Program-made: the position numbers and the translations under genes | The notes under the pieces: model-generated | Databases searched by the model: none | What the model saw: only the letters and a program-made list of their open reading frames with translations | What the model was told of the DNA's origin: nothing | Origin: Raillietiella orientalis | Lineage: Eukaryota | Reading direction: 5' to 3' | Length of the DNA: 64,000 nucleotides | NCBI GenBank assembly: GCA_036172245.1 | Contig: JAYWIR010000076.1 | Span: 62,001 to 126,000, forward strand | In this document: positions 1-64,000 of the stretch, in pieces | Position numbering within the stretch: position 1 is the first letter of the stretch | Layout of the letters: every line of letters starts with the position of its first letter

Positions 1-652
1 GCCCGAACCCATGGAGGTGGGCGAACAGGTAGGCGCGACTCCACCTGCGGGTGATCCGGCCGACCCGCCGGAACGGTTGGAGGGGGAATAACGGGTGCCT
101 TCAGTACCTGTCCCCCCTCCCCCTCCAACTAGCGTCCCGCCCTAGCAGGTGGCGGACGCCGCATCACCGTTTTCCCAGGACTACCACCTGGGCTCGCCAG
201 TCGCCGTCGGATTTGCGCGGCCTATTGGAATGTCAACGGGCTGCGCGACGACGGCAACAGGAGACATACGGCCGACACCCTGCGTGAGCTCGACCTGGCG
301 CTGCTGCAGGAGATCCACGTGATCTCGGCGGCGGATGTCCAGAAAACAGAGACCATCGCGGGGGGTCGGCTGTACTGGCAATGCGGCTGCCGCAACACCT
401 GCAGGGTCGCGTTCTTCGTGAAGCCTGCCATCGACGCTGCCGTAAAGGGCATGCGGTTCGATGACGACGGTCGGATCGGCCAGATGATTCTCAGCTGGTC
501 CGACTCGATCGACCTAATCCTCACAAACGTGTATGGCCCCAGCGGCAAACAGGGGTACCGCGACCGCACCAAATTGCTGGAAACCCTGAAGCGCAACTGG
601 CTGGCGGATACCAATGTGCGAAAGGCTCACCTGATAGCGAGAGATTTCAATC
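1..652 (+). mobile_element. L1/Tx1-like element, subfamily B: ORF1 C-terminus and endonuclease N-half, interrupted by the insertion at 653
   Basis: Colinear with about 41180-41829; WNVNG, LQE and NVYGP motifs; breaks at the (G)DFN codons and resumes at 5517. Confidence 0.9.
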
Positions 653-656
653 GAGT

Positions 657-670
657 GCGGACGTGTTTTT
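657..670 (+). promoter_or_regulatory. Conserved 5' motif GCGGACGTGTTTTT, putative internal promoter element
   Basis: Recurs near the 5' ends at 11558-11570(-), 29269-29280(-), 38131-38142, 39528-39539, 55876-55888(-) and 60750-60760. Confidence 0.6.
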
Positions 671-730
671 CTTCGCTCTCGTCTCCGTGCTTTCATCCGC
701 TTCATCTTGGCGTCGTACATTTTGACGACG

Positions 731-2655
731 ATGTCGAACCAACCCGGAGCTACTGAAGTTGGAGGAACAGCATCCGGATCTGCAATCGCGGAACCGACGG
801 CCGCCTCCACTTCGTCTTTCTCGCCAATGGAGAGGAGTTTTGCTGACGTTGCTGCCACAGCAGCCGTCAAAGGGAAACCACTCGACGAGTCGGAGTTGCG
901 GGAATACCTAGCCCAAGGCTATAGACCTGCTCTCCGATATAAGGTGAGTGGTTTTCTTTCTGCGCGCGACGGGAATCAGTTCAACGGTGAACTGACCCGT
1001 GTTGGCGTGCGGGAGTACGACCTCCTCGCCATTATGCCCGTGAAGGATATGATCTATTTCAAGGTGCGTTGCAAAGACGCTGCACTTGTGCAACGCTTGC
1101 TGCGCACCCCGTTGTCGATACGTGGCCAGAAGTTCTTCCCGGCCTCCATGGACGACTCATTTGTGGCGGAGATTTTCGACATCGAGTCGGAAATCTCCGA
1201 TATTGATATTCGGAATGCGTTGGCGAAATTCGCCACGGTCCATGCGCTGTGGAGGGTGCGTAGCAACCTCAAGGACTTCCCGTCCATACACAGCGGAAGT
1301 CGCTGGAGTCCGGCTTACAATGCCGGACCGCCGTCTGCTACCCACCAAACTACAGGTGAAAGACACGGTCGTTCGCCTGCGGTCCGCGGGCAAAGTAAGA
1401 ACGTGCGAGCAATGAGGGAAAAAGGGGCATTGTTTGGATAAATGCCCCTCTGGAAAATGCCGTTATTGCAAACTATCCGGACACCAATTGAAAAATTCCC
1501 CGGATCTTTTGCGAAAAAAGGCAGCCGCGGAGATCCATCTTAAAAAACAAAGCGCGGATAAAAAAAAAAAATCTGCGAAAAACCTGGAGACCCTACGGCA
1601 CAAATTCCGTAAAAACGCGAAGCGGAATGTCGCCCCAAAGCAGCAGGATAACTCATACGCAAAGCCCTGCGCGCCCCCTCTCGCGGCAGGGAAGCCGCAA
1701 AAGAAAGGGTGCGGGGAATCCGGGGCAATGGTAAGTCCCCCTTATGCGCAATCGCTGTCCTTCGCAAGCACGCCCGGCTCTCTCGGAGTTCGAGCAACCG
1801 GCGGGGACGCCAATGGACAACGGCGGTAAGGACACTTCCAGTACCGTCAGATCCATTCCTTCACCTCCTGCAGTGGCTGAGAAGCCCAAATCAAGTAAGA
1901 AGGGTTGTGCCGTGTCGACTTCGAAAGTCGGCAAAAAAGAATCCGCGTCGCGATCCAACATCGCGAAAGCGGAGAAAAATCTCACGCCGTCGCAGTCGGA
2001 GAGCAAGCTCTCGACTGGCGCGGATGCCATGCCAACGAAGGCAGTAAAAGCCCTTCCGAAGGCAGCGTCCATGACGAGCGTGTCGAAGCCATCGAAAGTG
2101 CTCCCGTTTAAAGACGCGGATGGCTTCAAAGATGGCAATGGAGCACAATCTCCATTTACGGCGCCACGCGAAGTGAGGAACCGTAATGAAGTAAAGAAGA
2201 CTTCAGCAAAGGTCCCTCGTGCAACTGCGCGTGAGCACGCTGAAAACGCGCGCGCCGGGAAAGCAGCCGTCACCAAAAGCGATGCTCTGGTGACGGAAAA
2301 CGACAACAGCTTAGCTGTCAATCCAGCAGAACCTGTCACTGCTTCGCGGAAGGCCGAAACCCGATCTAACATGAGCCGGTCGGACTCCGAAACGGATGCC
2401 GTTCCGATCACCGAGACGAGGACAACTCTTTGAAGAGCGTGTGCGCGCCGATCAAAAGTAGGCAGCCAGGCAACGCTCGCCACGAAGCAACGCGAAGTCT
2501 CCACGAAACCCGACGGGGTTAAGCCTGGCGTGGAGGCATTACATGCATGCAGCACGACGGAGGACGGTGGCGACCTTCCCCTCCAGCCAGTCGTGCTGCT
2601 CGCCGTCTGCTCGCCGGATAAAGCGAGCAAAAAGCCGTTACCTTCCCAGCAGTAA
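731..2655 (+). pseudogene. ORF1 gag-like nucleic-acid-binding protein (frameshifted)
   Basis: Pieces 707-1441, 1434-1829 and 1744-2433; knuckle remnants CEQ*GKKGHCLDKC and CRYCKLSGHQLKNS; ends in a TAATG overlap. Confidence 0.8.
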
Positions 2656-5203
2656 TGCGGGGAATCGCGTCTTCTTGTCGTCTGTCCGTAACGTGTTGGA
2701 ACGTGAACGGACTACAGAACGACGAGAAGAGGCGATTAGTAGCCAACGCCCTGCGCCCCTTCGAGCTCGCGCTGCTGCAGGAGATTCACGTAATCTCCGA
2801 TGAGCAGGCAGCCGAAATCGAGGAGCGCGCAGGCGGAACGCTACATTGGCGGTGCGGCGGCGCACACACGTGCGGCGTCGCGTTTCTGGTAAGAGGAAAA
2901 ATGGCGGAAGCGGTGCGTACTGTTCGTTTCGATGACGACGGACGGATAGGCCAGCTTGTCATCAAGTGGTCCGAGTCCATCGATCTCGTCGTTACGAACG
3001 TCTACGCGCCGAGTGGCTCTCGCTACCTCGAAGAAAGGGTAGCTTTCTTTGGTGTGGTGCAGAGCCACTGGCTCAACAACTCCGGCTTCCAAGTGGCGCA
3101 CCTCGTCGCTGGGGTCTTCAACGTCCGCCTGCTCTTCGACGATTGGAGCCGCCCGAGGGAGCGCGCGCTGCCCATCGAGATGTGCGCGTCCGTGCACGCC
3201 GCCAACTTGATGGTCAGCAAAACTGGAATGAAAAGATCACTCGATCACGTTTTCCTCGATAAAAACCTGCATTCGCGTGTGGGTTGGAGAGGATGATTGT
3301 TGACTAGGCTTTCTGACCACCACATGTTGGAGTTTGAGATCCTTCCGCCAGGCAGGAAGCGTCCGTTGCAAAACTGGAGGATGCAGGCGGATTGGCTTAG
3401 CCAACCGGAGGCTGCGGAGCATCTACGTTGATACCTCCGAGGCTTTGTCATTCAAGAACTTGCGGACTGGGACGATCTCAAAAGTTCTGTCCGCGAGTTC
3501 TGCTGCCAATTCCCCTTGCACCGGCTTCCACGCGGTTTCGTAGAGGGCGTGGCCAACAGTAGAGACTTTCTGCAGGCCCGCACGTCTTCAGGACGCGTGG
3601 ATGTCGTGCGTCTCGCAGAGTACAAGGCGAGGGCCGAGCGCTAGGTCTGGCAGTCCGGAGCAGCATGCCTGTTGGACGACAAGGGCCAGGAATGTTCGGT
3701 CCCAGCTGAAGTACGCCGCATTGTGAGACGCTACTTATCCTCTCTGTACGCGGAATCCCCGACGGAAGATATTCTTTCTGAGATACTCCTGTCTCAGTAT
3801 GCTCGTGTTGTCGGCGAGGAGGAACGCGAACGTCTCAACGAGCCCTTCACGGCGGACGAATTTTCGTCCGCCATCGCTGGGCTGAAGAGACGAAAGGTAC
3901 CAGGGGAGGATGGGCTCCCTGCAGAGTTTTATCAGTGCTTTGCAGTGGAGCTCATTCCATTGATGCTGAAACTCGCGACGCTGATGGGTGAATCCGGGAA
4001 TATCCCGGATTCCTTCCGCTCAGCGAACGTGCGTCTCCTGCCGAAAGGCGGAGACTTGCGTCAACTTAACAACTGGCGTCCGATCACCTTGGTGAACTCG
4101 GACGTCAAGTTGTTTTCCAACCTGTGGTTCGCGCGGTTAGGAAGTATCGCGGAATCTGTGGTGAGCCCGGAACACACCTACGCGGTTCCGGGACGTTCCA
4201 TGGAGGCAAACATCCTTTTCGCGCGTACATGGATGCAGCTGCAGGAAGTTGTGGCGCAGCAAAGCCAGGCTGCTACGAAAGTCACTGCCGCAGGAAAGAA
4301 GAACAGGCGCCGATGGCAGGAGGGAACGCCAGGTGCCTTGGCGGTCGCGGTCGATCTCCACAAGGCGTCGACTGCTTAAACCAGAAGCTGCTTTTGCAGC
4401 TTAAGGAACGTCTTGGGTTCCCGGCGAAACTCCTGCTGTATTTGGACCTCCACCAGGACGAGGTGAAGTTTTCTACCCTGGCTGCCACGCTTCTTGCCGC
4501 AGCGCTGTCTGCCCTCAGGTCAAGAAACGACAGTTACCAACCGGCAAGGTGGGAGGTTTCCTGCACGATAGCGGGAAAAACCAAACTCCTTGGCGCCTGG
4601 AAGACGAGTGAGTTGGCGGACGCCGCCACTCCTCGTGTTACTGCAAAGGGACTCCTCCGGTGGGCAGAAGAACTTGCTGTCACCCCCGAAGAACTTGTAG
4701 TCCCTCCACAGTGTATTGACAGTTCGCTGCTCCCCCTTGCTTGGAAACAAGCCGTGGTGCTTTTCGTTCACTGGGGTTTTCAGTGCAACGAGAGGTGGTA
4801 TCTTGACTCCGGGGGACTTGCGTTTGCGAACTGCGTTCAGTGCGGATAGACGGAGTCGATTCCGCACCTACTTCTGGACTGCGGTGTCCTACAAGGACTG
4901 TGGCGTAGGCTGGCAACAGCACTAATGCATCCCGTGGACACCGCAAGAGACTTGTTGCGACGATTCTTCACGCCGAGCGGGCTGTCACTAAGCGCAAGGA
5001 TTCCAACCATCGGGTGCATACGCGCGATAGTTTCAGTCCGCCAGGCGTTGCTAATCAACGGACAGCACCAAGAGGTAATCAGCAAAGCATCCTTCTACAT
5101 GGGAGCATCCGCTAGATGGCCTCATTTGACAGAGGAGACAAAAAGGAATCTCCCCGCAATATACCGCCGGTTTACACACGCTCAGCAGCGGCCAACCCGG
5201 TGA
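2655..5203 (+). pseudogene. ORF2 endonuclease/RT, disrupted; the RT segment containing YADD is deleted near 4445
   Basis: WNVNG, LQE, NVYAP, LDHVF, SDH, PGEDG, WRPITL and DLHKA motifs, then a jump to the C-terminal region with the CVQCG finger. Confidence 0.85.
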
Positions 5204-5516
5204 TCATTGCCCTACCCTCCACAAACTAATTTTGTATTTTCTTTTTACACCCGCGTCCCCATAGGCTCCGGAACATTTCAGGTGCTCATCGTTTAAATCC
5301 CCGTGGGTACGGAGCCTAACCAAAAACCCGTTACCCTTCCCTCCAGTTTTTGATTTTTGTTTGTTTCCCTTCATTCCTCCCACGCTGCCAGCGGTTTGTT
5401 TACCAGGCCTGCGTGCCGGTGCTTTTTCTATGTTCTTTGTCGTACTGTTGCTTGGGAACATTGTCCCTGACCAGTTTATTATTATTATTAAACTCCCCGG
5501 CGTGACCTTGTAATAA

Positions 5517-5901
5517 ATTTCAATCTCCGCCTGCTAACAGGTAAGCCAGAAACACAAGAGAACGCGATGAACAAGTTGTGCGCCGCCATGCGTGCGCGCA
5601 ACTCGTTCGCGGGTGAGACGGGAATGGTCCGCAGCATCGACCACGTCTTCCTCGACGCTGACCTGTGTTCACGGGTCGGCAAACGGGGGAAGATTGCCTC
5701 GACGCTGTCGGACCATTCCCGGATAATTTTCGAGGTGCCGCCTCGGGACAAGTGACCGCCATCCAGGGACTTACGTCTCCCCGGGTACTGGACGCGACTC
5801 TCAGGTGCAAAGGTACACCTTCGCGAATACCTGATAGGCGTCACGCTCCGGAATCTCCATTGAAACCCGGTTCGTGGAACGTCTTCCGCCGGGATTCGGT
5901 G
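5517..5901 (+). mobile_element. Continuation of the subfamily B element (endonuclease C-half), ending at the 'GFG' junction
   Basis: Colinear with 41821-42244 apart from a short deletion; IDHVF and SDH motifs. Confidence 0.9.
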
Positions 5902-6106
5902 TTATCACCCGGGTACGCCCGGGGCGTTTATTAATAAACTTTACATGCGTGGTACAAGGCCCCACCACGGCCGTAAACACAGGACCTGTCGGGACACCGG
6001 GACGCAGTCCGGCGTGGCACTCCCCGACAGCGAAGGGGGATGGGGATAAGACAAAAAGTAAAATAAAAAGAAACAAACAAAACGAAGTTGGAGGGCAGGG
6101 AAGGGA

Positions 6107-9100
6107 TCACTGTTCGCTGTGGAGAGGGCCCATCCGTCGAAGGAAGCCCTTGAGGTCAGTCCTCATATTCCCCAGTTGGGGCCATCCGGCAGCTCTTCGC
6201 AAGAAGCGTTGGGCATATGGGATGACATCCCTCGCGTGTTGACCCACTCCTTCCTTGTTGGTGTCGCTTCATGCCGCCACGATGCCTCGGACGCAGCACA
6301 AGGTTGCAAGGGCTGCGGCTGCCTGCAGGGCGTCCTTCACGAAGAGGGGCCGAAGAACGTCTCTGAGGGTGGTGCCCGTAGGGAGCCCGTAGGGAGCCCT
6401 CCGACCATTTTGGGAACGGTCGTCCCGAACCGTTCCCAAAATGGTCGGAGGGCAGCACAATCCACAATAAGGTGGGAGATTGATTCCCGCTCCCCGCACC
6501 TGGCATACGCAGAATCCACAGCTCCCCTCGTCCAGTGCTAGCGGCTCGCGTTGAAGGGTAGACCCCAGTGCAACAGGAGCAACGCCGACTCTTTCCACTT
6601 AAGAGGCAGGATCCTGGATTCCTGAAGAAGCGGGGGCCAATTCAGCACATCCATAGGGATGGCCAGCAGCTCGCCCCATCTTCTTAGTCCTCGCGGCTGG
6701 ACGCTCGGGGTCGTGGCGTTTGCCAGTTCTCCTGTTGTCCAGCCGCTGATCAACTTTTCGCGTCCCTCGATGCAGCAGGAGACTTGCCACCTTGGCGTCC
6801 GGCTGCTGTGAAGTGCCCTCTTCAGGAATTGCAGCGCCGTAGCTAGACAGGTCGTCTCTGCCCACGTGCATCTTGCTGGACTCTCCAGGAGATTCCGCAG
6901 CGTGCAGCGGGCGTAGGGGCTGCATCGGAGACGATTCCACGTCTCGTGGCTTGTCTTGTTAACCACTGCCCACGTTCCAATATTTTCCTCCAGCCAGGCG
7001 GGGGAGTTGGCGGGGCAGCAAACCATCCAGCTGTTCTCCTCGGCCAATGTTGCCATGCGCCCGAGCAGTAGGCCGCATCTTCGCATCTTCCGGCCACGGC
7101 TGAGAAGAAAAGACGCGAGTCCATCGCACAGGGACACACGGCTGGCCAGGAGGCGGGCTGGAGTGCACCAAGGGGTGCACCACATCTTCACTGCGATGGC
7201 GAGGGTTCGCCACCGCAGCTGCTTCTCCACGCGCTCCACCGTCAGGAGGCCAAGACCGCCGTCCCGACGCGGAGCGCACAAGTCCTTCAGTGGGAATCGC
7301 GGCCTCCCCTTGCCCCAAAGGGCGATACGGAGGAGGTCCTTCGTCCTCTTCTTGGATTCCACGGTGGGAGGGCAAACAAAAAGCAAGGGGCGGAGGATGG
7401 GGGCCGCGAAGGCGTTCCAAACCGCGGCCCGTTCCGGCAAGTGGAACTTGCCTTCCAGGAACGGGCCGATCGCCGTCTCGACTTCTTGGAGGCAGCTGGA
7501 CCACGCTTCCGCAGGGGAGTAGTCCCTCAACGGCACACCAAGGTACTTGAAGCACCTCGCCGTGGGGATCCCCAGACGGACCCAGTCCTGCTGCCCTGCC
7601 CACGCCGCACCTGTTGGCACAACCGACGACTTCGCCCTGTTAATCTGCAGTCCGGTCCCGCGGCTGAGCAGATCGAAGAAGTCTCCGACCGCCTTTGCCG
7701 GGGTGGACATTGACAACAAGAGCAGAAGATCGTCGGCGTACGCTGCTACGGCGGGCGTCCCGGGGCACGAGCTCGGCAAGGGGGCCAAAGTCACCCTCTA
7801 CGCTCTCAGCACCAACTCAAAGTAGGTGCTAAAGTGCAGGGGGCTGAGGCTGTCGCTCTGCCTTATGCCTTGCCGCACCGGCACGCCATACACCTTTTGT
7901 CCACTGAAAGAAATTGAGATTATCGCGTTCCGCCAGCAAGAGCGCAGGTAGGTAATCAAGGAGTGTGGGAAGCCCATGCGACCCAGAAGCTCCAAGAGGA
8001 GTTCCTGGTCAACACAGTCGAATGCCTTATGGAGGTCGACTGCGATCGCTAAGGCCCCCTTCCCGCATGAGGGTCCCTTCCCTGTCCCACTGGCGGCCCC
8101 AAAGTAGGGTTGCAAATTTTCCCTTTCCCTTCTTTCTTACTCCGCTGCGCGTGAATCCATGTGCTCGCGAAGAAGAGGTTGTCCTCCATACTTCGCCCGG
8201 GAACAGGGTACGTCTGCTCCGGGCTAATTATGGAATTGGACACCTGCCCCAATCGCGAAGCCCACAGCCCGGCAATTAACTTGGCGTCCGTGTTCACAAT
8301 CGTGATCGGACGCCAGTTGCAAAGTTTTCTGAGGTCTCCTCCCTTCGGGAGGAGCCTCACCGTGACTGACCGAAACGAGGAGGGAACATCGCCTTCGTCC
8401 CGGATTCGCCTTGTCAGCTCGAGCACCAAAGGGGCCACCTCTTCCGCGAAACTCTGAAAGAACTCCGCAGGCAAGCCGTCCTCCCCTGACGCCTTACGCC
8501 TCTTGAGCCTTTAGATATAGGCGAGAATTTCACCGGTCGTGAAAGGCTCATCGAGGTTTTCTCTCTCCTCCTCCCCTATCGCCACGGAACCACTCATGAG
8601 CAATCGCCGCGAGGCGTCATGTTCCGGTGGTGTTTTGGCGTAAAGGGAGGAAGAAAAACACCGCACGAGATTCCGTACCGCACACGGGGACGAACGCTCC
8701 CGGCCCATGTCATCCAGCATGCTGGCTGACCCGGATTGCCAGGCTTGTCGCTCGGCTCCGGCGCGGTATTCGGCCAGGCGACGGACATTAGGGTTCCTCT
8801 CGTGACGACGCGCGTGCAAATACGCGCGTTCGTTGCGAGCCTTTTCGCCGAATCCCTGGGGCAGACGTTGCACAGGGAACTGTTCGCAGAACTCCCGGAC
8901 CGAGTCCTTAAATAGGTCCCAATCCGCGAGACTCTGGAGGGTGACGCCTCGCAGGAATTCGCGAAGATGTTCTTCCGCTCCTGACAGGCTCGTCCAGTCC
9001 CCTAACATACGCCAATCCCTGGATGGCGGTCCCTTGTCGCGCGGGCGCATCTCGAAAACTAACCGGGAATGGTCCAACAGCGTCGATCCAAGTGTCCCTC

Positions 9101-9726
9101 GTTTTCCGACCCGTGTGCACAGGTCTTCGTCGAGGAAGACGTGGTCCACGCTGCTGACCATCCCGCTTATTTCTGTCAACAAGTTGCGCGCGCGCATGGC
9201 GGCGCACAACTCGTTGATCGCGTTACTCTGTGCTCCGGGCTGATGTGAGAGCCCACGGACGTTGAAATCCCCTGCTATCAGACGCCTTTCGCACGTCCGC
9301 GTCCACCAGCTATTCGCGCTTCAAGGTTTCCAGTAACGCGTTGCGCTGCTGGTATCCCTGTTTACCGCTAGGAGCGTACACATTGGTGACGATAAGGTCG
9401 ATCGAATCGGACCATCTGAGAATCAGTTGGCCGATCCGTCCGTCGTCCCCAAAGCGCACGCCCTTCACGGCCGCGTTAATGGCTGGCTTTAGGAAGAACG
9501 CGACCCCACAAGTGTTGCGGGCGCCGCATCGCCAGTACAACCAGCCTCCCGCAATCGTTTCGATCTCCTGGGCGTCTTTTGCGGTGATCACGTGGATCTC
9601 CTGCAAAAGTACCAGGTCGAAATCTCGCTAAAAGGCGGCTGTATCTCGTCTGTTTCCGTCCTCGCGCAGCCCGTTAACATTCCAACTGGCCGCGCGGATC
9701 CGACGGCGACAGGCGAGTCCAGGTGT
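6107..9726 (-). pseudogene. ORF2 endonuclease/RT/Cys-His finger (several stops and frameshifts)
   Basis: ORF pieces with LQEIH, NVYAP, VDHVF, WRPITI, DLHKAFD, RQSDSLSP and AYADD. Confidence 0.9.
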
Positions 9727-11476
9727 TATTCCTGGAAACCTGACGGTGGAGCTCCCGCCAGCTTTTTGGGCGGGTCGCTGCACGGGGTTGGCGTCTTGCC
9801 CACCAACTCCCCATCCTTCTTTCGTGCCGACATCTCCGGCTGCCCGTGCGAAGGGGGTGTTGTTCGTACCTGTTGGCCCACATCCATTGGTGCGGGTGGT
9901 TCAGGTTCGGCGGTTTCAGAGGTCATTGCTGACCCCTGGTTACTCTCCTCCATCGGATTCGCCTCCTCGTCGGCTTCCGCACGTGGGTGATGCCCGACTT
10001 GGGCTCCCACGCTGCCATCCACTGGTTCCTCCACCATTGGATCCCCCTCGCGCGGAGGCGCAATGCACCTTCGGGGTTTCTGGGATTTTCGCCCCGCTTT
10101 CCTTGGTGGTGCTTCCGCAGAGGAGGATGCACTTCCGGCTTCCCGGTCCGACTCACCTGCGGGGGCCACTTTAGCCGCTGCCGGCCTACGCAACCCCTTT
10201 CGCGAAGGGTTCTCGCGTTCGGCAAGCGTTCCCGCAAGTTCCTCGGCGGCCTTCTCGAAGGCTGCGTCCTTGGTTTCGGCGATTTTGTCGACCGGCTGAC
10301 CCTCTTCGCAAACGGGGGGTGGGTTTTTGTGCGCATTCGTCGGGGCGGGAAAATCGATCGAAGCCGTATCGCCTCCGGTGGTGTCCGCGGGAATTTCAAT
10401 GCGCTCCAGCGTAACCGTGCATTCTCGGAAAGTTTTTACGTGCGACACGGATTGAGCTTTTGTTCCGGCCGCCGCCTTCTCTCCTTTCTTCAGGACATGC
10501 TTGCCCTTTTTCTCTTTTTAAGGTTTGAATAGCTGCCAGCCATGTTTTCCCTCTGCGGTTTCGGGAAGATTTTTCTCCGATGCCGCGCTTGGAGCTTGGG
10601 TTATTGGCAGCTTTTCTCGGTTAGTTTCACGGTTTTCTAATTTTTCTTTCCCCGCGCGTTTCGCTTGCGTCTTTTTGGCGGCCGAGGAAATTGGGGTGGG
10701 GCGTTTAGGGCACACGCGACGGACGTGTCCCTTCTCCCCGCACAAGTAGCATACGATGTTCGGGCACCTCTTACGAATGTGTCCGACCGCATCGCAGTAG
10801 CCGCAATACCGTGGCTTGCCAGCATACCAGAGGTCTACTGGTTCTCCCGCGACCTAAAGTTTGTGGGGTAGCTTCGCTTTGTTTTTTGGGGTGACGCGTG
10901 CCGAGCGAGGCCCCCGAAGTGGCGTCCGTAGCCCTGAAAGATTGTGTGCTACGGCCACAGCGCGTGTACGTCCCCGTACTTACTTAGTTCTGCTTTTACG
11001 GCAGTGCGCGTCATGCGCTTGGATATTCCTGACAAGTGGACCACCACCGAGTGGTCCATTGACACCGGGAAGATCTTACGGCTGTCCATGATCAGCGGGG
11101 TATTTATGAGGCGAACGGCTAGGCTGATGCTCTTGCACACAAGCTCAACCCGCTGCGCCCAGCTGAGCACGCACAGACCTTCCAGATCTTCCTCACGGAT
11201 ATTAGCATTTTGAAGCGCTCTGCTGAAAGAGCGCGCCGTGTTTCCTTCAAACAAAGGGCCTACCTTGTATACAAGCGATGGCTTCTATTCAGAAGCCCGA
11301 TAGGCGGCTTCCTCGGCCATAGCCTCCGCACTGAGGGCGGCGACCATTTCACTCCAAGTCTTCGCCGTCTGCGAAGACGTTCCAGGGACTATTGCCCCTA
11401 TAGCTGTAGGTCTCGTGGTAGGACTTGCCTCTTCCACAACTACATCCATCGCGGTGTCCTCTGGCACGGCTGCCAT
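9726..11476 (-). pseudogene. ORF1 gag-like protein (disrupted)
   Basis: Starts MAAVPEDTAM; knuckle CYLCGEKGHVRRVC; Pro/Glu-rich C-terminus ending GFQE*. Confidence 0.85.
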
Positions 11477-11589
11477 CGGACACCGACGACCCACACTTTA
11501 CACTTGACTACACTAAAAACTCCGGTTGCTTCCCAGACAAGCGCTGGCGGAGCGCCTAAAACACACGTCCACCCACACCAGGTTTCAGG

Positions 11590-12537
11590 TTGGCGGAACA
11601 GTTTACAATGACGGAGATCATCTCCGCCATCAGCAGGCTTAAGATTAGGAAGACACCAGGGGAGGACGGACTGCCCGCGGAGTTTTACAAACACTTCGCG
11701 CCAGAGCTTCCCCCCCTGATGGTAAGAATAAGCACGCTGATCCTCGAACACGGCGAAGTTCCCGCCTCGTTGCGGTTAGCAAAAGTACGTCTCCTGCCGA
11801 AGTCAGGAGACTAACGCAACATTGGAAACTGGCGTTCCTTCACAGTAGTGAATGCGGACGCAAAGTTGTATGTCAAGTTGTGGGCTGAGCGTTTGGGTCA
11901 AGTGGCCGCTTCCGTGGTGAGTCCCGAAAAGACCTACGCTGCTCCCGGACGAACCATGGATGCCAACCTGCTCCTCGCCAGCTCATGGTGGCAGTTGCAA
12001 CAACGCGTTGCACAGGATGGTCAAGGGAGCCTCGCACTCCCCTCTGACCAAGAAGACCAAGCAAAGGGTGGGATGGACTCGCCGGGAGCCTTTGCCGTCG
12101 CGGTCGATTTCCAGAAAGCATTCGACAGTGTCGACCAGGATCTCCTTCTCGAGCTCCTGTAACGCATGGGTTTCCCGGCCGTGCTCCAGTCTAACCTGCG
12201 ATCCTGCTGGCGCATCGCGTATATCAATATTGGTCCCAGCGGCCGGCACGTGTACGGCGTGCCAGTGAGACGCGGCATCCTGCAGGGTGACAGCCTGAGC
12301 CCCTTGCTCTTCAGCATCTACTTCGAGTTGGTGCTAAGGGCATACAGGGTAACTCTGGCAACTCTGCCGAGCTCGTGTGGCGGCACACCTTTTGTGTCGG
12401 CCTACGCAGACGATCCTCTGCTGCTGCTTCCCGGGTCCATACCGGCGAGTGCGCTCGAGGAATTCTTCGAGTTGCTGCGCCGTGGGACGGGCCTGGAGGT
12501 GAACAGGGCGAAGTCGTCTATGGTGTATGTTGGCTCG
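11590..12537 (+). mobile_element. Internal RT fragment of an L1/Tx1-like element, truncated at both ends
   Basis: PGEDG, DFQKAFD, QGDSLSP and AYADD; the RT sequence restarts at about 12538. Confidence 0.85.
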
Positions 12538-14949
12538 TCTAAGTTGCTTGCCAAGCTTTGGGCTGAGCGACTGGGACGGGTGGCGGAATCCGTGGGAAGT
12601 CCGGAGCCGACATACGCTGTTCCCGGACGAAGCATGGAGGCCAACCTGTTCCTCGCCAGCACATGGTGGCAGTTGCAACAAAGCGATGATCAGGGAGGTC
12701 AAGAGAATCCTGGATTCTCCTCTGACCAGTAAGGGGACGCCCTTCATGGAAGAACCGCGCCCGGTGACCTTGCGGTCGCAGTCGATCTGCGTAAAGCGTT
12801 CGATTGCGTCGACCAGGAACTGCTTCTGGAGCTCCTGGAACGCTTGGGATTCCCGGCCGTCTAACGGGCTTACCTGCGCTCCTGCTGGCGCTTCGCTCTA
12901 ATAAACATCTCTTTTAGCGGCCGGCACGTGTACAACGTGCCGGTTCGGCGTGGCATAAGGCAGGGTGACAGTCTGAGCCCCATGCTCTTCAGCATGTACT
13001 TCGAGCTGGTGCTGAGGGCATACAGGGAGACTCTTGCAACCCTGCCAAGCTCGTGTCCCGGCACGCCTGGCGTGTCGGCCTACGCCGACGACCTTCTGCT
13101 CCTGCTCCCCGGGTCCACCCCGGCGTCGGCGCTCGAAGATTTCTTTGAGTTGATGCGCCGCGGGACGGGCCTCGAGGTGAACAGAGAGAAATCTTCCATC
13201 GTTCCATCATCAACACAACTTTTCAACCATACGGCGTGGGTCGGACGGCCGGAGTGGATCCGCTTGGGGATCGCCACGGGCAGGTGCTTGAAGTACCTTG
13301 GCGTTCCGTTGGCGGACTTCTGCGTTGCAGAATCCTGGTCCGACCGTCTCCAAAAGGTGGAGTTGGCGATCGGCCCGTTGCGGAACGGCAAGTTTTTCTT
13401 GCAGGTGCGGGCCGCGGTGTGGAACGCGTTCGCGGCCCCCCTCCTTCGCCCCTTACTTTTTGTTTGCCCCGCCCCTTCCATCATACGGAGACGGACCAAA
13501 GCTTTCTTGTCGACTGCCCTTGGGGCACAGCGAGATCGCGTGTCTGACTGAAAGACTGTTGCGCTCCACGCAGGGATGGTGGCTTGGGCCTTCTTACGTT
13601 AAAGTGCATCCAACTTCAAACAAGAATTCGAAAGTTAGCCCTTGCCGCTAGCTTATGGATGACGCCATTGTGCGATCCGGCACGGCTCCTCGCCAGAAGA
13701 GCGACCGGTTGCGCAGGATTGTCCTCGATCCTCGTGGCCTACCAGCGCAGCCTCTCCAGCTGTGGTCCCCCTTTGCGCCAGATGGTCGCCCTGATGAGGG
13801 AGAATACCTAAATCTCCTGCATCCCCGCGTACTGCACTGCGTGGCTTCAGGAGTCAGCTTCCGCGTGGGCTAAGATCAAGGGCACGAGCGAGGCGGAATA
13901 CAACTGCCTACGACGAGGACCGTACGCTCGACAGCCGCTGCAGGATATCATCAACACGCCCCGGAAGTTCCTGTGGGCTTCTTTCAGCCCCCTTGTCCCC
14001 GTTCTGTCCTACCCTAAAAACAGTAGGAGCAGCAACGAGCTGGCATCGTGGGAAGTGTGCTGCCTTATCCGAGGCAGGAAAAAACCTTTAAAGGCGTGGA
14101 CGAATCGGGAGCTCACGGACGCTGCCACCCCGAGCGTCCCGCCTCACGGACTTGCGCGCTGGGGTGAGCTGCTCGCAATACCTCCGGAGGAGGTGGAGTG
14201 TCCCCCAGCGTATTGGGATTGCGGCACACTTCCGTTGAAGTGGCAGGAGACGGCGTTGCTATTTCTGCACTGGGGACTGTTAAGCAGAGCACGCCTGTCT
14301 CACTGGACACTGGGGAATATGGATGCCAGCTGTGTCGAGTGCGGAGAAAGAGAAACCTTCCCGCATCTCACCCTCGAGTGTGTCGCCCTGGATGGACTCT
14401 GGAGTAGAATCTTCCCAATCCTCCATCTTCCAGTAGGCGACCCTAAGGAAATTTACCGTCGCCTCTTTCTGCGTGACGGCCTGCGCCCCGCTGCGTCTCT
14501 AGCAGTCCTCTGCTGCGTGCGCGGCATTGTGCAAAGGTGGCACGCCAGAAGAAGAGGCCCAAGATGCAGGGACGCCATCCACTGCACAACGATCTCTTCA
14601 GAGACGGCGACAAGGTGGCGTCTACCTTTCACAGTTAAAGCAGAACTTGACTGCATCCTCAACAGGATACGGAGGACCGACCCAGGCGCCCAGTGATCCC
14701 TTCCCTGCGCCCCCCTCTCCCCATACAACTGTTTCCCTCCCCGTTATCTCTCTTTTTGTTTGTTGTTGGTTCAGTTTTCCCTTCCCATGCGCCTCGGGAA
14801 TGGACCTAACCGGTCTATGCACCGCAACCGACACGTCAACCAAGTTAAGAAAACCAAGTGTTTCCCACAATTAACTTTTGAAAGACTTTATTATCTAATT
14901 TTTGTAGAAAATTAGAATAATAAATGCCCCGGCATATCCGGGTGGCAAA
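12538..14949 (+). mobile_element. 5'-truncated element, subfamily G (RT to 3' end; ORF2 stop at 14696)
   Basis: DLRKAFD, RQGDSLSP, AYADD and CVECGERETFPHLTLEC; ends AATAAATGCCCCGGCATATCCGGGTGGCAAA. Confidence 0.88.
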
Positions 14950-16660
14950 CGTCGGCTGGAGCCGAGCATTCCCGGTCCTGGTCGTCGAGCAGAACTGTCG
15001 CCCCTGACTGCCAGACCTGGCGCTCGGCCTTAGCCTTGTACTCGGATGATCGACCAACGACCGCGCGCCTGGAAAAGGAGCGGGCCTGCAGAAAATCTCT
15101 GCTGTTGGCTACGCCCTCTCCGAAGCCGCGTGGAAGCTGTTGCAAGGGAAACCGGCAGCAGAACTCGAGGACCGATCTTTTCAGATCGTCCCACTTTTCG
15201 AGCTCACTTATGGCAAAGCCGATGAGGTACTGACGAAGATGCTCAGCCGCCTCCGGGTGGCTTAGCCAGTCTGCCGGCATCCTCTAAAAACAGTTTGGAG
15301 GCCCCTTGCCTGGCGGGAGCAACTCGAACTCGAGCCTGTTGTGGTCTGAAAGCACAGACGGCACGGGACCTCTCCGACCCACTCAACAGAGCAAGTGTTC
15401 ATCAAGGTATACGTGGTCCGGCGTTGCTGCCATAACAGGGTCGCTAGCGAACAAGTTGCACGCGTGCACGGACGCGCACATCTCTTTCGCTAGCGAGTTT
15501 TCCCTTTTGTGGGATCTATTCTCGGAGGGAAGGTGGACGTTAAAGTCCCCCGCAATGAGATGGGCCACAGTAGAATGAGATCGAGTGAGCCACTGGCTTT
15601 GAAGGGTACCGAAGAACTCAATCCTTTTGGCCCATCGTCCAGCACCGCTCGGCGCGTACACGTTGGTTACGACAAGGTCGATCGAGTCCGACCACTTGAG
15701 TACAAGCTGTCCCACTCGGCCTTCCGTGTCGAAACGAACGCTGCGCACCGCTCTTGCCAAAGTTCCTCGCACGAGGAAAGCGACGCCGCACCTATAAAGT
15801 AGCGTTCCGCCCGCGCGCCGTTGGATTTCGGCAGCCTGCTCACCGGAGATGCTGTGAATCTCCTGCAGGAGCGTCAAGTCGAAGGCGCTCCGAGCGTCAG
15901 CCACTAGTCGCCTCTTCTCCTCGTGTTGGAGCCCGTTGACGTTCCAAGACGTTACGGCAACACGACGAGAAGACGCGATTGCCCTCATCACGGCTGGGAA
16001 AGCGAGGCCGTGGTGCTCGCCTCACCCGGCGAGCGGGCAGTAAGCAGCACGACGGGCTGGAGGGCGCGGTCGCCACCGGCCTCAACTGTGCTGCACGTAA
16101 TCGGGTGCTCCTCCCCGGGTGCAGAACCTGTGGGTTCCGGTGTGAGCACTCCTTGCTCCGCGGCGAGTGTGTCACGCCTCAGGGGATTCAGCCCTGCGGG
16201 CGCTCGCTCCCGCGCGAGTTACGCGTCGTTCAGCTGCGTTATGGGACTCCTTTGCGAAGTCTGATGCTCGCACGATCGACGTGCGCTTGCATCCGTCCGA
16301 TTGCACCGGAATGGTCTTCTCGGCGGTCACAGAAGCGGACTTCCACGCGTTGAAGGCGCTGGCTTTTTCCTTGGAAGAGGCATAAGCCGCGCGTGTTTTC
16401 GTATTCCCGCGACTGCTTTTTCCTTTGGAAGAGCTCAGGGATGGATGTTGCGAAGCTTTTTTTGGAGATTTTTCTTTCCTCCTCTCCACAACCTTCCATT
16501 CGCCTTCGCGATTTCCGGAGGCTTCCGCGACAGTAGTTGCGGAAACCTCCGGTATTTTCGCTGCGTTCTCTGGGGGCGTTGCTTTCGCTACGCCTTTTAA
16601 AGGCGGCAACGGAGTCACCTTCTTGACAGTCGGGAGATCGCTCCTCTCCTGCCCAGTCGG
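14950..16660 (-). mobile_element. 3' part of an F-related element (ORF1 C-terminus, endonuclease, linker); host of the tandem pair
   Basis: ORF 15383-15991 with WNVNG, LQE, NVYAP and GDFN; TGATG overlap at 15986-15990; joins 27928 across the TSD. Confidence 0.88.
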
Positions 16661-16831
16661 TGAACTTCCTCCGCGGCTCAAAGTATTGTGCTCTTGACAA
16701 CTAATTAGTTAATTGTGCTCGTGTGTGCCCGGAGAGGGGAAGTTTTCCAGAAGAAACAAAAAAAAAGAAGCGGCGAGGACATCGCGGCAAAAGACCTGCA
16801 GTGGTCCCGTGCAGCAAGACCAGCTGCCAGG

Positions 16832-18620
16832 ATGCAGGCACCTAGAAGAGGAGTGGAGAGACCGTCGTCCCCCATGGAAGCCATGGAGGTAACGTGCGGC
16901 AACGGCGATGCGGTGGCAGGCATGCCGAGGATCGCGCCCGCGGCGGGCTTTGCTGCGCCGGCGGCGGCGATGCCAAGGGTCGTGCCCGCGGCAACGACGG
17001 CGGAGGTCGTGCCCGCGGCGGCGACGCCGACGATCGTGCCCGCGGCGGGGAAGGTCGCGCCTGCCGCGGCGATGCCGAGGGTGCCGCCCGCGGCGGTAAC
17101 GGCGGCAACGTCGAGGTTTGCGCCCGCGGCGGTGGCGTCCCAGGAAGGACCCGCGGGCGTCCACGCGGTGCAGGGAGCGACGCGATCTTGTTCGGCTGCG
17201 GCGTCGCAGCCCTTTTCTTATGCGTCGGTGGCGGCTGGACAGGCGAGTGTCCACCCACCTAGGAAATTCGGTAAGCCGCTTAGCGGAAAAGTACTAAAAG
17301 TGGACCGACCAATAGACGAAATAGGCCCCAACGTGAAGCCCATTATCTTCAAGACGGGGCTAATAAAATTTAATAACATCAGGGAGGTCTATTTGTCCCT
17401 CGACAAGACGGACATAGACTTTGATCGCATTCAGGCGATCATTCCATCGAACAACGGGTTCACAGTCTTTACAGACTGTGAAAACATTAGAGAGCGATTG
17501 ATCCAGAAGGGGATCAATATACAAGGACGGATGGTTTGTGGTATTGGCGAGATGCCATACACAACCGTCTTTTTAAACGGCATCTCCATCCTCACACCGC
17601 AACTAGCGGTGTGGAATTACTTGGAGCAGTTTGGGAAAGTTCTGGACCTTGATTTCCAGAACTTCTCTGGAAACATATTTTCTGGCGACATGATCGCCAA
17701 GATGAAGTTGAGGAAGGGAGCGGTGATCCCTGGATTGGCCGTTATTGACGAACAATCCCAGGGAGTGAATGTGCGTTACCGGCAACAACCGGTATTCTGC
17801 ACCGGGTGCAAGCAGTTCGGTCACAGGGCCGGCTCTTGCCCAACGTGTTGTTGTTTCCGCTGCGGCAAAGTAGGACATCAAGTCCGAAACTGCCCGCATC
17901 CGGAGGTGTGCTCCTTCTGCAAGAAACACGGACATGCGAAATGGAGCTGTCCGGAGTTTGAAAACTGCAGATGGATTCGAGGTCTCTCTCCCGTGAGAGA
18001 GAGAAACATCAAGGAGGCCGAACAGCCTCAGAAGGCAGGAAGGCAGAAAAAAAGTGAAAGAAGCTGTCCCGGTGTCGGCGGACGGCTTCATAGAAATGGG
18101 AAAGAAGGGAAAGAGGAGGATGCTCGTCAAGGAGCAAGGAACTCCTCAAATCCTGGAAGCAGCAGAGCAGGAAGGCGAGAAGATGGAGGTAGCGCAGGAA
18201 GGCGCGAAGGAAGAGAGACAGGAAGCCACTAAAGTGTCGCAGGAGGCTCTGCAGACTACGGAGGAGTTGGCAATACTGGCGGAGGAAATCATGGAGGTGC
18301 AGAGCGGTCCTCAGCAAGAGAAAATCTTGCAGAAGATCTGCACTGCACAAGAGAACATCAACCAGGTGGTGGAGGTCGCTGAACGCGAGAAGTTAGAGGA
18401 ACAGCTTCTCGACGTGAAGGCGAACTTCTGCGCCAAGGTCGAGATAGAGGCACTATCTCGAAAATTGATCGCGCAGGCGGAACACTCTACGGAGGAGGCG
18501 GAAATTACCGACCTCACAGGAACGGAGAGTGACGCCGGCAGCGAGAAACCCGCTGCTTCTTCATTGTCTGGTAGAGCACGCTCTCTCAGACAGAAGAAGC
18601 TCAGGAAGGCCAAAAAATAG
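16832..18620 (+). pseudogene. ORF1 gag-like protein with three CX2CX4HX4C knuckles; one frameshift in an A-run near 18050
   Basis: CTGCKQFGHRAGSC, CFRCGKVGHQVRNC and CSFCKKHGHAKWSC; copy 2 is open across the frameshift. Confidence 0.9.
16921..17140 (+). repeat. Degenerate about 27-nt GC-rich coding tandem repeat (AAAMPRVVP-like) in ORF1
   Basis: Recurring (C)GTGCCCGCGGC units; same array at about 22555-22775. Confidence 0.8.
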
Positions 18621-18633
18621 GACTTCCCCTTGT

Positions 18634-21600
18634 ATGGCCTCTTCCCTATCGACCGCCAGGAGGATTAACATCGCCTCCTGGAACGTAAACGGTGTGGTCG
18701 ACCAGGGAAAAAGAAGAAGGATTGTGCGGACCATCGCACAACAAGACATCGTGTGCCTGCAGGAGTCCCACAGGATGGGTCTCGAGATAAGCCAGCGAAT
18801 GGAACGGCGATTCAACGGGCAGATGTTCGTCAACGAAGGAGAACGGAACACGAAGGGTGTGGCGGTGCTAATAAAGAACCACTTAGCCCCCACTATTCTG
18901 GAAGTGTTCTGTCCCCAGCCCGGACGAATCATCGGCGTGCGACTGGCCTGGTCCGCGACTGTTCACCTTATCCTGGTAAACGTGTACGGGCCGCACAGGC
19001 TAAAACATCGTTGTGCGGAGGCGCTGCATGCAACACTCCGGCAAAAGGTCGCCCCTAAGGACGTCGTGATTGTTGCTGGCGATCTCAACATCTTGGATGT
19101 GATCATTCATTCGGAAGACGCCAGAGGAAGGACGGCGTATCGACGGCTATCCGAGGAGTTCGGACTGGTCTGGCGAACAGCAAGCCACAAGCCAATCGAT
19201 CACGTTCTGCACAGCACCGAACTTGGGAACCGCATCCAGGGGTTTCGCGACACTATGACTACGGTGTCCGATCACCCCCTGGTGCGGTTTTCCCTAAGAA
19301 CGGAGAATCCTCGGCGGAGGCAAGGCACCAGGGCAGCGCTCATCAGCATGCCCGCCTGGTTCGAAACCCATCCCGGACATCAGGCTGTCCTGGAGGCGAT
19401 TCTGAGGGCAACAATAATCCGAAGAGTCGCCGACTGGGACAGCCTGAAACACAGGATACACCTGTTTGCGAAAATGCAGTTCGGGGATAGGCGCTTGAGG
19501 CAAGAGGCGTACCGGGAGCTGAACATCCAAGATCGCTCCCTCTCAAAGTACTTCGATCAGTACGAGAGTCGGTACGTCCTCAATAACATAAAAGGGGAAG
19601 TCGGCGTGCTGGAGAAGAGAAATCTGGCAACAGATATCTTCTGCATCCAGTACGACGGCCAAAAGCGACAGTCGTCCGAGGACATCGTGGATGCCTTTCA
19701 CAGGCATTACACGAAACACTTCAGGCGACAACAGCTGTGTCGCTCTAGTCAACAGGCCTTCTTGAGCTATCTCGAGAAGAGGATCGACGACCTCCAGCGG
19801 AACAGACTGGAGGAGGAGTTCTCCGAAGAAGAGGTGAAGACTGCGTTTGGGCAACTTCGCAAGGACGTGGCAGCGGGCCCTGACAGTGTACCCACCACGC
19901 ACTATCAGCGGTACCTGCACGCCTACCTGCGCTTGTTCCACCAGTTGACCCTCTGCATCCGGGAAGAAGGCAGACTACCTCAGTCCTTCTACGAGAGTCG
20001 GATGAGATTGCTGCCGAAAGGAGGCGACTCTACCCAGATCGCCCAATGGAGGCCAATCTCGATTCTAAACTCCGATGCCAAGTGGTTGGCGAAGATCTGG
20101 TCCAACCGCTTAGGCAAGGTCATGTCGAGGCTGATCTCTCCGGTCCAAACATGTGCAGTCCCAGGACGACACATGTCGGACAATGTCAAGTGTGCCCAGG
20201 ACACTGTTGGACTCAGTCGATACGTCGGCGAGAACCTGGTGCTGGTGTTCACTGACATGAAGAGGGCCTTCGACTCCATCGACCACGGGATGCTGCTGAA
20301 GGTTCTGGAGAAGCTAGGGCTTCCGGAACACTTCAGCAACTTCGTGAGGGCGGTACTCCAGAACTAGTACTGCCGGATCAAGATCAACGGCCAGGAAGCG
20401 GCAGCAATCAGGATGGAACGAGGAGTCCGACAGGGCGACTCGCTAAGTCCGATGCTGTTCGTCATCTATATGGAGGCGTTGTCGTCCTTTATCGAGAAGA
20501 GCGGACGACTAAGCGGGATTACCATCGATAGCCAGCGTCTTACCCATCTGGCATACGCCGATGATCTACTCTTTTTCATCAAGGGAGAGAAAAATCAGCG
20601 TGCGTTTCTGGATGTGGTGGACCTGATGGAACAGGGCTTGGGCTTAAAAATCAATTCCAAGAAGAGCCAGCTTTTGCCCGTCGGAATACTGGATCTCTCC
20701 ACTCTAACGGGTAGTGGATTCCGTACGGTGGACACGGCCAAGTACCTGGGAGTCTACATCGGCGACGGCTCTGCGTCGAAGCTGCTGTGGAAGGAAATCC
20801 TGGGGAACACGGCCAAGGAAGCAGCCAAGTACACCCGAACGGACCTTGGGATGAAGCGAAAGGCCAACATATGGAACGGAGTACTCCTTCCGAAAGTGCT
20901 CTTCGGGGCGGCCTTCGCGAGGATGAACAAGGAAACCACGAGGGAGTTCGACAAGCTGCAGAGAAAAACACTGTGGGGCCACTATCGCCCAAGAGTAAGA
21001 CTGAAACCCCTGTGTCGTCCCAGGGAAGAAGGCGGTTCCGGGATGAAGTCGCTTGCACATTCCATGGAAATCATGGATACGCGACACATCCTGGACATGG
21101 CCACTTACTGGGATGACTGGCCGTATGCGGCGCACCGGGCCTACGCGTTGTTGCTTAACAACTCGGAAGGCCTGATGACTGCGCTGCTAGGCAAAGTAGG
21201 GGAATGGATAACAATCGACCCGACCTGGAGGAGGAAGCAACCGCTGGTGCGGAAGCACCAAATCAAGATCGTGCCGCGAAGCAGGGAACTCTGGCAGGAC
21301 GAGTCCATCCTGGTGATCCCTTGGTTGCTTCCTGTCCCGCCGGACACGAGAAGCTGGATCTACCAGCGGTCCAGAGTTACCCTACTGCAAATCCAGGAGT
21401 GGAGGCGAGGAGGCTACCTACATCAAACACGTATACTTCGGTATACAGAGATGATGTTAGGAAGGTTTACCCACAGGACCCGCGAAGTGTGGTTCAACCA
21501 CAACGACTTCGCATGGTCGAGGGTAACCAGAACAAACCTCCGAAGGCTTATCCAAGAAAACGACCGCGACACCAGTGCCCTCCAGGAAGCCACCGAACGC

Positions 21601-22146
21601 TACGGGAGTGAACGGTTCAACCTGTTATCGATCGGAACGACGCTCTGGAGGAGTGACCTTCCACCGGGCACCCAGGATGACCTCCTGATGTTTTATCACG
21701 GAGGAATCCAAAGTGGGTCCCGATTGCAGCACTTCACAGGAAGACGGGAAGACCGAGACTGCGCAGCATGTGGAGACGACGACACGAGACTTCACGTCTT
21801 GACGTGTCCCACACTGCTGCATGACTGGCTGATTCTGAAAAGGATCATAGGACTTACCAACAAGTCCGTTATGGAGATCCTCGCCGGGATGTTTCATGGG
21901 GATGGTAATGTTCCCTGTTACAATCCCATGGTGAGGACGACCCTCTTCATCACCGCCATACTTGTGCGGTGGTGGAAAATGAGGAAAGCCAGGAGAGCCG
22001 CACCACCGATGGAGATCCTACAAGGGCTCTTGAAGAGGGAAATCGGCATCAGGAACTGCGGGAAGATCCACGCCTGGACGTACTGATTCATCCTGAAGAG
22101 GATCCAGGACGACGCCCGGGACCATCCAGCTGGAATTCCCCCCTGA
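18634..22146 (+). pseudogene. ORF2 APE endonuclease/RT in a single frame, with premature stops at 20365 and probably 22084
   Basis: WNVNG, LQES, GDLN, IDHV, SDH, WRPISI, RQGDSLSP, AYADD and CAACG; copy 2 has CAG and CGA at the two stop positions. Confidence 0.92.
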
Positions 22147-22465
22147 AAAGCAGAACTCTAGTGCAACCCAAGGACCCCCAAGTGCAAAATGTTTGTATTG
22201 AGTGAATGAGAGTGCGAATGTAAATTTTGTATTTTTATAGAAAAATAAACTTACCCCACCCCTTGTGGGACTTGGGGAAACCTGCCGAGTCGGTGAACTT
22301 GCTCCGCGGCTCGAAGTATTGTGCGCTTGACAACTTAATCAGTTCATTGTGCTCGTGTGTGCCCGGAAAGGGGAAGTTTTCCAGAAGAAACAAAAAAAAA
22401 GAAGCGGCGAGGAGATCGCGGCAAAAGACCTGCAGTGGTCCCGTGCAGCAAGACCAGCTGCCAGG

Positions 22466-24253
22466 ATGAAGGCACCTATCGGAGGAGTAGAGAGACCGTG
22501 GTCCCCCATGGAAGCCATGGATGTAACGTGCGGCAACGGCGAGGCGGTGGCAGGCATGCCGAGGATCGCGCCCGCGGCGGGCTTTGCTGCGCCGGCGGCG
22601 GCGATGCCAAGGGTCGTGCCCGCGGCAACGACGGCGGAGGTCGTGCCCGCAGCGGCGACGCGGAGGATCGTGCCCGCAGCGGGGAAGCTCGCGCCTGCGG
22701 CGGCGATGCCGAGGGTGCCGCCCGCGGCGGTAACGGCGGCAACGTCGAGGTTTGCGCCCGCAGCGGTGGCGTCCCAGGCGGGACCCGCGGGCGTCCACGC
22801 GGTTCAGGGCGAGACACCATCTTGATCGGCTGCGGCGGCGCAGCCCTTTTCCTATGCGTCGGTGGCGGCTGGACAAGCGAGTGTCCACCCACCAAGAAAA
22901 TTCGGGAAGCCGCTATGCGGTAAAGTCCAAATGGTGGATCGACCGATCGTGGAGTTAGAGCCGAATGTAAAGCCCATCATTTTCAAGACTGGGCTGTTCA
23001 AGTTCAATAATATCAGGGAGGTGTATCTGTCCCTCGATAAAACGGACATGAATTTTGATCGCATACAGGCGATCATACCAGCAAACAACGGGTTCACAGT
23101 CTTCACAGACTGTGAAGAGATTAGAGAGCGATTGATCCAGAAGGGGATCAATATACAAGGGAGGATGTTTTGTGGTGTTGGCGAGATGCCATACACAACC
23201 GTCTTTCTGAACGGCATCTCCTTCCTCACACCGCACTCAACGGTGTGGAACTTTTTGGAGCAGTATGGGGAAGTTCTGGACCTTGAATTCCAGAACTTCT
23301 CTGGAAAAATATTTTCTGGCGACATGATCGCCAAAATGAAGTTGAAAGAGGGAGCTGTGATCCCTGGATTAGCCGTTCTTGACGAACAATCTCAGGGAGT
23401 GAACGTGCGTTACCGGCAACAGCCGATATTCTGCACCGGGTGCAAGCAGTTCGGCCACAGAACCGGCGCTTGCCCAACGTGTCGTTGTTTCCGCTGCGGC
23501 AAAGTTGGACATCAAGTCCGAAACTGCCTGCAGCCGGAGGTGTGCTCCTTCTGCAAGAAACACGGACATGCCAAATGGAGCTGTCCGGAGTTTGCAAACT
23601 GCAGAAGGATTCGAGGTCTCTCTCCCGTGAGAGAGAGAAACACCAAGGAGGCGGAACAGCCTCAGAAGGCAGGAAGGCCGAAGAAGGTGAAAGAAGCCGT
23701 CCCGGTATCGGAAGACGGCTTCATACAGGTAGGGAAGAAAGGAAAGAGAAGGATGCTCGTCAAGGAGCAAGAAACCCCTCTTATCCTGGAAGGTGAAGAG
23801 CAAGAAGGCGAGAAGATGGAGGTAGCGCGGGAGGGCGCGGAAGAAGAAAAAGCCGAAGCCACTCCGGCGTCGCAGGAGGCCCTGCAATCTACGGAGGAGT
23901 TGGCATCACTGGCTAATGAAGTCTTAGAGGTGCAGAGCGGTCCCCAGCAAGAGAAAATCTTGCAGAAGATCTGCAATGCACAGGAGAAGGTCAACCAGGT
24001 TGTGGAGGTCACCGAGCGCGAAAAGCTAAAGGAACAGCTTCTCGACGTAGAGGAGAACTTCTGCGCCAAGGTCCAGATAGAGACGCTATCTCGAAAACTG
24101 ATCGAGCGGGCCGAACACTCGACGGAGGAGGCGGAAGTAACCGACCTCACCGGAACAGAGAGTGACGCCGGAAGCGAGAAGCCCGCTGCTTCTTCATTGT
24201 CTGGAAGAGCACGCTCTCTCAGACAGAAGAAGCTCAGGAAGGCCAAGAAATAG
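22466..24253 (+). pseudogene. ORF1 with three CCHC knuckles; one premature TGA at 22823
   Basis: ORFs 22349-22825 and 22862-24253 are in the same frame; copy 1 has TGT at the stop. Confidence 0.9.
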
Positions 24254-24266
24254 GTCTTCCCCTTTT

Positions 24267-27200
24267 ATGGCCTCTTCCCTATCGACCGCCAGGAATCTGA
24301 ACATCGCCTCCTGGAATGTAAACGGTATGGTCGACCAGGGAAAAAGAAGAAGGATTGTGCGGACCATCGCACAACAAGACATAGTGTGCCTGCAGGAGAC
24401 CCACAAGATGGGTCTCGAGATTAGCCAGCAAATGGAACGGCGATTCAACGGGCAGATTTTCGTCAGCGAGGGAGAACGGAACACGCAGGGTGTGGCGGTC
24501 CTAATCAAGAACAACTTGGCCCCCACTATTCTGGAAGTGTTCTGTCCCCAACCCGGACGGAACATCGTCGTGCGTCTCGCCTGGTCCGCTACTGTTCACC
24601 TCATCCTGGTGAACGTGTACGGACCGCACAGGCTGAAACATTGTTGTGCGGAGGCGCTGCATGCAGCACTCCGTGAAAAGGTTGCTTCCAAGGACGTCGT
24701 GATTGTTGCTGGCGATATCAACATATTGGATGAGATCACTCACTCCGAAGACGCCAGAGGAAGGACCGCGTATCGGCGGTTATCCGACGAGTTCGGACTG
24801 GTGTGGCGAAATGCAAGTCACAAGCCGATCGATCACGTCCTGCACAGCACCGAACTTGGGAATCGCATCCAGGGTTTTCGAGACATTATGACCACGGTCT
24901 CCGATCTCCCCCTGGTGCGGTTTTCCCTAAGAACGGAGAATCCTCGGCGGAGGCAAGGCACCAGGGCGGCGCTCATCAGCATGCCCGCCTGGTTCGAAAC
25001 CCATCCCGGACATCAGGCTGTCCTGGAGGCGATTCTGAAGGCAACAACAATCCGAAGAGTCGCCGACTGGGACAGCCTGAAACACAGGATACACCTGTTT
25101 GCGAACATGCAGTTCGAAGATAGGCGCTTGAGGCAAGAGGCGTACCGGGAGCTGAACATCCAAGATCGCTCCCTTTCAAAGTACTTTTATCAGTACGAGA
25201 GTCGGCAAGTCCTCAATAACATAAAAGGGGAAGTCGGCGTGCTGGAGAAGAGAAAGCTGGCAACAGATATCTTCTGCATCCAGTATTACGGCCAAAAGCG
25301 ACAGTCGTCTGAGGACATCGTGGATGCCTTTCAAAGGCATTACACGAAACACTTCAGGCGACAACAGCTGTGTCGCTCTAGTCAACAGGCCTTATTGAGC
25401 TACCTCGAGAAGGGGACCGACGACCTCCAGCGGAACAGATTCGAGAAGGAGTTCTCCGCAGAAGTAGTGAAGACAGCGTTTGGGCAACATCGCAAGGACG
25501 TGGCAGCGGGCCCTGACAGTGTACCCATCACGCACTATCAGCGGTACCTGCACGCCTACCTGCGCTTGTTCCACCAGTTGACCCTCTGCATCCGGGAAGA
25601 AGGCAGGCTACCTCAGTCCTTCTACGAGAGTCGGATGAGATTGCTGCCGAAAGGAGGCGACTCTACCCAGATCGCCCAATGGAGGCCAATCTCGATCCTA
25701 AATTCCGATGCCAAGTGGTTGGCGAAGATCTGGTCCAACCGCTTAGGCAAGGTCATGTCGAGGCTCATCTCTCCGGTCCAAACGTGTGCAGTCCCTGGAC
25801 GTCACATGTCGGACAATGTCAAGTGTGCCCAGGCCACCGTCGGACTCAGCCGATACGTCGGCGAGAATCTGGCGCTGGTGTTCACTGACATGGAGAAGGC
25901 TTTCGACTCCATCGACCATGGGATGCTGCTGAAGGTTCTGGAGAAGCTAGGCCTTCCAGAACACTTCAGCAACTTTGTGAGGGTGGTACTCCAGAACCAG
26001 TACTGCCGAATCAAAGTTAACGGCCAGGAGACGGCAGCAATCCGAATGGAACGGGGAGTCCCGTAGGGCGATTCGCTAAGTCCGATGCTGTTCGTCATCT
26101 ACATGGAGGCGTTGTCGTCCTTTATCGAGAAGAGCGGACGACTGCAAGGCATAACAATCGATGGCCAGCGTCTTACCCATCTGGCATACGCCGATGATCT
26201 ACTCTTCTTCATCAAGGGAGAGAAAAATCAGCGTGCGTTTCTGGATGTGGTGGACCAGTTGGAACAGGGCTTGGGCTTAAAATTCAATTCCCAGAAGAGC
26301 CAGCTTTTGCCTGTCGGAATCCTGGATCTCTCCACTCTAACGGGTAGTGGATTCCGTACGGTGGACACGGCCAAGTACCTGGGAGTCTACATCGGCGACG
26401 GCTCTGCGTCGAAGCTGCTGTGGAAGGAAATCCTGGGGAAAACGGCCAAGGAAGCAGCCAAGTACACCCGAACGGACCTTGGGATGAAGCGAAAGGCGAA
26501 CATATGGAACGGAGTACTTTTTCCAAAAGTGCTCTTCGGGGCGGCCTTTGCGAGGATGAACAAGGAAACCACGAGGGAGTTCGACAAGCTGCAAAGAAAA
26601 ACACTCTGGGGCCACTATCGCCCAAGAGTAAGACTGAAACCCCTGTGTCGTTCCAGGGAAGAAGGCGCTTCCGGGATGAAGTCGCTTGCACATTCCATGG
26701 AAATCATGGATACGCGACACATCCTGGACATTGCCACTTACTGGGATGACTGGCCGTATGCGGCGCACAGGGCTTACGCGTTGTTGCTTAACAACTCGAA
26801 AGGCCTGATGACTGCGCTGCTAGGCAAAGTAGGGGAATGGATAACAATCGACCCGACCTTGAGGAGGAAGCAACGGCTGGTGCGAAAGCACCAAATCAAG
26901 ATCGTGCCGGGAAGCAGGGAACTCTGGCAGGACGAGTCCATCCTGGTGATCCTTTGGTTGCTTCCTGTCCCGCCGGACACGAGAAGCTGGATCTACCAGC
27001 GGTCCAGAGTTACCCTACTGCATATCCAGGAGTGGAGGCGAGGAGGCTACCTACATCAAACTCGTATACTCCGGTATACAGAGATGATGTTAGGAAGGTT
27101 TACCCACAGCACCCGCGAAGTGTGGTTCAACCACAACGACTTCGCATAGTCGAGGGTAACCAGAACAAACCTCCGAAGGCTTATCCAAGAAAACGACCGT

Positions 27201-27785
27201 GACACCAGTGCCCTCCAGGAAGCCACCGAACGTTACGGAAGTTAACGGTTCAACCTGTTAGCGATCGGCACGACGCTTTGTAGGAGTGAGCTTCCGCCGG
27301 GCACCCAGGATGACCTCCTGATGTTTTATCACGGAGGAATCCAGAGTGGGACCCGATTGCAGCACTTCACAGGAAGACGGGAAGACCCAGACTGCGCAGC
27401 ATGTGGAGACGACGACACGAGACTTCACGTCTTGACGTGTCCCACACTGCTGCATGACTGGCTGATCCTGAAAAGGATCATAGGACTCACCACCAGGTCC
27501 GTAATGGAGATCCTCGCCGGGATGTTTCAGGGGGATGGTAATGTTCCCTGTTACAATCCCATGGTGAGGTCGACCATCGCCCTCTTCATTACCGCCATAC
27601 TTGTGCGGTGGTGAAAAATGAGGAAAGCCAGAAGAGCCGCACCACCGATGAAGATCCTACAAGGGCTCCTGAAGAGGGAAATCGGCATTAGAAACTGTAG
27701 GAAATTCCAAGCCTGGACGTACCGATTCATCCTGAGGAGGATAGAAGACGACGCCCGGGATCAAACAGCAGGAAACCCACCATGA
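24267..27785 (+). pseudogene. ORF2 endonuclease/RT with several stops
   Basis: Pieces 24162-26066, 26085-27149 and 27321-27614 are colinear with copy 1. Confidence 0.9.
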
Positions 27786-27927
27786 GTGCAGAACTTGTGA
27801 GAACCCAAGGACTTCATAGTAATAAAAAAAAGTGCTAATGCTATGGATGAGATTGTAGTGTGAATGTTTTTATAGAAAAATTTTAGAAAAATAAATTTAC
27901 CCCTCCCCTTGTGGGACTTGGGTAAAA

Positions 27928-29285
27928 CTGCCCATTCGGCGATGGAACGACGGCATGCAGCGTGCTTTAGCTCGTCGATACGCTGCTTTTTACGGCTTTC
28001 GCAGCCTTTGCAGTGGGGCCTGCGCTGCAGTGGAGCTGTCCGGAACTCCGAAGGGACAACGGAACGGGGCAAGAAGTCTTCGCACTGTTGCGATCTTCCT
28101 GTTTTCCTACCTTTCCCTCCAGTGTGTTACGGAGATTCCCTGGTTCCAGGCTCGGAAAGGTGCCTGCGAGTTCGGCAGAGAGGGAAGGCACGGCACGCGT
28201 CAAACCCTCGCGCCCCTTTTTAATTGGCTTCCCCGCCGTTACTTTCCCCTTTCGGGGCGATGCGGGCGGGGATGCTTTCTTTTTATCCGCGGATCGCTAG
28301 TGGTTTTTTTCGAGTTTTAGCGGACGAGGTTTTTTATTTGCCGCTGCGGCTTTTCGTGCAGTGGTCTCTTGAACCCGACGAATTTCCGCTGCGGCTCTTT
28401 TTCTTGCAAGTACCGGGCACTTTTTGATTTCGTGCTGGAGTCTTTGCAATAGCGGCATCTTGGAGAGGGGCACTCTTTAATTCGGTGCCCCTCCTTGCCG
28501 CACTGCTCGCACGCGCGACTCTGGCCTATGAACCACAGGTGAACGACCGTGCCGTTCAGCTGCAGCTGCTCAGGCACAACACGCCTGTTCGCGATGGTGA
28601 TCCGCACGGAGGCTTGTCCAATGTGGACAGAGGGAAAATCCTTAAGAGGATTTGGCCTCCTTCACAGAGCGTGCACGGTGGAGAACTTCGCCAGCACACT
28701 TACGACATCGCGGTCGGAGATTTCCGGTTCGATGTCGCACAATTGAACGACAAAAGAGTCGTCCATCGCGGTAGGTAGGACTTCCTTGCCATTGATGGTG
28801 AACGGCGTACGGAGAAGGCGCTGCACCAGTGCTGCGTTCTTGCAGCGAATCTTCGTATATTCCATCCTGCCAGCAGGCATTATGGCAAGGAGTTCCTCCT
28901 CGCGAACGCCTATCCGGACGAGCTCATCATTGAGCTCACGACCGATTCTCCCGTTAAGTGGCCCACTGACCTTATAACGGAGTACAGGCATGTATCCTGA
29001 TGACACATATGCCTGGAACTCCGCATCGCAGGGTCCTGGTCTTTGGGAGGTAACGGCGCCGTAACTCCGCACCGGGGGCGAGGAAACCATTACGGAGGAT
29101 GCGGCCACTTCAAGTGCAGCTGAAGTGCATCCAGTGGCTTGCTCCTCCACACTATCCTGTGTACTGGCCATGTTGCACTATGCTACTTGGCAGATTGCAC
29201 AGGAACACACAAGTGCGAGCAAAAACGCAGGCACAAAGTTGCCCGATCGTTGGCGCGGATAGACGCGGAAACACGTCTGCACTGT
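27928..29285 (-). mobile_element. 5' part of the F-related host element (5' UTR; ORF1 from the ATG at 29171)
   Basis: ORF1 is similar to 731-1441; knuckle CEQCGKEGHRIKEC; GCAGACGTGTTT 5' motif. Confidence 0.88.
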
Positions 29286-32200
29286 ACGAGCGCAAGAGAT
29301 CGAACGGATCTCCGGAGGGCTACTATAGTACAGGTGTGGGAGAGCGAAAAGTTGCGGTGTCGCCTACCTGCTTGGGCCAGCCGTCGAGGCCGCGGCTCGG
29401 GGCGTGCGGTTCGACCATCACGGTCGTGTCGGCCAGCTGACTCTCAGATGGTCCGACTCGATCGATCTGATCGTCACGAACGTGTCCGCACCGAGCGGCA
29501 AGGACCTGATGAACAGGAGGGCGAGGAAAGAGTTTTTCCTTGCCCTCCGGCGAGACTGGCTGACCGAAGTAGGCGTGCGGAATGCCCATCTGGTTGCAGG
29601 CGATTTCAACGTTCGCCTGAAACCAGAAGGGCAGAATCCCGAGCGTGTCCTGGTCAACGAGGTGTGCATGACGGTGCACACCTGTAATTTGTTGGCCAGT
29701 GCACCGAGGATGGAAGACAGCATTGACCACGTGTTTCTTTAGGAGCACCTGTGCCCTCGCGTGGGCAGGCGCGGCAAGTTACCGTGCGAGCTGTCCGACC
29801 ATCGCCCGCTAGTCCTCGAGATCCATCCGCGCGACAGGGGTCCCCCCTTGTCAGCGTGGCGTCTCCCAGGGGACTGGCTCAAGCTCCTGGACGCGGCGGA
29901 ACATCTCCGCACGTTCATACGGAGCTTCAGGCTGCGGACACTCCAGGATTGGGACCGCTTCAAGGGGTCAGTGCAGGAGTTCTGCGACCAGTTCCCCCTG
30001 CTTCGCTTACCTACGGGTTTTGGGACCGGGTTCCGTAACGAACGAGCCTACCTGCAGGCCCGTCGTTACGCCAGGACCCCCGACATCCGCAGGCTGGCGG
30101 AATACAAAGCGGGAAACGACAGGCAAGCCTGGCAGTCCGGATCGGCAAGCTTACTGGACAATCAGGGCCAGGAGCACTCGGCACCTGCCCAAATCCGCGG
30201 CCTGCTGCGGAGTTACTACTCCTCCCTGTATGCCAGGGCACCACCGGGGAGGAACGTCTCACGACTCCTGCTTCGGGAAGGCGCTCCAGCGATCGGGAAG
30301 GAGCAGAGAAAGACCCTCGACGAGGCTTTCACGATGAACAAGATCCTCTCGGCCATCGGAAAGCTTAAGAAGCGCAGGGCTGCAGGGTGGGACGGCCTGC
30401 CGGCGGAGTTTTATCAAACTTTCGCGGGTGAGCTTACCCCCCTTGTACAGCAACTCACCTTGCTGATACGCGAAACAGTTGACGTTCCCGCCTCGTTTCG
30501 TTCGGCAAAGGTGCGGCTCCTCCCTAAGGGAGGAGATCTGAGGAGCATGAACAACTGGCGTCCCATCACAATAGTGAATGCGGACGCCAAGCTGCTGGCT
30601 AAGGTTTGGTCAGAGCGTCTGGGACGGGTTGCCAACATCTTGATCAGCCCGGAACAGACATATGCTGTTCCCGGGCGAAGTATGGAGGCGAACCTGTTCC
30701 ACGCTTCCACCTGGCTAGAGCTCCAACATGAAAGGAGCTTGGTGCGCAGCCGGAATTCCGGTACTTGCGCCGGCAGGGGGTTGGAAGGTCGGGTGGGGGA
30801 GGGAGCCCTTGCGGTCGCAATCGACTTGCGAAAAGCATTTGAGTGCGTCGACCAGAATCTCCTTCTAGAGCTTCTGGAACGCTTCGACTTCCCGGTCTCA
30901 TTAGTGGCTTATCTGCGCTCCTGCCTGCGTTACGCGCTCATCAATGTTACTTTCAGCGGGCAGACCGTGCACGGCGTGCCGGTGCGGCGTGGAATCAGAG
31001 AGACAGCCTGAGCCCCTTCCTCTTCAGTACCTACTTTGAGTTGGTACTGAGAGCGTACAGGGGAACTCTGGCGCACCTGCCGCACGACTGTGCCGGTACG
31101 CCGGCTGCTTCAGCATATGCGGACGACCTTCTGCTGCTGCTCCCTATGTCCACCCCGGCTGCGGCGGTCGAGGAGTTCTTCGACCTGCTGCATCGGAGAA
31201 CCGGACTCACGATCAACAGGGCGAAATCGTCCGTGATGTCAGTTGGTGCGGCGTGGGCAGGGCAGCAGGACGGGGTCCGTTTGGGGATTCCCACGGTGAG
31301 GTACTTCAAGTACCTTGGTGTGCCGTTGGGGGACTACTCCCCTGCGGAAGCGTGGTCCGGCTGCCTCCAAAAAGTAGAGACGGCGATCGGCCCGTTCTCA
31401 GGCGGCAGGTTTTTCCTGCCTGAACGGGCCGCGTTTTGGAACACGTTCGCGGCTTCTCTCCTCCGTTCCCTGCTTTTTGTTTGCAACTCCACAGAGAGAA
31501 TTGAAATGCGGACAAAGGACGTCCTCCGTATCGCCCTTTGTGGCAACGGGAGGGCCCCAGTCCGCTTAAAGGACTTGTGCGCACCTCGTCGGGTTGGTGG
31601 TCTGGGCCTCCTGACGCTGGAGCGGCTGGAGCTTCAGCTCCAGTTCGGATTGTCGGCACTCGTTCTAGAGTTGTGGTGCACCTGTTGGTGCGTCCCTGCA
31701 CGTCTCCTTCTCCAGCAAGCCACCGTCAAGACGGTACTGACGTCGTTTCTTGCACTCCGTCGCCCCGTCAAGCTTTGCGGACTTCAGCTACGGAGCGTTG
31801 CTGCGCTGTATCGCAAAAACCCAGGATTGCTCATCTGTCGCCCTTGGAACGGTAGTGCCTGGTTGCAGGAAACCGTTCGAACGTGGGGACAGTTCGGCAT
31901 GCAATGCTCCCAACAGGAACGAAGGTTCCTGTTTGGGAATTACAGAAGTTGCACGCTCCGCGAGATCCTGGAGGATCCAAAAAAGAGAGCGTGTTCAGGA
32001 AGAACCCCCCTCGCTGCTGCGCTGTCCTCTCTGATGGAAGATCTGGACAGCGATTTTGCGGCGAAGTGGGTGGTTACAGTAACAATCTCGGGAAAGGAGA
32101 AGAAGATAGGAGAGTGGAAGACGGGCCAGTTAACAGACGCTGTGACCCCGTGTACGCCTCCCAATGGACTTCTGCGCTGGGGCGCGCTTCTCGATGTTCC

Positions 32201-32932
32201 CATTGAACATCTGAAGTGGCCCCCGGTGCTCATGAACACTTTCGTCCTCCCCTTAAAATGGCAGGAGTCGGCTCTCCTGTTGCAGCACTGGGAACTCCCC
32301 TGCAACGCCCGCCGACACCACTGGACCTGGGGTGCGGTGGACCCCAATTGCGTCAGGTGTGGGGAACGGGAGTCCCTCCCCCACCTGCTAGTGGATTGTG
32401 TTGCCCTTCGGCCCCTTTGCTTTCGCTTTGCCGCGGCCATCGGAATCCCCTGCGGCAACCCCAGGGACGCACTGAAAGCCCTCTTCGTTGCCGACGCCCT
32501 TCGGCCAGCGGCCTCGTTAGCAGCTTTGTGCTGCCTACGTGGGATCGTTACCGCTTGGATCAAGGCTACGGGAGGACAACGCAACCAGGGTGCCATCCAG
32601 CCAGCCTCGCAGTTCCTGAGGAGGGCGTCCCGATGGTCCCACCTGGATCCAGGAATACGGAAGGAGCTTGCCGGCATCCTGCAAAGGATGCAACGGCCCC
32701 ACCAGCAACTGTGATTTCTACCCTCACCCTCCCAACTTTTCTTATCTTTTTTGTTTTGTTTTTTGTTTTTCCCCCTTCCCCCTGCTGCCGTGGTGGACCG
32801 TACCGGTCTGCGAACCGGTGACCCGGCAGTGTCTGTGTTTCTTCGTTCGTGGCCGGAGCAATGGTCCAGCCACCGCACGTCTTTGTAAAAGTTTCTTTTA
32901 CAATAAACGCCCCGGCGAAATCCGGGTGAAAA
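29286..32932 (+). mobile_element. Subfamily E element lacking its 5' part (endonuclease to 3' end; ORF2 stop at 32714)
   Basis: GDFN, IDHVF, SDH, WRPITI, AYADD and CVRCGERESLPHLLVDC; ends AATAAACGCCCCGGCGAAATCCGGGTGAAAA. Confidence 0.9.
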
Positions 32933-32933
32933 C

Positions 32934-35900
32934 CGAATGCCTTATGGAGGTCGACTGCGATCGCTAAGGCCCGCTCTGCTGCGAAGTGTTGGGAGAATTC
33001 GGCTGCCAGTCCGTCTTCCTCTGGTGCTTTGTTTTTTCTCAATTTAGTGATGGCGGAGATTATCTACGCCATCGTGAACTCTTGGAGGAAGATTTTTATT
33101 TCTTCCTCCCTCAACGCGGGAGCACCCTCTGGCAGCAGGTGGTCTCAGCGCGTAAAGGGAGGAATAGAAATCCTGCAGAATGCGGCACACCTGCGCTGAA
33201 AATGAGTGCTCCTGGCCTTCTTCGTCAAGCAAGCAGGCAGACCCGGATTGCCAGGCCTGCCTCTCCGCTCCAGCCTTGATTTCCGCCAGGCGACGGACGT
33301 CGGGCTTGTTGGAAAAACGACGGGCCTGAAGATAGTTCCTGTCGTTACTCACGCCTTCGCAGAAACCTGGAGGAAGATGATGGAAGGGAAACTGGTCACA
33401 GAACTCTCGGACTGAGCGTTTTATTTTGTCTTATTCAGCGAGAGCCTGCAATTCGCAACTACGCAGGAATGCGCGCAGATTTTCGCGTGCTCCTGCGAGT
33501 CGCAACCAGTCCCCCGGCAGGCGCCACGCTTCGGAGGGTGGACCTATGTCGCGCGGATGGATGTTGATTACTTGCCGAGGGTGATCGGACAGCTCCGACG
33601 CAATTGCTCCTCGAGTCTTCACCCGCGTACACAAGTGGTTATCGAGGAACACGTGGTCGATTCTGCTTCTCACCCCGGCTTTATCGGCCAACAAGTTGCG
33701 TGTGTGCATAGCCGCACACAACTCGTTGACCAATTGTTCTCTTATGTCGGGCGCTTCCGACAGCAAGCGGACGTTGAAGTCTCCCGATATCAGATGCGCC
33801 CCCCGCACGCTTGCTTCGGCGAGTCAGTCTCGCCGCAGGGCTTCGAAGAACGCGGTGCGTTCTGCGCGCCTGGGCTGGTGCAGGGCGCGTACACGTTCGT
33901 AACTACGAGGTCGATCGATTCGGACCACTTGAGGACAAGTTGTCCTACTCGACCTTCCTCGTCGAACTGTGCTCTGCGCATCGCATTGGCGACGGCCGGC
34001 TTCAGCAGGAAGGCCACTCCGCGGGAGTGGTCTCCTCCACCACTCCAAGGTAGCCTCCCTCCTATGACCCACTCGATTTCCTGGACGTACTCTGCTCTGA
34101 GGGCATGCACCTCTTGGAGAAGTGCCAGGTAGAAAGGTCGCTGGGTGTCGGCCACGCTACGCCTCTTGCTTTCGCTAAGCAGCCCGTTGTCATTCCAACA
34201 GGCTAACGCAGCTGCCAGCAAGAGGCGATTCCACGCATCATACTAATGATGGTTGTGGCGTGTGTATTGCCGCCTCCTGTTCGGGAGGCGGCTGGTCGTT
34301 GTCCATCTGCGCTGTTGGCGTTTCGGCAACGACCGCAACGTCTGCAGCCGGACTGAGGTCGATAGCAAGGACCGACCGGATGCTGTCGATAGAGGGATCC
34401 CGCGACTTCGCGGACATCGCCTCCTCGCTATCCGAGCGCATCTCCTCCTCCTCAGCCTGAGGGGGAGCGACGCGCATAGGGTTGCGCGACTTCCGGCCCG
34501 CCTTCCTCTTCGGAAGGGCGATGGTGGGAGGGTTTCCGACTTCCGCCTCGGACCAGGAAGTTTCCGGGCCCTTAACTTCCGCCGGACGTCTGACGGCCTT
34601 CTTTGCAGCCTTAGGCGGCTGCATTAAGGTGGCCGCGAGTTCCTACGCCGCCTTCGCGAAGTTTTTCTCGTCGCTGCTGCTCGCGTGTTTGTCGCAGGAT
34701 TCCTGCGGCGGTTCCGCGGCGTTCGCGACGGTTGCGGGAGTCGCGTTCGCCGATCGACGCTCGATCGACGAAACGCGCTCGATTGTAACGCGGCATTCCT
34801 TTATGGATTCGCGCGGCGAAATTTTTGGTTTGCCGATTGCGGGCTTTTTGGGAACGCTCGCGTTCTGATTTGTATTATTATTATTTGTTTTTGGAGTTTT
34901 TGTTTTTTTTGTGTTTCCTTTGTTTTTTTTTTCGACACGACTTTCCAGTTTTCCTCGTCGGCAGTTGGCTCAGAAGTCTCCTTTTAAGGCTCCTCCTCCT
35001 TGTGCACGACTTTTTCTGAGTTCGGCTGTTAGTCGCTCGTTTTTTGGTTTTATGCCTTCTTCTTCTCATTTGTCGAAGGGACTGAAAGTGCTGTCGCGGC
35101 GTTTTTCGGGCACACAACTCTAGTGTGGCCCTTCGCGCCGCAGGTTGGGCATATGGCATCCGGGCATCTCTTTTTAAGATGCTCGAATGTGTTGCACAGC
35201 CCACAGTATTTTTTTTTCCCCACGTCTTAGAGGTCGACGAGCTCATCGTCGACTTCAAGCTTGTGGGGAAGTTCTTTATTTCCGCGGAGAGTTACGCGAG
35301 CGGCAACTCGCCCACTGAATGCGCCTCGATAAGCAAAGGCGTTGGGCTTTGACCACATCGCGTATATCTCCGCGAATTTGTTGATTTCAGTGCGGATGGC
35401 TTCATCGGTCTTCTGCACCGTTGTACCAGTGAGGTGGATCACCATAGAGTGATTTACTGTGTGCGGGAGGAGATTCCGCCCTTCGAACAGAACGGGCATG
35501 CAGAGCAGTTTGTGAGTGAGCGCTGCATCTCTGCAGATCAGCTCCGCAAACTGCCCGACGCTCCGAATCGAGAAGCAAAGAATCTCCTCGTTAGAGATTC
35601 CCATCGTACGGATAACGTTTCCAAATTTCCGCGTTGTAAGCGATGAATAAAGATTTCCTACCTTGTAAAGGAGGGCAGGGTTGTAGCCCTGCTTTCTGTA
35701 GGCCTGTACTTCGGCGGCCACGTCGGGCGGGGCCGCCGCGGCCACCTTGTTCCACGCCCTCGCCGGGATGGCGGGGTTTGATTTTGTGGTGGGGCATGAC
35801 CCCTCCTTCATAGGTTGAGGAGACGTGGACCTCACGTCTCTTGTCGCAGGTACTGCGGCGTCTTCAGGCATTTCTGCCTTCCAACGGCCGCACTTCCACA

Positions 35901-35960
35901 CTCCCAACAACTGTTCTTGGATTCGCTCACGGGTGCTAACCAAAAACGCGTGCGGCACCG
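32934..35960 (-). mobile_element. Subfamily J element, 5' half (ORF1 about 35871-34238, endonuclease, linker), degenerate
   Basis: ORF1 homology; TGATG overlap at 34236-34240; LQEVH, NVYAP, GDFN, RIDHVF and SDH; ends at DLHKAF after a deletion. Confidence 0.85.
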
Positions 35961-35967
35961 GCGCAGG

Positions 35968-38120
35968 TTTTTCACCCGGGTAAGCCGATGCTTTTATTAC
36001 TAAAATTCTGACATTACAAAATTTTGTAATAAGGTCTTTGTTGTTAAAAAAAAAATTTTCTTTTTCGGACGTCAGACGTTCACTGAAGTTCAATAGCACT
36101 TGTCTTTATCGACCCGGAGGCCGATAAAGTCCTTCACTGGCGCCGGCACGGGGAAAATAAACAGAAAACAAAACAAAAAAACAAAAACGTCTAGAGGGCA
36201 ATGTTTTTGGGGAGCGGAAGGCAGGGAGGGGATCACGGTGCGCCGTGAGCAGGCCTTTGCATCCGGTTTCGGATGCGAACAAGTGCCGGTAAATGTTTTT
36301 GAAGTCGGCGCCAACGGCACGCTTTCTTCAAGGAGATCGCTGCACAGTAAATGGCATTCCGGCTGGTCCTTCCTCTCCTAGACGCGGTCCACTTCTCTAG
36401 GATACCGCGTATGCAGCAGAGCACTGCTACGCTCCCGGAGGCTGGCAATCCGTCTCGCGTCAGAAGGCGTCGGAATAAATTTTTCGGGTCACCCTCCGGA
36501 ATGTTAAGGATCGACGAGAGTCTGTCCCATATTGCGTGGAGGGCAACACACTCCAGAATCGAGTGGGGGACGGTCTCCCTTTCCCCGCACTCTGCACAAC
36601 CAGCATTCACATTCCCCGATGTCCAGCGAGACAGGCGTTCTCTGCTTAAAAGTCCCCAGTGGAGCAGAAGCAACGCCGTCTCCTACCACTGCAGGGAAAG
36701 GGTGCCGTTGTTCCATGACGCTGGGGGCCACTTCACCTCTTTCAGAGGTATACCAAGCAGCGCGCCCCAGCGTCAAAGTCCGTTTGGCGGGACACTCGGG
36801 GTACTAGCGTCCGCTAGTTCCCTCGGCGTCTACGCCTTGAGTGATTTTTTCCATCCTTCGATGAGGCAGGACACTTCCCACGATGCCTGTTGGTGGCTGT
36901 CCCGAACTTCCCTGAGGGAGGGCAGCACTGAGGCAAGGGGGGTGAAGGAAGCCCACTGAAGTTACCGTGGGTTGAAAACGATCTCCTGGAGTGGCTGACC
37001 AGCGTGCCTCCCTCTGCGGAGGCAGGAGAAGTCCCCATCGTTGGTGCCATTGATCTTCGCCCATGCGGATACGGACTCCTGAAGCCAGGTAGTCCAGTCC
37101 GCTGGGATGCAGGAGATCCAAGGGTTGTCTCTCATCAGAGCAACCAAATCCCGCAGCTGATAACCACAATAGTTCAGGCTGCGTTCTTTGGCTACCAGGA
37201 TTGAAGTCAATCCGAAGCAGCCGGTTGCCCTGTGAGCAAGGAGTCTTGCTGGTGCACACCAGGTGCTGTCCAAAACTTTGCCACAAGGGCAAGTTTTCAG
37301 AATTGGAGCTGTCGCTCCATGCGCTCCAACGTCAGGAGACCAAGTCCACCGTCCCTGCTTGGGGCGCACAAGTCTTTGAGCCGGAAGCGGGGCCTCCGGT
37401 TGCCCCAGAGGGCTTGACGTATAAGGCCCTTAGTCCGTGTCCTTATTTGGTAAGGTGTAGGGCACACAAAAAGTAGGGGGCGAAGGATGGGGGCCGCGAA
37501 AGCGTTTCATACCGTGGCCCGTTCCTGTAAGTGGAACTTGCCGTCCCGGAACGGGCCGATCGCCAGCTCCACCTTTTGTAGACGGTTGGACCAGGCTTCT
37601 GCAGAGCAGAAGTCCCCCTACGGAACGCCAAGGTACTTGATGTACCTGCCCGTGGGGATCCCCAAGCTGATCCAGTCAGACCGTCCGGCCCTCGTCGAGT
37701 CGGTGAAAAGCAACGACGATTTCGTCCTGTTTACCTGGAGGCCTGTCCCACGGTATAGCAACTCGAAGAAATCCTCGAGCGCCGATGCCGAGGTGGACCC
37801 GGGAAGCAGGAGCAGAAGATCTTCGGCATAAGCCGACACGGCAGGCGTGCCGGGACACGAGCTCGGGAGGGTTGTCAAAGTCTCTCTATATGCTCTGAGC
37901 ACCAACTCAAAGTAGATGCTGAAGAGCAGGGGGCTGAGGCTGTCACCCTGCCGGATGCCACGACGATCCGGCACGCCGAACACGTGCCGGCCCCTGAAAT
38001 TAATATTGATGAACGCGAAGCGCCAGCAGGGGCGCAGGTAGGCCAGGAAGACAGCCGGAAATCCCAAGCGTTCCTCGAGCTCCAGAAGTAGCTCCTGGTC
38101 GACGCAGTCGAAAGCTTTAC
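35968..38120 (-). mobile_element. 5'-truncated G-like element (RT motif A to 3' end; ORF2 stop at 36233)
   Basis: KAFDCV, RQGDSLSP, AYAED and CAECGERETVPHSILEC; terminal CCGGGTGAAAAA. Confidence 0.88.
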
Positions 38121-39611
38121 TTCGGCTAGAGCGGACGTGTTTCCTCGGTGCTCCTCGTGCCGGGAACCGTCCCTAGGTGTACACTTCGTGTGTGGTGGTG
38201 GTCGATCAGGCAGCAATGCCTGACGCGACCACCAGTGCGTGTCAGGGGGCGGTGGCAACGTCGCCTCCTGAAGAAATGTAGTGCCAGGTGGCGGCGGCAA
38301 CGTCGCCTCCAGTGGCGAAGGAGGTGCAGGCGTTGGCCCCCACAAAACCGGTCCCCGCTGCAGCGCGGGCGTGGAGCGCCGTCGTGTCGGCGCCATCGCC
38401 TGCAGCCGCGGCGGAATTATCTGCCTATGTGGAAGAGGGGTATAACCCATCACTATTCTACAAGGTAGGAAATTTGTATTCTGCAGAGAGTGCGCGCGCC
38501 TTTTCGAAGATGATGCGCGCTCTCGATGTTAAAGAGGAGGAGCTCTGCGCTATGACCTTTCGTAGCGGGGGGCAGTACGTAGAGGGGATCTGCAAACATG
38601 CAGATCTGGCCCAACGTCTGCTTAAAATCTCCGTGGTAATGGGGACACGCAGGCTCCTTCCCGTTACGGCGGACCACAGGATGGTGGTCCACCTTTTAGG
38701 AGTTACCGCGCGGATGCGGAAAGAACAGTTACGCGCCGCGTTGGGAAAAGAAGGCACGGTCCATGCAGTATGGACCAAGCCTAGTCCTTTCGAGGACTAT
38801 ACCACAGTTCAGTGCGGCCTCACGGGTGCCCGTGTAACCGTTCGGGAGGGCTCTACCCTTCCCCACAAACTGATGGTCGGCGGAGAAAGCGTCGACCTCT
38901 GGTACGTGGGGAAGCCCAAATACTGTGGCTTCTGCAACACGTAGGGTCACCTCAAAACGAGGTGCCCCAACGTACAGTGCCTGGTATGCGGGACAATGGG
39001 CCACACGAAGAAAGTGTGTCCACAATCCGCTGTGCGCGTGGTTTCCGCGAGGAAGCTAAAAAAACGCGCGCGGCTGCTACAGAAAAAGCTGGTGGCTAAG
39101 GCTGCCGCTCAAGCTGTTCCACCCACTTCCGTGGTCCACGCCACAGCCGACACCCCGGTAACGAATGCCTAAAAGATCGACAAAAGCGGTCAAGTGTCGG
39201 AATGGCAAGAAGTCACAGCGAAAAAGAAAAAAAAGTCGAACAAAGAACGACGAATTGAAGAAAAGCTCGCCTACCAAACTAGAAAACAGCAGGTTAGCGA
39301 GAATTTAAAAGAATGCAGCGTCGTCGTGGAACGCGTCCCCGTTGAACGCCGCAAGGTAGAAATCGCTGCTACCGACGAGCAACCCACTGTTGAAAATGTC
39401 AACAGCGTGGGGAGCGAACAGGCGGAAGCGTCCGTCATCGAGACCGTGATCGATGACGCCGCTTTCCAGCGCGCGGCGGAGGAACTGGCTGCATCGTTGC
39501 AGCCAGACCCCTCCAAGGCCAGTTGGAGGACGTGTTTTTCCTTCACTCCTCAAAGAGTAGTAGGAAAGCGCTTTCTTGTGTGTGGTGTTTAGTGTACATC
39601 GTCGGTGTCCA

Positions 39612-41361
39612 ATGGCCACGACGCCAGAGGACACCGCGATGGAGGTGGGAGTGGGGGAGGCTAGTTCGCCTCCACAGCCTACTGGAGCAGGGGCAGCCGC
39701 CCCGGAATCATCCCCGGCCACGCCGAGGACATGGAGCGCCATGGTGGCCGCGCCCAGCGCAGAAGCCATGGCGGAGATGGCCGCATACAAGGCCTCCGGG
39801 TACCAGCCATCGCTTGTCTACCAGGTAGGCAACATGTTCGACGGCCGGACAGCGCGCGCCTTCAGCAAAGCGTTGAAGGACGCGAACGTAACGGAGAAGG
39901 ATCTGGACGGCCTCTCCGTCCTCAGCGGCGGGCAGCGGGTCGAGGTGGTCTGCAAAGATGTCACCTTGGCTCACCGCCTAATCCATGCGCCGCTGAACGT
40001 AGACGGCCGCAAGATCCTGCCAGTATCAATGGACCGCTCCGTGGTGGTCCACATGACTGGCATCACCAGCCGCATGACGCCGTCAGCGGTTGGTGAGGAA
40101 TTGAGAAAGTACGGTGAGGTGCACGCACTGTGGCCGAAATCCTCCATTTTCGACGGCTCCGATAGCCTTTTTGGTGGGCAGGCTGCAGCGCGGGTCACCG
40201 TAAGGGAGAATTGTGGGCTTCCCCACAAACTACAGGTGGCGCAAGAAAACGTCGACCTGTGGTATGTAGGGGAGCCCCGGTATTGCGGGCATTGTGATAC
40301 CGTGGGACACCTACGTAAAAGGTGTCCCAATATACAATGCCATTTGTGCGGGGAGCGGGGCCACGTTCGGCGCGTGTGTCCCAAACGCCTCACCCCGGTT
40401 CCCCCTGCCGCGAAAAAAGCGCAGGGGAAACGTGCTTCCAAGGTCTCTAGACCTAAAGCAGAAAAGGGCCAGCACAAGCTGCCAACACCTCAACCTCCGG
40501 AGCGTAAGCCGGAGGATAAACCTTCTGAAACGGTGGAAGGCGAAGAGGGATGGCAGCTTGTAGAGGCCAGAAAGCCGAGGAAACTCCCACCCGCGGAGAG
40601 CAAAGAGCGCAAGACGGCCGGAAAGCCGAAGAAACCCGGTCCGCGCTCGAAAACTTTGCGCGAATGCACGGTAGCACTGGAACGAATCGTCGTTCCCGAG
40701 ATTGCCACCCGGAGCGTCGATCCTCCCGTTGCCGTTTCCGCTGCGCCCGAGGCTCGCGACAGCAAACCCTCTGTTTACAAAGAGGGTGAGCCGCGCGACA
40801 TAGCGGCGGTCGAAGCCGCGGACGCCGCGTTCGCGCAGGCGGCGGAGGAGCTCGCGGTCACGCTGGCCGAGCGTGAGAACCCCTCGCGCAAGGCCGTGCG
40901 AAGGCCGGCTCGGCGAAGAAGGCCCCCAAAGGTGAGTTAGACCTGGGGGCCGGAAGCACATCCTCCTCCTCGGAGGCACCCCCCAGGAAGTCGGGACGAA
41001 GTCCCAGAAGCCCAGGAGGCGCCTCCCCTCCACCAGCGAGGAGGAGAAGACGGAAGCCGTCGCCAGCGTGGGAAATTCGGAGGAGGAATTCCCACGCTCG
41101 GAAGCCGTCGATGCGGCCACCCCCATGGAGGAGGATGAACAGGGGGGTGAAGTCTTCCCTGCAGGCGCCGACCCTGAACAGCCCGCCCCCATGGAGGAGG
41201 GCGAACAGGTAGGCGCGACTCCACCTGCGGGTGATCCGGCCGACGCGCCGGCACCGATGGAGGAGGGGGACCAGGTGCCTTCAGCACCTGACCCCCCTCC
41301 TCCACCTAGCGTCCCGCCCCAGCAGGTGGCGGACGCCGCACTGCCATCTTCCCAGGAGTAA
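39612..41361 (+). pseudogene. ORF1 gag-like protein with two CCHC knuckles; frameshift near 40915
   Basis: CGHCDTVGHLRKRC and CHLCGERGHVRRVC; ends SSQE*. Confidence 0.9.
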
Positions 41362-44300
41362 CACCTGGGCTCGCCAGTCGCCGTCGGATTCGCGCGGCCT
41401 GTTGGAATGTCAACGGGCTGCGCGACGACGGTAACAGGCGAGATACAGCCGACACCCTGCGGGAGTTCGACCTGGCCCTGTTGCAGGAGATCCACGTGAT
41501 CACCGCGGCAGACGTCCAGGAGATCGAGACGATCGCGGGGGGTCGGCTGTACTGGCAATGCGGCATCCGCAACACCTGCGGGGTCGCGTTCTTCGTGAAG
41601 CCGGCCATCGACGCTGCCGTGAAGGGCGTGCGCTTCGATGACGACGGTCGGGTCGGTCAGCTGACTCTCGGCTGGTCGGACTCGATCGATCTGATCGTCA
41701 CGAATGTGTACGCCCCAACCGGTCAAAAGGGATACAGCAAGCGTACCAGGCTGCTTGAATCCCTGAAGGGCGACTGGCTGGCGAACACGAGCGTGCGGAA
41801 GACTCACCTGATAGCGGGAGATTTCAATCTCCGCCTGCTAACAGGTGAGCCGGAAACACAAGTGAACGCGATGAACGAGTTGTGCGCCGCCATGCGTGCG
41901 CGCAACTTGTTCGCGGGTGAGAGGGGAATGGTCCGCAGCATCGAGCACGTCTTCCTCGACGCTGACCTGTGTTCACGGGTCGGCAAACGGGGGAGGGTTG
42001 CGTCAACGTTGTCGGACCATTCCCGGTTAATTTTCGAGATGCGGCCTCGCGACAAAGGACCGCCATCCAGAGACTGGCGTCTGCCGGGGGACTGGACGCG
42101 ACTCTCAGGTGCGAAGGAACACCTTCGCGAATACCTGAGAGGCGTCACGCTCCGGAATCTCCAAGACTGGGACCTTTTTAAGGAATCGGTCCGGGAATTC
42201 TGCGAGCAGTTCCCCCTGGACCGCCTGCACTCCGGATTCGGCGAGGGTCCTCGCAACCATCGGGGCTATTTACAGGCCCGTAGGTACGAGCGAACCCCTA
42301 ATGTCCGTCGCCTGGCCGAGTACCGCGCCGGGGCCGAACGCCAAGCCTGGCAATCCGGGTCGGCCAGCTTGCTGGACGAGCAGGGCCGGGAATGTTCGTC
42401 CCCGGCGTCGGTACGGCATCTTGTGTGGAGTTATTATTCCTCCCTTCACGCAAGTGCGCCCCCGGATCAAGATGCCTCTCGGCTCTTGCTTCCGGATGGT
42501 GCCCCGGCAATAGGGGAGGAGGACTCGTTAAGCCTCGATGAGCCTTTTACCACCGGCGAAATTCTCGCCGGTATCAAATGGCTCAAGAGGCGTAAAGCTC
42601 CAGGGGAAGACGGCTTGCCCGCGGAATTCTATCAGAGCTTCGCGGAAGAGCTGGCACCCCTGCTGCTTCAGCTGACAATGCTGATCCGAGACGAAGGCGA
42701 TGTTCCCGCCTCGTTTCGGTCAGCCAGAGTCAGGCTCCTTCCGAAAGGGGGAGACCTTAGGAATTTGAACAACTGGCGTCCGATCACGATTGTGAATACG
42801 GACGCCAAGTTGGTTGCCGGGCTATGGGCTTCGCGTCTGGGGCAGGTGGCAGAATCCATAATTAGCCCGGAGCAGACATATGCTGTTCCCGGGCGAAGTA
42901 TGCATGCCAACCTCTTCTTCGCGAGCACATGGATGCACGCGCAGAGGTTTCAAAAGGAAGGGAAAGGGAAAATCGGCAACCCCACTTTGAGGCCGCCAGC
43001 AGGGCAGGGAATAGACTCCCGGGCGGGGAAGGGGGCCTAAGCGCTCGCAGTCGATCTCCATAAGGCGGTCGACTGTGTTGACCAGGGGCTTTTGTTGGAG
43101 CTCCTGGGTCGCATGGGCTTCCCACCCTCCTTGATCAACTTCCTGCGTTCCTGCTGGCGCCATGCCATAATTTCCGTCTCTTTCAGCAGTCAGAAGGTGC
43201 ATGGCGTGCCGGTGCGGCGGGGCATCAGACAGGGAGATAGCCTGAGTCCCCTGCTCTTCAGCACCTACTTTGAGTTGGTGCTGAGAGCCTACAGGGTGAC
43301 TTTGGCCTCCTTGCCTAGCTCGTGTCCCGGCACGCCCGCCGTAGCAGCCTATGCCGACGACCTTCTGCTCCTGTTACCTATGTCCACCCCGGCGAAGGCG
43401 GTCGGAGACTTCTTCGAACTGCTCAGCCGTGGGACCGGACTGCAGGTCAACAGGGCGAAGTCGTCGGTGGTGCCAGTAGGTGCGGCGTGGGCAGGGCAGC
43501 AGGACTGGGTCCGTCTGGGGATCCCCACGGCGAGGTGCCTCAAGTACCTTGGTGTGCCGTTGGGTGACTACTCCCCTGCCGAAGCGTGGTCCAGCTGTCT
43601 TCAAAAAGTTGAGACGGCGATCGGCCCGTTCCTGGAAGGCAAGTTTCACTTGCCGGAACGGGCCGCGGTTTGGAACGCCTTCGCGGCCCCCATCCTCCGC
43701 CCCTTGCTTTTTGTTTGCCCCGCCCCCAGACAATGCAAAAAGAGGACGAAGGACCTCCTCCGCATCGCCCTTTGGGGCAAGGGGAGGCCCCGAGTCCCTC
43801 TGCAGGACTTGTGCGCTCCGCGTCGGGACGGCGGCCTTGGCCTCCTGACGCTGGAGCGCGTGGAAATCCAACTGCGGTGGCGAACTCTCGCCATCGCAGC
43901 GAAGATGTGGAGCACCCCTTGGTGCGTTCCGGCCCGCCACCTCGCCAGGCGTGTGTCCCGATGCGAAGGACTCGCGTCGTTTCTTCTGTGCCCTGGCCGG
44001 AAGATCCGAAGATGCGGCCTTATGCTCGGACGCATAGCAACCTTGGCGAAGACGAACGGTTGGATGGTTTGTGGCCCCGCCAACTCCTCCGCCTGGTTAG
44101 AGGAGTCTGCTGGCACATGGGCTAAGCTGAACCGGAGGAGCGAAAACCACATGAACTGCCTGCGAATCGGCCCATACGCCAACCGCACCCTGCGGGAAAT
44201 ACTGGAATTTCGCCGGAGTCGCAGGTGGGCGTTGACGACCCCCCTTGCTACGGCGATGCCCTACCTCCTGAGGGCGCTTCAGGATTGCCAGAAGCCGAGG

Positions 44301-44954
44301 TGGCAAGTCACCTGCCAGATCGCAGGCAGGGAGATGTTAAGCGGCTGGACCACAGGAGAACTGGCGGACGCCACGATCCCGAGCGTCCAGCCGCGTGGAC
44401 TAATGAGGTGGGGCGAGCTGCTCGCCATCCCTACGGATGTGCTGAAGTGGCCCCCGGTATTAAAGGAATCCAGGATCCTGCCCCTTAAGTGGCAAGAGTT
44501 GGCGTTGCTTTTGTTGCACTGGGGTCTACCCTGCAACGCGCGCCGCTTCCACTGGACGAGGGGAGCTGTGGATCCGGCGTGTGCCAGGTGCGGGGAGCGG
44601 GAGTCGCTTCCCCACCTTATTGTGGATTGTGCTGCCATCCGACCCCTCTGGGAACGGTTCGGGGCGACCCTAGGGCTCCCTACGGGCAGCACCCCCTGAG
44701 ACGTTCTTCGTCCCCTCTTCGTGAAGGACGCACTGCAGCCAGCCGCAGCCATCGCAGCCTTGTGCGGTGTCCGTGGAATCGTGGCGGCATGGAGCGACGC
44801 CAATAACGATGGTGTGGGTACACACGCGAGGGATGTCATCCCATACGCCCAACGCTTCATGCGGAGTGCTGTCGGATGGCCCCAACTGAAAAATATACGG
44901 ACGGACCTCGAGGGCTTCCTTCAACGGATGGGCCCTCCTCACAGCGTTTAGTGA
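41361..44954 (+). pseudogene. ORF2 endonuclease/RT (about 1200 codons) in a single frame, with premature stops at 43038 and 44697 and no ATG start
   Basis: ORFs starting at 41481, 43092 and 44721 share one frame; EN motifs, AYADD and CARCGERESLPHLIVDC. Confidence 0.92.
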
Positions 44955-45133
44955 TCCTTTCCCTGCCCTCCAACTTCTTTTTCTCTGTTTATTTTTTTTA
45001 TTTTTCTTTTTGTTTTGTCCCCATCCCCCTTCGCTGCTGAGGAACGTTACGCTGGGCTGCGTCCCGGCGTTTTGGCAGGTCCAGTGTATATAGCCGTGAG
45101 CGGGGCCTTGTACCGCGGATGTAGAGTTTTAGC

Positions 45134-45164
45134 AATAAACGCCCCGGGCGTACCCGGGTGTAAA
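45134..45164 (+). terminator. 3' terminus: AATAAA followed by a GC-rich stem-loop and AAA, with no poly(A)
   Basis: AATAAACGCCCCGGGCGTACCCGGGTGTAAA directly abuts the TSD. Confidence 0.75.
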
Positions 45165-45535
45165 CCTCCAAGGCTGGCAAAAAGGCAGTGAGGTGTCCGG
45201 CCTCCTCCGAGGAGTCGGTAACTTCCAACCCCGAAGCGCAGGCCGGAATCCATGTTTCCATCTCCGTGGCACCCCGCCGGAAGGCTGGAAGGAAGTCCAG
45301 GAATCCTCGGAAAGCCCCTCTCCAGGTCCAAGGCGTGGAGATGACTTCCGACTGCGAGGGTGCCATGAGCGTGGGTGAATCCCGGGAATCGTCACCCGAG
45401 AGACCACCACGCACAGACACGGAGGAGATGGAGGGGGTTGAAGCCGGAAAGGTACCCAAAGTGCCTGAGGAGGCTGAAACCATAATGGTCATCTCACCCG
45501 CCTCGGAAGAGGCGGGTTCCCCCCCCACCGTCATC

Positions 45536-45557
45536 TTCCCGGCAGTAATGCCGGGAA
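45536..45557 (+). promoter_or_regulatory. ORF1/ORF2 junction hairpin TTCCCGGCA-GTAA-TGCCGGGAA containing the overlapping stop-start TAATG
   Basis: Perfect 9-bp stem with a GNRA tetraloop; analogous stems in other subfamilies. Confidence 0.7.
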
Positions 45558-48500
45558 TCTCCTCCCACCGTCGTCTGCGCATCGCCGTTTGGAACGTGAA
45601 CGGCATGACAGACGCCGGCAGGAGACGACACTTCTCCGCCATTCTAGGATCGTTCGACCTTGTGCTGCTGCAGTGGATCCATGTGATCTCTGCCGAACAA
45701 GCGCAGGAGCTCGAACGCATCTACGGAGGGCGGCTGTGGTATCGGTGTGGAACATCGAGAAGTTGTGGTGTCGCCTACCTGCTTCGGCCCGCCATCGAGG
45801 CCGACGCCCGTGGAGTTCGGTTCGACGATCACGGTCGTGTCGGCCAGCTGACTCTCAGTTGGTCCGACTCGATCAACTTGATCGTTACGAACGCTTACGC
45901 CCCGAGCGGAGCGTACCTGATGATCAGGAGGGCCAGGAAAGAAATTTTCCTTGCCCTCTCTCGCGACTGGTTGACCCAGGCAGGCGTGCGGAATGCCCAT
46001 CTGGTTGCAGGCGATTTTAAGGTTCGTCTGAAACCGGATGGGCCGAATCACGAGCGTGAACTGGTCAACGAGGTGAGCGCGGCGGTGCACACTTGTAATT
46101 TGTTGGCCAGTGTACCAGGGATGGAGGACAACATCGATCACGTTTTCCTTGACGAGCACCTGTGCACTCGTGTGGGCAGGCGCTGCAAGCTGCAGTGCGA
46201 GTTGTCCGACCATCGACCAATCGTGATTGAAATCCATCCGCGCGACAGCACCCCCCTCGTCAGCGTGGCGTTTGCCAGGGGACTGGCTGAAGCTCCCGAA
46301 CGCGACGGAACATCTCCGCACGTTTATACGGAGCTTTCGGATTCAGACACTTCAGGATTGGTACCGCTTCAAACGGTCGGTCCAGGAGTTCTGCAACCAG
46401 TTCCCTCTGCACCGCCTAACTGCGGGATTGGAAGACGGGGTACGTAACGAACGAGCCTATCTGCAGGCTCGCCGTTACGCCAGGACCCCCGACATCCGCA
46501 GGCTGGCGGAATACAAAGCGGGAGCGGAGACGCAAGCCTGGCAGTCAGGATCGGCCAGCTTGCTGGACGATCAGGGCCAGCAGCATTTGGCACCCGCACA
46601 GATCCGCGGTCTGCTGCGGCGTTTTTACACCTCCCTGTACGCAAGAACGCCTTCCGAGCGGGATTTTTTACGAATCCTGCTTCCGGAAGGCGCTCCTGCG
46701 ATCGGCAAAGAGGAGAAAAAGTCCCTCGACGAGTCTTTCACGATGGGCGAGATCATCTCGGCCATCGGAAAGCTCAAGAGGCGAAAGGCTCCAGGAAAGG
46801 ACGGCCTGTCCGCGGAGTTTTATTAAACTTGCGCGGCTGAGCTAACCCCCCTGGTACATCAACTCACCATGCTGATACGCGAGACAGGCGACGTTCCCGT
46901 CTCGTTTCGTTCGGCAAAGGTGCGGCTTCTCCCTAAGGGAGGAGATCTGAGGAGCATGAACAACTGACGTCCCATCACAATAGTGAATGCGGATGCCAAG
47001 TTGATAGCTAAGGTTTGGAATGAGCGTTTGGGACGGGTTGCAAACGCCTTCAACAGCCCGGAACAGACGTATGCTGTTCCGGGGCGAAGCATGGAGGCGA
47101 ACCTGTTCCACGCTTCCACCTGGCTAGAGCTCCAACACGAAAGGGGTTTGATGCGCACCGGGAATTCCGGTGAGTCCGTCAGTCATGCGACGGATGGTCG
47201 TATGGAGGTGGGAGCACTTGCGGTCGCTGTCGACTTGCGTAAAGCATTCGACAGCGTCGACCAGAATCTCCTGTCGGAGCTTTTGGAACGCTTGGGCTTT
47301 CCGGCTTCATTATTGGACTATCTGCGCTCTAGCTGGCGCGATGCGCAAACCAATGTTACTTTTAGCGGGCATACTGTTCACGCCTCCGGTGCGACGTGGG
47401 ATCCGGCAAGGTGAGAGCCTGCGCCCCTTGCTCTTCAGTACCTACTTTGAGTTGTTACTGAAAGCGTACAGGGAAACTCTGGCTCACCTGCCGCATGAAT
47501 GCGCCGGAACGCCTGCGGTTTCAGCATTTGCGGACGACCTCCTGCTACTGCTCCTAATGTCCACCCCGGCGAAGGCGGTCGGAGATTTCTTCGACCTGCT
47601 TAGCCGTGGGGCCGGATTACCGGTTAACAGAACGAAGTCGTCAGTGTTGCCAGTTGGAGCGACGTGGACAGGGCAGCAGGACTGGGTCCGTCTGGGGATC
47701 CCCACGGTGAGGTGCATCAAGTACCTCGGTGTGCCGTTGGGGGACTTCTCCCCTGCGGAAGCGTGGTCCAGCTGCCTCCAAAAAGTCGAAACGGCGATCG
47801 GCCCGTTCCTGGAAGGCAAGTTTCACTTGCCGGAACGGGCCGCAGTTTGGAACGCCTTCGCGGCCCGCATCCTCCGCCCTTTGCTTTTTGTTTGCCCCGC
47901 CCCCGTTGAATCAAGAAAGCGGACGAAGGACCTCCTCCGCATAGCTCTTTGGGGCAAGGGGAGGCCCCGAGTCCCTTTGAAGGACTTGTGCGCTCCGCTT
48001 CGGGACGGCGGTCTCAGCTTCCTGACGGTGGAGCGCGTGGAAATCCAGCTGAGATGGCGGACCCTCGCCATCGCAGCGAAGATGTGGAGCACCGCTTGGT
48101 GCATTCCGGCCCGCCTCTTGGCCATGCGTGGGTGCCGCTGCGAAGGACTCGCATCGTTTCTTCTGTGCCCTGGCCGGACAATTCGAAGGTGCGGTCTAAT
48201 GCTTCGCCGCATGGCAACCCTGGCAAAGGAGAACGACTGGATGGTTTGTGGCCCTGCCAACTCCTCCGCTTGGCTGGAAGAGACTGCTGGCACCTGGACC
48301 AAGCAGAACCAGAGGTGCACAGACCGGATGAACTGCCTGCGAGTCGGCTTTTACGCCCGCCGCACTCTCCGTGAAATTCTTTAATTTCCACCGAGTTTCA
48401 CGTGGGCGGAAGGCACACCCCTTGTTACGGCGATGCCCCTCCTCCAAAGGGCGCTTCACTAAAGCCGGAAGCCAAGGTGGCAAGTCTGCTGCCGTATCGC

Positions 48501-49128
48501 AGGCAGAGAGAAGATGATGAGCGTCTGGACCATCGGAGAGTTGACAGATGCAACGACCCCTAGTCTCCAGCCGCGTGGATTAAGAAGAGGAGGCGAGCTG
48601 CTCGGCATTCGATTGGATGACCTGAAGTGGCCCCCGGTTCTCCTTGGATCCAGGATCCTTCCCCTGAAGTGGCAAGAATCGGCGCTTCTGTGGCTGCATT
48701 GGGGTCTACCCTGCAACGCGCGCCGCTTCCACTGGACGCGGAAAAGAGTAAATCCTGCGTGTGCCAGGTGTGGGGAGCGGGAGTCGCTCCCCCACCTCTT
48801 AGTTGGATGTCCTGCGGTCCAGATTCTTTGCGATCGTCTGAAAACGGCCCTCCGGATACCGGATGGTGGCAATGTTGGATGTGTCTTCAGTCTCGTCTTC
48901 GTGCGGGACGCCCTCAGTCCAGCCGCAGCCCTGGCAGCACTTTGCTGCATTCGTGGTATCGTGGCGGCCTGGAGTGATGCCGAGGATGAAGGCTGCATCG
49001 TGAGGGACGTCATCGAGTATGCTTCTCGCTTCCTGCAGAGAGCTACCCGATGGCCCCATTTAGGAAAGCTGAAAATTTAACTAGAAGGCATCCTGCAAAC
49101 GATAGGCGCTCCCAGCAGTTTTCTGTGA
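45548..49128 (+). pseudogene. ORF2 of the subfamily D element (frameshifted)
   Basis: MPGISSHRRLRIAVWNVNG, IDHVF, SDH, DLRKAFD, AFADD and CARCGERE. Confidence 0.88.
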
Positions 49129-49270
49129 TCCCTTCCCGGCCCTCCAAACTTTTTTTTGTGGTTTGTTTTTCTCTTTTATTTTATTTTTGTTTTTTCCCCC
49201 ATCCCCCTCCACTGCCGAGGAGAGCCACACCGAACTGCGTCCCGGTGTCCCGGCAGTTCCGGTATTGCGT

Positions 49271-49295
49271 GGCCATCAGTGGGGCCTTGTACCAC
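49271..49295 (+). other. Predicted H-type RNA pseudoknot in the 3' UTR
   Basis: GGCC-ATCA-GTGG-GGCC-TTGTA-CCAC; covarying copies in seven other 3' UTRs. Confidence 0.7.
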
Positions 49296-49366
49296 GTTCT
49301 GTATTGACCGTTGAAATGTTTTTAATAAACGTCCTGGGGTATCCGGGTGGCATCGCCGAAAGCCGG

Positions 49367-52098
49367 TGTGGGTGGAAGTGTTTTTTGGTCTCTCCGCCAG
49401 CGCTTGTCTGGGAAGCAACCGGAGTTTTTAGTGTAGTCAAGTGTAAAGTGTGGGTCGTCGGTGTCCGATGGCAGCCGTGCCAGAGGACACCGCGATTGAT
49501 GTTGTTGTGGGGAAGGCAAGTCCTACCACAAGACCTACACCTATAGGGGCAATAGTCCCTGGAACGTCTTCGCAGACGGCGAAGACTTGGAGTGAAATGG
49601 TCGCCGCCCTCAGTGCGAAGGCTATGGCCGAGGAAGCCGCCTATCGGGACTCTGGATACAAGCCATCGCTTGTATACAAGGTAGGCCTTTTGTTTGAAGT
49701 AAACACGGCGCGCTCTTTCAGCAGAGCGCTTCAAAATGCTAATGTCCGTGAGGAAGATCTGGAAGGTCTGTGCGTGCTCAGCTCTGCGCAGCGGGTTGAG
49801 CTTGTGTGCAAGAGCATCAGCCTAGCCGTTCGCCTCATAAATACCCCGCTGATCATGGACGGCCGTAAGATCTTCCCGTTGTCAATGGACCACTCGGTAG
49901 TCGTTTACTTGACAGGAATTTATAAGCGCATGACGCGCAGTCCCGTAAAAGCAGAATTAAGTAAGCACGGGGACGTACACGCGCTGTGGCCGAAGCCCAC
50001 AATCTTTGAGGGCTACGGACGCCACTTCGGGGGCCTCGCCGCGGCACGCATAACCCCAAAAGACGAAGCGAAGCTACCCCACAAACTTGAGGTCGTGGGA
50101 GAAACGGTAGACCTCTGGCATGCGGGCAATCCACGGTATTGCGGCTACGGCGATGCGGTCGGGCACATTCGAAAGAAGTGCCCAAACATCGTATGCTACT
50201 TGTGGGGGGAGAAGGGACACGTACGTCGCGTGTGCCCTTAACGCCCCACCCCAATTTACTCGGCCGCCAAAAAGGCGCAAGGAAAACGCGCGGGGAAAGA
50301 AAAATTGGAAAACCGTGAAACGGGCCGAGAAAAGCTGCCAATAACCCAAGCTCCAAGCGCGGCATCGAAGAAAAATCTTCACGAAACCGCAGAGGGAGAA
50401 CATGGCTGGCAGCTAGTCAAAGCTTAAAAAGAGAAAAAGGACAAACATGTCTCGAAGAAAGGAGAGAAGGCGGCGGCCGGAACAAAAGCTCATTCCGTGT
50501 CGCGCGTAAAAACTCTCCGAGAATGCACGGTTACGCTGGAGCGCATTGACGTTCCCGCGGACAACACCGGAGGCGATACGGCTTCGATCGATTTTCCCAC
50601 CGCGACGAATGCGCGCGAAAACCCACCCCCTGCTTGCGAAGAGGGTCAGCCGGATGACCAAATCGCTGAAACCAAGGACGCAGCCTTCGAGAAGGCCGCC
50701 AAGGAGCTTGCAGCAACGCTTGCCGTACGCGATAACCCTTCGCGAAAGGGGTTGCGTAGGCCGGCAAAGGCTAAAGTGGCCCCCGCAGGTGAGTCGGACC
50801 GGGAGGCCGGAAGTGCATCCCCCTCTGCGGAAGCACCACCAAGGAAAGCGGGACGAAAATCCCAGAAAACCCGAAGCTGCAATCCGCCTCCAAGCGAGGA
50901 AGATGCAATGGTGGAGGATCCAGTAGATGGCAGCGTGGAAACCCAAGTCGGGCATCACCCACGTGCGGAAGCCGACGAGGAGGCCACTCCAATGGAGAAG
51001 GGTAACCACGGGTCAGCAACGCCCTCTGTAACCGCCAAACCTGAACCACCCGCACCAATGGATGTGGGCCAACAGGTACGAGCACCCCCTTCGCACGGGC
51101 AGCCGGAGACATCGGCACGAAATAAGGATGGGGAGTTGGTGGGCAAGACGCCAACCCCGTCTAGCGACTCGCCCCAAAAGGTGGCGGGAGCACCACCCAT
51201 AGGTTCCCAGGAATAACACCTGGACTCGCCTGTCGCCGTCGGATCCGCGCGGCCAGTTGGAATGTTAACGGGCTGCGCGACGACGGAAACAGACGAGATA
51301 CTGCCGCCACCTTGCGAGATTTCGACCTGGTGCTTTTGCAGGAGATCCACGTGATCACCGCAGAAGACGCCAAAAAGATCGAAACGATCGCGGGAGGGAG
51401 GTTGTACTGGCGATGCGGCGCCCTCAACACTTGTGGGGTCGGGTTCTTCTTAAAGCCAGCCATTAACGCGGCCGTGAAGGGCGTGCGCTTTGGGGACGAC
51501 GGACGGATCGGCCAACTGATTCTCAGATGGTCCGATTCCATCGACCTCATCGTCACCAATGTGTACGCTCCTAGCGGAAAACAGGGATACCAACAGCGCA
51601 ACGCGTTACTGGAAACCTTGAAGCGCGAATGGCTGGTGGACGCAGACGTGCGAAAGGCGCATCTGATAGCAGGGGATTTCAACGTCCGTCTGCTCTCAGA
51701 TCAGCCCGGAGCACAGGGTAACGCGAACAACGAGTTGTGCGCCTCCATGCGCGCGCGCAACTTGTTGACAAAAATGAGCGGGATGGTCAGCAGCTAGGAC
51801 CACGTCTTCCTCAACGAAGACCTGTGCACACGGGTCGGAAAACGAGGGATGCTTGGATCGACGCTGTCGGACCATTGCCGGTCATTATTCGAGATGCGCC
51901 CGCGCGACAAGGGACCGCCATCCAGGGATTGGCGTATGCCAGGGTACTTGACGTGCCTGTCAGGAGCGAAAGAACATCTTCGCGAATTCCTGCGAGGCGT
52001 CACCCTCCAGAGTCTCGCGGATTGGTACCTATTTGAGGATTCGGTCCGGCAGTTCTGCGAACAGTTGCCTGTGCAACGTCTGACCCGGGGATCCAGCG
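49367..52098 (+). mobile_element. Subfamily C element, 5' half (ORF1 49468-51216 and endonuclease), cut at the 'GFG' site
   Basis: Close homologue of the reverse complement of about 8847-11577. Confidence 0.92.
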
Positions 52099-53911
52099 TT
52101 GTCACCCGGGGACGCCCGGGGCGTTTATTTGTAAACTCTACATACGTAGTACGAGGCCCCACCACGGCCGTAAACACGCGACCTGTCGAAACACCGGGAC
52201 GAAGCCCGGCGTGGCACTCTTCGACAGCGAAGGGGGATGGGGATAAGACAAAAAGAAAAACAAAAAGAAACAAACAAATAAAAGTTGGAGGGCGGGGAAG
52301 AGATTACTTTTCTCTGTGGGGAGGGCCCATCCGTCGAACGAAGCCCTTGAGGTCAGTCTGCATATTCCCCTGTTGGGTCCATTCGGCAGCTCTTCGCAAG
52401 AAGCGTTGGACATACGGGATGACATCCCTCGCTCGTGGACCCACTCCTTCATTGTTGGCGTCGCTCCATGCCGCCACGATGCCACGGACGCAGCACAAGG
52501 CTTCGATGGCTGCGGCGGGCTGGAGTGCGTCCTTCACGAAGAGGGGCCGAAGAACGTCTCTGGGAGTGCTGCCTGTAGGGAGCCCGAGGGTCGTCCCGAA
52601 CCGTTCCCAAAGGGGTCGGAGGGCAGCACAATCCACAATAAGGTTGGAGAGCGATTCCCGCTCTCCGCACCTGACACACGCAGGATCCACAACTCCTCTT
52701 GTCCAGTGAGAGCGGCGTGCGTTGCAGGGTAAACCCCAATGCAACAACAGCAACGCCGACTCTTTCCAATTAAGGGGCAGGATCCTGGATTCCTGAAGAA
52801 GCGGGGGCCACTTCAGCACATCCATAGGGATGACCAGCAGCTCGCCCCATCTTCTTAGCCCTCGCAACTGGAAATCGGTGTCGTGGCGTCGGCCAGTTCT
52901 CCTGTTGTCCAGCCGCTGATCAACTTCTCACGTCCCTTGATGCAGCAGGAGACTTGCCACCTTGGCGTCCGGCTGCTGTGAAGTGCCCTCCTCAGGAAGG
53001 GCAGCGCCGTAGCTAGGCAGGTGGTCTCTGCCCACGTGCATCTTGCTGGACTCTCTAGGATCTCTAGGAGATTCCACAGCGTGCAGCGGGCGTAGGGGCT
53101 GCATCGGAGACGATTCCACGTTTCGTGGCTCCTCTGGTTAACCGCTACCCACGATCCAATATTCTCCTCCAGCCAGGCGGGGGAGTTGGCGGGGCAGCAA
53201 ACCATCCAGCTGTAATCCTCGGCCAATGTTGTCATGCGCCCAAGCAGTAGGCCGCATCTTCGCATCTTCCGGCCACAGCTCAGAAGAAAAGACGCGAGTC
53301 CATCGCACCGGGACACACGGCTGGCCAGGAGGCGGGCCGGAGTGCACCAAGGGGTGCTCCACATCTTCGCTGCGATGGCGAGGGCTCGCCACCGCAGCTC
53401 CTTCTCCACGCGCTCCAGCGTCAGGAGGCGAAGACCGCCGTCGCGACGCGGAGCGCACAAGTCCTTCAGAGGCACTCGGAGCCTCCCCTTGCCCCAAAGG
53501 GCGATACGGAGAAGGTCCTTTTTCCTCTTCTTCCATTTCACGGTGGGGGGGGCAAACAAAAAGGAAGGGGCGTAGAATGGGGGCCGCGAAGGCGTTCCAA
53601 ACCGCGGCCCGTTCCGGCAAGTGAAACTTGCCTTCCAGGAACGAACTGATCGCCGTCTCGACTTTTTGGAGGCAGCTCGACCACGCTTTCGCAGTGGAGT
53701 AGTCCCCCAACGGCACACCAAGGTACTTGAAGTACCTCGCCGTGGAGATCCCCAGACGGACCCAGTCCTGCAGCCTTGCCCACGCCGCATTTATTGGCAC
53801 AAGCGACGACTTCGCCCTGTTAACCTGCAGTCCGGTCCCGCGGCTGAGCAGATCGAAGAAGTCTCCGACCGCCTTTGCCGGGGTGGACATTGGCAACAAG
53901 AGCAGAAGATC
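52099..53911 (-). mobile_element. Subfamily C element, 3' portion (from just after YADD to the 3' end)
   Basis: Colinear with 5902-7731; 3' UTR and terminal hairpin. Confidence 0.9.
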
Positions 53912-55893
53912 ACGCGATCCTTTCGATCTCCTGGGCGTTCTACGCGGTGATCACGTGGATCTCCTGCACGAGTGCCGGGTCGAAGTCACGCAGGGTGTCG
54001 GCAGTGTCCCGCCTGTTGCCGTCATCGCGCAGCCCGTTGACGTTCCAGCAGGCTACGCGTATCCCACGGCGACAGGGGAGTCCAGGTGTTAATCCTGGGA
54101 AATGGGCAATGGGGCTCCCGCCCTCTTGTCGGGCGGGACGCTAGGAGGAGGGGGTGCGTCGCGCACCGCTTCTCCCCCCTCCATGGAGGACGATTCGTCG
54201 TCGGGGCCTTGCAGAGGAAGTAGGGGTTCAACCACCTGCACATCGTCCTCCATGGTCGCTAGCTGTACGGTGTCGGGAATGAGATATTCCCAGTCTCGCC
54301 TTTCACGCTGCTAGCTTCCCCCTCAGGGGCCGATTCATCCGCCTCCTCATTGATCCGGATGCGTTTCCTGGGATTCTAAGACTCACGTCCCGTCTTCTTT
54401 GCTGGAGTCCTTAATTGAAAGGACGCACTTTCAACGTCCGGACAGGCCTCACCTGCCCCCGGAGCCTTCCTCGCGGCCGGCCTTCGGAGGGGTTTTCGCA
54501 AGTTCTTTTCACGGTTCGTCAGTTCAGCCGTGAGTTCTTCCACGGCCTGCTGGAAGGCGGCCTCCTCGATCGCGTCGAGCGCGGCGCGCGTTTCCCCCTC
54601 TGTTTCGCCAGAGGGTTCACCATCGACCGTCGCGACTTCGGCGGACGCGAGGGGTTGGATTGCTCCCCCAATGGTTGCATTAAGTGCCTTTACACGTTCT
54701 AATTTTACCGAACACGCGCGGAGCTTTTCGCGGCACGGTTTTTCGCGCTGCGTTTTTGTTTTCACCGCGTTTCGTTCGGGACTCCCGGGTTTTCTTCGTG
54801 GCTCTACCGTCTGCCAGCCGTCGCCGTCACCAGCGTCGTCGGGAGTGTTCTTAACCGACGTTTGCTGTGAGGGCTTCGGGACTGGCATCTGGGTGTTAAC
54901 AGCCTGTTTCTGTGTATGCGTCTCTCCCGTGCGTTTCCCCTTTGCCTGTTTGGCGGAGGATGGGGACGGCATTTTTCTTCTTGGCCACACCTTACGGATG
55001 TGGCCCTTATTTCCACATAAGTGGCATTGGTTGTTAGGGCACCGGTTTTTTAGATGCCCTGTGGCATCGCAATGGCCACAATACTTGGGATTACCCACGT
55101 ACCAAACATCGACTTTTTCTTTGCCGATATTCAGTTTGTGGGGAAGCCCACCATTCTCTGGTAGGGTGACGCGGGCTGCGGCCATCACACTGAATAGCCT
55201 TTTGTACGTTCGGAAGACATTGGGTTTGGCCCAATACGCGTGCACACTACTATGCTTCGACAACTGCTTATGGACGCTGGTTTTGTCCATTCAGAGGGAT
55301 ACGCCCGTGAGGTGGACCACGACGGAGCGGTCCTCCATCACAGGGAAGATCCTGCGGCCGTCCACCGTAATAGGGGTGTTCAGCAGTCGCTGCGCCAGAC
55401 TTGCCTCTTTGCATGTCAGCTCAACTCGCTGGCCCCCACTAAGGACGGATAGGGCTTCAAGGTCTTCCTCCCTCACGTTCAACCTTTGCAGCTCCATTTC
55501 GAAGGAGCGTCCAATTTTTCCATCAAACACACTGCCTAACTTATAGATCAGAGACGGCTTGTAGCCGCTGTCCTTGTAGGCAGTCTGCTCCGCTACTGCA
55601 GCCGGGGATGGTGCAGCAACGACGTCACTCCAGCTCCTCGCCAATGGCGAAGAGTGTCGCGAAGGGGCGGTTGCCCCCAATTCCGATGGGGCAACTGCCC
55701 CGGATTCCATGGGGGCAGATGCTCCCACTTTCATTGGTGGAGGAGAGCATGTCGCTTCTCCTCCTGCAACTTCCATCGCGGTGTCCTCAGGCATTTCTGC
55801 CATTGGACACCGGTGCTGCCACACACCAGACAGCCAACGAAAAGCTTTCCACTAACCAGTCCGTTGAGCGATGCCAAACCACGTCCGCTCCGT
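53912..55893 (-). mobile_element. Subfamily I element, 5' portion (ORF1 55803-54089 and start of the endonuclease)
   Basis: CGHCDATGHLKNRC and CHLCGNKGHIRKVW; WNVNG; GCGGACGTG 5' motif. Confidence 0.88.
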
Positions 55894-55909
55894 AGAACGA
55901 CACGGGGCA

Positions 55910-56736
55910 GTGTGAACGCAAACTGTGCTCGGAGAGGGGAGTAGGCAACCCTCGCGCACCTCGCGCACGCTCGCCGCGAATCAACGCGAAGTCTCCACAA
56001 ATTCCGACGGGGTTAGGCCTGGCGTGGAGGCTTCACACGCATGCAGCACGACAAACGACGGTGGCGACCATCCCCTCTAGCCAGTCGTGCTGCTCTCCGT
56101 CTGCTCGCCGGACAAAGCAAGCAAAAAGCCGCCACCTTCCCAGCAGTAATGCGGGGAATCGCGTCTTCTCGTCGTCTGTCCTAACGTGTTGGAACGTGAA
56201 CGGACTACAGAACGACGAGAAGAGGCGATTAGTAGCCAACGCCCTGCGCCCCTTTGATTTTGCGCTCCTGCAGGAGATTCACGTAATCTCCGACGAGCAG
56301 GCAGCCGAAATCGAGGAGCGCGCTGGCGGAACGCTACATTGGCGGTGCGGCGGCGCACACACGTTCGGCGTCGCGTTCCTCGTTAGAGGAAATATAGCGT
56401 AAGCGGTGCGTAGTGTTCGTTTCGATGACGACGGACGGATAGGCCAGCTTGTCATTAAGTGGTCCGAGTCCATCGATCTCGTCGTTACGAACGTCTACGC
56501 ACCGAGTGGCTCTCGCTACCTCGAAGAAAGAGTAGCTTTCTTTGGTGAGGTGCAGAGCCACTGGCTCAACAACTCCGGCTTCAAAGTGGCGCACCTCGTC
56601 GCTTGGGACTTCAACGTCCGCCTGCTCTCCGACGATTGGAGCCGCCCGAGGGAGCGCGCGCTGCCCATCGAGATGTGCGCGTCCGTGCACGCCGCCAACT
56701 TGATGGTCAACGAACCTGGAATGGAAAGATCGCTTC
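55910..56736 (+). mobile_element. Subfamily F fragment (ORF1 C-terminus, TAATG at 56147-56151, endonuclease)
   Basis: Near-identical to about 2458-3243. Confidence 0.9.
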
Positions 56737-57269
56737 ATCTGCCCATCTGGTTTCAGGCGAACGTTGAAATTGCCTGCAACCAGATGGGCATCTTGCACGC
56801 CTGCTTCGGTCAGCCAGTCGCGCCGGAGTGCAAGGAAAAACTCTTTTCTCGCCCTCCTGTTCATCAGGTCCACGCCGCGTACACTTTCGTGACGATCAGT
56901 TCGATCGAGTCGGACCACCTGAGAGTCAGGTGGCCGACATGACCGTGATCGTCGAACCGCACGCCCCGAGCCGCGGCCTCGACGGCTGGCCGAAGCAGGT
57001 AGGCGACACCGCAACTTTTCGGTCTCCCACACCTGTACCACAGCCGCTCCCCTGAGATCCGTTCGATCTCTTGCTCTTGTTCTGCAGAGATCACGTGGAT
57101 CTCCTGCAGCAGCGCAAGGTCGTAGGACTCCAGAAGGGTGGCCATGTCTCGTCTCTTGGCGGCGTCTCTCATGCCGTTCACGTTCCAAACGGCGATGCGC
57201 AGACGACGGCGGGAGAAGGACCTTAATCACCTTAATCTTCCCGGCATTACTGCTGGGAAGATTAAGGTG
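56737..57269 (-). mobile_element. Inverted D/E-type endonuclease fragment starting at the ORF1/ORF2 junction
   Basis: RRLRIAVWNVNG and LQEIH; similar to 29290-29633 and 45533-46040. Confidence 0.85.
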
Positions 57270-57282
57270 TAGGGGAATAGAA

Positions 57283-57731
57283 GGGTAATCGGCAAAGGAT
57301 CTTCCTATATGGAAGTAGCCGCCAGATTGCCCCAATTGACCAAGCATACGAAAAGAGATCTCGCTAGCATACGCCGACGGTTTACAGACGCTACCCAACA
57401 GCGCACCCGGTGAACCTTTCCCCTCGCCCCCTTCAAATTTTTTTCTTTTTTCCACTTCCGCCCAATTAGGCTCCGGAACATTTTAGGTGCTCTCTATTTG
57501 AATCCCCGTGAGTGCGGAGCTTCACCAAGGACCCGTTACCCCTCCCTCCAGATTTTTTTTTTTCTTTTGTGTGTGTTTTATCCCTCTACTCCCTCAGTGT
57601 TGTTGGAAGCGGTTTGTTAACCAGGCCTGAGTGCCGCTAACTTCTCTTTGCTCCTTGTCATTTCTTTGGTTAACGACATCGTCTTTGACAGGTTTATTTT
57701 CAATAAGCGCCCCTGCGTGACCGAATGAAAA
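57283..57731 (+). mobile_element. Subfamily F 3' end (ORF2 terminus and 3' UTR)
   Basis: Similar to 5072-5516, including TAGGCTCCGGAACATTT. Confidence 0.85.
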
Positions 57732-58154
57732 ACTTCATCGTCCGCCTGCTGTCGGAAGCGCCCGACATCAGAGCACAACTGGTCAACGAGTCGTGTGCGT
57801 CGATGCACGCGCGCAACTTGTTGGCCAATGAAGCCCACGTGAGACGCAGAATCGACCACGTGTTCCTCGATAACCACCTGTGGACGCGGGTGGGGACTCG
57901 AGACGCACTTGCGTCGGAGCTGTCCGATCACCATCGGCTAGTGTTCACCATCCATCTGCGCGACAGAGGTCCATCCACCGAAGCGTGGCGCCTGCTGGGA
58001 GACTGGTTGCGACTCGCAGGAGCGGGCGAATATCTGCGTGCATTCCTGCGTGGTTGCGAACTGCAGACTCTTGCTCAATGGGACAAAATAAAACGCTCAG
58101 TGCGAGAGTCCTGCGACCAGTTTCCCCTCCATCAACATCCTTCAAGTTACGGCA
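57732..58154 (+). mobile_element. Subfamily J endonuclease C-half, bounded by the 'DFN' and 'GFG' junctions
   Basis: VRLLSEAPDIR, RIDHVF and SDH; homologous to 33358-33781 (reverse complement). Confidence 0.88.
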
Positions 58155-59415
58155 ATGCCACCCGGGTACGCCGGAACGTTTATTAAAAAACATTTTTTCC
58201 GTCATTCAAGAACGTGGTACAAGGCCCCACTGAAGGCCACGCAATATTAGACCCGCCGGAACACCGGGACGCAGCCCGGTGTGGCTCTCCTCGGCAGTAG
58301 AAGGGGATGGGGAGGAAACAAAAATAAAATAAAATGAAAAAACAACAACAAATGGAGTTTGGATAGCCGGGAAGGGATCACAGAGAACTGCTGGGAGGGA
58401 CCATCCTTTGCAGGATGCCTTCGAGTTCCATTTTCATTCTTCCCATATAGGGCCATCGTGTAGCTCTCTGCAGGAAGCGAACAGCATACTCGATAACGTC
58501 CCTCACGATGCAATCTTCATCTTCGGCATCACTCCAGGACGCCACGATACCACGAATGTAGCAAAGAGCTGCCAAGGCTAAGGCAGGACTGAGGGCGTCC
58601 CGCACTAAGAGAAGACTTTACACGCCTCTGGGGTTGTCACCATCCGGTATACCAAGGGCCGTTCTAAGACGATACCAAAGAATCCGGACGGCAGAGCAAT
58701 CAACTAAGAGGTGGGGGAGCGAAGCCCGCTCCCCACACCTGGCACACGCAGGATTTACTCTTCCCCGCGTCCAGTGGAAGCGGCGCGCGTTGCAGGGTAG
58801 ACCCCAATGCAGCCACAGAAGCGCCGATTCTTGCCACTTAAGGGGAAGAATCCTGGATCCAAGTAGAACCGGGGGCCACCTCAGGTCGTCCAATCGAATG
58901 CCGAGCAGCTCGCCCCATCTTCTTTATCCACGCGGCTGGAGACTAGAAGTCGTCGCATCGGTCAACTCTCCCATGGTCCAGCCGCTCATCATCTTCTCTC
59001 TGCCTGCGATACGGCAGCGGACTTGCCACCTTGGCTTCGGGCTTTAGTGAAGCGCCCTTTGGAGGAAGGGCATCGTCGTAACAAGGGGTGTGCCTTCCGC
59101 CCACGTGCAACTCGGTGAAATTTAATAATTTCACGCAGAGTTCGGCGGGCGTAAAGGCCGACTCGCAGGCAGTTCATCCGGTCTTCGCACTTCTGGTTCT
59201 GCTTGGTTTAGGTGCCAGCAGTCTCCTTCAGCCAAGCGGAGGAGTTGGCGGTGTCACAAACCATCCAGTCGTTCTCTTTCGTCAGGGTTGCCATGCAACC
59301 GAGCAGTAGACCGCATCTTCGAATCTTCTGGCCTGGGCACAGAAGAAACGATGCGAGTCCTTCGCAGCGGGACAAACGCCTGGCCAGAAGGCGGGCCGCA
59401 GTGTACAGTACGACG
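58155..59415 (-). mobile_element. Subfamily D 3' portion
   Basis: Reverse complement is colinear with about 48090-49353. Confidence 0.9.
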
Positions 59416-60008
59416 TTTTCACCCGGTCAAACCGGTGCGTTAATTGAAAAACTAACAGTATTTGCGGTACAAGGCCCCGCTGCGGCCAATAGTTCTATGG
59501 AGCCGTCTGGTGGTCGGTGTACAGACCGAAGCAAAACTCCACGTCAACGGATGAGGTTAGGGAAAAAACGAAAATGAAAAAAATTAAAGAGTAGAAACAC
59601 TGGTCATTGGGAGGGCAAGAAAGGGATTACTGTCCGTTTTGTGGAGCTTCCATCTTTGCAAGATGTCGACGAGGTCCTGGTACAGATTTTCCAGGTGGGG
59701 CCATCGGGATGTTATTTGCAGAAAGCGAGCTGCATACTCCATGGCATCCCTTTCGTTAACATTCTCTGCTTCTTCGGATCCACTTAAAGCTGCCACAATA
59801 CCGCGTACGCAGCAGAGGGCTGCTTTAACAGGGGCTGGCTGCAGGACGTCCCGCACGAAGAGGAGCCGATAAACGTCTCTGGGAAGACTACCTTCCAGGA
59901 TCCTTAAGGTGAAAGCGAAACGGTCTCACAGGGGCCAGAGGGCAGCACACTCATCTAAAAGTTGCGGAAGGCTTTCCCGTTCCCCGCACCAGGAACAGTT
60001 TGCGGCAT
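59416..60008 (-). mobile_element. Short 3' fragment of a further subfamily (H)
   Basis: ORF2 C-terminus homology, pseudoknot motif and terminal CCGGGTGAAAA. Confidence 0.8.
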
Positions 60009-60009
60009 T

Positions 60010-60727
60010 CCGACGGATGACCTAAAGTGGCCCCCATTGTTCATTGATTCATCAATCCTCCCCTAAAGTGGCAGCAAACGGAGCTGTTGTTGTTGCACTG
60101 GGGTCTTCCCTGCAACGCGCGAGGCCACCACTGGACGTGGGGGAATGTTGAACAGAACTGTGCAGTGTGCGGGGAGAAGGAATCCCTCCCCCATCTGTTA
60201 GTGGACTGCGGTGCCATCCGGCCCTTGTGGGAACGTCATGCTACGGCACTCCCTATGCCGGTCGGCTGTACCCCCAGAGACGTTCTGAGACTCCTCTTCG
60301 TGCGATAAGCCCTGACACCAGCCTCAGCCCTGGCAGCACTTTGCTGCCTTGTGGCCGCGTAGAGCGCAGCCAACAGAGGAAGCAGGCACAGGGAACCCAT
60401 CGTACACGCTGGTAGATACCTGCGAATTGCGATCGGCTGGTCCTATCTAGGAACAATGAAGAGGGACCTTCAGGGAATCCTCGAAAGGATGGTCTCTTCC
60501 TCCAGCGGGCTGTGATCCCTTCTTGGCCCTCCAAATAGTTTCTTTTCGTTAATTTCTTTTCTTTTTCTTTTCGTTTTCACACCCTACCCCCTCCGCTGCC
60601 AAGGAGAGTCAAGCCGCCTTGAGAGCCGGCTTCCCGGCAGGTCCACAGAACTATTGGCCATAGCGGGGCCTAGTACCGCGAAAACATAGTGTTCAGGAAT
60701 AAACGCCCCAACGAGACAGGGTGAAAA
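60010..60727 (+). mobile_element. Short 3' fragment (Cys/His finger to 3' end)
   Basis: CAVCGEKESLPHLLVDC; ends AATAAACGCCCCAACGAGACAGGGTGAAAA. Confidence 0.85.
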
Positions 60728-62264
60728 CTTCCCCGTGTCGTTCTAGAGAGCGGACGTGGTGTGGCATCGCTCCAAGGAATGGTTAGAGGGAAGCTTTTCG
60801 TTAATTGTCTGGTGTGTTTGAGCACCGGTGTCCCATGGCAGCAATGCCTGAAGACACCGCGATGGAAGCTGGAGGATGAGAAGCGACATGCTCTCCTGCA
60901 CCAATGAAAGTGGGGCGTCCGCTTCCACGTAATCCGGGGCAATTGTTCCATTGTAATCGGGGGCAACCGCCCCTTCGAGACTCTCATCGCCATTAGCTTT
61001 GAAGGCTCCGGAGGCAGGTAAGGCCGATCCAGACATCGAAAGTGCGTCCTCTTCAGCGTAGGCGCCACCAAAGAAGACGGGACGTGAGTCTTAGAATCCC
61101 AGGAGGCGCATCCGGATCAATAAGGAGGCGAATAAATCGGCCCCGGAGGAAAAAGTCGGCAGCGTGGGAGGCAAGGGTGGGAATATCTCATTCCCCGACA
61201 CCGTGCAGCTAGCGACCATGGAGGAGGATGTGCAGGTGGGTGAACCCCTACTTCCTCTGCAAGGTCCCGACGACGAATGGTCCTTAATGGAGGAGGGAGA
61301 AGCGGTGCGCGACGCAACCCCTCCTCCTAGCGTCCCGCCCGACAAGAGGGCGGGAGCCCCATTGCCAATTTCCCAGGATTAACACCTGGACTCCCCTGTC
61401 GCCGTAGGATACGCGTAGGCTGCTGGAACGTCAACGGGCTGCGCGATGACGGCAACAGGCGGGACACAACCGACATCCTGCGTGACTTCGACGTGACACT
61501 CCTGCAGGAGATCCACGTGATCACCGCGTACAACGCCCAGGAGATCGAAAGGATCGCAGAGGGTCGTCTGTGTTGGCAATGCGGCGCTCGCAACACATGT
61601 GGCGTCGCGTTTCTTATCATGCCAGCAGTCGCTTCCTTCGTCAAGGACGTACGATTCGACAAGGACAGTTGGGTTGGCCAGCTTATCCTTAGGTGGTCCG
61701 ACTCGATAGATCTTGTCGTGACTAATGTGTACGCTTCGATCGGAGGACGCCGGTACGGGGAACGTTCCCGGTTCCTCGATACCCTGAAGCACGACTGGCT
61801 GGAGGAAACAAACGTACGAAAGGCACATCTGATCAGTGGGGATTTCTACATCAGCCTGCTCTCGGGTGTGCCTTGCAGACAAAAAGACGCAACCACCGAG
61901 TTACGCGCCGCTATGCATACGCGCAACTTGCCGGGGGACCTAGCAAAAATTACTCAAAGCGTAGACCCCGTCTTCCTTGACGCCGACCTGTGCCCACGGG
62001 TCGGCAGACCAGGGAAACTTTCGTCAACGCTATCGGACCACTTGCGGTTGATAATAGAGATTATGCCACGCGACAAAGGACCACCATCCAGGGCGTGGCG
62101 TATACCAGGGGACTGGACGCGCATCTCCGGTGCAGCGGAACATCTCCGTCAGTTCCTCTGAAGTGTCATACTCCGAAACCTCGAAGACTGGGACCGCATG
62201 AAGATCTCGGTATGCGAGTTCTGCGAGAATTTCCCTTTGCACCGCCTGCCCCAGGAATTTGGTG
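60728..62264 (+). mobile_element. Subfamily I element, 5' portion with an internal ORF1 deletion (about 61000), cut at the 'GFG' site
   Basis: Matches 55910-55650 and then 54460-53915 (reverse complement); EN ORF 61493-62161. Confidence 0.88.
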
Positions 62265-64000
62265 TTACAACCCGGGTACGCCCAGGACGATTATTAAAAA
62301 AAACTCTACAATTGCGGTACCAGGCCCCGCTCACGGCCTTATGCACACGATCTACCGGTACGCCGGGACGCAGCCCGGCGTGGCACTCCCCGGCAGCGAC
62401 AGGGGATGGGGAAAAAACAGAAGTGAAATAAAAAAACCACAAACAAACAAAAGAGGTTGGAGGGCAGGGAAGGGATCATCGTTCGCTGAGAGGAGGGCCC
62501 ATCCGTTGAAGGAAGCCCTCGAAGTCCATCCGTATCTTCCTTAGTTGGGGCCATCGAGCAGCTCTCCGCAAGAAGCGTTGGGCATATGGGATGACATCCC
62601 TCGCGTGTTGACCCACTTCTTCCTTGTTAGTGTCGCTATATGCCGCCACGATGCCACGGACGCAGCACCAGGCTGCAAGGGCTGCGGCTGGATGCAGGGC
62701 GTCCTTCACGAAGAGGGGCCGAAGAACGTCTATAGGGAACTGCCCGTAGGGAGACCGAGGATCGTACCAAATCGTTCCCAAAGGGGACGAAGGGCAGCAC
62801 AGTCCACAATAAGGTTGGAGAGCGATTCCCGCTCTCCGCACCTGACACACGCAGGATCCACAACTCCTCTTGTCCAGTGAGAGCATAGTGCGTTGCAGGG
62901 TAAACCCCAATGCAACAACAGCAACGCCGACTCTTTCCAATTAAGGAGTAGGATCCTGGATTCCTGAAGAAGCGGGGGCCACTTCAGCACATCCATAGGG
63001 ATGACCAGCAGCTCGCCCCATCTTCTCAGTCCTCGCAACTGGACGCTCGGTGTTGTGGCGTCGGCCAGTTCTCCTGTTGTCCAGCCGCTGATCAACTTCT
63101 CGCGTCCCTTGATGCAGCAGGAGACATGCCACCTTGTCGTCCGGCTGCTGTGAAGTGCCCTCCTCAGGAAGGGCAGCGCCGTAGCTAGGCAGGTCGTCTC
63201 TGCCCACGTGCATCTTACTGGAATCTCCAGGAGATTCCGCAGCGTGCGGCGGGCGAAGGGGCTGCATCGGAGACGATTCCACGTTTCGTGGCTCCTCTGG
63301 TTAACCGCTACCCACGTTCCAATATTCACCTCCAGCCAGGCGGGGGAGTTGGCGGGGCAGCAAACCATCCAGCTGTTCTCCTTGGCCAATATAGCCATGC
63401 GCCCGAGCAGTAGGCCGCATCTTCGCATCTTCCGGCCACGGCTCAGAAGAAAAGACGCGAGTCCATCGCACTGGGACACACGGCTGGCCAGGAGGCGGGC
63501 TGGAGTGCACCAAGGAGTGCTCAACATCTTCGCTGCGATGGCGAGGGTTCGCCACTGCAGCTGATTCTCCACGCGCTCCAGCGTCAGGAGGCGAAAACCG
63601 CCGTCGCGACGCGGAGCGCACAAGTCCTTCAGAGGGACTCGGGGCCTCCCCTTGCCCCAAAGGGCGATACGGAGGAGGTCCTTCGTCCTGTTCTTGGATT
63701 CCACGGTGAGGGGCATACAAAAAGCAAGGGGCGGAGGATAAAGGCCGCAAAGGCGTTTCAAACCGCGGCCCGTTCCGGCAAGTGAAACTTGCCTTCCAGG
63801 AACGGGCCGATCGCCGGCTCGTCTTTTTGGAGGCAGCTGGACCACGCTTCCGCAGGGGAGGAGTCCCCCAACGGCACACCGAGGTACTTGAAGCACCTCG
63901 CCGTAGGGATCCCCAAACAGATTCAGTCCTGCTGCCCTGCCCACGCCGCACCTATCGGCACAACCGACGACTTCGCCACTGTTAACCTGCTGTCCGGTCC
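62265..64000 (-). mobile_element. C-like element, 3' portion, running off the window
   Basis: Colinear with 5902-7660 and 52099-53840. Confidence 0.9.

Follow-up and report, generated by a model that had tools for sequence, protein, structure and literature searches.

A LINE lineage with two sense insertions at the G-D-F-N endonuclease codons of sibling LINEs

Introduction

Known targets of site-specific LINEs are rRNA genes, telomeric repeats, small RNA genes and one DNA transposon, and LINEs of the Zepp type pile into their own copies. Zepp and ZeppL of green algae are GC-rich LINEs of the L1 type that are known only as clusters of nested copies; Zepp copies carry poly(A) tails. Among LINEs with an AP-type endonuclease, the excerpt of PMC1950540 gives the target consensus of human L1 as TTTT/AA and its use as promiscuous, and describes Tx1L of Xenopus laevis as an element that integrates into the DNA transposon Tx1D and has a sequence-specific endonuclease; the endonuclease of R1Bm is likewise AP-type and sequence-specific, as far as the excerpts of PMC1950540 and PMC1919474 go.

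The locus described here, a stretch of 64 kb that was analysed as a whole and is called the window below, recalls each of these systems and departs from each of them. The lineage at issue, F, has the order of endonuclease and reverse transcriptase seen in human LINE-1, in which G-D-F-N corresponds to residues 144-147, but L1 is promiscuous and bears a poly(A) tail. The two F insertions that we report recall Tx1L, in the excerpted account an AP-endonuclease LINE with a single landing site inside another transposable element; the target of Tx1L is a DNA transposon, whereas that of F is the coding sequence of sibling LINEs. With R1 and R2 of 28S rDNA, again as excerpted, they share repeated independent insertion, always in one orientation, at a single nucleotide of a conserved multicopy target, although R1 and R2 have a host rRNA gene as their target. 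Zepp clusters are described as consisting mostly of 3' ends, through 5' truncation, whereas the window, where LINE DNA is 57% GC, mixes several lineages, with many full-length copies and with landing sites that are precise to the base; the window LINEs also do not end in the poly(A) or simple-repeat tail of L1 proper. Most likely F is a sequence-specific, L1-like LINE lineage, akin to Tx1L, R1 and Zepp yet with a target that is new, on evidence that is thin with only two cases; our literature search found no report of a LINE targeting the endonuclease codons of other LINEs.

Results

The window is a nested pile of LINEs in which insertions into one another recur at fixed positions. Every Pfam match within its 64 kb is a LINE domain, and tblastn matches to LINE ORF1 and ORF2 extend across it. 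Exo_endo_phos and reverse transcriptase lie together on single ORFs at 18469-20364, 24141-26063 and 41310-43037, and Pfam also finds the endonuclease domain on three copies of the F type (F1, F2 and F3). No Rfam family reached its gathering score within the window, and a tRNA search of the window found none; at the 5' end of F1, Rfam gave no ribozyme-like match, the sole match being a chance-level miRNA (E=0.24). The architecture of the F lineage is that of LINEs with an N-terminal AP-type endonuclease and a reverse transcriptase, with target-site duplication, a defined 3' end and no terminal repeats. Its 3' termini read ...GTAATAA or ...ATGAAAA, while other lineages terminate in ...CCCGGGTG.

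A PDB search put human L1 ORF2p closest among solved relatives (E=3e-34), and its matches at E<=0.01 did not include the endonuclease structures of R1Bm and TRAS1. Among named database proteins, none came nearer than unclassified animal LINE ORFs of at most 39% identity; just two relatives exceeded 50% identity in an exhaustive protein search, each of them on a short contig, a word-indexed protein search gave 2 matches, and the ESM Atlas gave only generic RVT_1/zf-RVT clusters. The top protein match, P0003, was set aside because it is a turtle gene model in which one N-terminal segment of the reverse transcriptase is repeated four times, inflating the score. A profile of seven endonuclease domains from the window found one distant locus in metagenome contigs (27% identity) and three in GTDB genome contigs (27-28% identity), the latter in bacterial MAGs and irrelevant here; the pattern of the F 3' UTR marker had 0 matches in metagenome contigs.

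The first F insertion is complete at both junctions. Host 1, the type B host of the original prediction, begins as the 5' part of the ORF2 of an X-like LINE (1-652, + strand), covering endonuclease residues 1-173 and ending in the D-F-N codons: Pfam places Exo_endo_phos on 133-753, tblastn aligns reference ORF2 residues 1-173 with 133-651, and in the frame 133-753 the codons GAT TTC AAT at 643-651 encode D-F-N. F1, an F-lineage LINE of 4,864 bp that is full-length at both ends but defective, follows at 653-5516 on the + strand as well, and is therefore in sense orientation. It lies between two perfect copies of the 9-bp sequence ATTTCAATC (644-652 and 5517-5525, + strand), and host 1 continues at 5517-5905 (+ strand) from ORF2 residue 171 to about 320, where an antisense insertion interrupts it (tblastn aligns residues 171-285 with 5516-5860). 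An uninterrupted paralogue, X (39564-45160), retains the empty site at 41821-41829 (+ strand), reading GCGGGAGATTTCAATCTCCGCCTGCT across 41812-41838, with GGAGATTTCAATCTCCGCC as the uninterrupted host sequence; the 5' part of host 1 is 86% identical to 41181-41829, and its continuation 92% identical to 41821-42163. Because X shows the empty site, the 9 bp are a true target-site duplication, and F1 is a clean sense insertion into the G-D-F-N codons, much as the original prediction had proposed in describing a duplication of D-F-N in a B host.

Within F1 we recognise remnants of ORF1 (689-1484), an ORF2 endonuclease with GVFN instead of GDFN (2622-3296), the N-terminal part of the reverse transcriptase (3645-4376), a C-terminal part (4517-5203) and the 3' UTR (5204-5516). 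The core of the reverse transcriptase is deleted, reference ORF2 residues 587-987 being missing from the tblastn alignment, and the F1 ORFs had no RVT_1 match at E<=0.001 in Pfam. With GVFN and this deletion, F1 reads as a dead copy, and no active source copy of the F lineage was seen within the window. Contigs from run X1, which contains 27% of the sampled words, are about 96% identical and at the two ends of F pass into the host flank for 30 and 19 letters, and one contig has the empty site; the flanks are shorter than the 31 letters set for bridging and the contigs may derive from the same locus in a relative, so this evidence is weak.

The second case preserves the 3' junction. F' (57281-57731, + strand) is the last ~450 nt of an F-like LINE, comprising the ORF2 C-terminus and 3' UTR, and its 3' terminus is homologous to that of F1. 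It stops at 57731, and at 57732 a J-type LINE ORF2, host J, picks up with ACTTCATCGTCCGCC and runs from residue 171 to 319 (57732-58158, + strand), ending at another antisense insertion. The uninterrupted paralogue of host J, 87% identical over 417 nt, carries the empty site GACTTCAAC at 33773-33781 (minus strand), where it reads GGAGACTTCAACGTCCGC; host J therefore resumes at the A of GAY, its restart, ACTTCATCG, being the A of the Asp codon (second base), in the same register as the first case. The junction, register and sense orientation of this second F end had thus been called correctly, but not its subfamily: F' is only 70.1% identical to F1 over 57284-57722, which makes it a sister lineage.

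The 5' junction of F' and its target duplication are absent, lost in a rearrangement. The place expected for the left half of host J is taken by an inverted 5' endonuclease fragment of a G-type LINE (56742-57275, minus strand; 89% identical to 29276-29635). Before it comes F2, an internal fragment of an F copy (55967-56741, + strand; 93.6% identical to F1 positions 1821-2589), which breaks off within the S-L-D-H codons and meets the adjoining fragment in a 2-nt overlap. Twin priming was considered for 56742-57731 and rejected, since the inverted piece belongs to another subfamily (G) and a gap of about 3 kb would be required.

No further F-type 3' ends turned up, in keeping with the two cases originally reported. 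Within the window the marker TAGGCTCCGGAACATTT is present at two positions only, 5262 and 57467, against a mean of 0.02 in shuffles, in which two matches were reached in 0 of 100; three conserved 3' UTR blocks, shared by 5262-5411 and 57467-57629, were found within the window only in F1 and F'. Both of the F-type 3' ends in the window (2/2) lie at the DFN site. Consensus folding of the two F 3' UTRs gave no compensatory changes among 27 predicted pairs.

The target does encode an active-site motif, GDFN aligning with G144-D145-F146-N147 of human L1 ORF2p. Such a motif may not be easily mutated by the host; synonymous differences already separate the DFN targets of the two hosts, and GVFN, GDFK and GDFY are seen in dead copies.

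Elements ending in CCCGGGTG use another site. Four independent antisense insertions of this kind occupy one host position, ORF2 residue ~320, just after the endonuclease domain, in hosts that are 57-75% identical and with inserts that are 69-91% identical; one of them is the full-length X-like LINE in host 1 (5906-11586, minus strand). The predicted difference in target and polarity between F and the other lineages is borne out by these elements. The accompanying idea that targets are subfamily-specific is too fine, as at least two lineages, one of X/B type and one of Y type, use the antisense site. Reuse of fixed landing sites is the rule in the window, seen in the four antisense insertions and a pair of copies flanked by CTGCC, and this setting adds weight to our reading of the F cases.

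Discussion

We lean towards the explanation that F is a lineage of L1-like LINEs whose integration is sequence-specific for a short stretch, found here in the G-D-F-N endonuclease codons of sibling LINEs. In the mechanism that we propose, the F endonuclease would nick, at the G/A step of GAY, the strand complementary to the host ORF, leaving the primer end ...TTGAART-3'; F RNA would be reverse-transcribed from the nicked end, as in target-primed reverse transcription, and a cut in the other strand 9 bp downstream would yield the 9-bp duplication and a copy in sense orientation. That the endonuclease sets the specificity of F, and that F is restricted to the DFN site genome-wide, we only infer. 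If insertion were random within hosts, we estimate at about 1 in 11,000 the odds that another independent insertion would hit the same base, in the same polarity, of a ~5.5-kb host.

The length of the recognised motif bears on a rival explanation that we think unlikely, in which there is no dedicated target and the F endonuclease has only a lax, L1-like preference for a short motif rich in A/T (roughly AAAT/C on the primed strand), scarce in LINE DNA of this GC content, for which the DFN codons are a hotspot. The core GAYTTCA occurs only 21 times in the 64 kb, eight times at DFN sites and 13 times elsewhere, so that two matches at DFN would not be improbable, and the CCCGGGTG-type elements likewise have one hotspot together with secondary sites, at 14938 and 32958, that share the short motif ...GYGTTRY/. 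The F-like copy F3 also points this way, its full-length 5' end (~29243, minus strand) adjoining a truncated G-type copy and not DFN codons; by inference, that end earlier adjoined the codons of reverse transcriptase motif A of another LINE. Yet the two insertions agree in polarity and, to the base, in register, in hosts that share only 57.5% identity, and a lax preference would still amount to sequence-specific nicking, differing from the explanation that we favour only in the length of the motif. The F data fit a long DFN-specific recognition or a preference for a motif of 7-10 nt alike. Against the explanation that we favour there also stand the 15 endonuclease copies of the window with this site, of which 13 are unoccupied by a hand count from tblastn.

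The duplication around F1 speaks against a second rival, homology-guided homing, in which the host tail of a read-through F transcript would pair with the matching region of another LINE close to a break, the 3' junction being set without a site-specific endonuclease. In favour of it, F is sense-oriented within an ORF that is transcribed, it lacks a poly(A) tail, and hosts conserve the ~10 nt that follow the duplication, TCCGCCTGCT; moreover, read-through target sequence aids the precise insertion of R1. A clean 9-bp duplication, however, points to two staggered, positioned nicks, no read-through transcript was seen among the listed sequencing runs, which included no RNA run, and we regard homing as improbable.

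Two diverged F sublineages have inserted independently at the same base and in the same polarity, one of them with an intact duplication and an empty site. The events are independent because each interrupted host groups with its own uninterrupted paralogue, host 1 being sister to X (99/97) and host J to its own (100/99), and identity is 70% between the F 3' ends but 57.5% between the two hosts. As precise excision is not a property of retrotransposons, the empty paralogues rule out an insertion older than the split of the hosts. A single ancestral insertion, spread as an F-in-host composite by segmental duplication or gene conversion between host copies, is accordingly very improbable even though a single BLAST alignment of 5074-5679 with 57284-57894 runs through the junction (68.6%), for identity between each host and its own uninterrupted paralogue (92% and 87%) far exceeds that between the two hosts (57.5%) and the tree disfavours it, an old gene conversion being conceivable in a formal sense.

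Beyond the sequence-specific integration that we favour for F, a wider reading is possible, although we think it less likely than not. The window may sample a self-contained community of LINE lineages found nowhere but within each other, which would have partitioned the LINE sequence they share into landing sites specific to each lineage, one clade inserting in sense in the catalytic Asp/Asn codons and others antisense just behind the endonuclease domain. Since the catalytic Asp and Asn must stay in any active copy of the target, a target of this kind could not escape by mutation, and the pile itself might be a safe haven or a centromere-like cluster, as with Zepp.

If the explanation that we favour is true, landing in the segment that encodes the active site of other LINEs' endonuclease would be a new class of LINE target, a case of parasite-on-parasite targeting in which active copies could not lose the target. 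The F-type and CCCGGGTG-type elements would then provide related AP endonucleases with different defined targets, in which the evolution of target choice by L1-like enzymes could be studied, and the nest might account for the growth of LINE-only clusters such as putative algal centromeres. Since it rests on two junctions, we regard the finding as a lead rather than a result.

The pair of copies flanked by CTGCC belongs to a distant LINE family and is arranged head-to-tail at 16648-27942, with CTGCC at the flanks of each copy. It looks like the tandem transposon dimers that, in the excerpted account of McGurk and Barbash (2018, PMC5932611), arise from double insertion at a preferred site, a likeness that concerns this pair and not F.

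Two F-type insertions in endonuclease codons

The 9-bp sequence ATTTCAATC is found at 644-652 and again at 5517-5525, bracketing F1, a 4,864-bp LINE copy of the F lineage (653-5516). Upstream of F1, the frame of its host (host 1, an interrupted X-like LINE) reads ...H-L-I-A-R-D-F-N, with GAT TTC AAT at 643-651, and X (39564-45160), an uninterrupted paralogue of that host, reads GCGGGAGATTTCAATCTCCGCCTGCT across the same site. The duplicated ATTTCAATC and the uninterrupted paralogue therefore show that F1 is a classic insertion flanked by a 9-bp target-site duplication, which begins at the second base of the Asp codon and ends at the first base of the codon following Asn; element and host lie on the same (+) strand, in the sense orientation. 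F1 starts with GAGTGCGGACGTGTTTTT, and we consider its 5' end complete because the motif GGACGTGTTT recurs at the 5' ends of other subfamilies. In the form G(T/C)GGACGTGTTT, with variants, this motif is common to otherwise diverged subfamilies (653-680, 39527-39545, ~49385 and ~38135, and ~11560, ~55900, ~35950 and ~29243 on the minus strand), and could act as a conserved 5' signal for promoter function or processing. It had no match in Rfam, and no ribozyme-like element was found at the F 5' end. Despite its complete 5' end, F1 is a dead copy, with GVFN as its own endonuclease motif, frameshifts, a missing RT core (reference ORF2 residues 587-987) and no Pfam match to RVT_1 left on its ORFs.

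A second F-type 3' end, F' (~57281-57731), is collinear with that of F1. In the alignment, the F1 terminus is GCGTGACC-TTGTAATAA, followed by ATTTCAATC, and that of F' is GCGTGACC-GAATGAAAA, followed by ACTTCATCG. Downstream of F', a J-type ORF2 (host J) runs from residue 171 onward; compared with its uninterrupted paralogue on the minus strand (33773-33781, GGAGACTTCAACGTCCGC), the F' junction has the same register as that of F1, exact to one base. On the 5' side, an inverted G-type endonuclease fragment (56742-57275) takes the place of host J, and F' therefore has no recoverable 5' junction or duplication. F' is 70.1% identical to F1 over 448 nt and is a sister lineage; by contrast, F2, an internal F fragment (55967-56741), is 93.6% identical to F1. 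F2 is broken in its S-L-D-H codons and joined to the G-type fragment by a 2-nt overlap with no filler. At this junction (56741/56742) and at ~29243-29262, internal or terminal points of different copies are joined in opposite orientation through microhomologies of 2 nt and 6-7 nt, without filler; both resemble products of end-joining at a 5' junction or of rearrangement inside the nest.

LINE content of the window

The 64-kb window has a GC content of 52-63%, and all Pfam matches on its 125 long ORFs are LINE domains: Exo_endo_phos (the AP-type endonuclease), RVT_1 and zf-RVT, with one borderline zf-CCHC match under the Pfam cut-off. No tRNA or Rfam family was found in the window. Searching it by tblastn with X, chosen as the best-preserved copy (a 458-aa ORF1 bearing two CCHC knuckles; a 1,129-aa ORF2 interrupted by a single in-frame stop), located ~25 copies, whole or fragmentary, on the two strands, belonging to several diverged subfamilies with endonuclease amino-acid identities of 46-80%. 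Human L1 ORF2p is the nearest solved relative (E=3e-34), and the R1Bm and TRAS1 endonucleases are absent among solved relatives at E<=0.01. Animal LINE ORFs are the nearest named proteins (identity <=39%), and an exhaustive protein search returned just two relatives that exceed 50% identity, each on a short contig. The top protein match, P0003 (1,555 aa; NCBI record named Lepidochelys olivacea), has an inflated score because the same RT N-terminal segment is repeated four times, and this turtle gene model probably arose as an annotation artefact where LINE fragments lie in tandem.

Target and proposed mechanism

Both F-type 3' ends are at the DFN site (2/2). The marker is a conserved block of the F-type 3' UTR; it and two further such blocks are present at two places in the window and none besides, in line with the statement that only two cases are visible. 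For random insertion in 5.5-kb hosts, we estimate the chance of striking the same base in the same polarity again at ~1 in 11,000. The two 3' UTRs (5262-5411 and 57467-57629) share three perfectly matching blocks, each 17-22 nt long, and are ~70% identical elsewhere; such conserved blocks may form an RT recognition element, and no compensatory changes were seen in the two folded sequences. By our count from the tblastn map, 15 endonuclease copies in the window include the site, and 2 of these are occupied. GAYTTCA, the core shared by both targets, is found at 21 places in the window, eight of them DFN sites, and preference for a motif of 7-10 nt would fit as well as long DFN-specific recognition.

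The marker pattern had no match in metagenome contigs, and the endonuclease profile found relatives at only 27-28% identity in metagenome and GTDB contigs. Contigs ~96% identical are present in the public run X1: one spans 623 into F1 and another F1 to 5535, with host flanks of 30 and 19 letters that both fall short of the 31-letter bridging rule, and one joins 643 directly to 5517, as in the empty site, with 9 letters ambiguous. These contigs would fit an F copy at DFN codons in that organism as well, and are not independent evidence because they may represent this very locus in a related organism.

F would insert by target-primed reverse transcription, for which the sense copy and the duplication imply two nicks: one in the non-coding strand of the host, between G and A of GAY, which would provide a primer ending in ...TTGAAAT-3' or ...TGAAGT-3', and one 9 bp downstream in the coding strand. 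A transcript reading through into host sequence could help F targeting, or offer an alternative route to it; since there is no poly(A) tail and the last A alone can pair with the primer, target specificity most likely resides in the endonuclease. As had been claimed, the target is by alignment an active-site motif, its GDFN matching G144-D145-F146-N147 of human L1 ORF2p; protection of such a target from mutational escape is a hypothesis. Synonymous positions already differ between the two targets used. F elements bear the same motif themselves (F2: GGGACTTCAACGTCCGCC), and could thus hit their own kind.

Independence of the insertions

In a maximum-likelihood tree of 11 endonuclease copies (~340 nt downstream of the site), host 1 is sister to uninterrupted X (support 99/97), as host J is to its own uninterrupted paralogue (100/99); pairwise identities are 92% and 87%, respectively, versus 57.5% between the two hosts. 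Precise excision is not a property of retrotransposons, and with uninterrupted paralogues present both insertions are therefore younger than the split of the host subfamilies, making F1 and F' separate events. One old F insertion, duplicated later, is removed as an explanation by this placement of each interrupted host beside its uninterrupted paralogue.

Comparison with known systems

The original prediction that subfamily F lands twice in GDFN codons is confirmed as an observation, by the duplication and X paralogue for F1 and by the matching register in the J host; its interpretation is upheld only in part (n=2), and F' belongs to a sister lineage. Most probably, with moderate confidence, F is an L1-like LINE lineage that inserts sequence-specifically, at a target of a new kind, as seen in two independent insertions. 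By analogy, F may work like the stringent AP-endonuclease LINEs Tx1L, described as landing in the transposon Tx1D, and R1Bm, described as landing in 28S rDNA (PMC1950540). The genomic pattern of the window resembles that of Zepp and ZeppL; these are described as GC-rich L1-type LINEs of green algae, found in nested clusters only, and are said to aim at existing copies (PMC8226300, PMC3446292). F differs from all of these in its target, catalytic codons within the coding sequence of sibling LINEs, and the window LINEs further differ in lacking a poly(A) tail, in being full length in many copies, and in comprising several lineages together with differing sites and polarities. We found no report in the literature of a LINE targeting the endonuclease codons of other LINEs.

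Other landing sites

Target and polarity do differ from those of other elements, as predicted. Elements ending in ...AATAAACGCCCCGGGCGTACCCGGGTG or ...CCCGGGTG lie antisense at one host position (n=4; last base at 5906, 52103, 58159 and ~62265, minus strand), ORF2 residue ~320, directly after the endonuclease domain, where the host sequence up to the junction is ...GGTGTTAY. These are independent events, since the hosts are 57-75% identical versus 69-91% for the inserts, which comprise at least two lineages. Antisense 3' junctions of CCGGGTG-ending elements are also seen at 14938 (ORF2 residue ~370 of F3, preceded by CGTTTGC) and 32958 (D-L-H-K-A-F codons of RT motif A, preceded by CGGTTTT), with alike short motifs before both; the sequences suggest a motif-specific endonuclease with one hotspot and secondary sites.

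F3, an F-like copy on the minus strand (ORF1 28382-29177, endonuclease 14942-16095), is a possible counter-example. An 11-kb insertion from another LINE family interrupts it, and its complete 5' end (~29243) adjoins, via 6-7-nt microhomology, a 5'-truncated G copy whose 3' end is inside RT motif A (D-L-H-K-A-F codons) of another LINE. F3 would first have sat in those codons, in sense and outside DFN, unless the G insertion deleted target DNA; its 3' end is absent from the window. Inserted into F3 is a head-to-tail pair of a distant LINE family (16648-22296 and 22281-27942; 91.7% identical to each other, ~28% amino-acid identity to X), with CTGCC before the first copy, between the copies and after the second, which looks like two hits at one target site. 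Reuse of fixed landing sites is the rule in the window. Several elements also lie head to tail, at 45160/45161, ~49361, 35973 (minus strand) and ~60700, the 3' end passing into the next 5' region within 0-45 nt, and the flank at these joins typically starts with (A/T)AAAC.

Follow-up and report, generated by a model that had tools for sequence, protein, structure and literature searches.

Do LINEs land again and again at one nucleotide in the coding sequence of their own relatives? The question is raised by the 64-kb window studied here (the whole stretch of DNA that was analysed, 64,000 nucleotides), which fragment mapping with blastn and tblastn resolved almost wholly into nested LINEs. A sequence-only reading had listed four places in it, at 5901/2, 52098/9, 58154/5 and 62264/5 (J1 to J4), where one LINE gives way to another, and the four junction strings are present there exactly as quoted. 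All the evidence on these events comes from this one 64-kb window.

Elements of the window

The reference element, R1 (39521..45164, + strand), is near-intact, with an open ORF1 of 458 aa and an ORF2 of 1129 aa that holds one TAA at 43038-40. Pfam matches in its ORF2 are Exo_endo_phos (E 2.9e-10), an APE-type endonuclease (EN), and RVT_1 (E 7.7e-14). Two zinc-finger matches are sub-threshold, zf-RVT in ORF2 (E 0.0027, 18.8 bits, cut-off 27.5 bits) and zf-CCHC in ORF1 (E 0.00097, 19.6 bits, cut-off 20.8 bits), and a zf-RVT tail with a CCHC ORF1 has no power to discriminate Tx1-clade membership. A change of the genetic code was considered for the in-frame stops of the reverse transcriptase (RT) and rejected; these are ordinary decay, a TAA in R1 and, in a pair of distant-family copies, TAG codons whose positions are not homologous.

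Protein databases gave 8 matches within the near length range and a further 16 that were longer proteins. One, unnamed, is close (69% identity), and the remaining matches, with at most 31% identity, include plant and amphibian L1-like proteins. A protein-profile scan of metagenome contigs gave 61 pattern matches and no relative, while a scan of them with the 3′-end DNA motif gave 5 loci that have no other similarity to the window and were dismissed as chance matches.

Four junctions at the G-F-G site

At each of J1 to J4 a + strand ORF2 is cut one base past the codon aligned to G311 of R1 ORF2 and is joined to an antisense LINE 3′ terminus. The target motif is G-F-G, 'LHSGFG/EG' in R1 ORF2 numbering. 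Residue 311 lies in the linker between EN and RT, since the Pfam EN covers residues 32-237 and the RT runs from residue 478. With R1 ORF2 as tblastn query, the last base of the G311 codon falls at 52097, 58153 and 62263, so J2, J3 and J4 are each one base beyond it (G311+1). At J1 (5901) a 38-nt deletion just upstream stopped the BLAST alignment, and placement relied on the final 13 bases, CCGGGATTCGGTG, which correspond to CCGGATTCGGCG in R1, the sister copy of this host. The claim that the breaks fall at the same base after G-F-G, antisense every time, is thus borne out in 4/4 cases, by tblastn for J2 to J4 and by the R1 sister match for J1.

The host at J1, host B, is in two pieces. The first (133..651, +) carries ORF2 aa 1-173, was mapped by blastn and tblastn, and has 79.8% aa identity to its closest copy, R1; the second (5517..5901, +) carries aa 172-311 and ends in ...GGATTCGGTG at the junction. 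Between them an X-type LINE with ORF1 and ORF2 matches (653..5516, +) sits in sense at the EN 'GDFN' codons. The insert at J1, ins1 (5902..11586, −), is a full-length degenerate LINE of the C/D clade with its 3′ terminus at 5902. At J2 the host is el3, or host C (49365..52098, +), which has its complete 5′ end, ORF1 and the first 311 aa of ORF2, stops at ...GGATCCAGCG and shares 92.6% identity with ins1 in the 5′ half of the latter. Its insert, ins2 (52099..53911, −), comes from a C/D-clade LINE, of which it keeps the 3′ part in antisense, from aa 1129 down to 684, with a break at the YADD box. Host J at J3 (57732..58154, +) carries ORF2 aa 172-311, ends in ...AGTTACGGCA and is followed by ins3 (58155..59406, −), the 3′ part, in antisense, of a LINE whose sister is el2, another element of the window (87.7% identical). 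At J4, host I (60731..62264, +) is complete at the 5′ end, keeps a remnant of ORF1 along with ORF2 aa 1-311, ends in ...GAATTTGGTG and meets ins4 (62265..64000, −), a C/D-clade 3′ part in antisense, which runs off the window.

Read as reverse complement, the sequence beyond each junction has AATAAA, then CCCGG..CCGGGTG, then a tail of 4-6 nt, and poly(A) is absent. A stem-loop at this 3′ end has 5 conserved pairs and 0 compensatory changes, and the structure is unsupported.

Sense and antisense LINE segments also lie side by side after L1 twin priming or 5′ inversion, and an event of that kind in a single element, or a repeat assembly error, could be proposed from J2: ins1 is matched in its 5′ half by the host there and in its 3′ part by the insert (90.5%), and the pair might pass for halves of a single element type. 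Twin priming, however, makes both segments out of a single RNA and leaves the inverted one on the 5′ side, away from the 3′ terminus, whereas here an exact 3′ terminus adjoins an internal point of a different element. Moreover, ins1 is complete and has an aa 1-311 region of its own, which shares only ~78% identity with host B, and the block that contains ins2 (ins2/M) has its own 5′ part. Misassembly would join within homologous stretches rather than at exact termini, and the four junction contexts are sequence-distinct. We regard inversion or misassembly as highly improbable.

The G-F-G site can be aligned in 11 copies in the window, a count that excludes two distant-family copies (16655-27927) in which it is unalignable; 4/11 are broken at this base and 7/11 are intact. 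By hand arithmetic, the chance of three further insertions at the same base and strand is ~(1/11,288)^3, or ~7e-13, if insertion is uniform on a 5,644-nt element on either strand.

No 5′ junction or target-site duplication at the G-F-G site was seen for any event in the window. The window holds four left halves ending at aa 311 and no right half starting at aa 312, and the host RT half was found beyond 0/3 of the inserts whose other end is inside the window. The 5′ end of ins1 adjoins, at GGTTTCAGGT (11586/11587), an RT fragment of another subfamily, K (11587..12533, +, aa ~405-725), and the 5′ end of ins2/M adjoins an X-like element. K was tried as the missing half of host B and ruled out, having 59.7% aa identity to R1 as against 80-84% for host B.

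The missing right halves, in 3/3 observable cases, are what a break with loss of DNA would leave, and the G-F-G region might then be a fragile or pre-broken point at which LINE cDNAs were captured without their own endonuclease. Capture at breaks would not be expected to give single-base precision and one orientation four times. Also against it, every insert at J1 to J4 begins at its exact 3′ terminus, and relatives in the window carry canonical duplications: R1 is flanked by the 10-bp CCTCCAAGGC (39510-19 and 45165-74) with its host collinear on both sides, and the X-type element in host B by the 9-bp ATTTCAATC (644-652 and 5517-5525). Capture at a fragile point is therefore very unlikely.

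Independence of the four events

The host sides of J1 to J4 are 56-75% identical pairwise over 380 nt. Could they nonetheless descend from one composite of a host EN half and an antisense insert, later spread by segmental duplication? Self-BLAST alignments do run through the junctions, 5517-7731 matching 51676-53911 at 86%, 51161-53838 matching 61327-64000 at 82%, and 51678-53347 matching 57734-59406 at 68%. Yet among J1, J2 and J4 the hosts diverge far more than the inserts, the host sides being 67-75% identical and the insert sides 88-90% over 1200 nt (~70% against J3).

In the host tree, three of the broken hosts have intact sisters: B groups with R1 (support 100), C with ins1 (97) and J with the copy c33359 (100), and host I stands apart. 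The broken state requires 4 changes on this tree. Forcing the four broken hosts into one clade was rejected in the AU test (dlnL 285.3, p-AU 0.00098), as was B+C+I as one clade (p 5e-7). We know of no precise excision of LINE insertions, which also counts against an ancestral composite, and we give that explanation next to no chance. The sequence-only reading had named a host phylogeny with one ancestral insertion as what would speak against it; the tree contradicts such a history and agrees with its claim of four different host lineages and independent junctions.

The incoming elements, which it had called C or D type, do fall in two sister subclades, within one 6-element clade. Four of the six members of this C/D clade in the window are at the G-F-G site, or 5/6 if el2 is counted, which is followed by an 11-nt remnant, GCTTTCGGCG on the nicked strand.

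Target sequence and specificity

The target specificity of the C/D clade is not absolute, because one of its members, R1, occupies a different sequence; it lies in sense between ORF1 and ORF2 of el2, with a clean 10-bp duplication. El2 is thereby split into a 5′ part (5′ UTR and ORF1, 38120..39519, +) and a 3′ part (ORF2 and 3′ UTR, 45165..49353, +) with its terminus ...GGGTGGCAT at 49353. Of the earlier interpretation, independent events specific for site and strand stand.

The 10-mer GGATTCGGCG is found exactly in the window only at two intact and unoccupied G-F-G sites, those of R1 (42234-42243) and ins1. Five of its six one-mismatch sites are unoccupied, and the sixth is the junction site of host B itself. 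With up to two mismatches there are 109 matches against a shuffled mean of 88, barely above expectation. In contigs of a sequencing run (Logan, 0.27 of sampled words), a search with R1 at 80% likeness gave eight listed pieces of only 254-618 nt; none of the 8 joints listed changes strand, and among the 6 of 272 loose ends listed none is near 42243.

A common nick motif for all 3′ junctions, TT[CG]RRNK with the nick after it, was chosen post hoc and rejected. It is exact at 4/13 3′ junctions; one more fits within the ambiguity of an A-run, and four are 1-2 substitutions off a motif that an intact related copy keeps. With 464 occurrences in the window, it cannot alone explain the precision of the junctions.

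Other recurrent sites and tandems

A second recurrent site lies in EN. Both X-type 3′ ends (2/2) lie in sense at the same 'GDFN' nucleotide, in the non-sister hosts B and J, the one in host J belonging to a 3′ fragment of a second X-type element (57284..57731, +). Two antisense breaks were found at RT motif A. The 3′ end of P, a 5′-truncated LINE (29272..32932, +), adjoins antisense 'VDLHKAFG' of Q (c33359; 32933..34200, −), which is broken after K-A-F-G, has its G-F-G intact and is the sister of host J; and N, an RT half with aa 585-1126 (36491..38119, −), is broken at 'KAFD', where the 5′ end of el2 is joined. These sites lend support to the suggestion, made from the sequence alone, of a guild of LINEs that use the conserved coding motifs of sister LINEs. 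That the sisters serve as a safe harbour and are inactivated we infer; yet a break between EN and RT must kill the ORF2 in which it falls.

Head-to-tail pairs are also present. The 3′ end of el2 is separated from the 5′ end of el3 by an 11-nt spacer, CGCCGAAAGCC (49354..49364), the antisense of G-GCT-TTC-GGC-G, which may be a surviving copy of a target-site duplication. The distant-family pair is in tandem, separated and flanked by CCTGCCC, CCTGCCG and CTGCCC, and no empty site for it was found in the 64-kb window. Further pairs, at 35965 and at 60727, where host I is directly preceded by another element's 3′ end, have spacers of target-site-duplication length.

Proposed mechanism

Target-primed reverse transcription, begun at a sequence-specific nick in the sense strand of the host, is probably how LINEs of the C/D clade integrate. 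In a resident LINE the endonuclease would nick the sense strand just behind ...GGATTCGGCG, which comprises the G-F-G codons and one more base, and the incoming RNA would be copied from its 3′ terminus onward (AATAAA, CCCGG/CCGGGTG and the 4-6 nt tail), with the freed 3′-OH as primer. A nick on the sense strand would make every new copy antisense and would sever the EN part of the host ORF2 from the RT part. A second cut may follow ~10 bp away, and the site may remain usable after insertion, which would give the head-to-tail tandems. The missing RT halves of the hosts may have been lost later, for example by recombination between inserts of the same direction.

Specificity would lie in the EN protein. 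It might instead be RNA-based, with a weakly specific EN and with read-through flank RNA from copies at the G-F-G site annealing to the nicked target, as R1Bm is said to work. The target sequence is directly downstream of every such copy, the elements have no poly(A) tail but short tails that vary, and the junction at 14942-14948 may share 7 nt between element tail and target. However, the tails GATAA, GACAA, GGCAT and TGTAA have no microhomology to the host beyond the nick, transduced flank is found in no copy, and the AATAAA, 20-25 nt short of the terminus, speaks for transcripts that end at it. We judge RNA-based specificity unlikely.

A wider reading, which we put forward tentatively and at somewhat less than even chance, is that the window is a self-assembling LINE island, the work of a guild of site-specific lineages that each nick their own short sequence in conserved ORF2 codons. 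The sites would be the G-F-G linker (antisense), the EN active-site 'GDFN' (sense) and RT motif A, K-A-F-D/G (antisense). Each new copy would kill a competitor and bring fresh targets, so that insertions would stay within the island, perhaps a centromere-like cluster of the Zepp type. An arms race between the lineages would follow, as escape would be open to a host copy only through changes in codons that it needs.

Comparison with known systems and significance

Target-specific APE-type LINEs include Tx1L, which inserts into Tx1D, R1 of 28S rDNA, and TRAS/SART of telomeric repeats. The LINEs of the window resemble these in their APE-type EN, in a fixed nucleotide and orientation in a multicopy target and in reuse of the site. 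They differ in that the target is the coding sequence of a sister LINE, not an RNA gene, a microsatellite or a DNA transposon, and in that several families share one nest, each apparently with its own site, with specificity within a clade that is not absolute. Tandem arrays that form by re-insertion at a duplicated target are found among the rDNA R1 elements and the GilM/GilT elements of Giardia. The head-to-tail pairs with duplication-length spacers are similar, as in el2, CGCCGAAAGCC, el3, but the tandems here lie within other LINEs, alongside antisense nesting.

The Zepp and ZeppL elements, L1 LINEs of the green algae Coccomyxa and Chlamydomonas, form clusters nested into existing copies (Craig et al.), and nested Zepp clusters exceed the genome in GC content (Blanc et al., 2012; PMC3446292). 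In the portions of this literature available to us, Zepp-like LINEs of green algae form one cluster per chromosome, at putative centromeres, and no nucleotide-level reason is given. The window too is a LINE cluster nested into existing copies, a likeness of architecture. It differs in its recurrent antisense junction in ORF2 codons, whereas the Zepp passages at hand name no nucleotide-level target. Zepp-like tandem arrays are mostly 3′ ends from 5′ truncation (PMC8226300), whereas several hosts and inserts here are 5′-complete, and the elements have no poly(A). The window mixes 5′-truncated pieces (ins3, P and those at 59418 and 60003) with 5′-complete elements (ins1, R1, el2, el3, host I and X). 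No description of a LINE that targets the ORF2 codons of another LINE was found in those portions of the literature, and a described Zepp target may exist.

The best reading of the window is one of target-specific, Zepp-like self-nesting LINEs. The sequence GGATTCGGCG/A is a short, testable substrate for how the endonuclease of an APE-type LINE gains sequence specificity. If the reading is true, the window is an unusually clear case of competition of transposon against transposon, with the target in sequence that the victim needs to function. The repeated antisense landing at one ORF2 nucleotide suggests a way in which transposon islands could build themselves: a LINE endonuclease that recognises the codons of other LINEs would be a nucleotide-level reason for Zepp-like clustering, and with targets only where LINEs already exist, the clusters would be self-growing and genes would be spared.

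Reference element

Nested non-LTR retrotransposons make up nearly all of the window, which has a G+C content of 57%. The best-preserved LINE copy, R1 (39521-45164, + strand), has an open ORF1 (39564-40940; 458 aa), with a zinc-knuckle match slightly below the Pfam cut-off, and an ORF2 (41310-44699; 1129 aa) interrupted by a single TAA at 43038-40. Pfam places an APE-type endonuclease (EN) at ORF2 residues 32-237 and the reverse transcriptase (RT) from residue 478, with a sub-threshold zf-RVT match in the tail. R1 lies in sense between the two ORFs of another LINE, el2, which is collinear on either side of it, and a perfect 10-bp duplication, CCTCCAAGGC, borders the insertion (39510-19 and 45165-74); R1's family thus inserts by the canonical target-primed route, duplicating about 10 bp of the target. 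Since R1 is near-intact (open ORF1, one TAA in ORF2, perfect duplications), this family may have been active recently.

Four junctions at one base

The sequence-only reading had reported four junctions, and each was found at its coordinates: 5901/2, 52098/9, 58154/5 and 62264/5 (J1-J4; hosts B, C, J and I; inserts ins1-ins4). Across every one, the + strand ORF2 of the host meets a LINE 3′ terminus in reverse complement. In this terminus AATAAA is followed by the conserved CCCGG...CCGGGTG and then by a tail of 4-6 nt, without poly(A); the four tails are GATAA, GACAA, GGCAT and TGTAA. With R1 ORF2 as tblastn query, the codon aligned with G311 (motif LHSGFG/EG, in the EN-RT linker; here the G-F-G site) ends at 52097, 58153 and 62263, so that J2, J3 and J4 lie exactly one base beyond it. 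At J1, host B has a 38-nt deletion slightly upstream and ends in CCGGGATTCGGTG; its sister copy R1 has CCGGATTCGGCG. Within the window the site is broken at the same base in 4 of 11 alignable copies and intact in the other seven, a count that excludes two distant-family copies (28% aa identity to R1) that are not alignable there. Perfect GGATTCGGCG sites are unoccupied in R1 and ins1, as expected if these two elements are young, but this does show that the site is not saturated.

Because self-BLAST alignments continue through the junctions, the copying of one ancestral junction as a composite needed testing. A single ancestral insertion should leave host and insert sides equally diverged. The host side (380 nt) is 56-75% identical between junctions; on the insert side (1200 nt), J1, J2 and J4 are mutually 88-90% identical, and about 70% identical to J3. 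These unequal identities contradict the expectation. We also built a maximum likelihood host tree from the 424 nt that precede the G-F-G site in all 11 copies. Intact copies were sisters of three broken hosts: R1 of host B (100/99), ins1 of host C, also called el3 (97/96), and c33359 of host J (100/100); host I was placed alone next to R1 and B. Constraining the broken hosts to one clade cost 285 log-likelihood units (p-AU 0.00098), constraining B, C and I together cost 108 (p 5e-7), and the broken state requires four changes on the host tree. The inserts fall in two sister subclades, {ins1, ins2, ins4, R1} and {ins3, el2}. The unequal side divergence, intact sisters and constraint tests reject a copied composite, and the independence of the junctions proposed earlier is borne out by the host phylogeny. 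We conclude that at least three, most simply four, separate hits fell on one base and one strand. By our own arithmetic the chance of this under uniform insertion is about 7e-13, and the pattern is far beyond chance.

Proposed mechanism

At these junctions the strand with the host sense sequence is joined gaplessly to the incoming element's complement, which begins at the 3′ terminus of that element. A nick would be made in the host sense strand after ...TTCGGCG, and target-primed reverse transcription from it would give the strand continuity observed; with the nicked strand fixed, the orientation would always be antisense. No microhomology was found at the G-F-G junctions between insert tails and host sequence beyond the nick, which argues mildly for specificity in the EN protein rather than the RNA. 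A nicked-strand motif, TT[CG]RRNK with the cut after its last base, is readable at several junctions; picked after inspection of the data, it fits exactly only 4 of 13 3′ ends, and the window holds 464 matches to it, so that real recognition has to be longer or something further is involved. On the basis of one 64-kb window, the junctions are probably best explained by integration that targets a LINE coding motif and is specific for both site and strand.

Other reused sites

Every recognisable 3′ end in the window was inventoried (n = 13), and the G-F-G site holds four of them. All elements outside the X-type lineage end in AATAAA, then CCCGG and CCGGGTG separated by 4-6 nt, and then a tail that is short, variable and free of poly(A); the 5-bp stem of this terminus is conserved, with no compensatory changes. 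X-type LINEs share about 50% aa identity with R1, and both of their 3′ ends (5516 and 57731) lie in sense within the catalytic 'GDFN' codons of EN, at one identical nucleotide in two hosts that are not sisters. In host B the X element (653-5516) has a 9-bp duplication, ATTTCAATC, at 644-652 and 5517-5525; in host J an X-type 3′ fragment occupies 57284-57731, with the host from 57732 onward. At least 13 other copies keep the 'GDFN' site intact. It constitutes a second recurrent target for insertion of LINEs into LINEs.

RT motif A, which contains TTCG, may be a third. The 3′ end of P, a LINE piece, adjoins the antisense strand of 'VDLHKAFG' in Q, whose break (K-A-F-G; 32933-32960, - strand) is thereby joined to an antisense-lying LINE. 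The 5′ end of el2, likewise antisense-lying, adjoins via GTCGAAAGCT the antisense strand of the 'KAFD' codons of N (break at 38106-38119, - strand). Between the other end of el2 (3′ end 49353) and the complete 5′ end of el3 (49365) lies just an 11-nt remnant, CGCCGAAAGCC (nicked strand: GCTTTCGGCG). The two 10-mers flanking el2 are two transitions apart and may be a decayed duplication; el2 and el3 would represent two successive insertions at one site.

The 3′ ends at 14948, 59418 and 35965 adjoin unrelated sequences or form a tandem with the 5′ end of the following element, and that at 60727 directly precedes the 5′ end of host I (60731). Three head-to-tail pairs have a 3′ terminus 0-11 nt from the next complete 5′ end (49353/49365; 35965, - strand; 60727/60731). 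Two 5′-truncated 3′ parts lie head to head (59418-59997, - strand; 60003-60727, + strand), meeting at 59997/60003. The tail GGGTGGCAA of a + strand element (14938-14948) overlaps by about 7 nt, in tblastn, the '...DVCH' codons of its antisense host, which may reflect microhomology priming or chance.

The two distant-family copies (16655-22280 and 22288-27927), 91.7% identical to each other, are head to tail, with CCTGCCC, CCTGCCG and CTGCCC at 16648-16654, 22281-22287 and 27928-27933, the pattern expected when two insertions share a target and duplicate 6-7 bp of it. Taken together, these 3′ ends show nucleotide-exact site reuse to be a general habit of this nest's LINEs.

Missing host halves

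The window contains no right half (from aa 312) of a broken host, against four left halves (to aa 311); the far flanks of antisense insertions at 11587, 55926, 29272 and 12541 are without the host half. ins1 is complete, but its 5′ end adjoins a different subfamily, K, at GGTTTCAGGT (11577-11596; G-F-R codons, aa ~405). At this point, some 94 residues farther into ORF2, there is again a G-F codon pair, ten bases from a position matching the same nick pattern, so the flanks of ins1 resemble two different target sites. The block of ins2 and the LINE piece M adjoins an X-like element, and P and the insert at 14948 likewise lack the host's other half beyond their 5′ ends. Both halves are kept in the two sense insertions with a readable far flank, X in host B and R1 in el2. 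Possible causes of the loss are a putative later deletion by recombination between same-direction inserts, or putative instability of the long inverted repeats of antisense copy and host. With the right halves missing, the duplication and second cut at G-F-G are deduced from relatives rather than seen directly.

ins2 is itself cut within the RT YADD box (D684; 53911/53913, - strand) and joined to aa 76 of M (53913-55925) in the same direction. The join reflects either an internal deletion of 1.8 kb or a further junction.

Relation to known elements

Target-specific APE-type LINEs are already known: Tx1L, TRAS and the R1 of the literature (not the R1 of this window). Green-algal Zepp and Zepp-like L1 elements nest into existing copies, one cluster per chromosome, as described in the consulted portions of PMC8226300, PMC3446292, PMC9940879 and the CENH3 preprint; those portions give no nucleotide-level target. 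In protein searches the sole close database protein was unnamed (69% identity), and named relatives reached at most 31%; Logan contigs, two metagenome scans and the ESM Atlas yielded no usable evidence from beyond the window. The apparent novelty lies in the target: the insertions strike conserved codons of sister LINEs at a single base and in antisense, and further lineages of this nest use different codon motifs. The 'GDFN' and motif A sites lend further weight to the earlier proposal of a guild of LINEs that use their relatives as a safe harbour, a proposal that is plausible though unproven.

Follow-up and report, generated by a model that had tools for sequence, protein, structure and literature searches.

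A conserved GGCC motif with a covarying stem in the structured 3′ tail of an L1-like retrotransposon family of Raillietiella orientalis

A short GC-rich motif recurs in a stretch of 64,000 nt of Raillietiella orientalis DNA (contig JAYWIR010000076.1, positions 62,001 to 126,000; hereafter the window), and the locus raises the question of how the RNA copy of this motif folds and what it does for the elements that carry it. A sequence-only reading had described it as a covarying H-type pseudoknot in the 3′ UTR of eight elements. A pattern search of the window with GGCC-N{3,4}-GYGG-GGCC-TNGTA-CYRC returned seven exact matches, all at positions given in that reading, and no match in 100 dinucleotide shuffles. 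The eighth site, reported as 45093–45116, departs from the pattern, as an A at 45092 makes its 5′ arm AGCC (45092–45095) and creates an A·C mismatch in stem 1. The states of stem 2 are those listed earlier (GTGG/CCAC in three copies, GTGG/CTAC in one and GCGG/CCGC in four). Zero-mismatch matches to the core GGGGCCTNGTAC were found at exactly the eight motif sites, and with up to two mismatches there were 22 matches, the other 14 being at chance level (18.3 expected). The eight elements proved to be eight copies from four lineages of one family, with four copies in lineage A, two in B and one each in C and D. The recurrence of the motif reflects homology and not chance, and the meaningful test lies in its substitution pattern. 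Three of the lineage A copies (E1, E5 and E7) were also considered as segmental duplicates of one insertion, which was rejected as the simplest reading since their flanks are 75–79% identical and the inserts 88–90%. The positions of the motif copies and of the features around them are collected in Table 1.

Table 1. Motif copies, 3′ tail modules and associated features, in window coordinates
Feature	Position	Strand	Description
E1 motif	5949..5972	-	GGCC GTG GTGG GGCC TTGTA CCAC; lineage A
E5 motif	52146..52169	-	GTGG/CTAC, pair 3 is G·U; lineage A
E7 motif	62314..62338	-	GCGG/CCGC; lineage A
E2 motif	45092..45116	+	AGCC instead of GGCC; GCGG/CCGC; lineage A
E3 motif	49271..49295	+	GTGG/CCAC; lineage B
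E8 motif	58214..58238	-	GTGG/CCAC; lineage B
E9 motif	59464..59487	-	GCGG/CCGC; lineage C
E10 motif	60656..60679	+	GCGG/CCGC; lineage D
Whole 3′ tail module of E1	5902..6040	-	118–147 bits for each of the eight modules
Equivalent modules	52099-52237(-), 62265-62406(-), 45025-45164(+), 49203-49353(+), 58155-58306(-), 59416-59555(-), 60588-60727(+)		118–147 bits each
Long stem-loop SL1 of E1	5986..6030	-	family consensus 16 pairs, 6 changed on both sides
AATAAA hexamer of E1	5927..5932	-	within palindrome TTTATTAATAAA
Terminal GC hairpin of E1 (CCCGG/CCGGG)	5908..5923	-	followed by TGATAA, the element end
ORF2 stop codon TGA of E1	6107..6109	-	3′ UTR from here to ~5902
E11, ninth, diverged tail	32776..32932	+	same architecture; plain hairpin GTGGCCGGA/TCCAGCCAC in place of the motif; 73 bits
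Diverged tail of a related LINE lineage	35969..36146	-	stem-loop, AT-rich hairpin, hexamer, terminal hairpin, A-run; no GGCC motif
Tails similar to that at 35969..36146	14822-14948(+), 5376-5516(+), 57588-57731(+)

Analysis of the long ORFs of the window detected RVT_1, Exo_endo_phos or zf-CCHC in 9 of the 14 that were scanned. The best remote homologues of ORF2, at most 30% identical to it, have APE, RT and zf-RVT domains, and an atlas look-up led to RVT_1/zf-RVT clusters from mixed eukaryotes. Judged by its APE, RT and zinc-knuckle domains, the element is a non-LTR retrotransposon of the APE type and L1-like; it also has a CCHC ORF1, and it shows an apparent target-site preference. The end of ORF2 was inspected in E1, which has one internal stop, and in E5, where the frame is open through a C-x2-C zinc knuckle and the stop lies in GTRATCC, ~137 nt before the motif. 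The element domains and the position after the ORF2 stop bear out the earlier placement of the motif in a retrotransposon 3′ UTR. A different LINE family is present in the same window, for which a protein search gave two matches at 27%.

The motif is the best-conserved piece of a multi-helix tail, in which a long stem-loop is followed by the motif, a linker of 16–29 nt, the AATAAA hexamer, a terminal GC hairpin and 2–5 A. The linker is thus shorter than the 20–35 nt first proposed, and the hexamer expected after each copy is exact in six of the eight, reading AATAAT in E7 (62314) and AATTAA in E9 (59464). All tails that were read end in GGGTG and 2–5 A-rich bases, with no poly(A), and are joined directly to unrelated flank; every tail found in the window is joined to ORF2 sequence. 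When the tail helices are scored across copies, 93% of cells pair, compared with 32–48% when the partners are slid, and 7 of the 25 pairs have changes on both sides, a number reached by none of 500 shuffles. The same architecture was observed in five more diverged tails, which brings the total to 13, and in one of them (E11) the motif position is occupied by a plain 9-bp hairpin. Two features of stringent-type LINE tails, an RNA 3′ end with conserved secondary structure and precise 3′ ends without long poly(A), are thus present in this family.

The motif is under strong purifying selection. The number of Fitch changes per column is ~0.1 at its 18 fixed positions (with the 5′ GGCC re-aligned), compared with 1.17 for the ORF and 1.24 for the remaining UTR, on branches that carry 0.04–0.38 changes per site. 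MAFFT misaligned the 5′ GGCC of E9 and E10 when flanks were included, and the counts for the pseudoknot use an alignment anchored on GGCC. A search of the whole window against Rfam gave nothing at gathering score, and a search with E-values up to 5 of the segment 58100–62700, which holds four copies, gave a single chance match located elsewhere, in agreement with the earlier reading, which could match the fold to no known family. Scans for further motif copies returned one chance bacterial match in metagenomes, three matches in bacterial records among genome contigs (taken as chance from their titles) and one viral match, a GC-rich contig without the hexamer that was likewise taken as chance.

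Stem 2 (GYGG/CYRC) pairs in all eight copies (32 of 32 cells), with no disruptive change. Its second pair is CG in four copies and UA in the other four, and its third pair is GC in seven copies and a GU wobble in E5. In a tree calculated without the motif columns, the UA copies split into two clades, both with full support (100/99 and 100/100), and their union in one clade is rejected (AU p=1e-4); the switch at pair 2 therefore happened at least twice, and the C-G/U-A compensation proposed from the sequence is genuine. The nested consensus calculated with RNAalifold picks stem 2. Of the 4438 helices of 4 bp tested in the UTR, four are compatible in every copy and have a double change, and stem 2 is one of them. 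In column-shuffled UTRs, the mean number of such helices is 0.15, and four were reached in 0 of 300 trials. A distal partner for CCAC was sought as well, and the upstream GTGG that overlaps the 5′ GGCC is present only in lineage B and E11, so that it is not family-wide.

The same data could be read without any constraint on stem 2, with the linked T/A and C/G states produced by shared descent, by a short recombination or template-switch tract, or by chance, in which case the motif would be a primary-sequence site or stem 1 its sole helix. We consider this improbable. In its favour, the covariation comes from eight copies in four lineages and amounts to about two events at one base pair, and at the family-wise level at least one comparable UTR helix appears in 14% of column shuffles. 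In the 600-nt alignment, columns 550 and 570, within 49 columns, share the non-tree split of stem 2, and a short recombination tract may have carried both stem 2 sites. However, column 557, inside that stretch, disagrees with the split and contradicts a long tract, and loop 1 and the flanks of E1 and E5 are of lineage A type, not B. The rejection of a single UA clade also speaks against this reading, as does the only other change in the arms, the wobble-compatible C to U of E5. CpG decay was tried as a source of the change from GCGG to GTGG and from CCGC to CCAC, both being CpG transitions, and was rejected, as the observed/expected ratio of CpG is 0.99 and the transition rate in seven pairs of related copies is 7.2% at CpG and 8.1% at other G/C sites.

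The helix that would turn this hairpin into a pseudoknot is stem 1 (GGCC/GGCC). In the full H-type arrangement, stems 1 and 2 would coexist in one coaxial stack without an intervening nucleotide, connected by loop 1 of 3–4 nt and loop 3 of 5 nt (UNGUA). The crossing order of the arms (5′ arm of stem 1, 5′ arm of stem 2, 3′ arm of stem 1, 3′ arm of stem 2) is complementary in all eight copies, with four pairs in stem 1 in seven of them and three pairs in E2. The 5′ GGCC is fixed in seven of eight copies, and the 5 nt that precede it and the 3–4 nt that follow it vary freely in sequence and length, as expected of a pairing arm attached through a loop. The 5′ arm of stem 2 always abuts the 3′ arm of stem 1 and loop 3 always has the same length, and the loops are long enough by the usual steric minima for stems of 4 bp. 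Moreover, of the two local hairpins, stem 1 has the greater stability (-4.6 to -8.1 kcal/mol) and stem 2 is the one that covaries, and only a pseudoknot or a switch satisfies both. Against this, three pairs of stem 1 never vary, the fourth is broken in E2, and compensatory changes number zero, so that of the two helices only stem 2 has covariation, in the form of one double-changed pair and one wobble. The label 'covarying pseudoknot' is therefore accurate for one base pair of stem 2 and not for the stem that makes the pseudoknot, the case for which is built on conservation, topology and equivocal energies. The estimated energy of the pseudoknot, -3.6 to -7.6 kcal/mol, is roughly that of stem 1 alone (nearest-neighbour values with a Dirks-Pierce style penalty and coaxial stacking left out). 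In E1 and E5, the minimum is predicted to be a nested hairpin of 7 bp (CGUGGUG/UACCACG) that competes for part of the stem 1 arm, and E11 has its plain hairpin at the pseudoknot position. Single-sequence minimum free energy folds are inconsistent between copies, with stem 1 whole in three of eight and three of its four pairs present in a fourth, and they were left out as evidence for either stem. The pseudoknot is plausible, and we place its probability somewhat short of even.

With regard to function, recognition by the reverse transcriptase is the most likely role of the motif and the tail. We put at roughly 0.55 the probability that the motif is a cis-acting 3′ UTR element in a tail recognised by the family's own ORF2 protein, which would position the RT at the 3′ end of the RNA. 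Starting reverse transcription at the exact RNA 3′ end would correspond to 'stringent' template recognition and would explain precise ends without poly(A). Within the motif, stem 2 would form, and the 9-nt loop GGCC-UNGUA and the upstream GGCC would be constant because they are contacted, either by GGCC/GGCC pairing that yields a compact 24–25-nt H-type pseudoknot or by protein. Precedents are found in published excerpts reporting that in stringent LINEs a 3′ stem-loop is the binding site of ORF2 (PMC4176376) and that the R2 protein binds a pseudoknot-hinge-stem loop in the 3′ UTR, where compensatory mutations restore activity (10.1101/2024.11.11.623112, also PMC12180492). Among the roles offered by the sequence-only reading, RT docking also agrees best with the context. 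Another of them, exonuclease protection in the manner of an xrRNA, found no support, as there is no match to known xrRNA models in Rfam. At 24–25 nt, the motif is also shorter than known xrRNA folds.

Two other accounts of the motif have to be weighed against this one. It may be that stem 2 is a plain hairpin with a conserved 9-nt loop, and that the GGCC words are single-stranded protein contacts or, being palindromic, pair between molecules in a kissing dimer or with the target; this we regard as rather unlikely. Stem 2 alone shows covariation, and the invariance of GGCC and of the G, U and A of UNGUA is expected of base-specific protein contacts; excerpts on stringent LINEs describe proteins that read both stem and loop (PMC4176376). 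Nevertheless, a 4-bp stem with a 9-nt loop is weak (-1.4 to -5.4 kcal/mol), and its pairing probability in single-sequence ensembles is at most 0.29 in all eight copies. A kissing dimer would be allowed by the self-complementarity of GGCC and has an analogy in retroviral dimerisation loops, but the intramolecular GGCC/GGCC pairing, only 7–8 nt away, should out-compete it. The motif could otherwise serve 3′-end processing or stability, by enhancing cleavage and polyadenylation at the hexamer from upstream or by acting as a host-factor site, with no part in reverse transcription. By its nearness to the hexamer, the motif may equally have such a role: it lies at a constant short distance of 16–29 nt upstream of AAUAAA, the element ends ~25 nt past the hexamer, where cleavage is expected, and loop 3 contains UGUA, a known upstream element, in five of eight copies. 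However, the U of this UGUA is the one freely varying position of the loop (U, C, G or A), the hexamer is less conserved than the motif, and the insertions have no poly(A). In addition, related lineages keep the hexamer and the terminal hairpin without the motif, which is therefore not needed for a common 3′-end function, and a role confined to processing appears to us improbable.

When compared with known systems, the tail resembles those of the stringent LINEs UnaL2 (eel) and ZfL2-1/-2 (zebrafish), for which the published excerpts describe a conserved RNA structure within the final ~100–150 nt of an APE-type LINE's 3′ UTR (PMC1636434, PMC4176376) and precise insertion ends without long poly(A). 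According to the same excerpts, the cognate ORF2 protein reads stem and loop there to start reverse transcription. Those elements belong to the L2 clade, whereas the present one is L1-like by domain content and has no sequence similarity to them. In place of the single hairpin described there, it has several helices and a possible pseudoknot, its AAUAAA stands between the motif and the terminal hairpin, and no partner SINE was seen among the tails of the window, all of which are joined to ORF2. The layout also resembles that of vertebrate A-clade R2, with a (here putative) pseudoknot, a linker, a terminal stem-loop and a few single-stranded 3′ bases, as presented in excerpts of 10.1101/2024.11.11.623112 and PMC12222951. 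In R2, this module is the surface bound by the RT at initiation of target-primed reverse transcription, and activity is lost when a pseudoknot pair is disrupted and regained once the pair is re-formed (excerpts of PMC12180492); both elements also appear to insert at specific sites. However, R2 as described in these excerpts has a restriction-like endonuclease, one ORF and a hinge of 6 nt, while here there are an APE endonuclease, a CCHC ORF1 and a 16–29-nt linker plus hexamer. Nothing in Rfam, R2_retro_el included, matched the window at gathering score, and the APE endonuclease is not that of an R2-type protein. The likeness to R2 is one of layout and not of descent.

Structural detail on how a LINE RT chooses its own RNA is available only for R2, with a coarser picture for a few elements of the L2 clade. 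Being compact and sharply conserved, the motif of this L1-like element would offer a small, easily mutated handle on template recognition in another clade. In the literature excerpts retrieved, 3′ UTR pseudoknots are described only for R2. A tentative and, in our estimate, doubtful extension is that a minimal 24–25-nt H-type pseudoknot and the terminal hairpin form an RT docking module of an APE-type, L1-like, site-preferring LINE, which arose independently of the pseudoknot-hinge-stem of R2; it would then be the first APE-type LINE for which a pseudoknotted 3′ tail is described. A real pseudoknot would suggest convergent use of one RNA layout by unrelated endonuclease classes, and otherwise the family would have one more structured 'stringent' LINE tail, which is ordinary. 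L1-clade LINEs of monocots and green algae likewise combine L1-type domains with a conserved structured 3′ end, and they imply stringent recognition in a clade usually thought to be poly(A)-dependent (excerpts of PMC3472496). They were defined through tails that they have in common with SINEs, with no pseudoknot described in the excerpts, and the present family differs from them also in its ORF2, which is at most 30% identical to anything found.

The motif family sits in a window through whose whole 64 kb nested repeats are piled up, with a GC content of 52–63% per 2 kb. Reverse transcriptase (RT), APE-type endonuclease or CCHC zinc-knuckle domains were detected in 9 of 14 long ORFs scanned and in 3 of 11 ORFs of a further set, and on these domains the ORFs are assigned to eukaryotic non-LTR (LINE) retrotransposons. 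A protein search with ORF2 of the motif family returned remote relatives only (identity ≤30% over about half its length). The family is termed L1-like on domain content because these relatives carry APE, RT and zf-RVT domains (all of the best five, with a concordant atlas look-up). The CpG observed/expected ratio of the window is 0.99 although nearly all of it consists of transposon copies, and TpA is strongly depleted (0.56); neither the CpG ratio nor transition rates gave any sign in the window of CpG-methylation decay or CpG-directed repeat mutation.

The sequence-only reading had placed eight copies of the motif in 3′ UTRs. Seven, at the positions first listed, are exact matches to the full pattern GGCC-N3-4-GYGG-GGCC-TNGTA-CYRC, which had no match in 100 shuffles, while the eighth, in element E2, starts with A at 45092 and reads AGCC. 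The invariant core GGGGCCTNGTAC is confined to the eight sites. The ORF2 frame near the motif was read in two copies: in E5, an uninterrupted 130 codons that include a C-x2-C...H...C knuckle lead to a stop within GTRATCC, and in E1 this frame is broken by one internal stop. Since the ORF2 stop lies ∼137 nt upstream of the motif, the 3′ UTR location holds. The distance from the motif end to the AATAAA hexamer is 16–29 nt, not the 20–35 nt reported earlier, and the hexamer is exact in six of the eight copies.

A maximum-likelihood tree was computed from the final 600 nt of each of the eight copies, and its terminal branches range from 0.04 to 0.38 changes per site. Fitch changes per column average 1.17 for the ORF portion and 1.24 for the UTR outside the motif, whereas the 18 fixed motif positions took two changes in total (one in E2, to A, and one in E5, to T, with the 5′ GGCC re-aligned). 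There is free variation in loop 1 and at the N of TNGTA. By this comparison, which like all motif inferences here draws on eight copies from four lineages, the motif is strongly constrained.

Stem 2 (GYGG/CYRC) pairs in 32 of 32 cells. Four copies have C-G at pair 2 and the other four U-A; at pair 3, E5 has G.U and the remaining seven copies G-C. In a tree built without the motif columns, two clades were fully supported, (E3,E8) at 100/99 and (E1,E5,E7,E2) at 100/100, and both contain U-A copies. A tree constrained to keep the U-A copies together was worse by 34 log-likelihood units (AU p=1e-4). C-G and U-A were therefore exchanged at least twice, which supports the compensation originally proposed, with covariation limited to this one pair and about two events. 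A scan of every 4-bp helix in the alignment found 4 of 4438 in the UTR to be fully compatible with a double change, one being stem 2 and the other three lying in SL1, the long stem-loop upstream of the motif. Column-shuffled UTRs had on average 0.15 such helices; 14% of them had at least one, and 0 of 300 reached four. The ORF part gave 1 of 8534. That coding helix, GGGGAGCG..CGCTCCCC at the C-terminal zinc-knuckle codons of ORF2, is compatible in all eight copies with one double change, and it could be a coding coincidence.

Decay of CpG was suspected as the source of the stem 2 states because both changes are CpG transitions. It was rejected on the ratio of 0.99; transitions occur at 7.2% of CpG sites versus 8.1% of other G/C sites in seven pairs of related copies. 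A short recombination tract could conceivably have produced the same split, as the nearby columns 550 and 570 both carry the non-tree pattern of stem 2. However, column 557 between them does not fit a tract, and E1 and E5 have the loop 1 and flanks typical of their own lineage. Taken as a reading of the aligned copies, we put the probability that stem 2 is real at about 0.75.

The second half of the original proposal, a covarying pseudoknot, fared less well, as stem 1 (GGCC/GGCC) has no compensatory change among the eight copies and one break. Every copy has its stem arms in crossing order. The 5′ arm of stem 2 is directly followed by the 3′ arm of stem 1 (0 nt), loop 1 spans 3–4 nt and loop 3 always 5 nt, a geometry that is sterically feasible for a pseudoknot by the usual rules. 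The 5′ GGCC is fixed amid variable flanks on both sides and in this looks like a pairing arm. Both stem 1 arms are palindromic, however, so any two such words would “pair”. Predicted energies are −4.6 to −8.1 kcal/mol for the stem 1 hairpin by itself and −1.4 to −5.4 kcal/mol for stem 2 by itself. A crude estimate for the pseudoknot, from stacks plus a penalty of 9.6 kcal/mol without coaxial stacking, is −3.6 to −7.6 kcal/mol, not clearly better than stem 1 alone. For E1 and E5, both one base short in loop 1, the predicted minimum is a 7-bp nested hairpin in another register. One helix thus has covariation behind it, and the pseudoknot would be a plausible, if tentative, fold of the motif.

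The last ∼140–150 nt of the eight copies were aligned and the alignment was folded. In the consensus tail structure 93% of cells are paired, versus 32–48% with partners slid, and 7 of 25 pairs change on both sides, a count reached in 0 of 500 shuffles. The covariance model that had been called for was built and, with a profile search, recovered the tail architecture in five further tails: that of E11 and four more diverged ones (25, 22, 20 and 11 bits). The 13 tails are all built on one plan of stop, T-rich tract, C-rich tract, stem-loop, variable hairpin region, hexamer and terminal hairpin; they end in 2–5 A-rich bases directly adjoined by unrelated flank, and none of the 13 ends carries poly(A). 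Only the eight copies carry the GGCC motif. In E11 a plain hairpin occupies the corresponding place, and the leading GGCC and a trailing CCAC/CCGC are kept; in the more distant tails the hairpins at this place are AT-rich. The window also contains another, seemingly unrelated LINE family (16648–27939; APE and RT), whose ends consist of AATAAA, a C/G hairpin and AAA and therefore follow the same plan with different sequence. In several tails AAUAAA forms the 3′ arm of a U-rich/A-rich hairpin, so that the signal may be masked or presented by structure.

Coordinates and folds of tail, insertion and ORF2 features
Feature	Position (strand)	Detail
SL1		long two-part stem-loop, 16 pairs; nested consensus fold
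Stem 2 GYGG/CYRC		4-bp helix; nested consensus fold
Terminal GC hairpin		5 pairs, just 3′ of hexamer; nested consensus fold
E11 tail	32776–32932 (+)	73 bits, covariance model
E11 hairpin at motif place	32845–32872 (+)	GTGGCCGGA/TCCAGCCAC, 9 pairs, one C.A mismatch, 7-nt loop
Ends of second LINE family	22240–22285 and 27885–27925	hexamer, hairpin CCCCACCCCTTGTGGGACTTGGGG, AAA
Hexamer-containing hairpin of E1	5922–5935 (−)	TTTATTAATAAA
Long AT hairpins, 14.9-kb and 32.9-kb tails	14876–14926 and 32893–32916 (+)	include hexamer
E1/E5/E7 insertion junctions	near 5859/5874, 52066/52071, 62249/62254
Intact target site	near 42200–42215
Array junctions	45164/45167, 49353/49354, about 22280
ORF2 zinc-knuckle hairpin	6476–6494 (−), 44593–44611 (+), homologous places	sole such helix among 8534 coding

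On this comparative evidence, the RNA motif is genuine and under strong constraint, and the LINE 3′ tail that contains it is structured. The tail taken as a whole, rather than just its motif, resembles the recognition module at the 3′ end of a “stringent” LINE, with conserved RNA-end structure, exact insertion ends and no poly(A). In such LINEs, a 3′ stem-loop is bound by the cognate ORF2 protein (PMC4176376; PMC1636434), and structured 3′ ends are known in L1-clade examples (PMC3472496). In layout, and by way of analogy only, the tail comes closest to the pseudoknot-hinge-stem loop in the 3′ UTR of vertebrate R2 elements. R2 protein binds this module as target-primed reverse transcription begins; activity was abolished by breaking a pseudoknot pair and regained when the pair was restored (10.1101/2024.11.11.623112). 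R2 differs in endonuclease class from the present family, which is APE-type. An Rfam search of the window returned no matching model, in agreement with the original reading, which could not match the fold to a known family. The main functional rival is a role of the motif in 3′-end formation, to which the short distance to the hexamer and the element end ∼25 nt past it would lend themselves. Against such a role, the UGUA-like word has its U at the only loop position free to vary, and sister lineages retain hexamer and terminal hairpin without the motif.

Three lineage A elements, E1, E5 and E7, are inserted antisense at one ORF2 nucleotide, GGATTCGGCG^AGGG, of three older copies. Since their flanks are less alike (75–79% identical) than the inserts (88–90%), sequence identity suggests independent hits on a preferred target over segmental duplication. 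Head-to-tail arrays are formed by E2, E3 and E4 in that order and by a 5.6-kb pair (16648–22293 / 22281–27939), with the 3′ end of each element adjoining the 5′ end of the next. The element 5′ ends (CCTCCAAGGC.., CGCCGAAAGCCGGTG.. and CCTGCCGAGTCGGTG..) are similar to the antisense ORF2 target, which hints that LINEs in arrays may aim at sequence present at their own 5′ ends.

Follow-up and report, generated by a model that had tools for sequence, protein, structure and literature searches.

A clade of L1-like LINE elements in Raillietiella orientalis has inherited ACA at the place where its sister lineages begin ORF2 with ATG; ORF2 has been constrained since then, and the RNA structures at the ORF1-ORF2 junction are conserved. 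We give about an even chance to the proposal that ORF2 of this clade is translated by a termination-coupled restart that uses no AUG. The need for termination, the site of restart and the use of an initiator tRNA are the parts of this proposal that we infer.

The “window” is a 64,000-nt stretch of DNA (GCA_036172245.1, contig JAYWIR010000076.1, positions 62,001 to 126,000 of the forward strand) and contains a nested pile of L1-like LINE copies. None of the copies carrying TAACA (stop codon TAA overlapping ACA) is intact within these 64 kb. The layout is most easily followed in copy I:

39612–41361 (+), ORF1, carrying a pair of putative CCHC knuckles and ending in a long Pro/Glu-rich tail
41361–44699 (+), ORF2, with endonuclease, reverse transcriptase and a C-terminal zinc motif
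41307–41309 (+), TAG, in frame with ORF2 and 17 codons 5′ of ACA

ORF2 of copy I is read in the −1 frame with respect to ORF1. As the first-pass annotation of this DNA had stated, its frame has a stop at 41307 and no ATG until 41871, which is past the codons for WNVNG (41403), LQE (41481) and GDFN (41817). That annotation had also treated copy I as the best copy, and here it needs correction, since ORF1 changes frame near 40936–40940 and ORF2 is interrupted in frame at 43038–43040. This is the one stop in 1129 ORF2 codons, and copy I is therefore probably a recent insertion of a TAACA lineage. The upstream TAG is kept in four of the five TAACA copies (B1 has CAG) and would confine any frameshift to ∼50 nt. 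In B1 and B2 the ORF1 tail is in the same frame as the adjoining ORF1 body. ORF2 of B1 is nearly full length, running from 9777 down to 6382 (−). An ORF1 body lies upstream of the C2 junction at 55845–54460 (−), and no ORF1-body match was found upstream of the C1 junction.

ORF2 of copy I matched Pfam models PF03372 (E 2.9e-10) and PF00078 (E 7.7e-14; 52.3 bits, cut-off 29.6). With an N-terminal AP-endonuclease domain plus a reverse transcriptase domain, it has the makeup of an APE-type LINE of the L1 superclade, and the nearest solved structures in a PDB search were those of human LINE-1 ORF2p (E 2.9e-34 and 4.9e-11). ORF1 scored 19.6 bits against zf-CCHC, under the 20.8 cut-off, and two CX2CX4HX4C motifs were seen in its translation; it received no further domain assignment. 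A protein search gave 2 relatives at E ≤ 1e-10, and a metagenome scan with the endonuclease alignment, in which 80 loci were kept at 24–36% identity, contained no close relative of the family.

Junctions between ORF1 and ORF2 were found at the following positions:

41359–41363 (+), copy I, TAACA, in which the stop TAA (41359–41361) overlaps ACA (41361–41363)
51214–51218 (+), copy B2, TAACA
9724–9728 (−), copy B1, TAACA
61380–61384 (+), copy C1, TAACA
54087–54091 (−), copy C2, TAACA
182–186 (+), copy I2, TACCA, a relic of the same junction
2653–2657 (+), sister copy ATGa1, TAATG
56147–56151, ATGa2, a close relative of ATGa1, TAATG
45546–45550 (+), sister copy ATGb1, TAATG
57249 (−), a further sister junction, TAATG
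15986–15990 (−), sister copy ATGc, TGATG
34236–34240 (−), sister copy q31, TGATG (within ATGATG)

The five sites where TAACA had been reported to replace TAATG all lie at the homologous ORF1-stop/ORF2-start junction, in the same column of the conserved sequence TTCCCAGGAnTAACACCTGGaCTC. The six sister junctions have their start codon in the same register, as TAATG (4) or TGATG (2). Copy I2, reading TACCA, has therefore lost its ORF1 stop by decay. Note that the pentamer TAACA is itself common (62 matches in the window versus 48 expected, with 62 reached in 6 of 100 shuffles), so it is the homology of the junction that counts. When ACA was taken as query residue 1 in the PDB search, residues 8–200 matched residues 6–195 of the human L1 endonuclease, which therefore places ACA at the homologous N-terminus. 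For 26 DNA contigs of at least 80% likeness on 41200–41600, in which rare variants are dropped, the 40 variant places listed ahead of 55 further rows include none within 41349–41375, and ATG variants may still occur there. A literature search for a natural AUG-less junction of the UAACA type in a LINE found none, and one may nevertheless exist in print.

In an IQ-TREE analysis of endonuclease residues 19–300 from 14 copies, I, I2, B1, B2 and C1 grouped together, apart from the outgroup and the ATG copies (UFBoot 87). The junction flanks of the TAACA copies show the same level of divergence as the remainder of the element. Together with the constraint on ORF2, the single clade and the flanks bear out the suggestion that ACA is inherited and is not a product of decay. 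Synonymous divergence among the TAACA subfamilies since the shared ACA arose is 0.4–1.0. Values of dN/dS for ORF2 were 0.336 for I and B1 (1102 codons, CI 0.287–0.390), 0.260 for I and C1, and 0.273 for B1 and C1, and a value of 1 was reached in none of 200 bootstraps. The within-subfamily control B1 and B2, run through the same pipeline, gave 0.78 (CI 0.47–1.38). The range 0.26–0.34 holds for all of the four ORF2 segments tested but the C-terminal one (0.49). Codons 19–187, which belong to the endonuclease and lie between ACA and the first ATG, gave 0.21–0.29, and the N-terminus of the endonuclease is therefore presumably translated. The first-pass annotation had named non-autonomous subfamilies with ORF2 dN/dS near 1 as the outcome that would count against it, and the ratios measured are far from that value. 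They indicate that ORF2 of the TAACA clade has been under purifying selection after loss of the ATG, which makes decay and non-autonomy unlikely. Extra synonymous-site constraint directly after ACA was not significant (6/9 versus 62/133).

Three RNA structures are predicted at the junction, given here for copy I:

41309–41336 (+), “hp1”, a hairpin rich in GC within the ORF1 tail, 22 nt 5′ of the stop
41351–41369 (+), “hp2”, CCCAGG-AGTAACA-CCTGGG, whose loop holds the stop and ACA
41370–41442 (+), “hp3”, a stem-loop of ∼73 nt with its apex on the W-N-V-N-G codons

The first-pass annotation did not include these structures, which are the most informative feature of the junction.

hp3 is a conserved stem-loop supported by covariation. 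It starts 8–9 nt past the ORF1 stop and occurs in 11 of the 12 copies of the junction, from ATG and ACA lineages alike. Across these 11 copies, 78.9% of cells are paired, compared with 72.8% after shuffling (reached in 0 of 500 shuffles) and 31–51% in slid controls. Nine pairs are changed on both sides (8 of 500 shuffles), and the covariation score is 0.220 versus 0.121 (0 of 500 shuffles). By energy, hp3 ranks 0–19 among 548 background windows in nine of the 12 copies; in I2 its rank is 10 of 283.

The loop of hp2 holds the stop in 5 of 7 lineages, a count that was reached at 2 of 418 homologous ORF2 positions. ATG lineages have it in the same place as TTCCCGGCA-GTAA-TGCCGGGAA, the strongest being that of ATGb1 (−17.0 kcal/mol). 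Energies of hp2 taken alone are unremarkable, falling in the top 8–26% of background windows for the TAACA copies. At the position of hp1, other lineages have a hairpin of different sequence 22–28 nt 5′ of the stop. A helix of at least 7 bp is found there in 5 of 7 lineages, equalled by 20 of 403 null positions, and as a conserved element hp1 is weak. In the q31 alignment, hp1 and the small hairpin are made of quite different sequences, and TGATG is in the 3′ arm. At two junctions of the outgroup family (18570–18665 and 24203–24298) the small-hairpin structure was not significant (z +0.73 and −0.76). A covariance model of hp1 plus hp2 was trained on 6 junctions, and the five TAACA sites score 99–106 bits by construction; its sole new matches were 45487–45572 (E 6e-4) and 34214–34301 (E 0.09). 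The 35-row alignment made with the covariance model was mostly noise and was left out of the pair counts. In Rfam, no gathering score was reached; hp3 and a hairpin at 41249–41314 matched miRNA-precursor models far under threshold.

The proposed restart would work as follows. In the family, the end of ORF1 and the start of ORF2 share one pentanucleotide (UAAUG or UGAUG), with hp3 8–9 nt downstream. In subfamilies I, B and C, AUG has become ACA and the small hairpin around the stop has been re-paired, with hp3 retained. Ribosomes finishing ORF1 at UAA would be detained there by hp3, lodged at the mRNA entrance, and would resume translation in the ORF2 frame at or beside ACA. Among the mechanisms offered by the first-pass annotation, this non-AUG restart is the most economical reading, because the ATG sisters have the stop-start overlap and the conserved downstream hairpin. 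That ACA differs from AUG at two positions counts against it. Beside the stop, the ORF2 frame has no conserved near-cognate codon; the only conserved one is an AUH 9 codons downstream. More tentatively, the stop-start module may have turned into a start needing neither AUG nor initiator tRNA, in which post-termination ribosomes held by hp3 would elongate at NUA-ACA in the −1 frame. If true, this would be a natural, long-lived and structure-defined case of AUG-independent ORF2 translation, known so far from engineered human L1 alone.

We judge it unlikely that ORF2 is made as part of an ORF1-ORF2 fusion, through a non-canonical −1 shift on reaching the stop, when UAA occupies the A site and hp3 lies 8–9 nt ahead; we are equally doubtful of the detailed form of this reading, in which the P-site tRNA on GAG, GAA or GAU would move back onto GGA and the ribosome would read NUA-ACA onward. 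The −1 frame of ORF2 is indeed open over the 17 codons that lead up to the stop, and hp3 is a structure of the stimulatory kind whose geometry suits a −1 frameshift stimulator as well as a restart. Stimulators typically lie 5–9 nt from the shift site, a spacing into which hp3 falls. The −1 codon is GGA (GGA-nTA-A) in all three TAACA subfamilies versus GCA in the ATG lineages, and tRNA-Glu(UUC) on GGA would pair G-C, G-U and A-U. The C-to-G change that makes GGA also re-pairs hp2, however, and the P site of subfamily C is GAU (Asp), for which re-pairing would be poor. A canonical slippery site near TTCCCAGG, where the first-pass annotation had suggested a −1 frameshift, is absent from all five stop-keeping TAACA copies, in that no X_XXY_YYZ heptamer occurs over the final 60 nt of the ORF1 frame in I, B1, B2, C1 or C2. 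Within the 17-codon overlap dN ∼ dS in the ORF2 frame, which counts against a fusion; dN ∼ dS holds for the ORF1 frame too, and neither frame stands out as the selected one. Reviews, in the portions consulted, credit ORF2 of two-ORF LINEs (SART1 and human L1) to restart or novel initiation, not to fusion.

It is improbable that the small subunit moves on from the stop and the initiator tRNA starts at the AUH (AUU, AUC or AUA) 9 codons past ACA, which would make the endonuclease 9 residues shorter. This AUH is the sole near-cognate ORF2-frame codon common to all six TAACA-type copies, and, judging by the human L1 endonuclease alignment, translation from it would still begin ahead of the first strand; on the other hand, AUH codons are weak starts, and this one lies within the 5′ arm of hp3. 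The 8 codons from ACA to AUH also read P-G-L-x-S/C-R-R-R, compared with P/R-G-I-x-S-x-R/C-R in the ATG lineages, and are kept similar through synonymous changes (for example, Ser as TCC versus AGT), which suggests that they are translated. We give very little credence to TAACA lineages that make no ORF2 protein, being either dead or mobilized in trans by ATG lineages. The want of an intact TAACA copy in the window and the ATG-bearing relatives in the same cluster would fit, but the ORF2 ratios of the TAACA subfamilies lie well below that of the within-subfamily pair, and neither the synonymous divergence accumulated since the shared ACA nor the near-open ORF2 of copy I agrees with it. Just as hard to credit is an ATG supplied in the RNA, either by splicing of an upstream exon onto the acceptor-like TTCCCAG|G or by editing of ACA to AUG. 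TTCCCAG|G does look like an acceptor with a pyrimidine tract and CAG, and every lineage has kept it; its bases, however, form the 5′ arm of hp2 and the S-Q codons of the ORF1 C-terminus, which accounts for their conservation, ATG lineages included. Under cis preference, the ORF2 protein would mostly reverse-transcribe the spliced RNA that encoded it, and the expected copies without an ORF1 tail were not seen in the window. Editing would need two different base changes.

Translation of ORF2 from the bicistronic RNA of LINEs is still debated, with the two best-studied cases in disagreement: SART1 uses an AUG (in UAAUG) plus a downstream structure, and human L1 is seemingly AUG-independent. Here, sister lineages that keep the AUG and others that naturally lack it have the same conserved RNA structures, and a few reporters could therefore separate the roles of structure, stop and start codon. 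Note also that ORF finders requiring ATG will label such elements as dead or lacking ORF2.

Among known systems, gag-pol −1 frameshifting is similar in its −1 frame, short overlap and stable stem-loop 8–9 nt downstream; it differs in that the elements here have no slippery heptamer and any shift would have to take place on the stop codon. The UAAUG coupling of SART1 is attributed, reportedly, to Kojima et al. in 2005 and is said to have needed its AUG, which counts against a restart without one; the unconventional termination/reinitiation of human LINE-1 ORF2 is reportedly from Alisch et al. in 2006. TURBS of caliciviruses and influenza B are described, in the text seen of Sherlock et al. 2025 (PMC11921876), as a UAAUG/UGAUG overlap with a stem 12–24 nt 5′ of the stop. 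The stop-start overlap is shared with this description, and hp1, weakly supported and 22–28 nt upstream, may correspond to the stem, whereas the main structure here is downstream and the TAACA clade has no AUG; TGGGA, corresponding to the UGGGA of TURBS that is complementary to 18S rRNA, occurred within 90 nt upstream in 0 of 12 junctions. In the excerpts consulted, initiation of human L1 ORF2 is regarded as AUG-independent (PMC5009743) and its mode as “unconventional termination/reinitiation” (PMC5009743, PMC5972666). Human L1, whose ORF2p is also the nearest solved relative, is thus alike in AUG-independent ORF2 expression; as far as those excerpts go, it has a 63-nt spacer and keeps its natural AUG, its independence being known through engineered mutants, whereas here there is zero spacer and the AUG is naturally absent. 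SART1, a telomeric LINE of Bombyx mori, combines UAAUG stop-start coupling with a downstream structure in the parts of the sources consulted (PMC3708506, PMC10275272, PMC5972666), and shares with the present elements a bicistronic RNA with structure just 3′ of the junction. The stop/AUG overlap of the SART1 type is present in the 6 sister copies and absent from the 5 TAACA copies, which have no AUG at all, and structure directly 3′ of the junction is present as hp3 in 11 of 12 copies. The elements here are L1-like whereas SART1 is of the R1 clade, and they have a second, small hairpin around the stop, known from sequence. New here is a stem-loop of ∼73 nt, hp3, that is common to ATG and ACA lineages and resembles the downstream structure reported for SART1.

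Copies were located by tblastn with the ORFs of copy I, the best copy, as queries. The 64 kb (54-62% G+C) is a heap of nested, mostly fragmentary related LINE copies. Copy I ORF1 has a long Pro/Glu-rich tail and two CCHC knuckles, and its ORF2 encodes an AP-endonuclease, a reverse transcriptase and a C-terminal zinc motif; the nearest solved proteins to this ORF2 are human LINE-1 ORF2p (E values of 2.9e-34 and 4.9e-11). The copy is not intact, with an ORF1 frame change near 40936-40940 and an in-frame ORF2 stop at 43038-43040.

The first-pass annotation had placed TAACA, in the position of TAATG, at five ORF1-ORF2 junctions, and the pentamer is present at all five. Because TAACA is common in the window (62 occurrences versus 48 expected), its count by itself is uninformative; the five sites form one column of a conserved junction, TTCCCAGGAnTAACACCTGGaCTC. 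The stop-start overlap occurs in identical register in six other copies of the family. The evidence base is this single window of decayed copies, with six TAACA-type copies in about three subfamilies.

Copy I and junctions of the LINE family
39612-44699, + strand: copy I
41359-41363, + strand: TAACA, copy I
9724-9728, - strand: TAACA, copy B1
51214-51218, + strand: TAACA, copy B2
61380-61384, + strand: TAACA, copy C1
54087-54091, - strand: TAACA, copy C2
182-186: TACCA, decayed sixth relative, I2
2653, + strand: TAATG, ATGa1
45546, + strand: TAATG, ATGb1
56147, + strand: TAATG, ATGa2
57249, - strand: TAATG, ATGb2
15990, - strand: TGATG, ATGc
34240, - strand: TGATG, q31

The TAA of TAACA is the real ORF1 stop, because a single frame in B2 spans ORF1 body and tail and ends at it, and because the B1 tail continues the frame of the adjacent half of the ORF1 body. 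As annotated, the ORF2 frame of copy I has a TAG at 41307 and no ATG until 41871, past WNVNG, LQE and GDFN. This TAG, 17 codons 5' of ACA, is kept in four of the five TAACA copies. In ATGb1 (45164-45550, +), the ORF2 frame is open for 128 codons 5' of the ATG and encodes ORF1-tail-like sequence; tail and ORF2 share one frame here, either because of an indel or because the copy is a single-ORF variant.

A maximum-likelihood tree was built from endonuclease residues 19-300 of 14 copies, excluding C2 (76 codons available) and fragments lacking these residues. It separates I, I2, B1, B2 and C1 from the ATG copies and a distant outgroup family (UFBoot 87). Two copies of that family lie head to tail at 16709-22086 and 22826-27149 (+), about 5.6 kb apart; their ORF2 is about 28% identical to that of copy I, and 13 nt separate the ORF1 stop (TAG) from the ORF2 ATG, with no overlap. 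The C2 element (52562-54140, -) matches ORF2 residues 1-76, after which the match resumes at residues 675-1129; this 3' part is nearer to subfamily B than to subfamily C. Either an internal deletion or the juxtaposition of two different elements may be the cause.

Codon alignments were tblastn-guided onto copy I, with codons 1-18 and all stop- or gap-containing codons removed.

Pairwise dN/dS of ORF2 and bootstraps reaching 1
I-B1: 1102 codons, 0.336 (CI 0.287-0.390), 0/200
I-B2: 290 codons, 0.268, 0/200
I-C1: 302 codons, 0.260, 0/200
B1-C1: 299 codons, 0.273, 0/200
B2-C1: 289 codons, 0.294, 0/200
B1-B2 (within-subfamily control): 287 codons, 0.78 (CI 0.47-1.38), 43/200

The control value indicates that the pipeline is able to yield values near 1. 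For codons 19-187, between ACA and the first ATG, between-subfamily dN/dS is 0.21-0.29. Synonymous divergence between TAACA subfamilies is 0.4-1.0. The sequences flanking the junction have diverged as much as other parts of the element, which speaks against the junction having recently passed from one subfamily to another. Copy I ORF2 has one stop in 1129 codons, which implies that its lineage was active long after ATG loss. Taken together, these observations make decay and non-autonomy of the TAACA copies unlikely: the annotation's view of the change as inherited is borne out, and the near-neutral ORF2 that would signal non-autonomy is not seen between subfamilies (0.260-0.336). Judged from the sequence, the endonuclease N-terminus of this clade is translated without any ATG.

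Three hairpins were predicted around the junction, with statistics that rest on related sequences. The case for hp3 (41370-41442 in copy I) is strong. This stem-loop of about 73 nt begins 8-9 nt past the stop codon, has its apex over the W-N-V-N-G codons, and is part of each lineage's minimum-energy fold despite differing arm sequences (+3 to +90: I, -56.7; ATGa1, -43.8; q31, -43.6 kcal/mol). In an alignment of 11 copies, excluding the rearranged ATGb2, most pairs of the outer helix (columns 20-37 with 75-92) are predicted in 8-11 rows. Scored on the same related sequences from which it was derived, the structure pairs in 78.9% of cells versus a shuffle mean of 72.8% (0/500 reach the observed value; slid controls, 31-51%), with 9 pairs altered on both sides (8/500 shuffles), 22 cells likewise (0/500), and a covariation score of 0.220 versus 0.121 shuffled (0/500). 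Ranked by energy against 548 background windows, hp3 comes at 0-19 in 9 of 12 copies; in I2 the rank is 10 of 283. It is weaker in ATGb1 (101 of 548), and ATGb2 lacks hp3 (254 of 548). A long hairpin also folds over the WNVNG codons of the outgroup family.

Support for hp2 (41351-41369), a small hairpin around the stop, is moderate. ATG lineages have TTCCCGGCA-GTAA-TGCCGGGAA, in which U and G of the AUG are base-paired, and TAACA lineages have CCCAGG-AGTAACA-CCTGGG, shifted in register by one base; two compensatory exchanges, C-G to G-C and G-C to A-U, can be read off the sequences directly. Under a strict test the stop lies inside the loop in 5/7 lineages, a level attained by just 2 of 418 homologous ORF2 positions; in q31 the TGATG falls within the 3' arm of the hairpin. 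Of the 418 positions, just one, at the LQEIHV codons (ORF2 codon ~62, about 41493 in copy I), reaches 6/7 lineages with a small hairpin, which conserved palindromic codons may have produced as a side effect. The GC-rich hp1 (41309-41336), 22-28 nt 5' of the stop, differs in sequence between lineages and is weakly supported (20/403 null positions equally good). Rfam gave no family above threshold for the junction hairpins.

The ATGb2 junction lies within a long near-perfect palindrome (57205-57290, -) that lengthens the small hairpin to about 18 bp (-30.9 kcal/mol, z -5.96). The ORF1 tail of this copy is replaced by unrelated AT-rich sequence, and the palindrome has the look of a rearrangement at the hairpin by snap-back or template switching. 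Across the 64 kb, the most stable 83-nt windows (-55 to -64.5 kcal/mol) are both strands of 6371-6467, the 3' end of B1 ORF2, and of 41224-41341, the repeat-rich end of the copy I ORF1 tail (PMEEGxQ repeats).

A -1 frameshift, proposed by the first-pass annotation, is unsupported in canonical form: the five stop-keeping TAACA copies carry no ORF1-frame X_XXY_YYZ heptamer within the last 60 nt of ORF1, and the ORF2-frame TAG limits any frameshift to about 50 nt. A non-canonical -1 slip at the stop itself, yielding an ORF1-ORF2 fusion, is improbable but deserves some weight, as reading the last sense codon in the -1 frame gives GGA in all three TAACA subfamilies and hp3 lies at frameshift-stimulator distance. 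Initiation at AUH, 9 codons 3' of ACA and the sole conserved near-cognate codon in the ORF2 frame, is less probable still; AUH is inside hp3, and the codons 5' of it look translated. Splicing or RNA editing could supply an ORF2 start, but the acceptor-like TTCCCAG is accounted for by hp2 and ORF1 coding, and we consider this route very improbable.

The most economical reading, to which we give roughly an even chance, is that ORF2 of the TAACA clade would be translated by termination-coupled restart at the junction, no longer needing AUG. It draws on the SART1 features of the ATG sisters and on the loss of AUG alone from the TAACA clade, which retains the stop, the re-paired hp2 and hp3. A plausible path would lead from ATG through the near-cognate start ACG, with CpG decay then giving ACA; no ACG copy occurs within the window. 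A literature search, with two primary papers outside its reach, found no natural AUG-less UAACA-type junction in a LINE.

A TURBS model was rejected: UGGGA, its defining motif (PMC11921876), is present in none of the 12 junctions within 90 nt 5' of the stop. According to review passages in PMC3708506, PMC10275272 and PMC5972666, SART1 couples its ORFs through a UAAUG overlap and downstream secondary structure that governs the efficiency of ORF2 initiation. The ATG sisters share both, the structure here being predicted, whereas the TAACA clade has no AUG and so lacks the overlap that defines the SART1 type. AUG-independent ORF2 translation would liken the clade to engineered human L1, for which it is reported, with the difference that the TAACA junction has no spacer.
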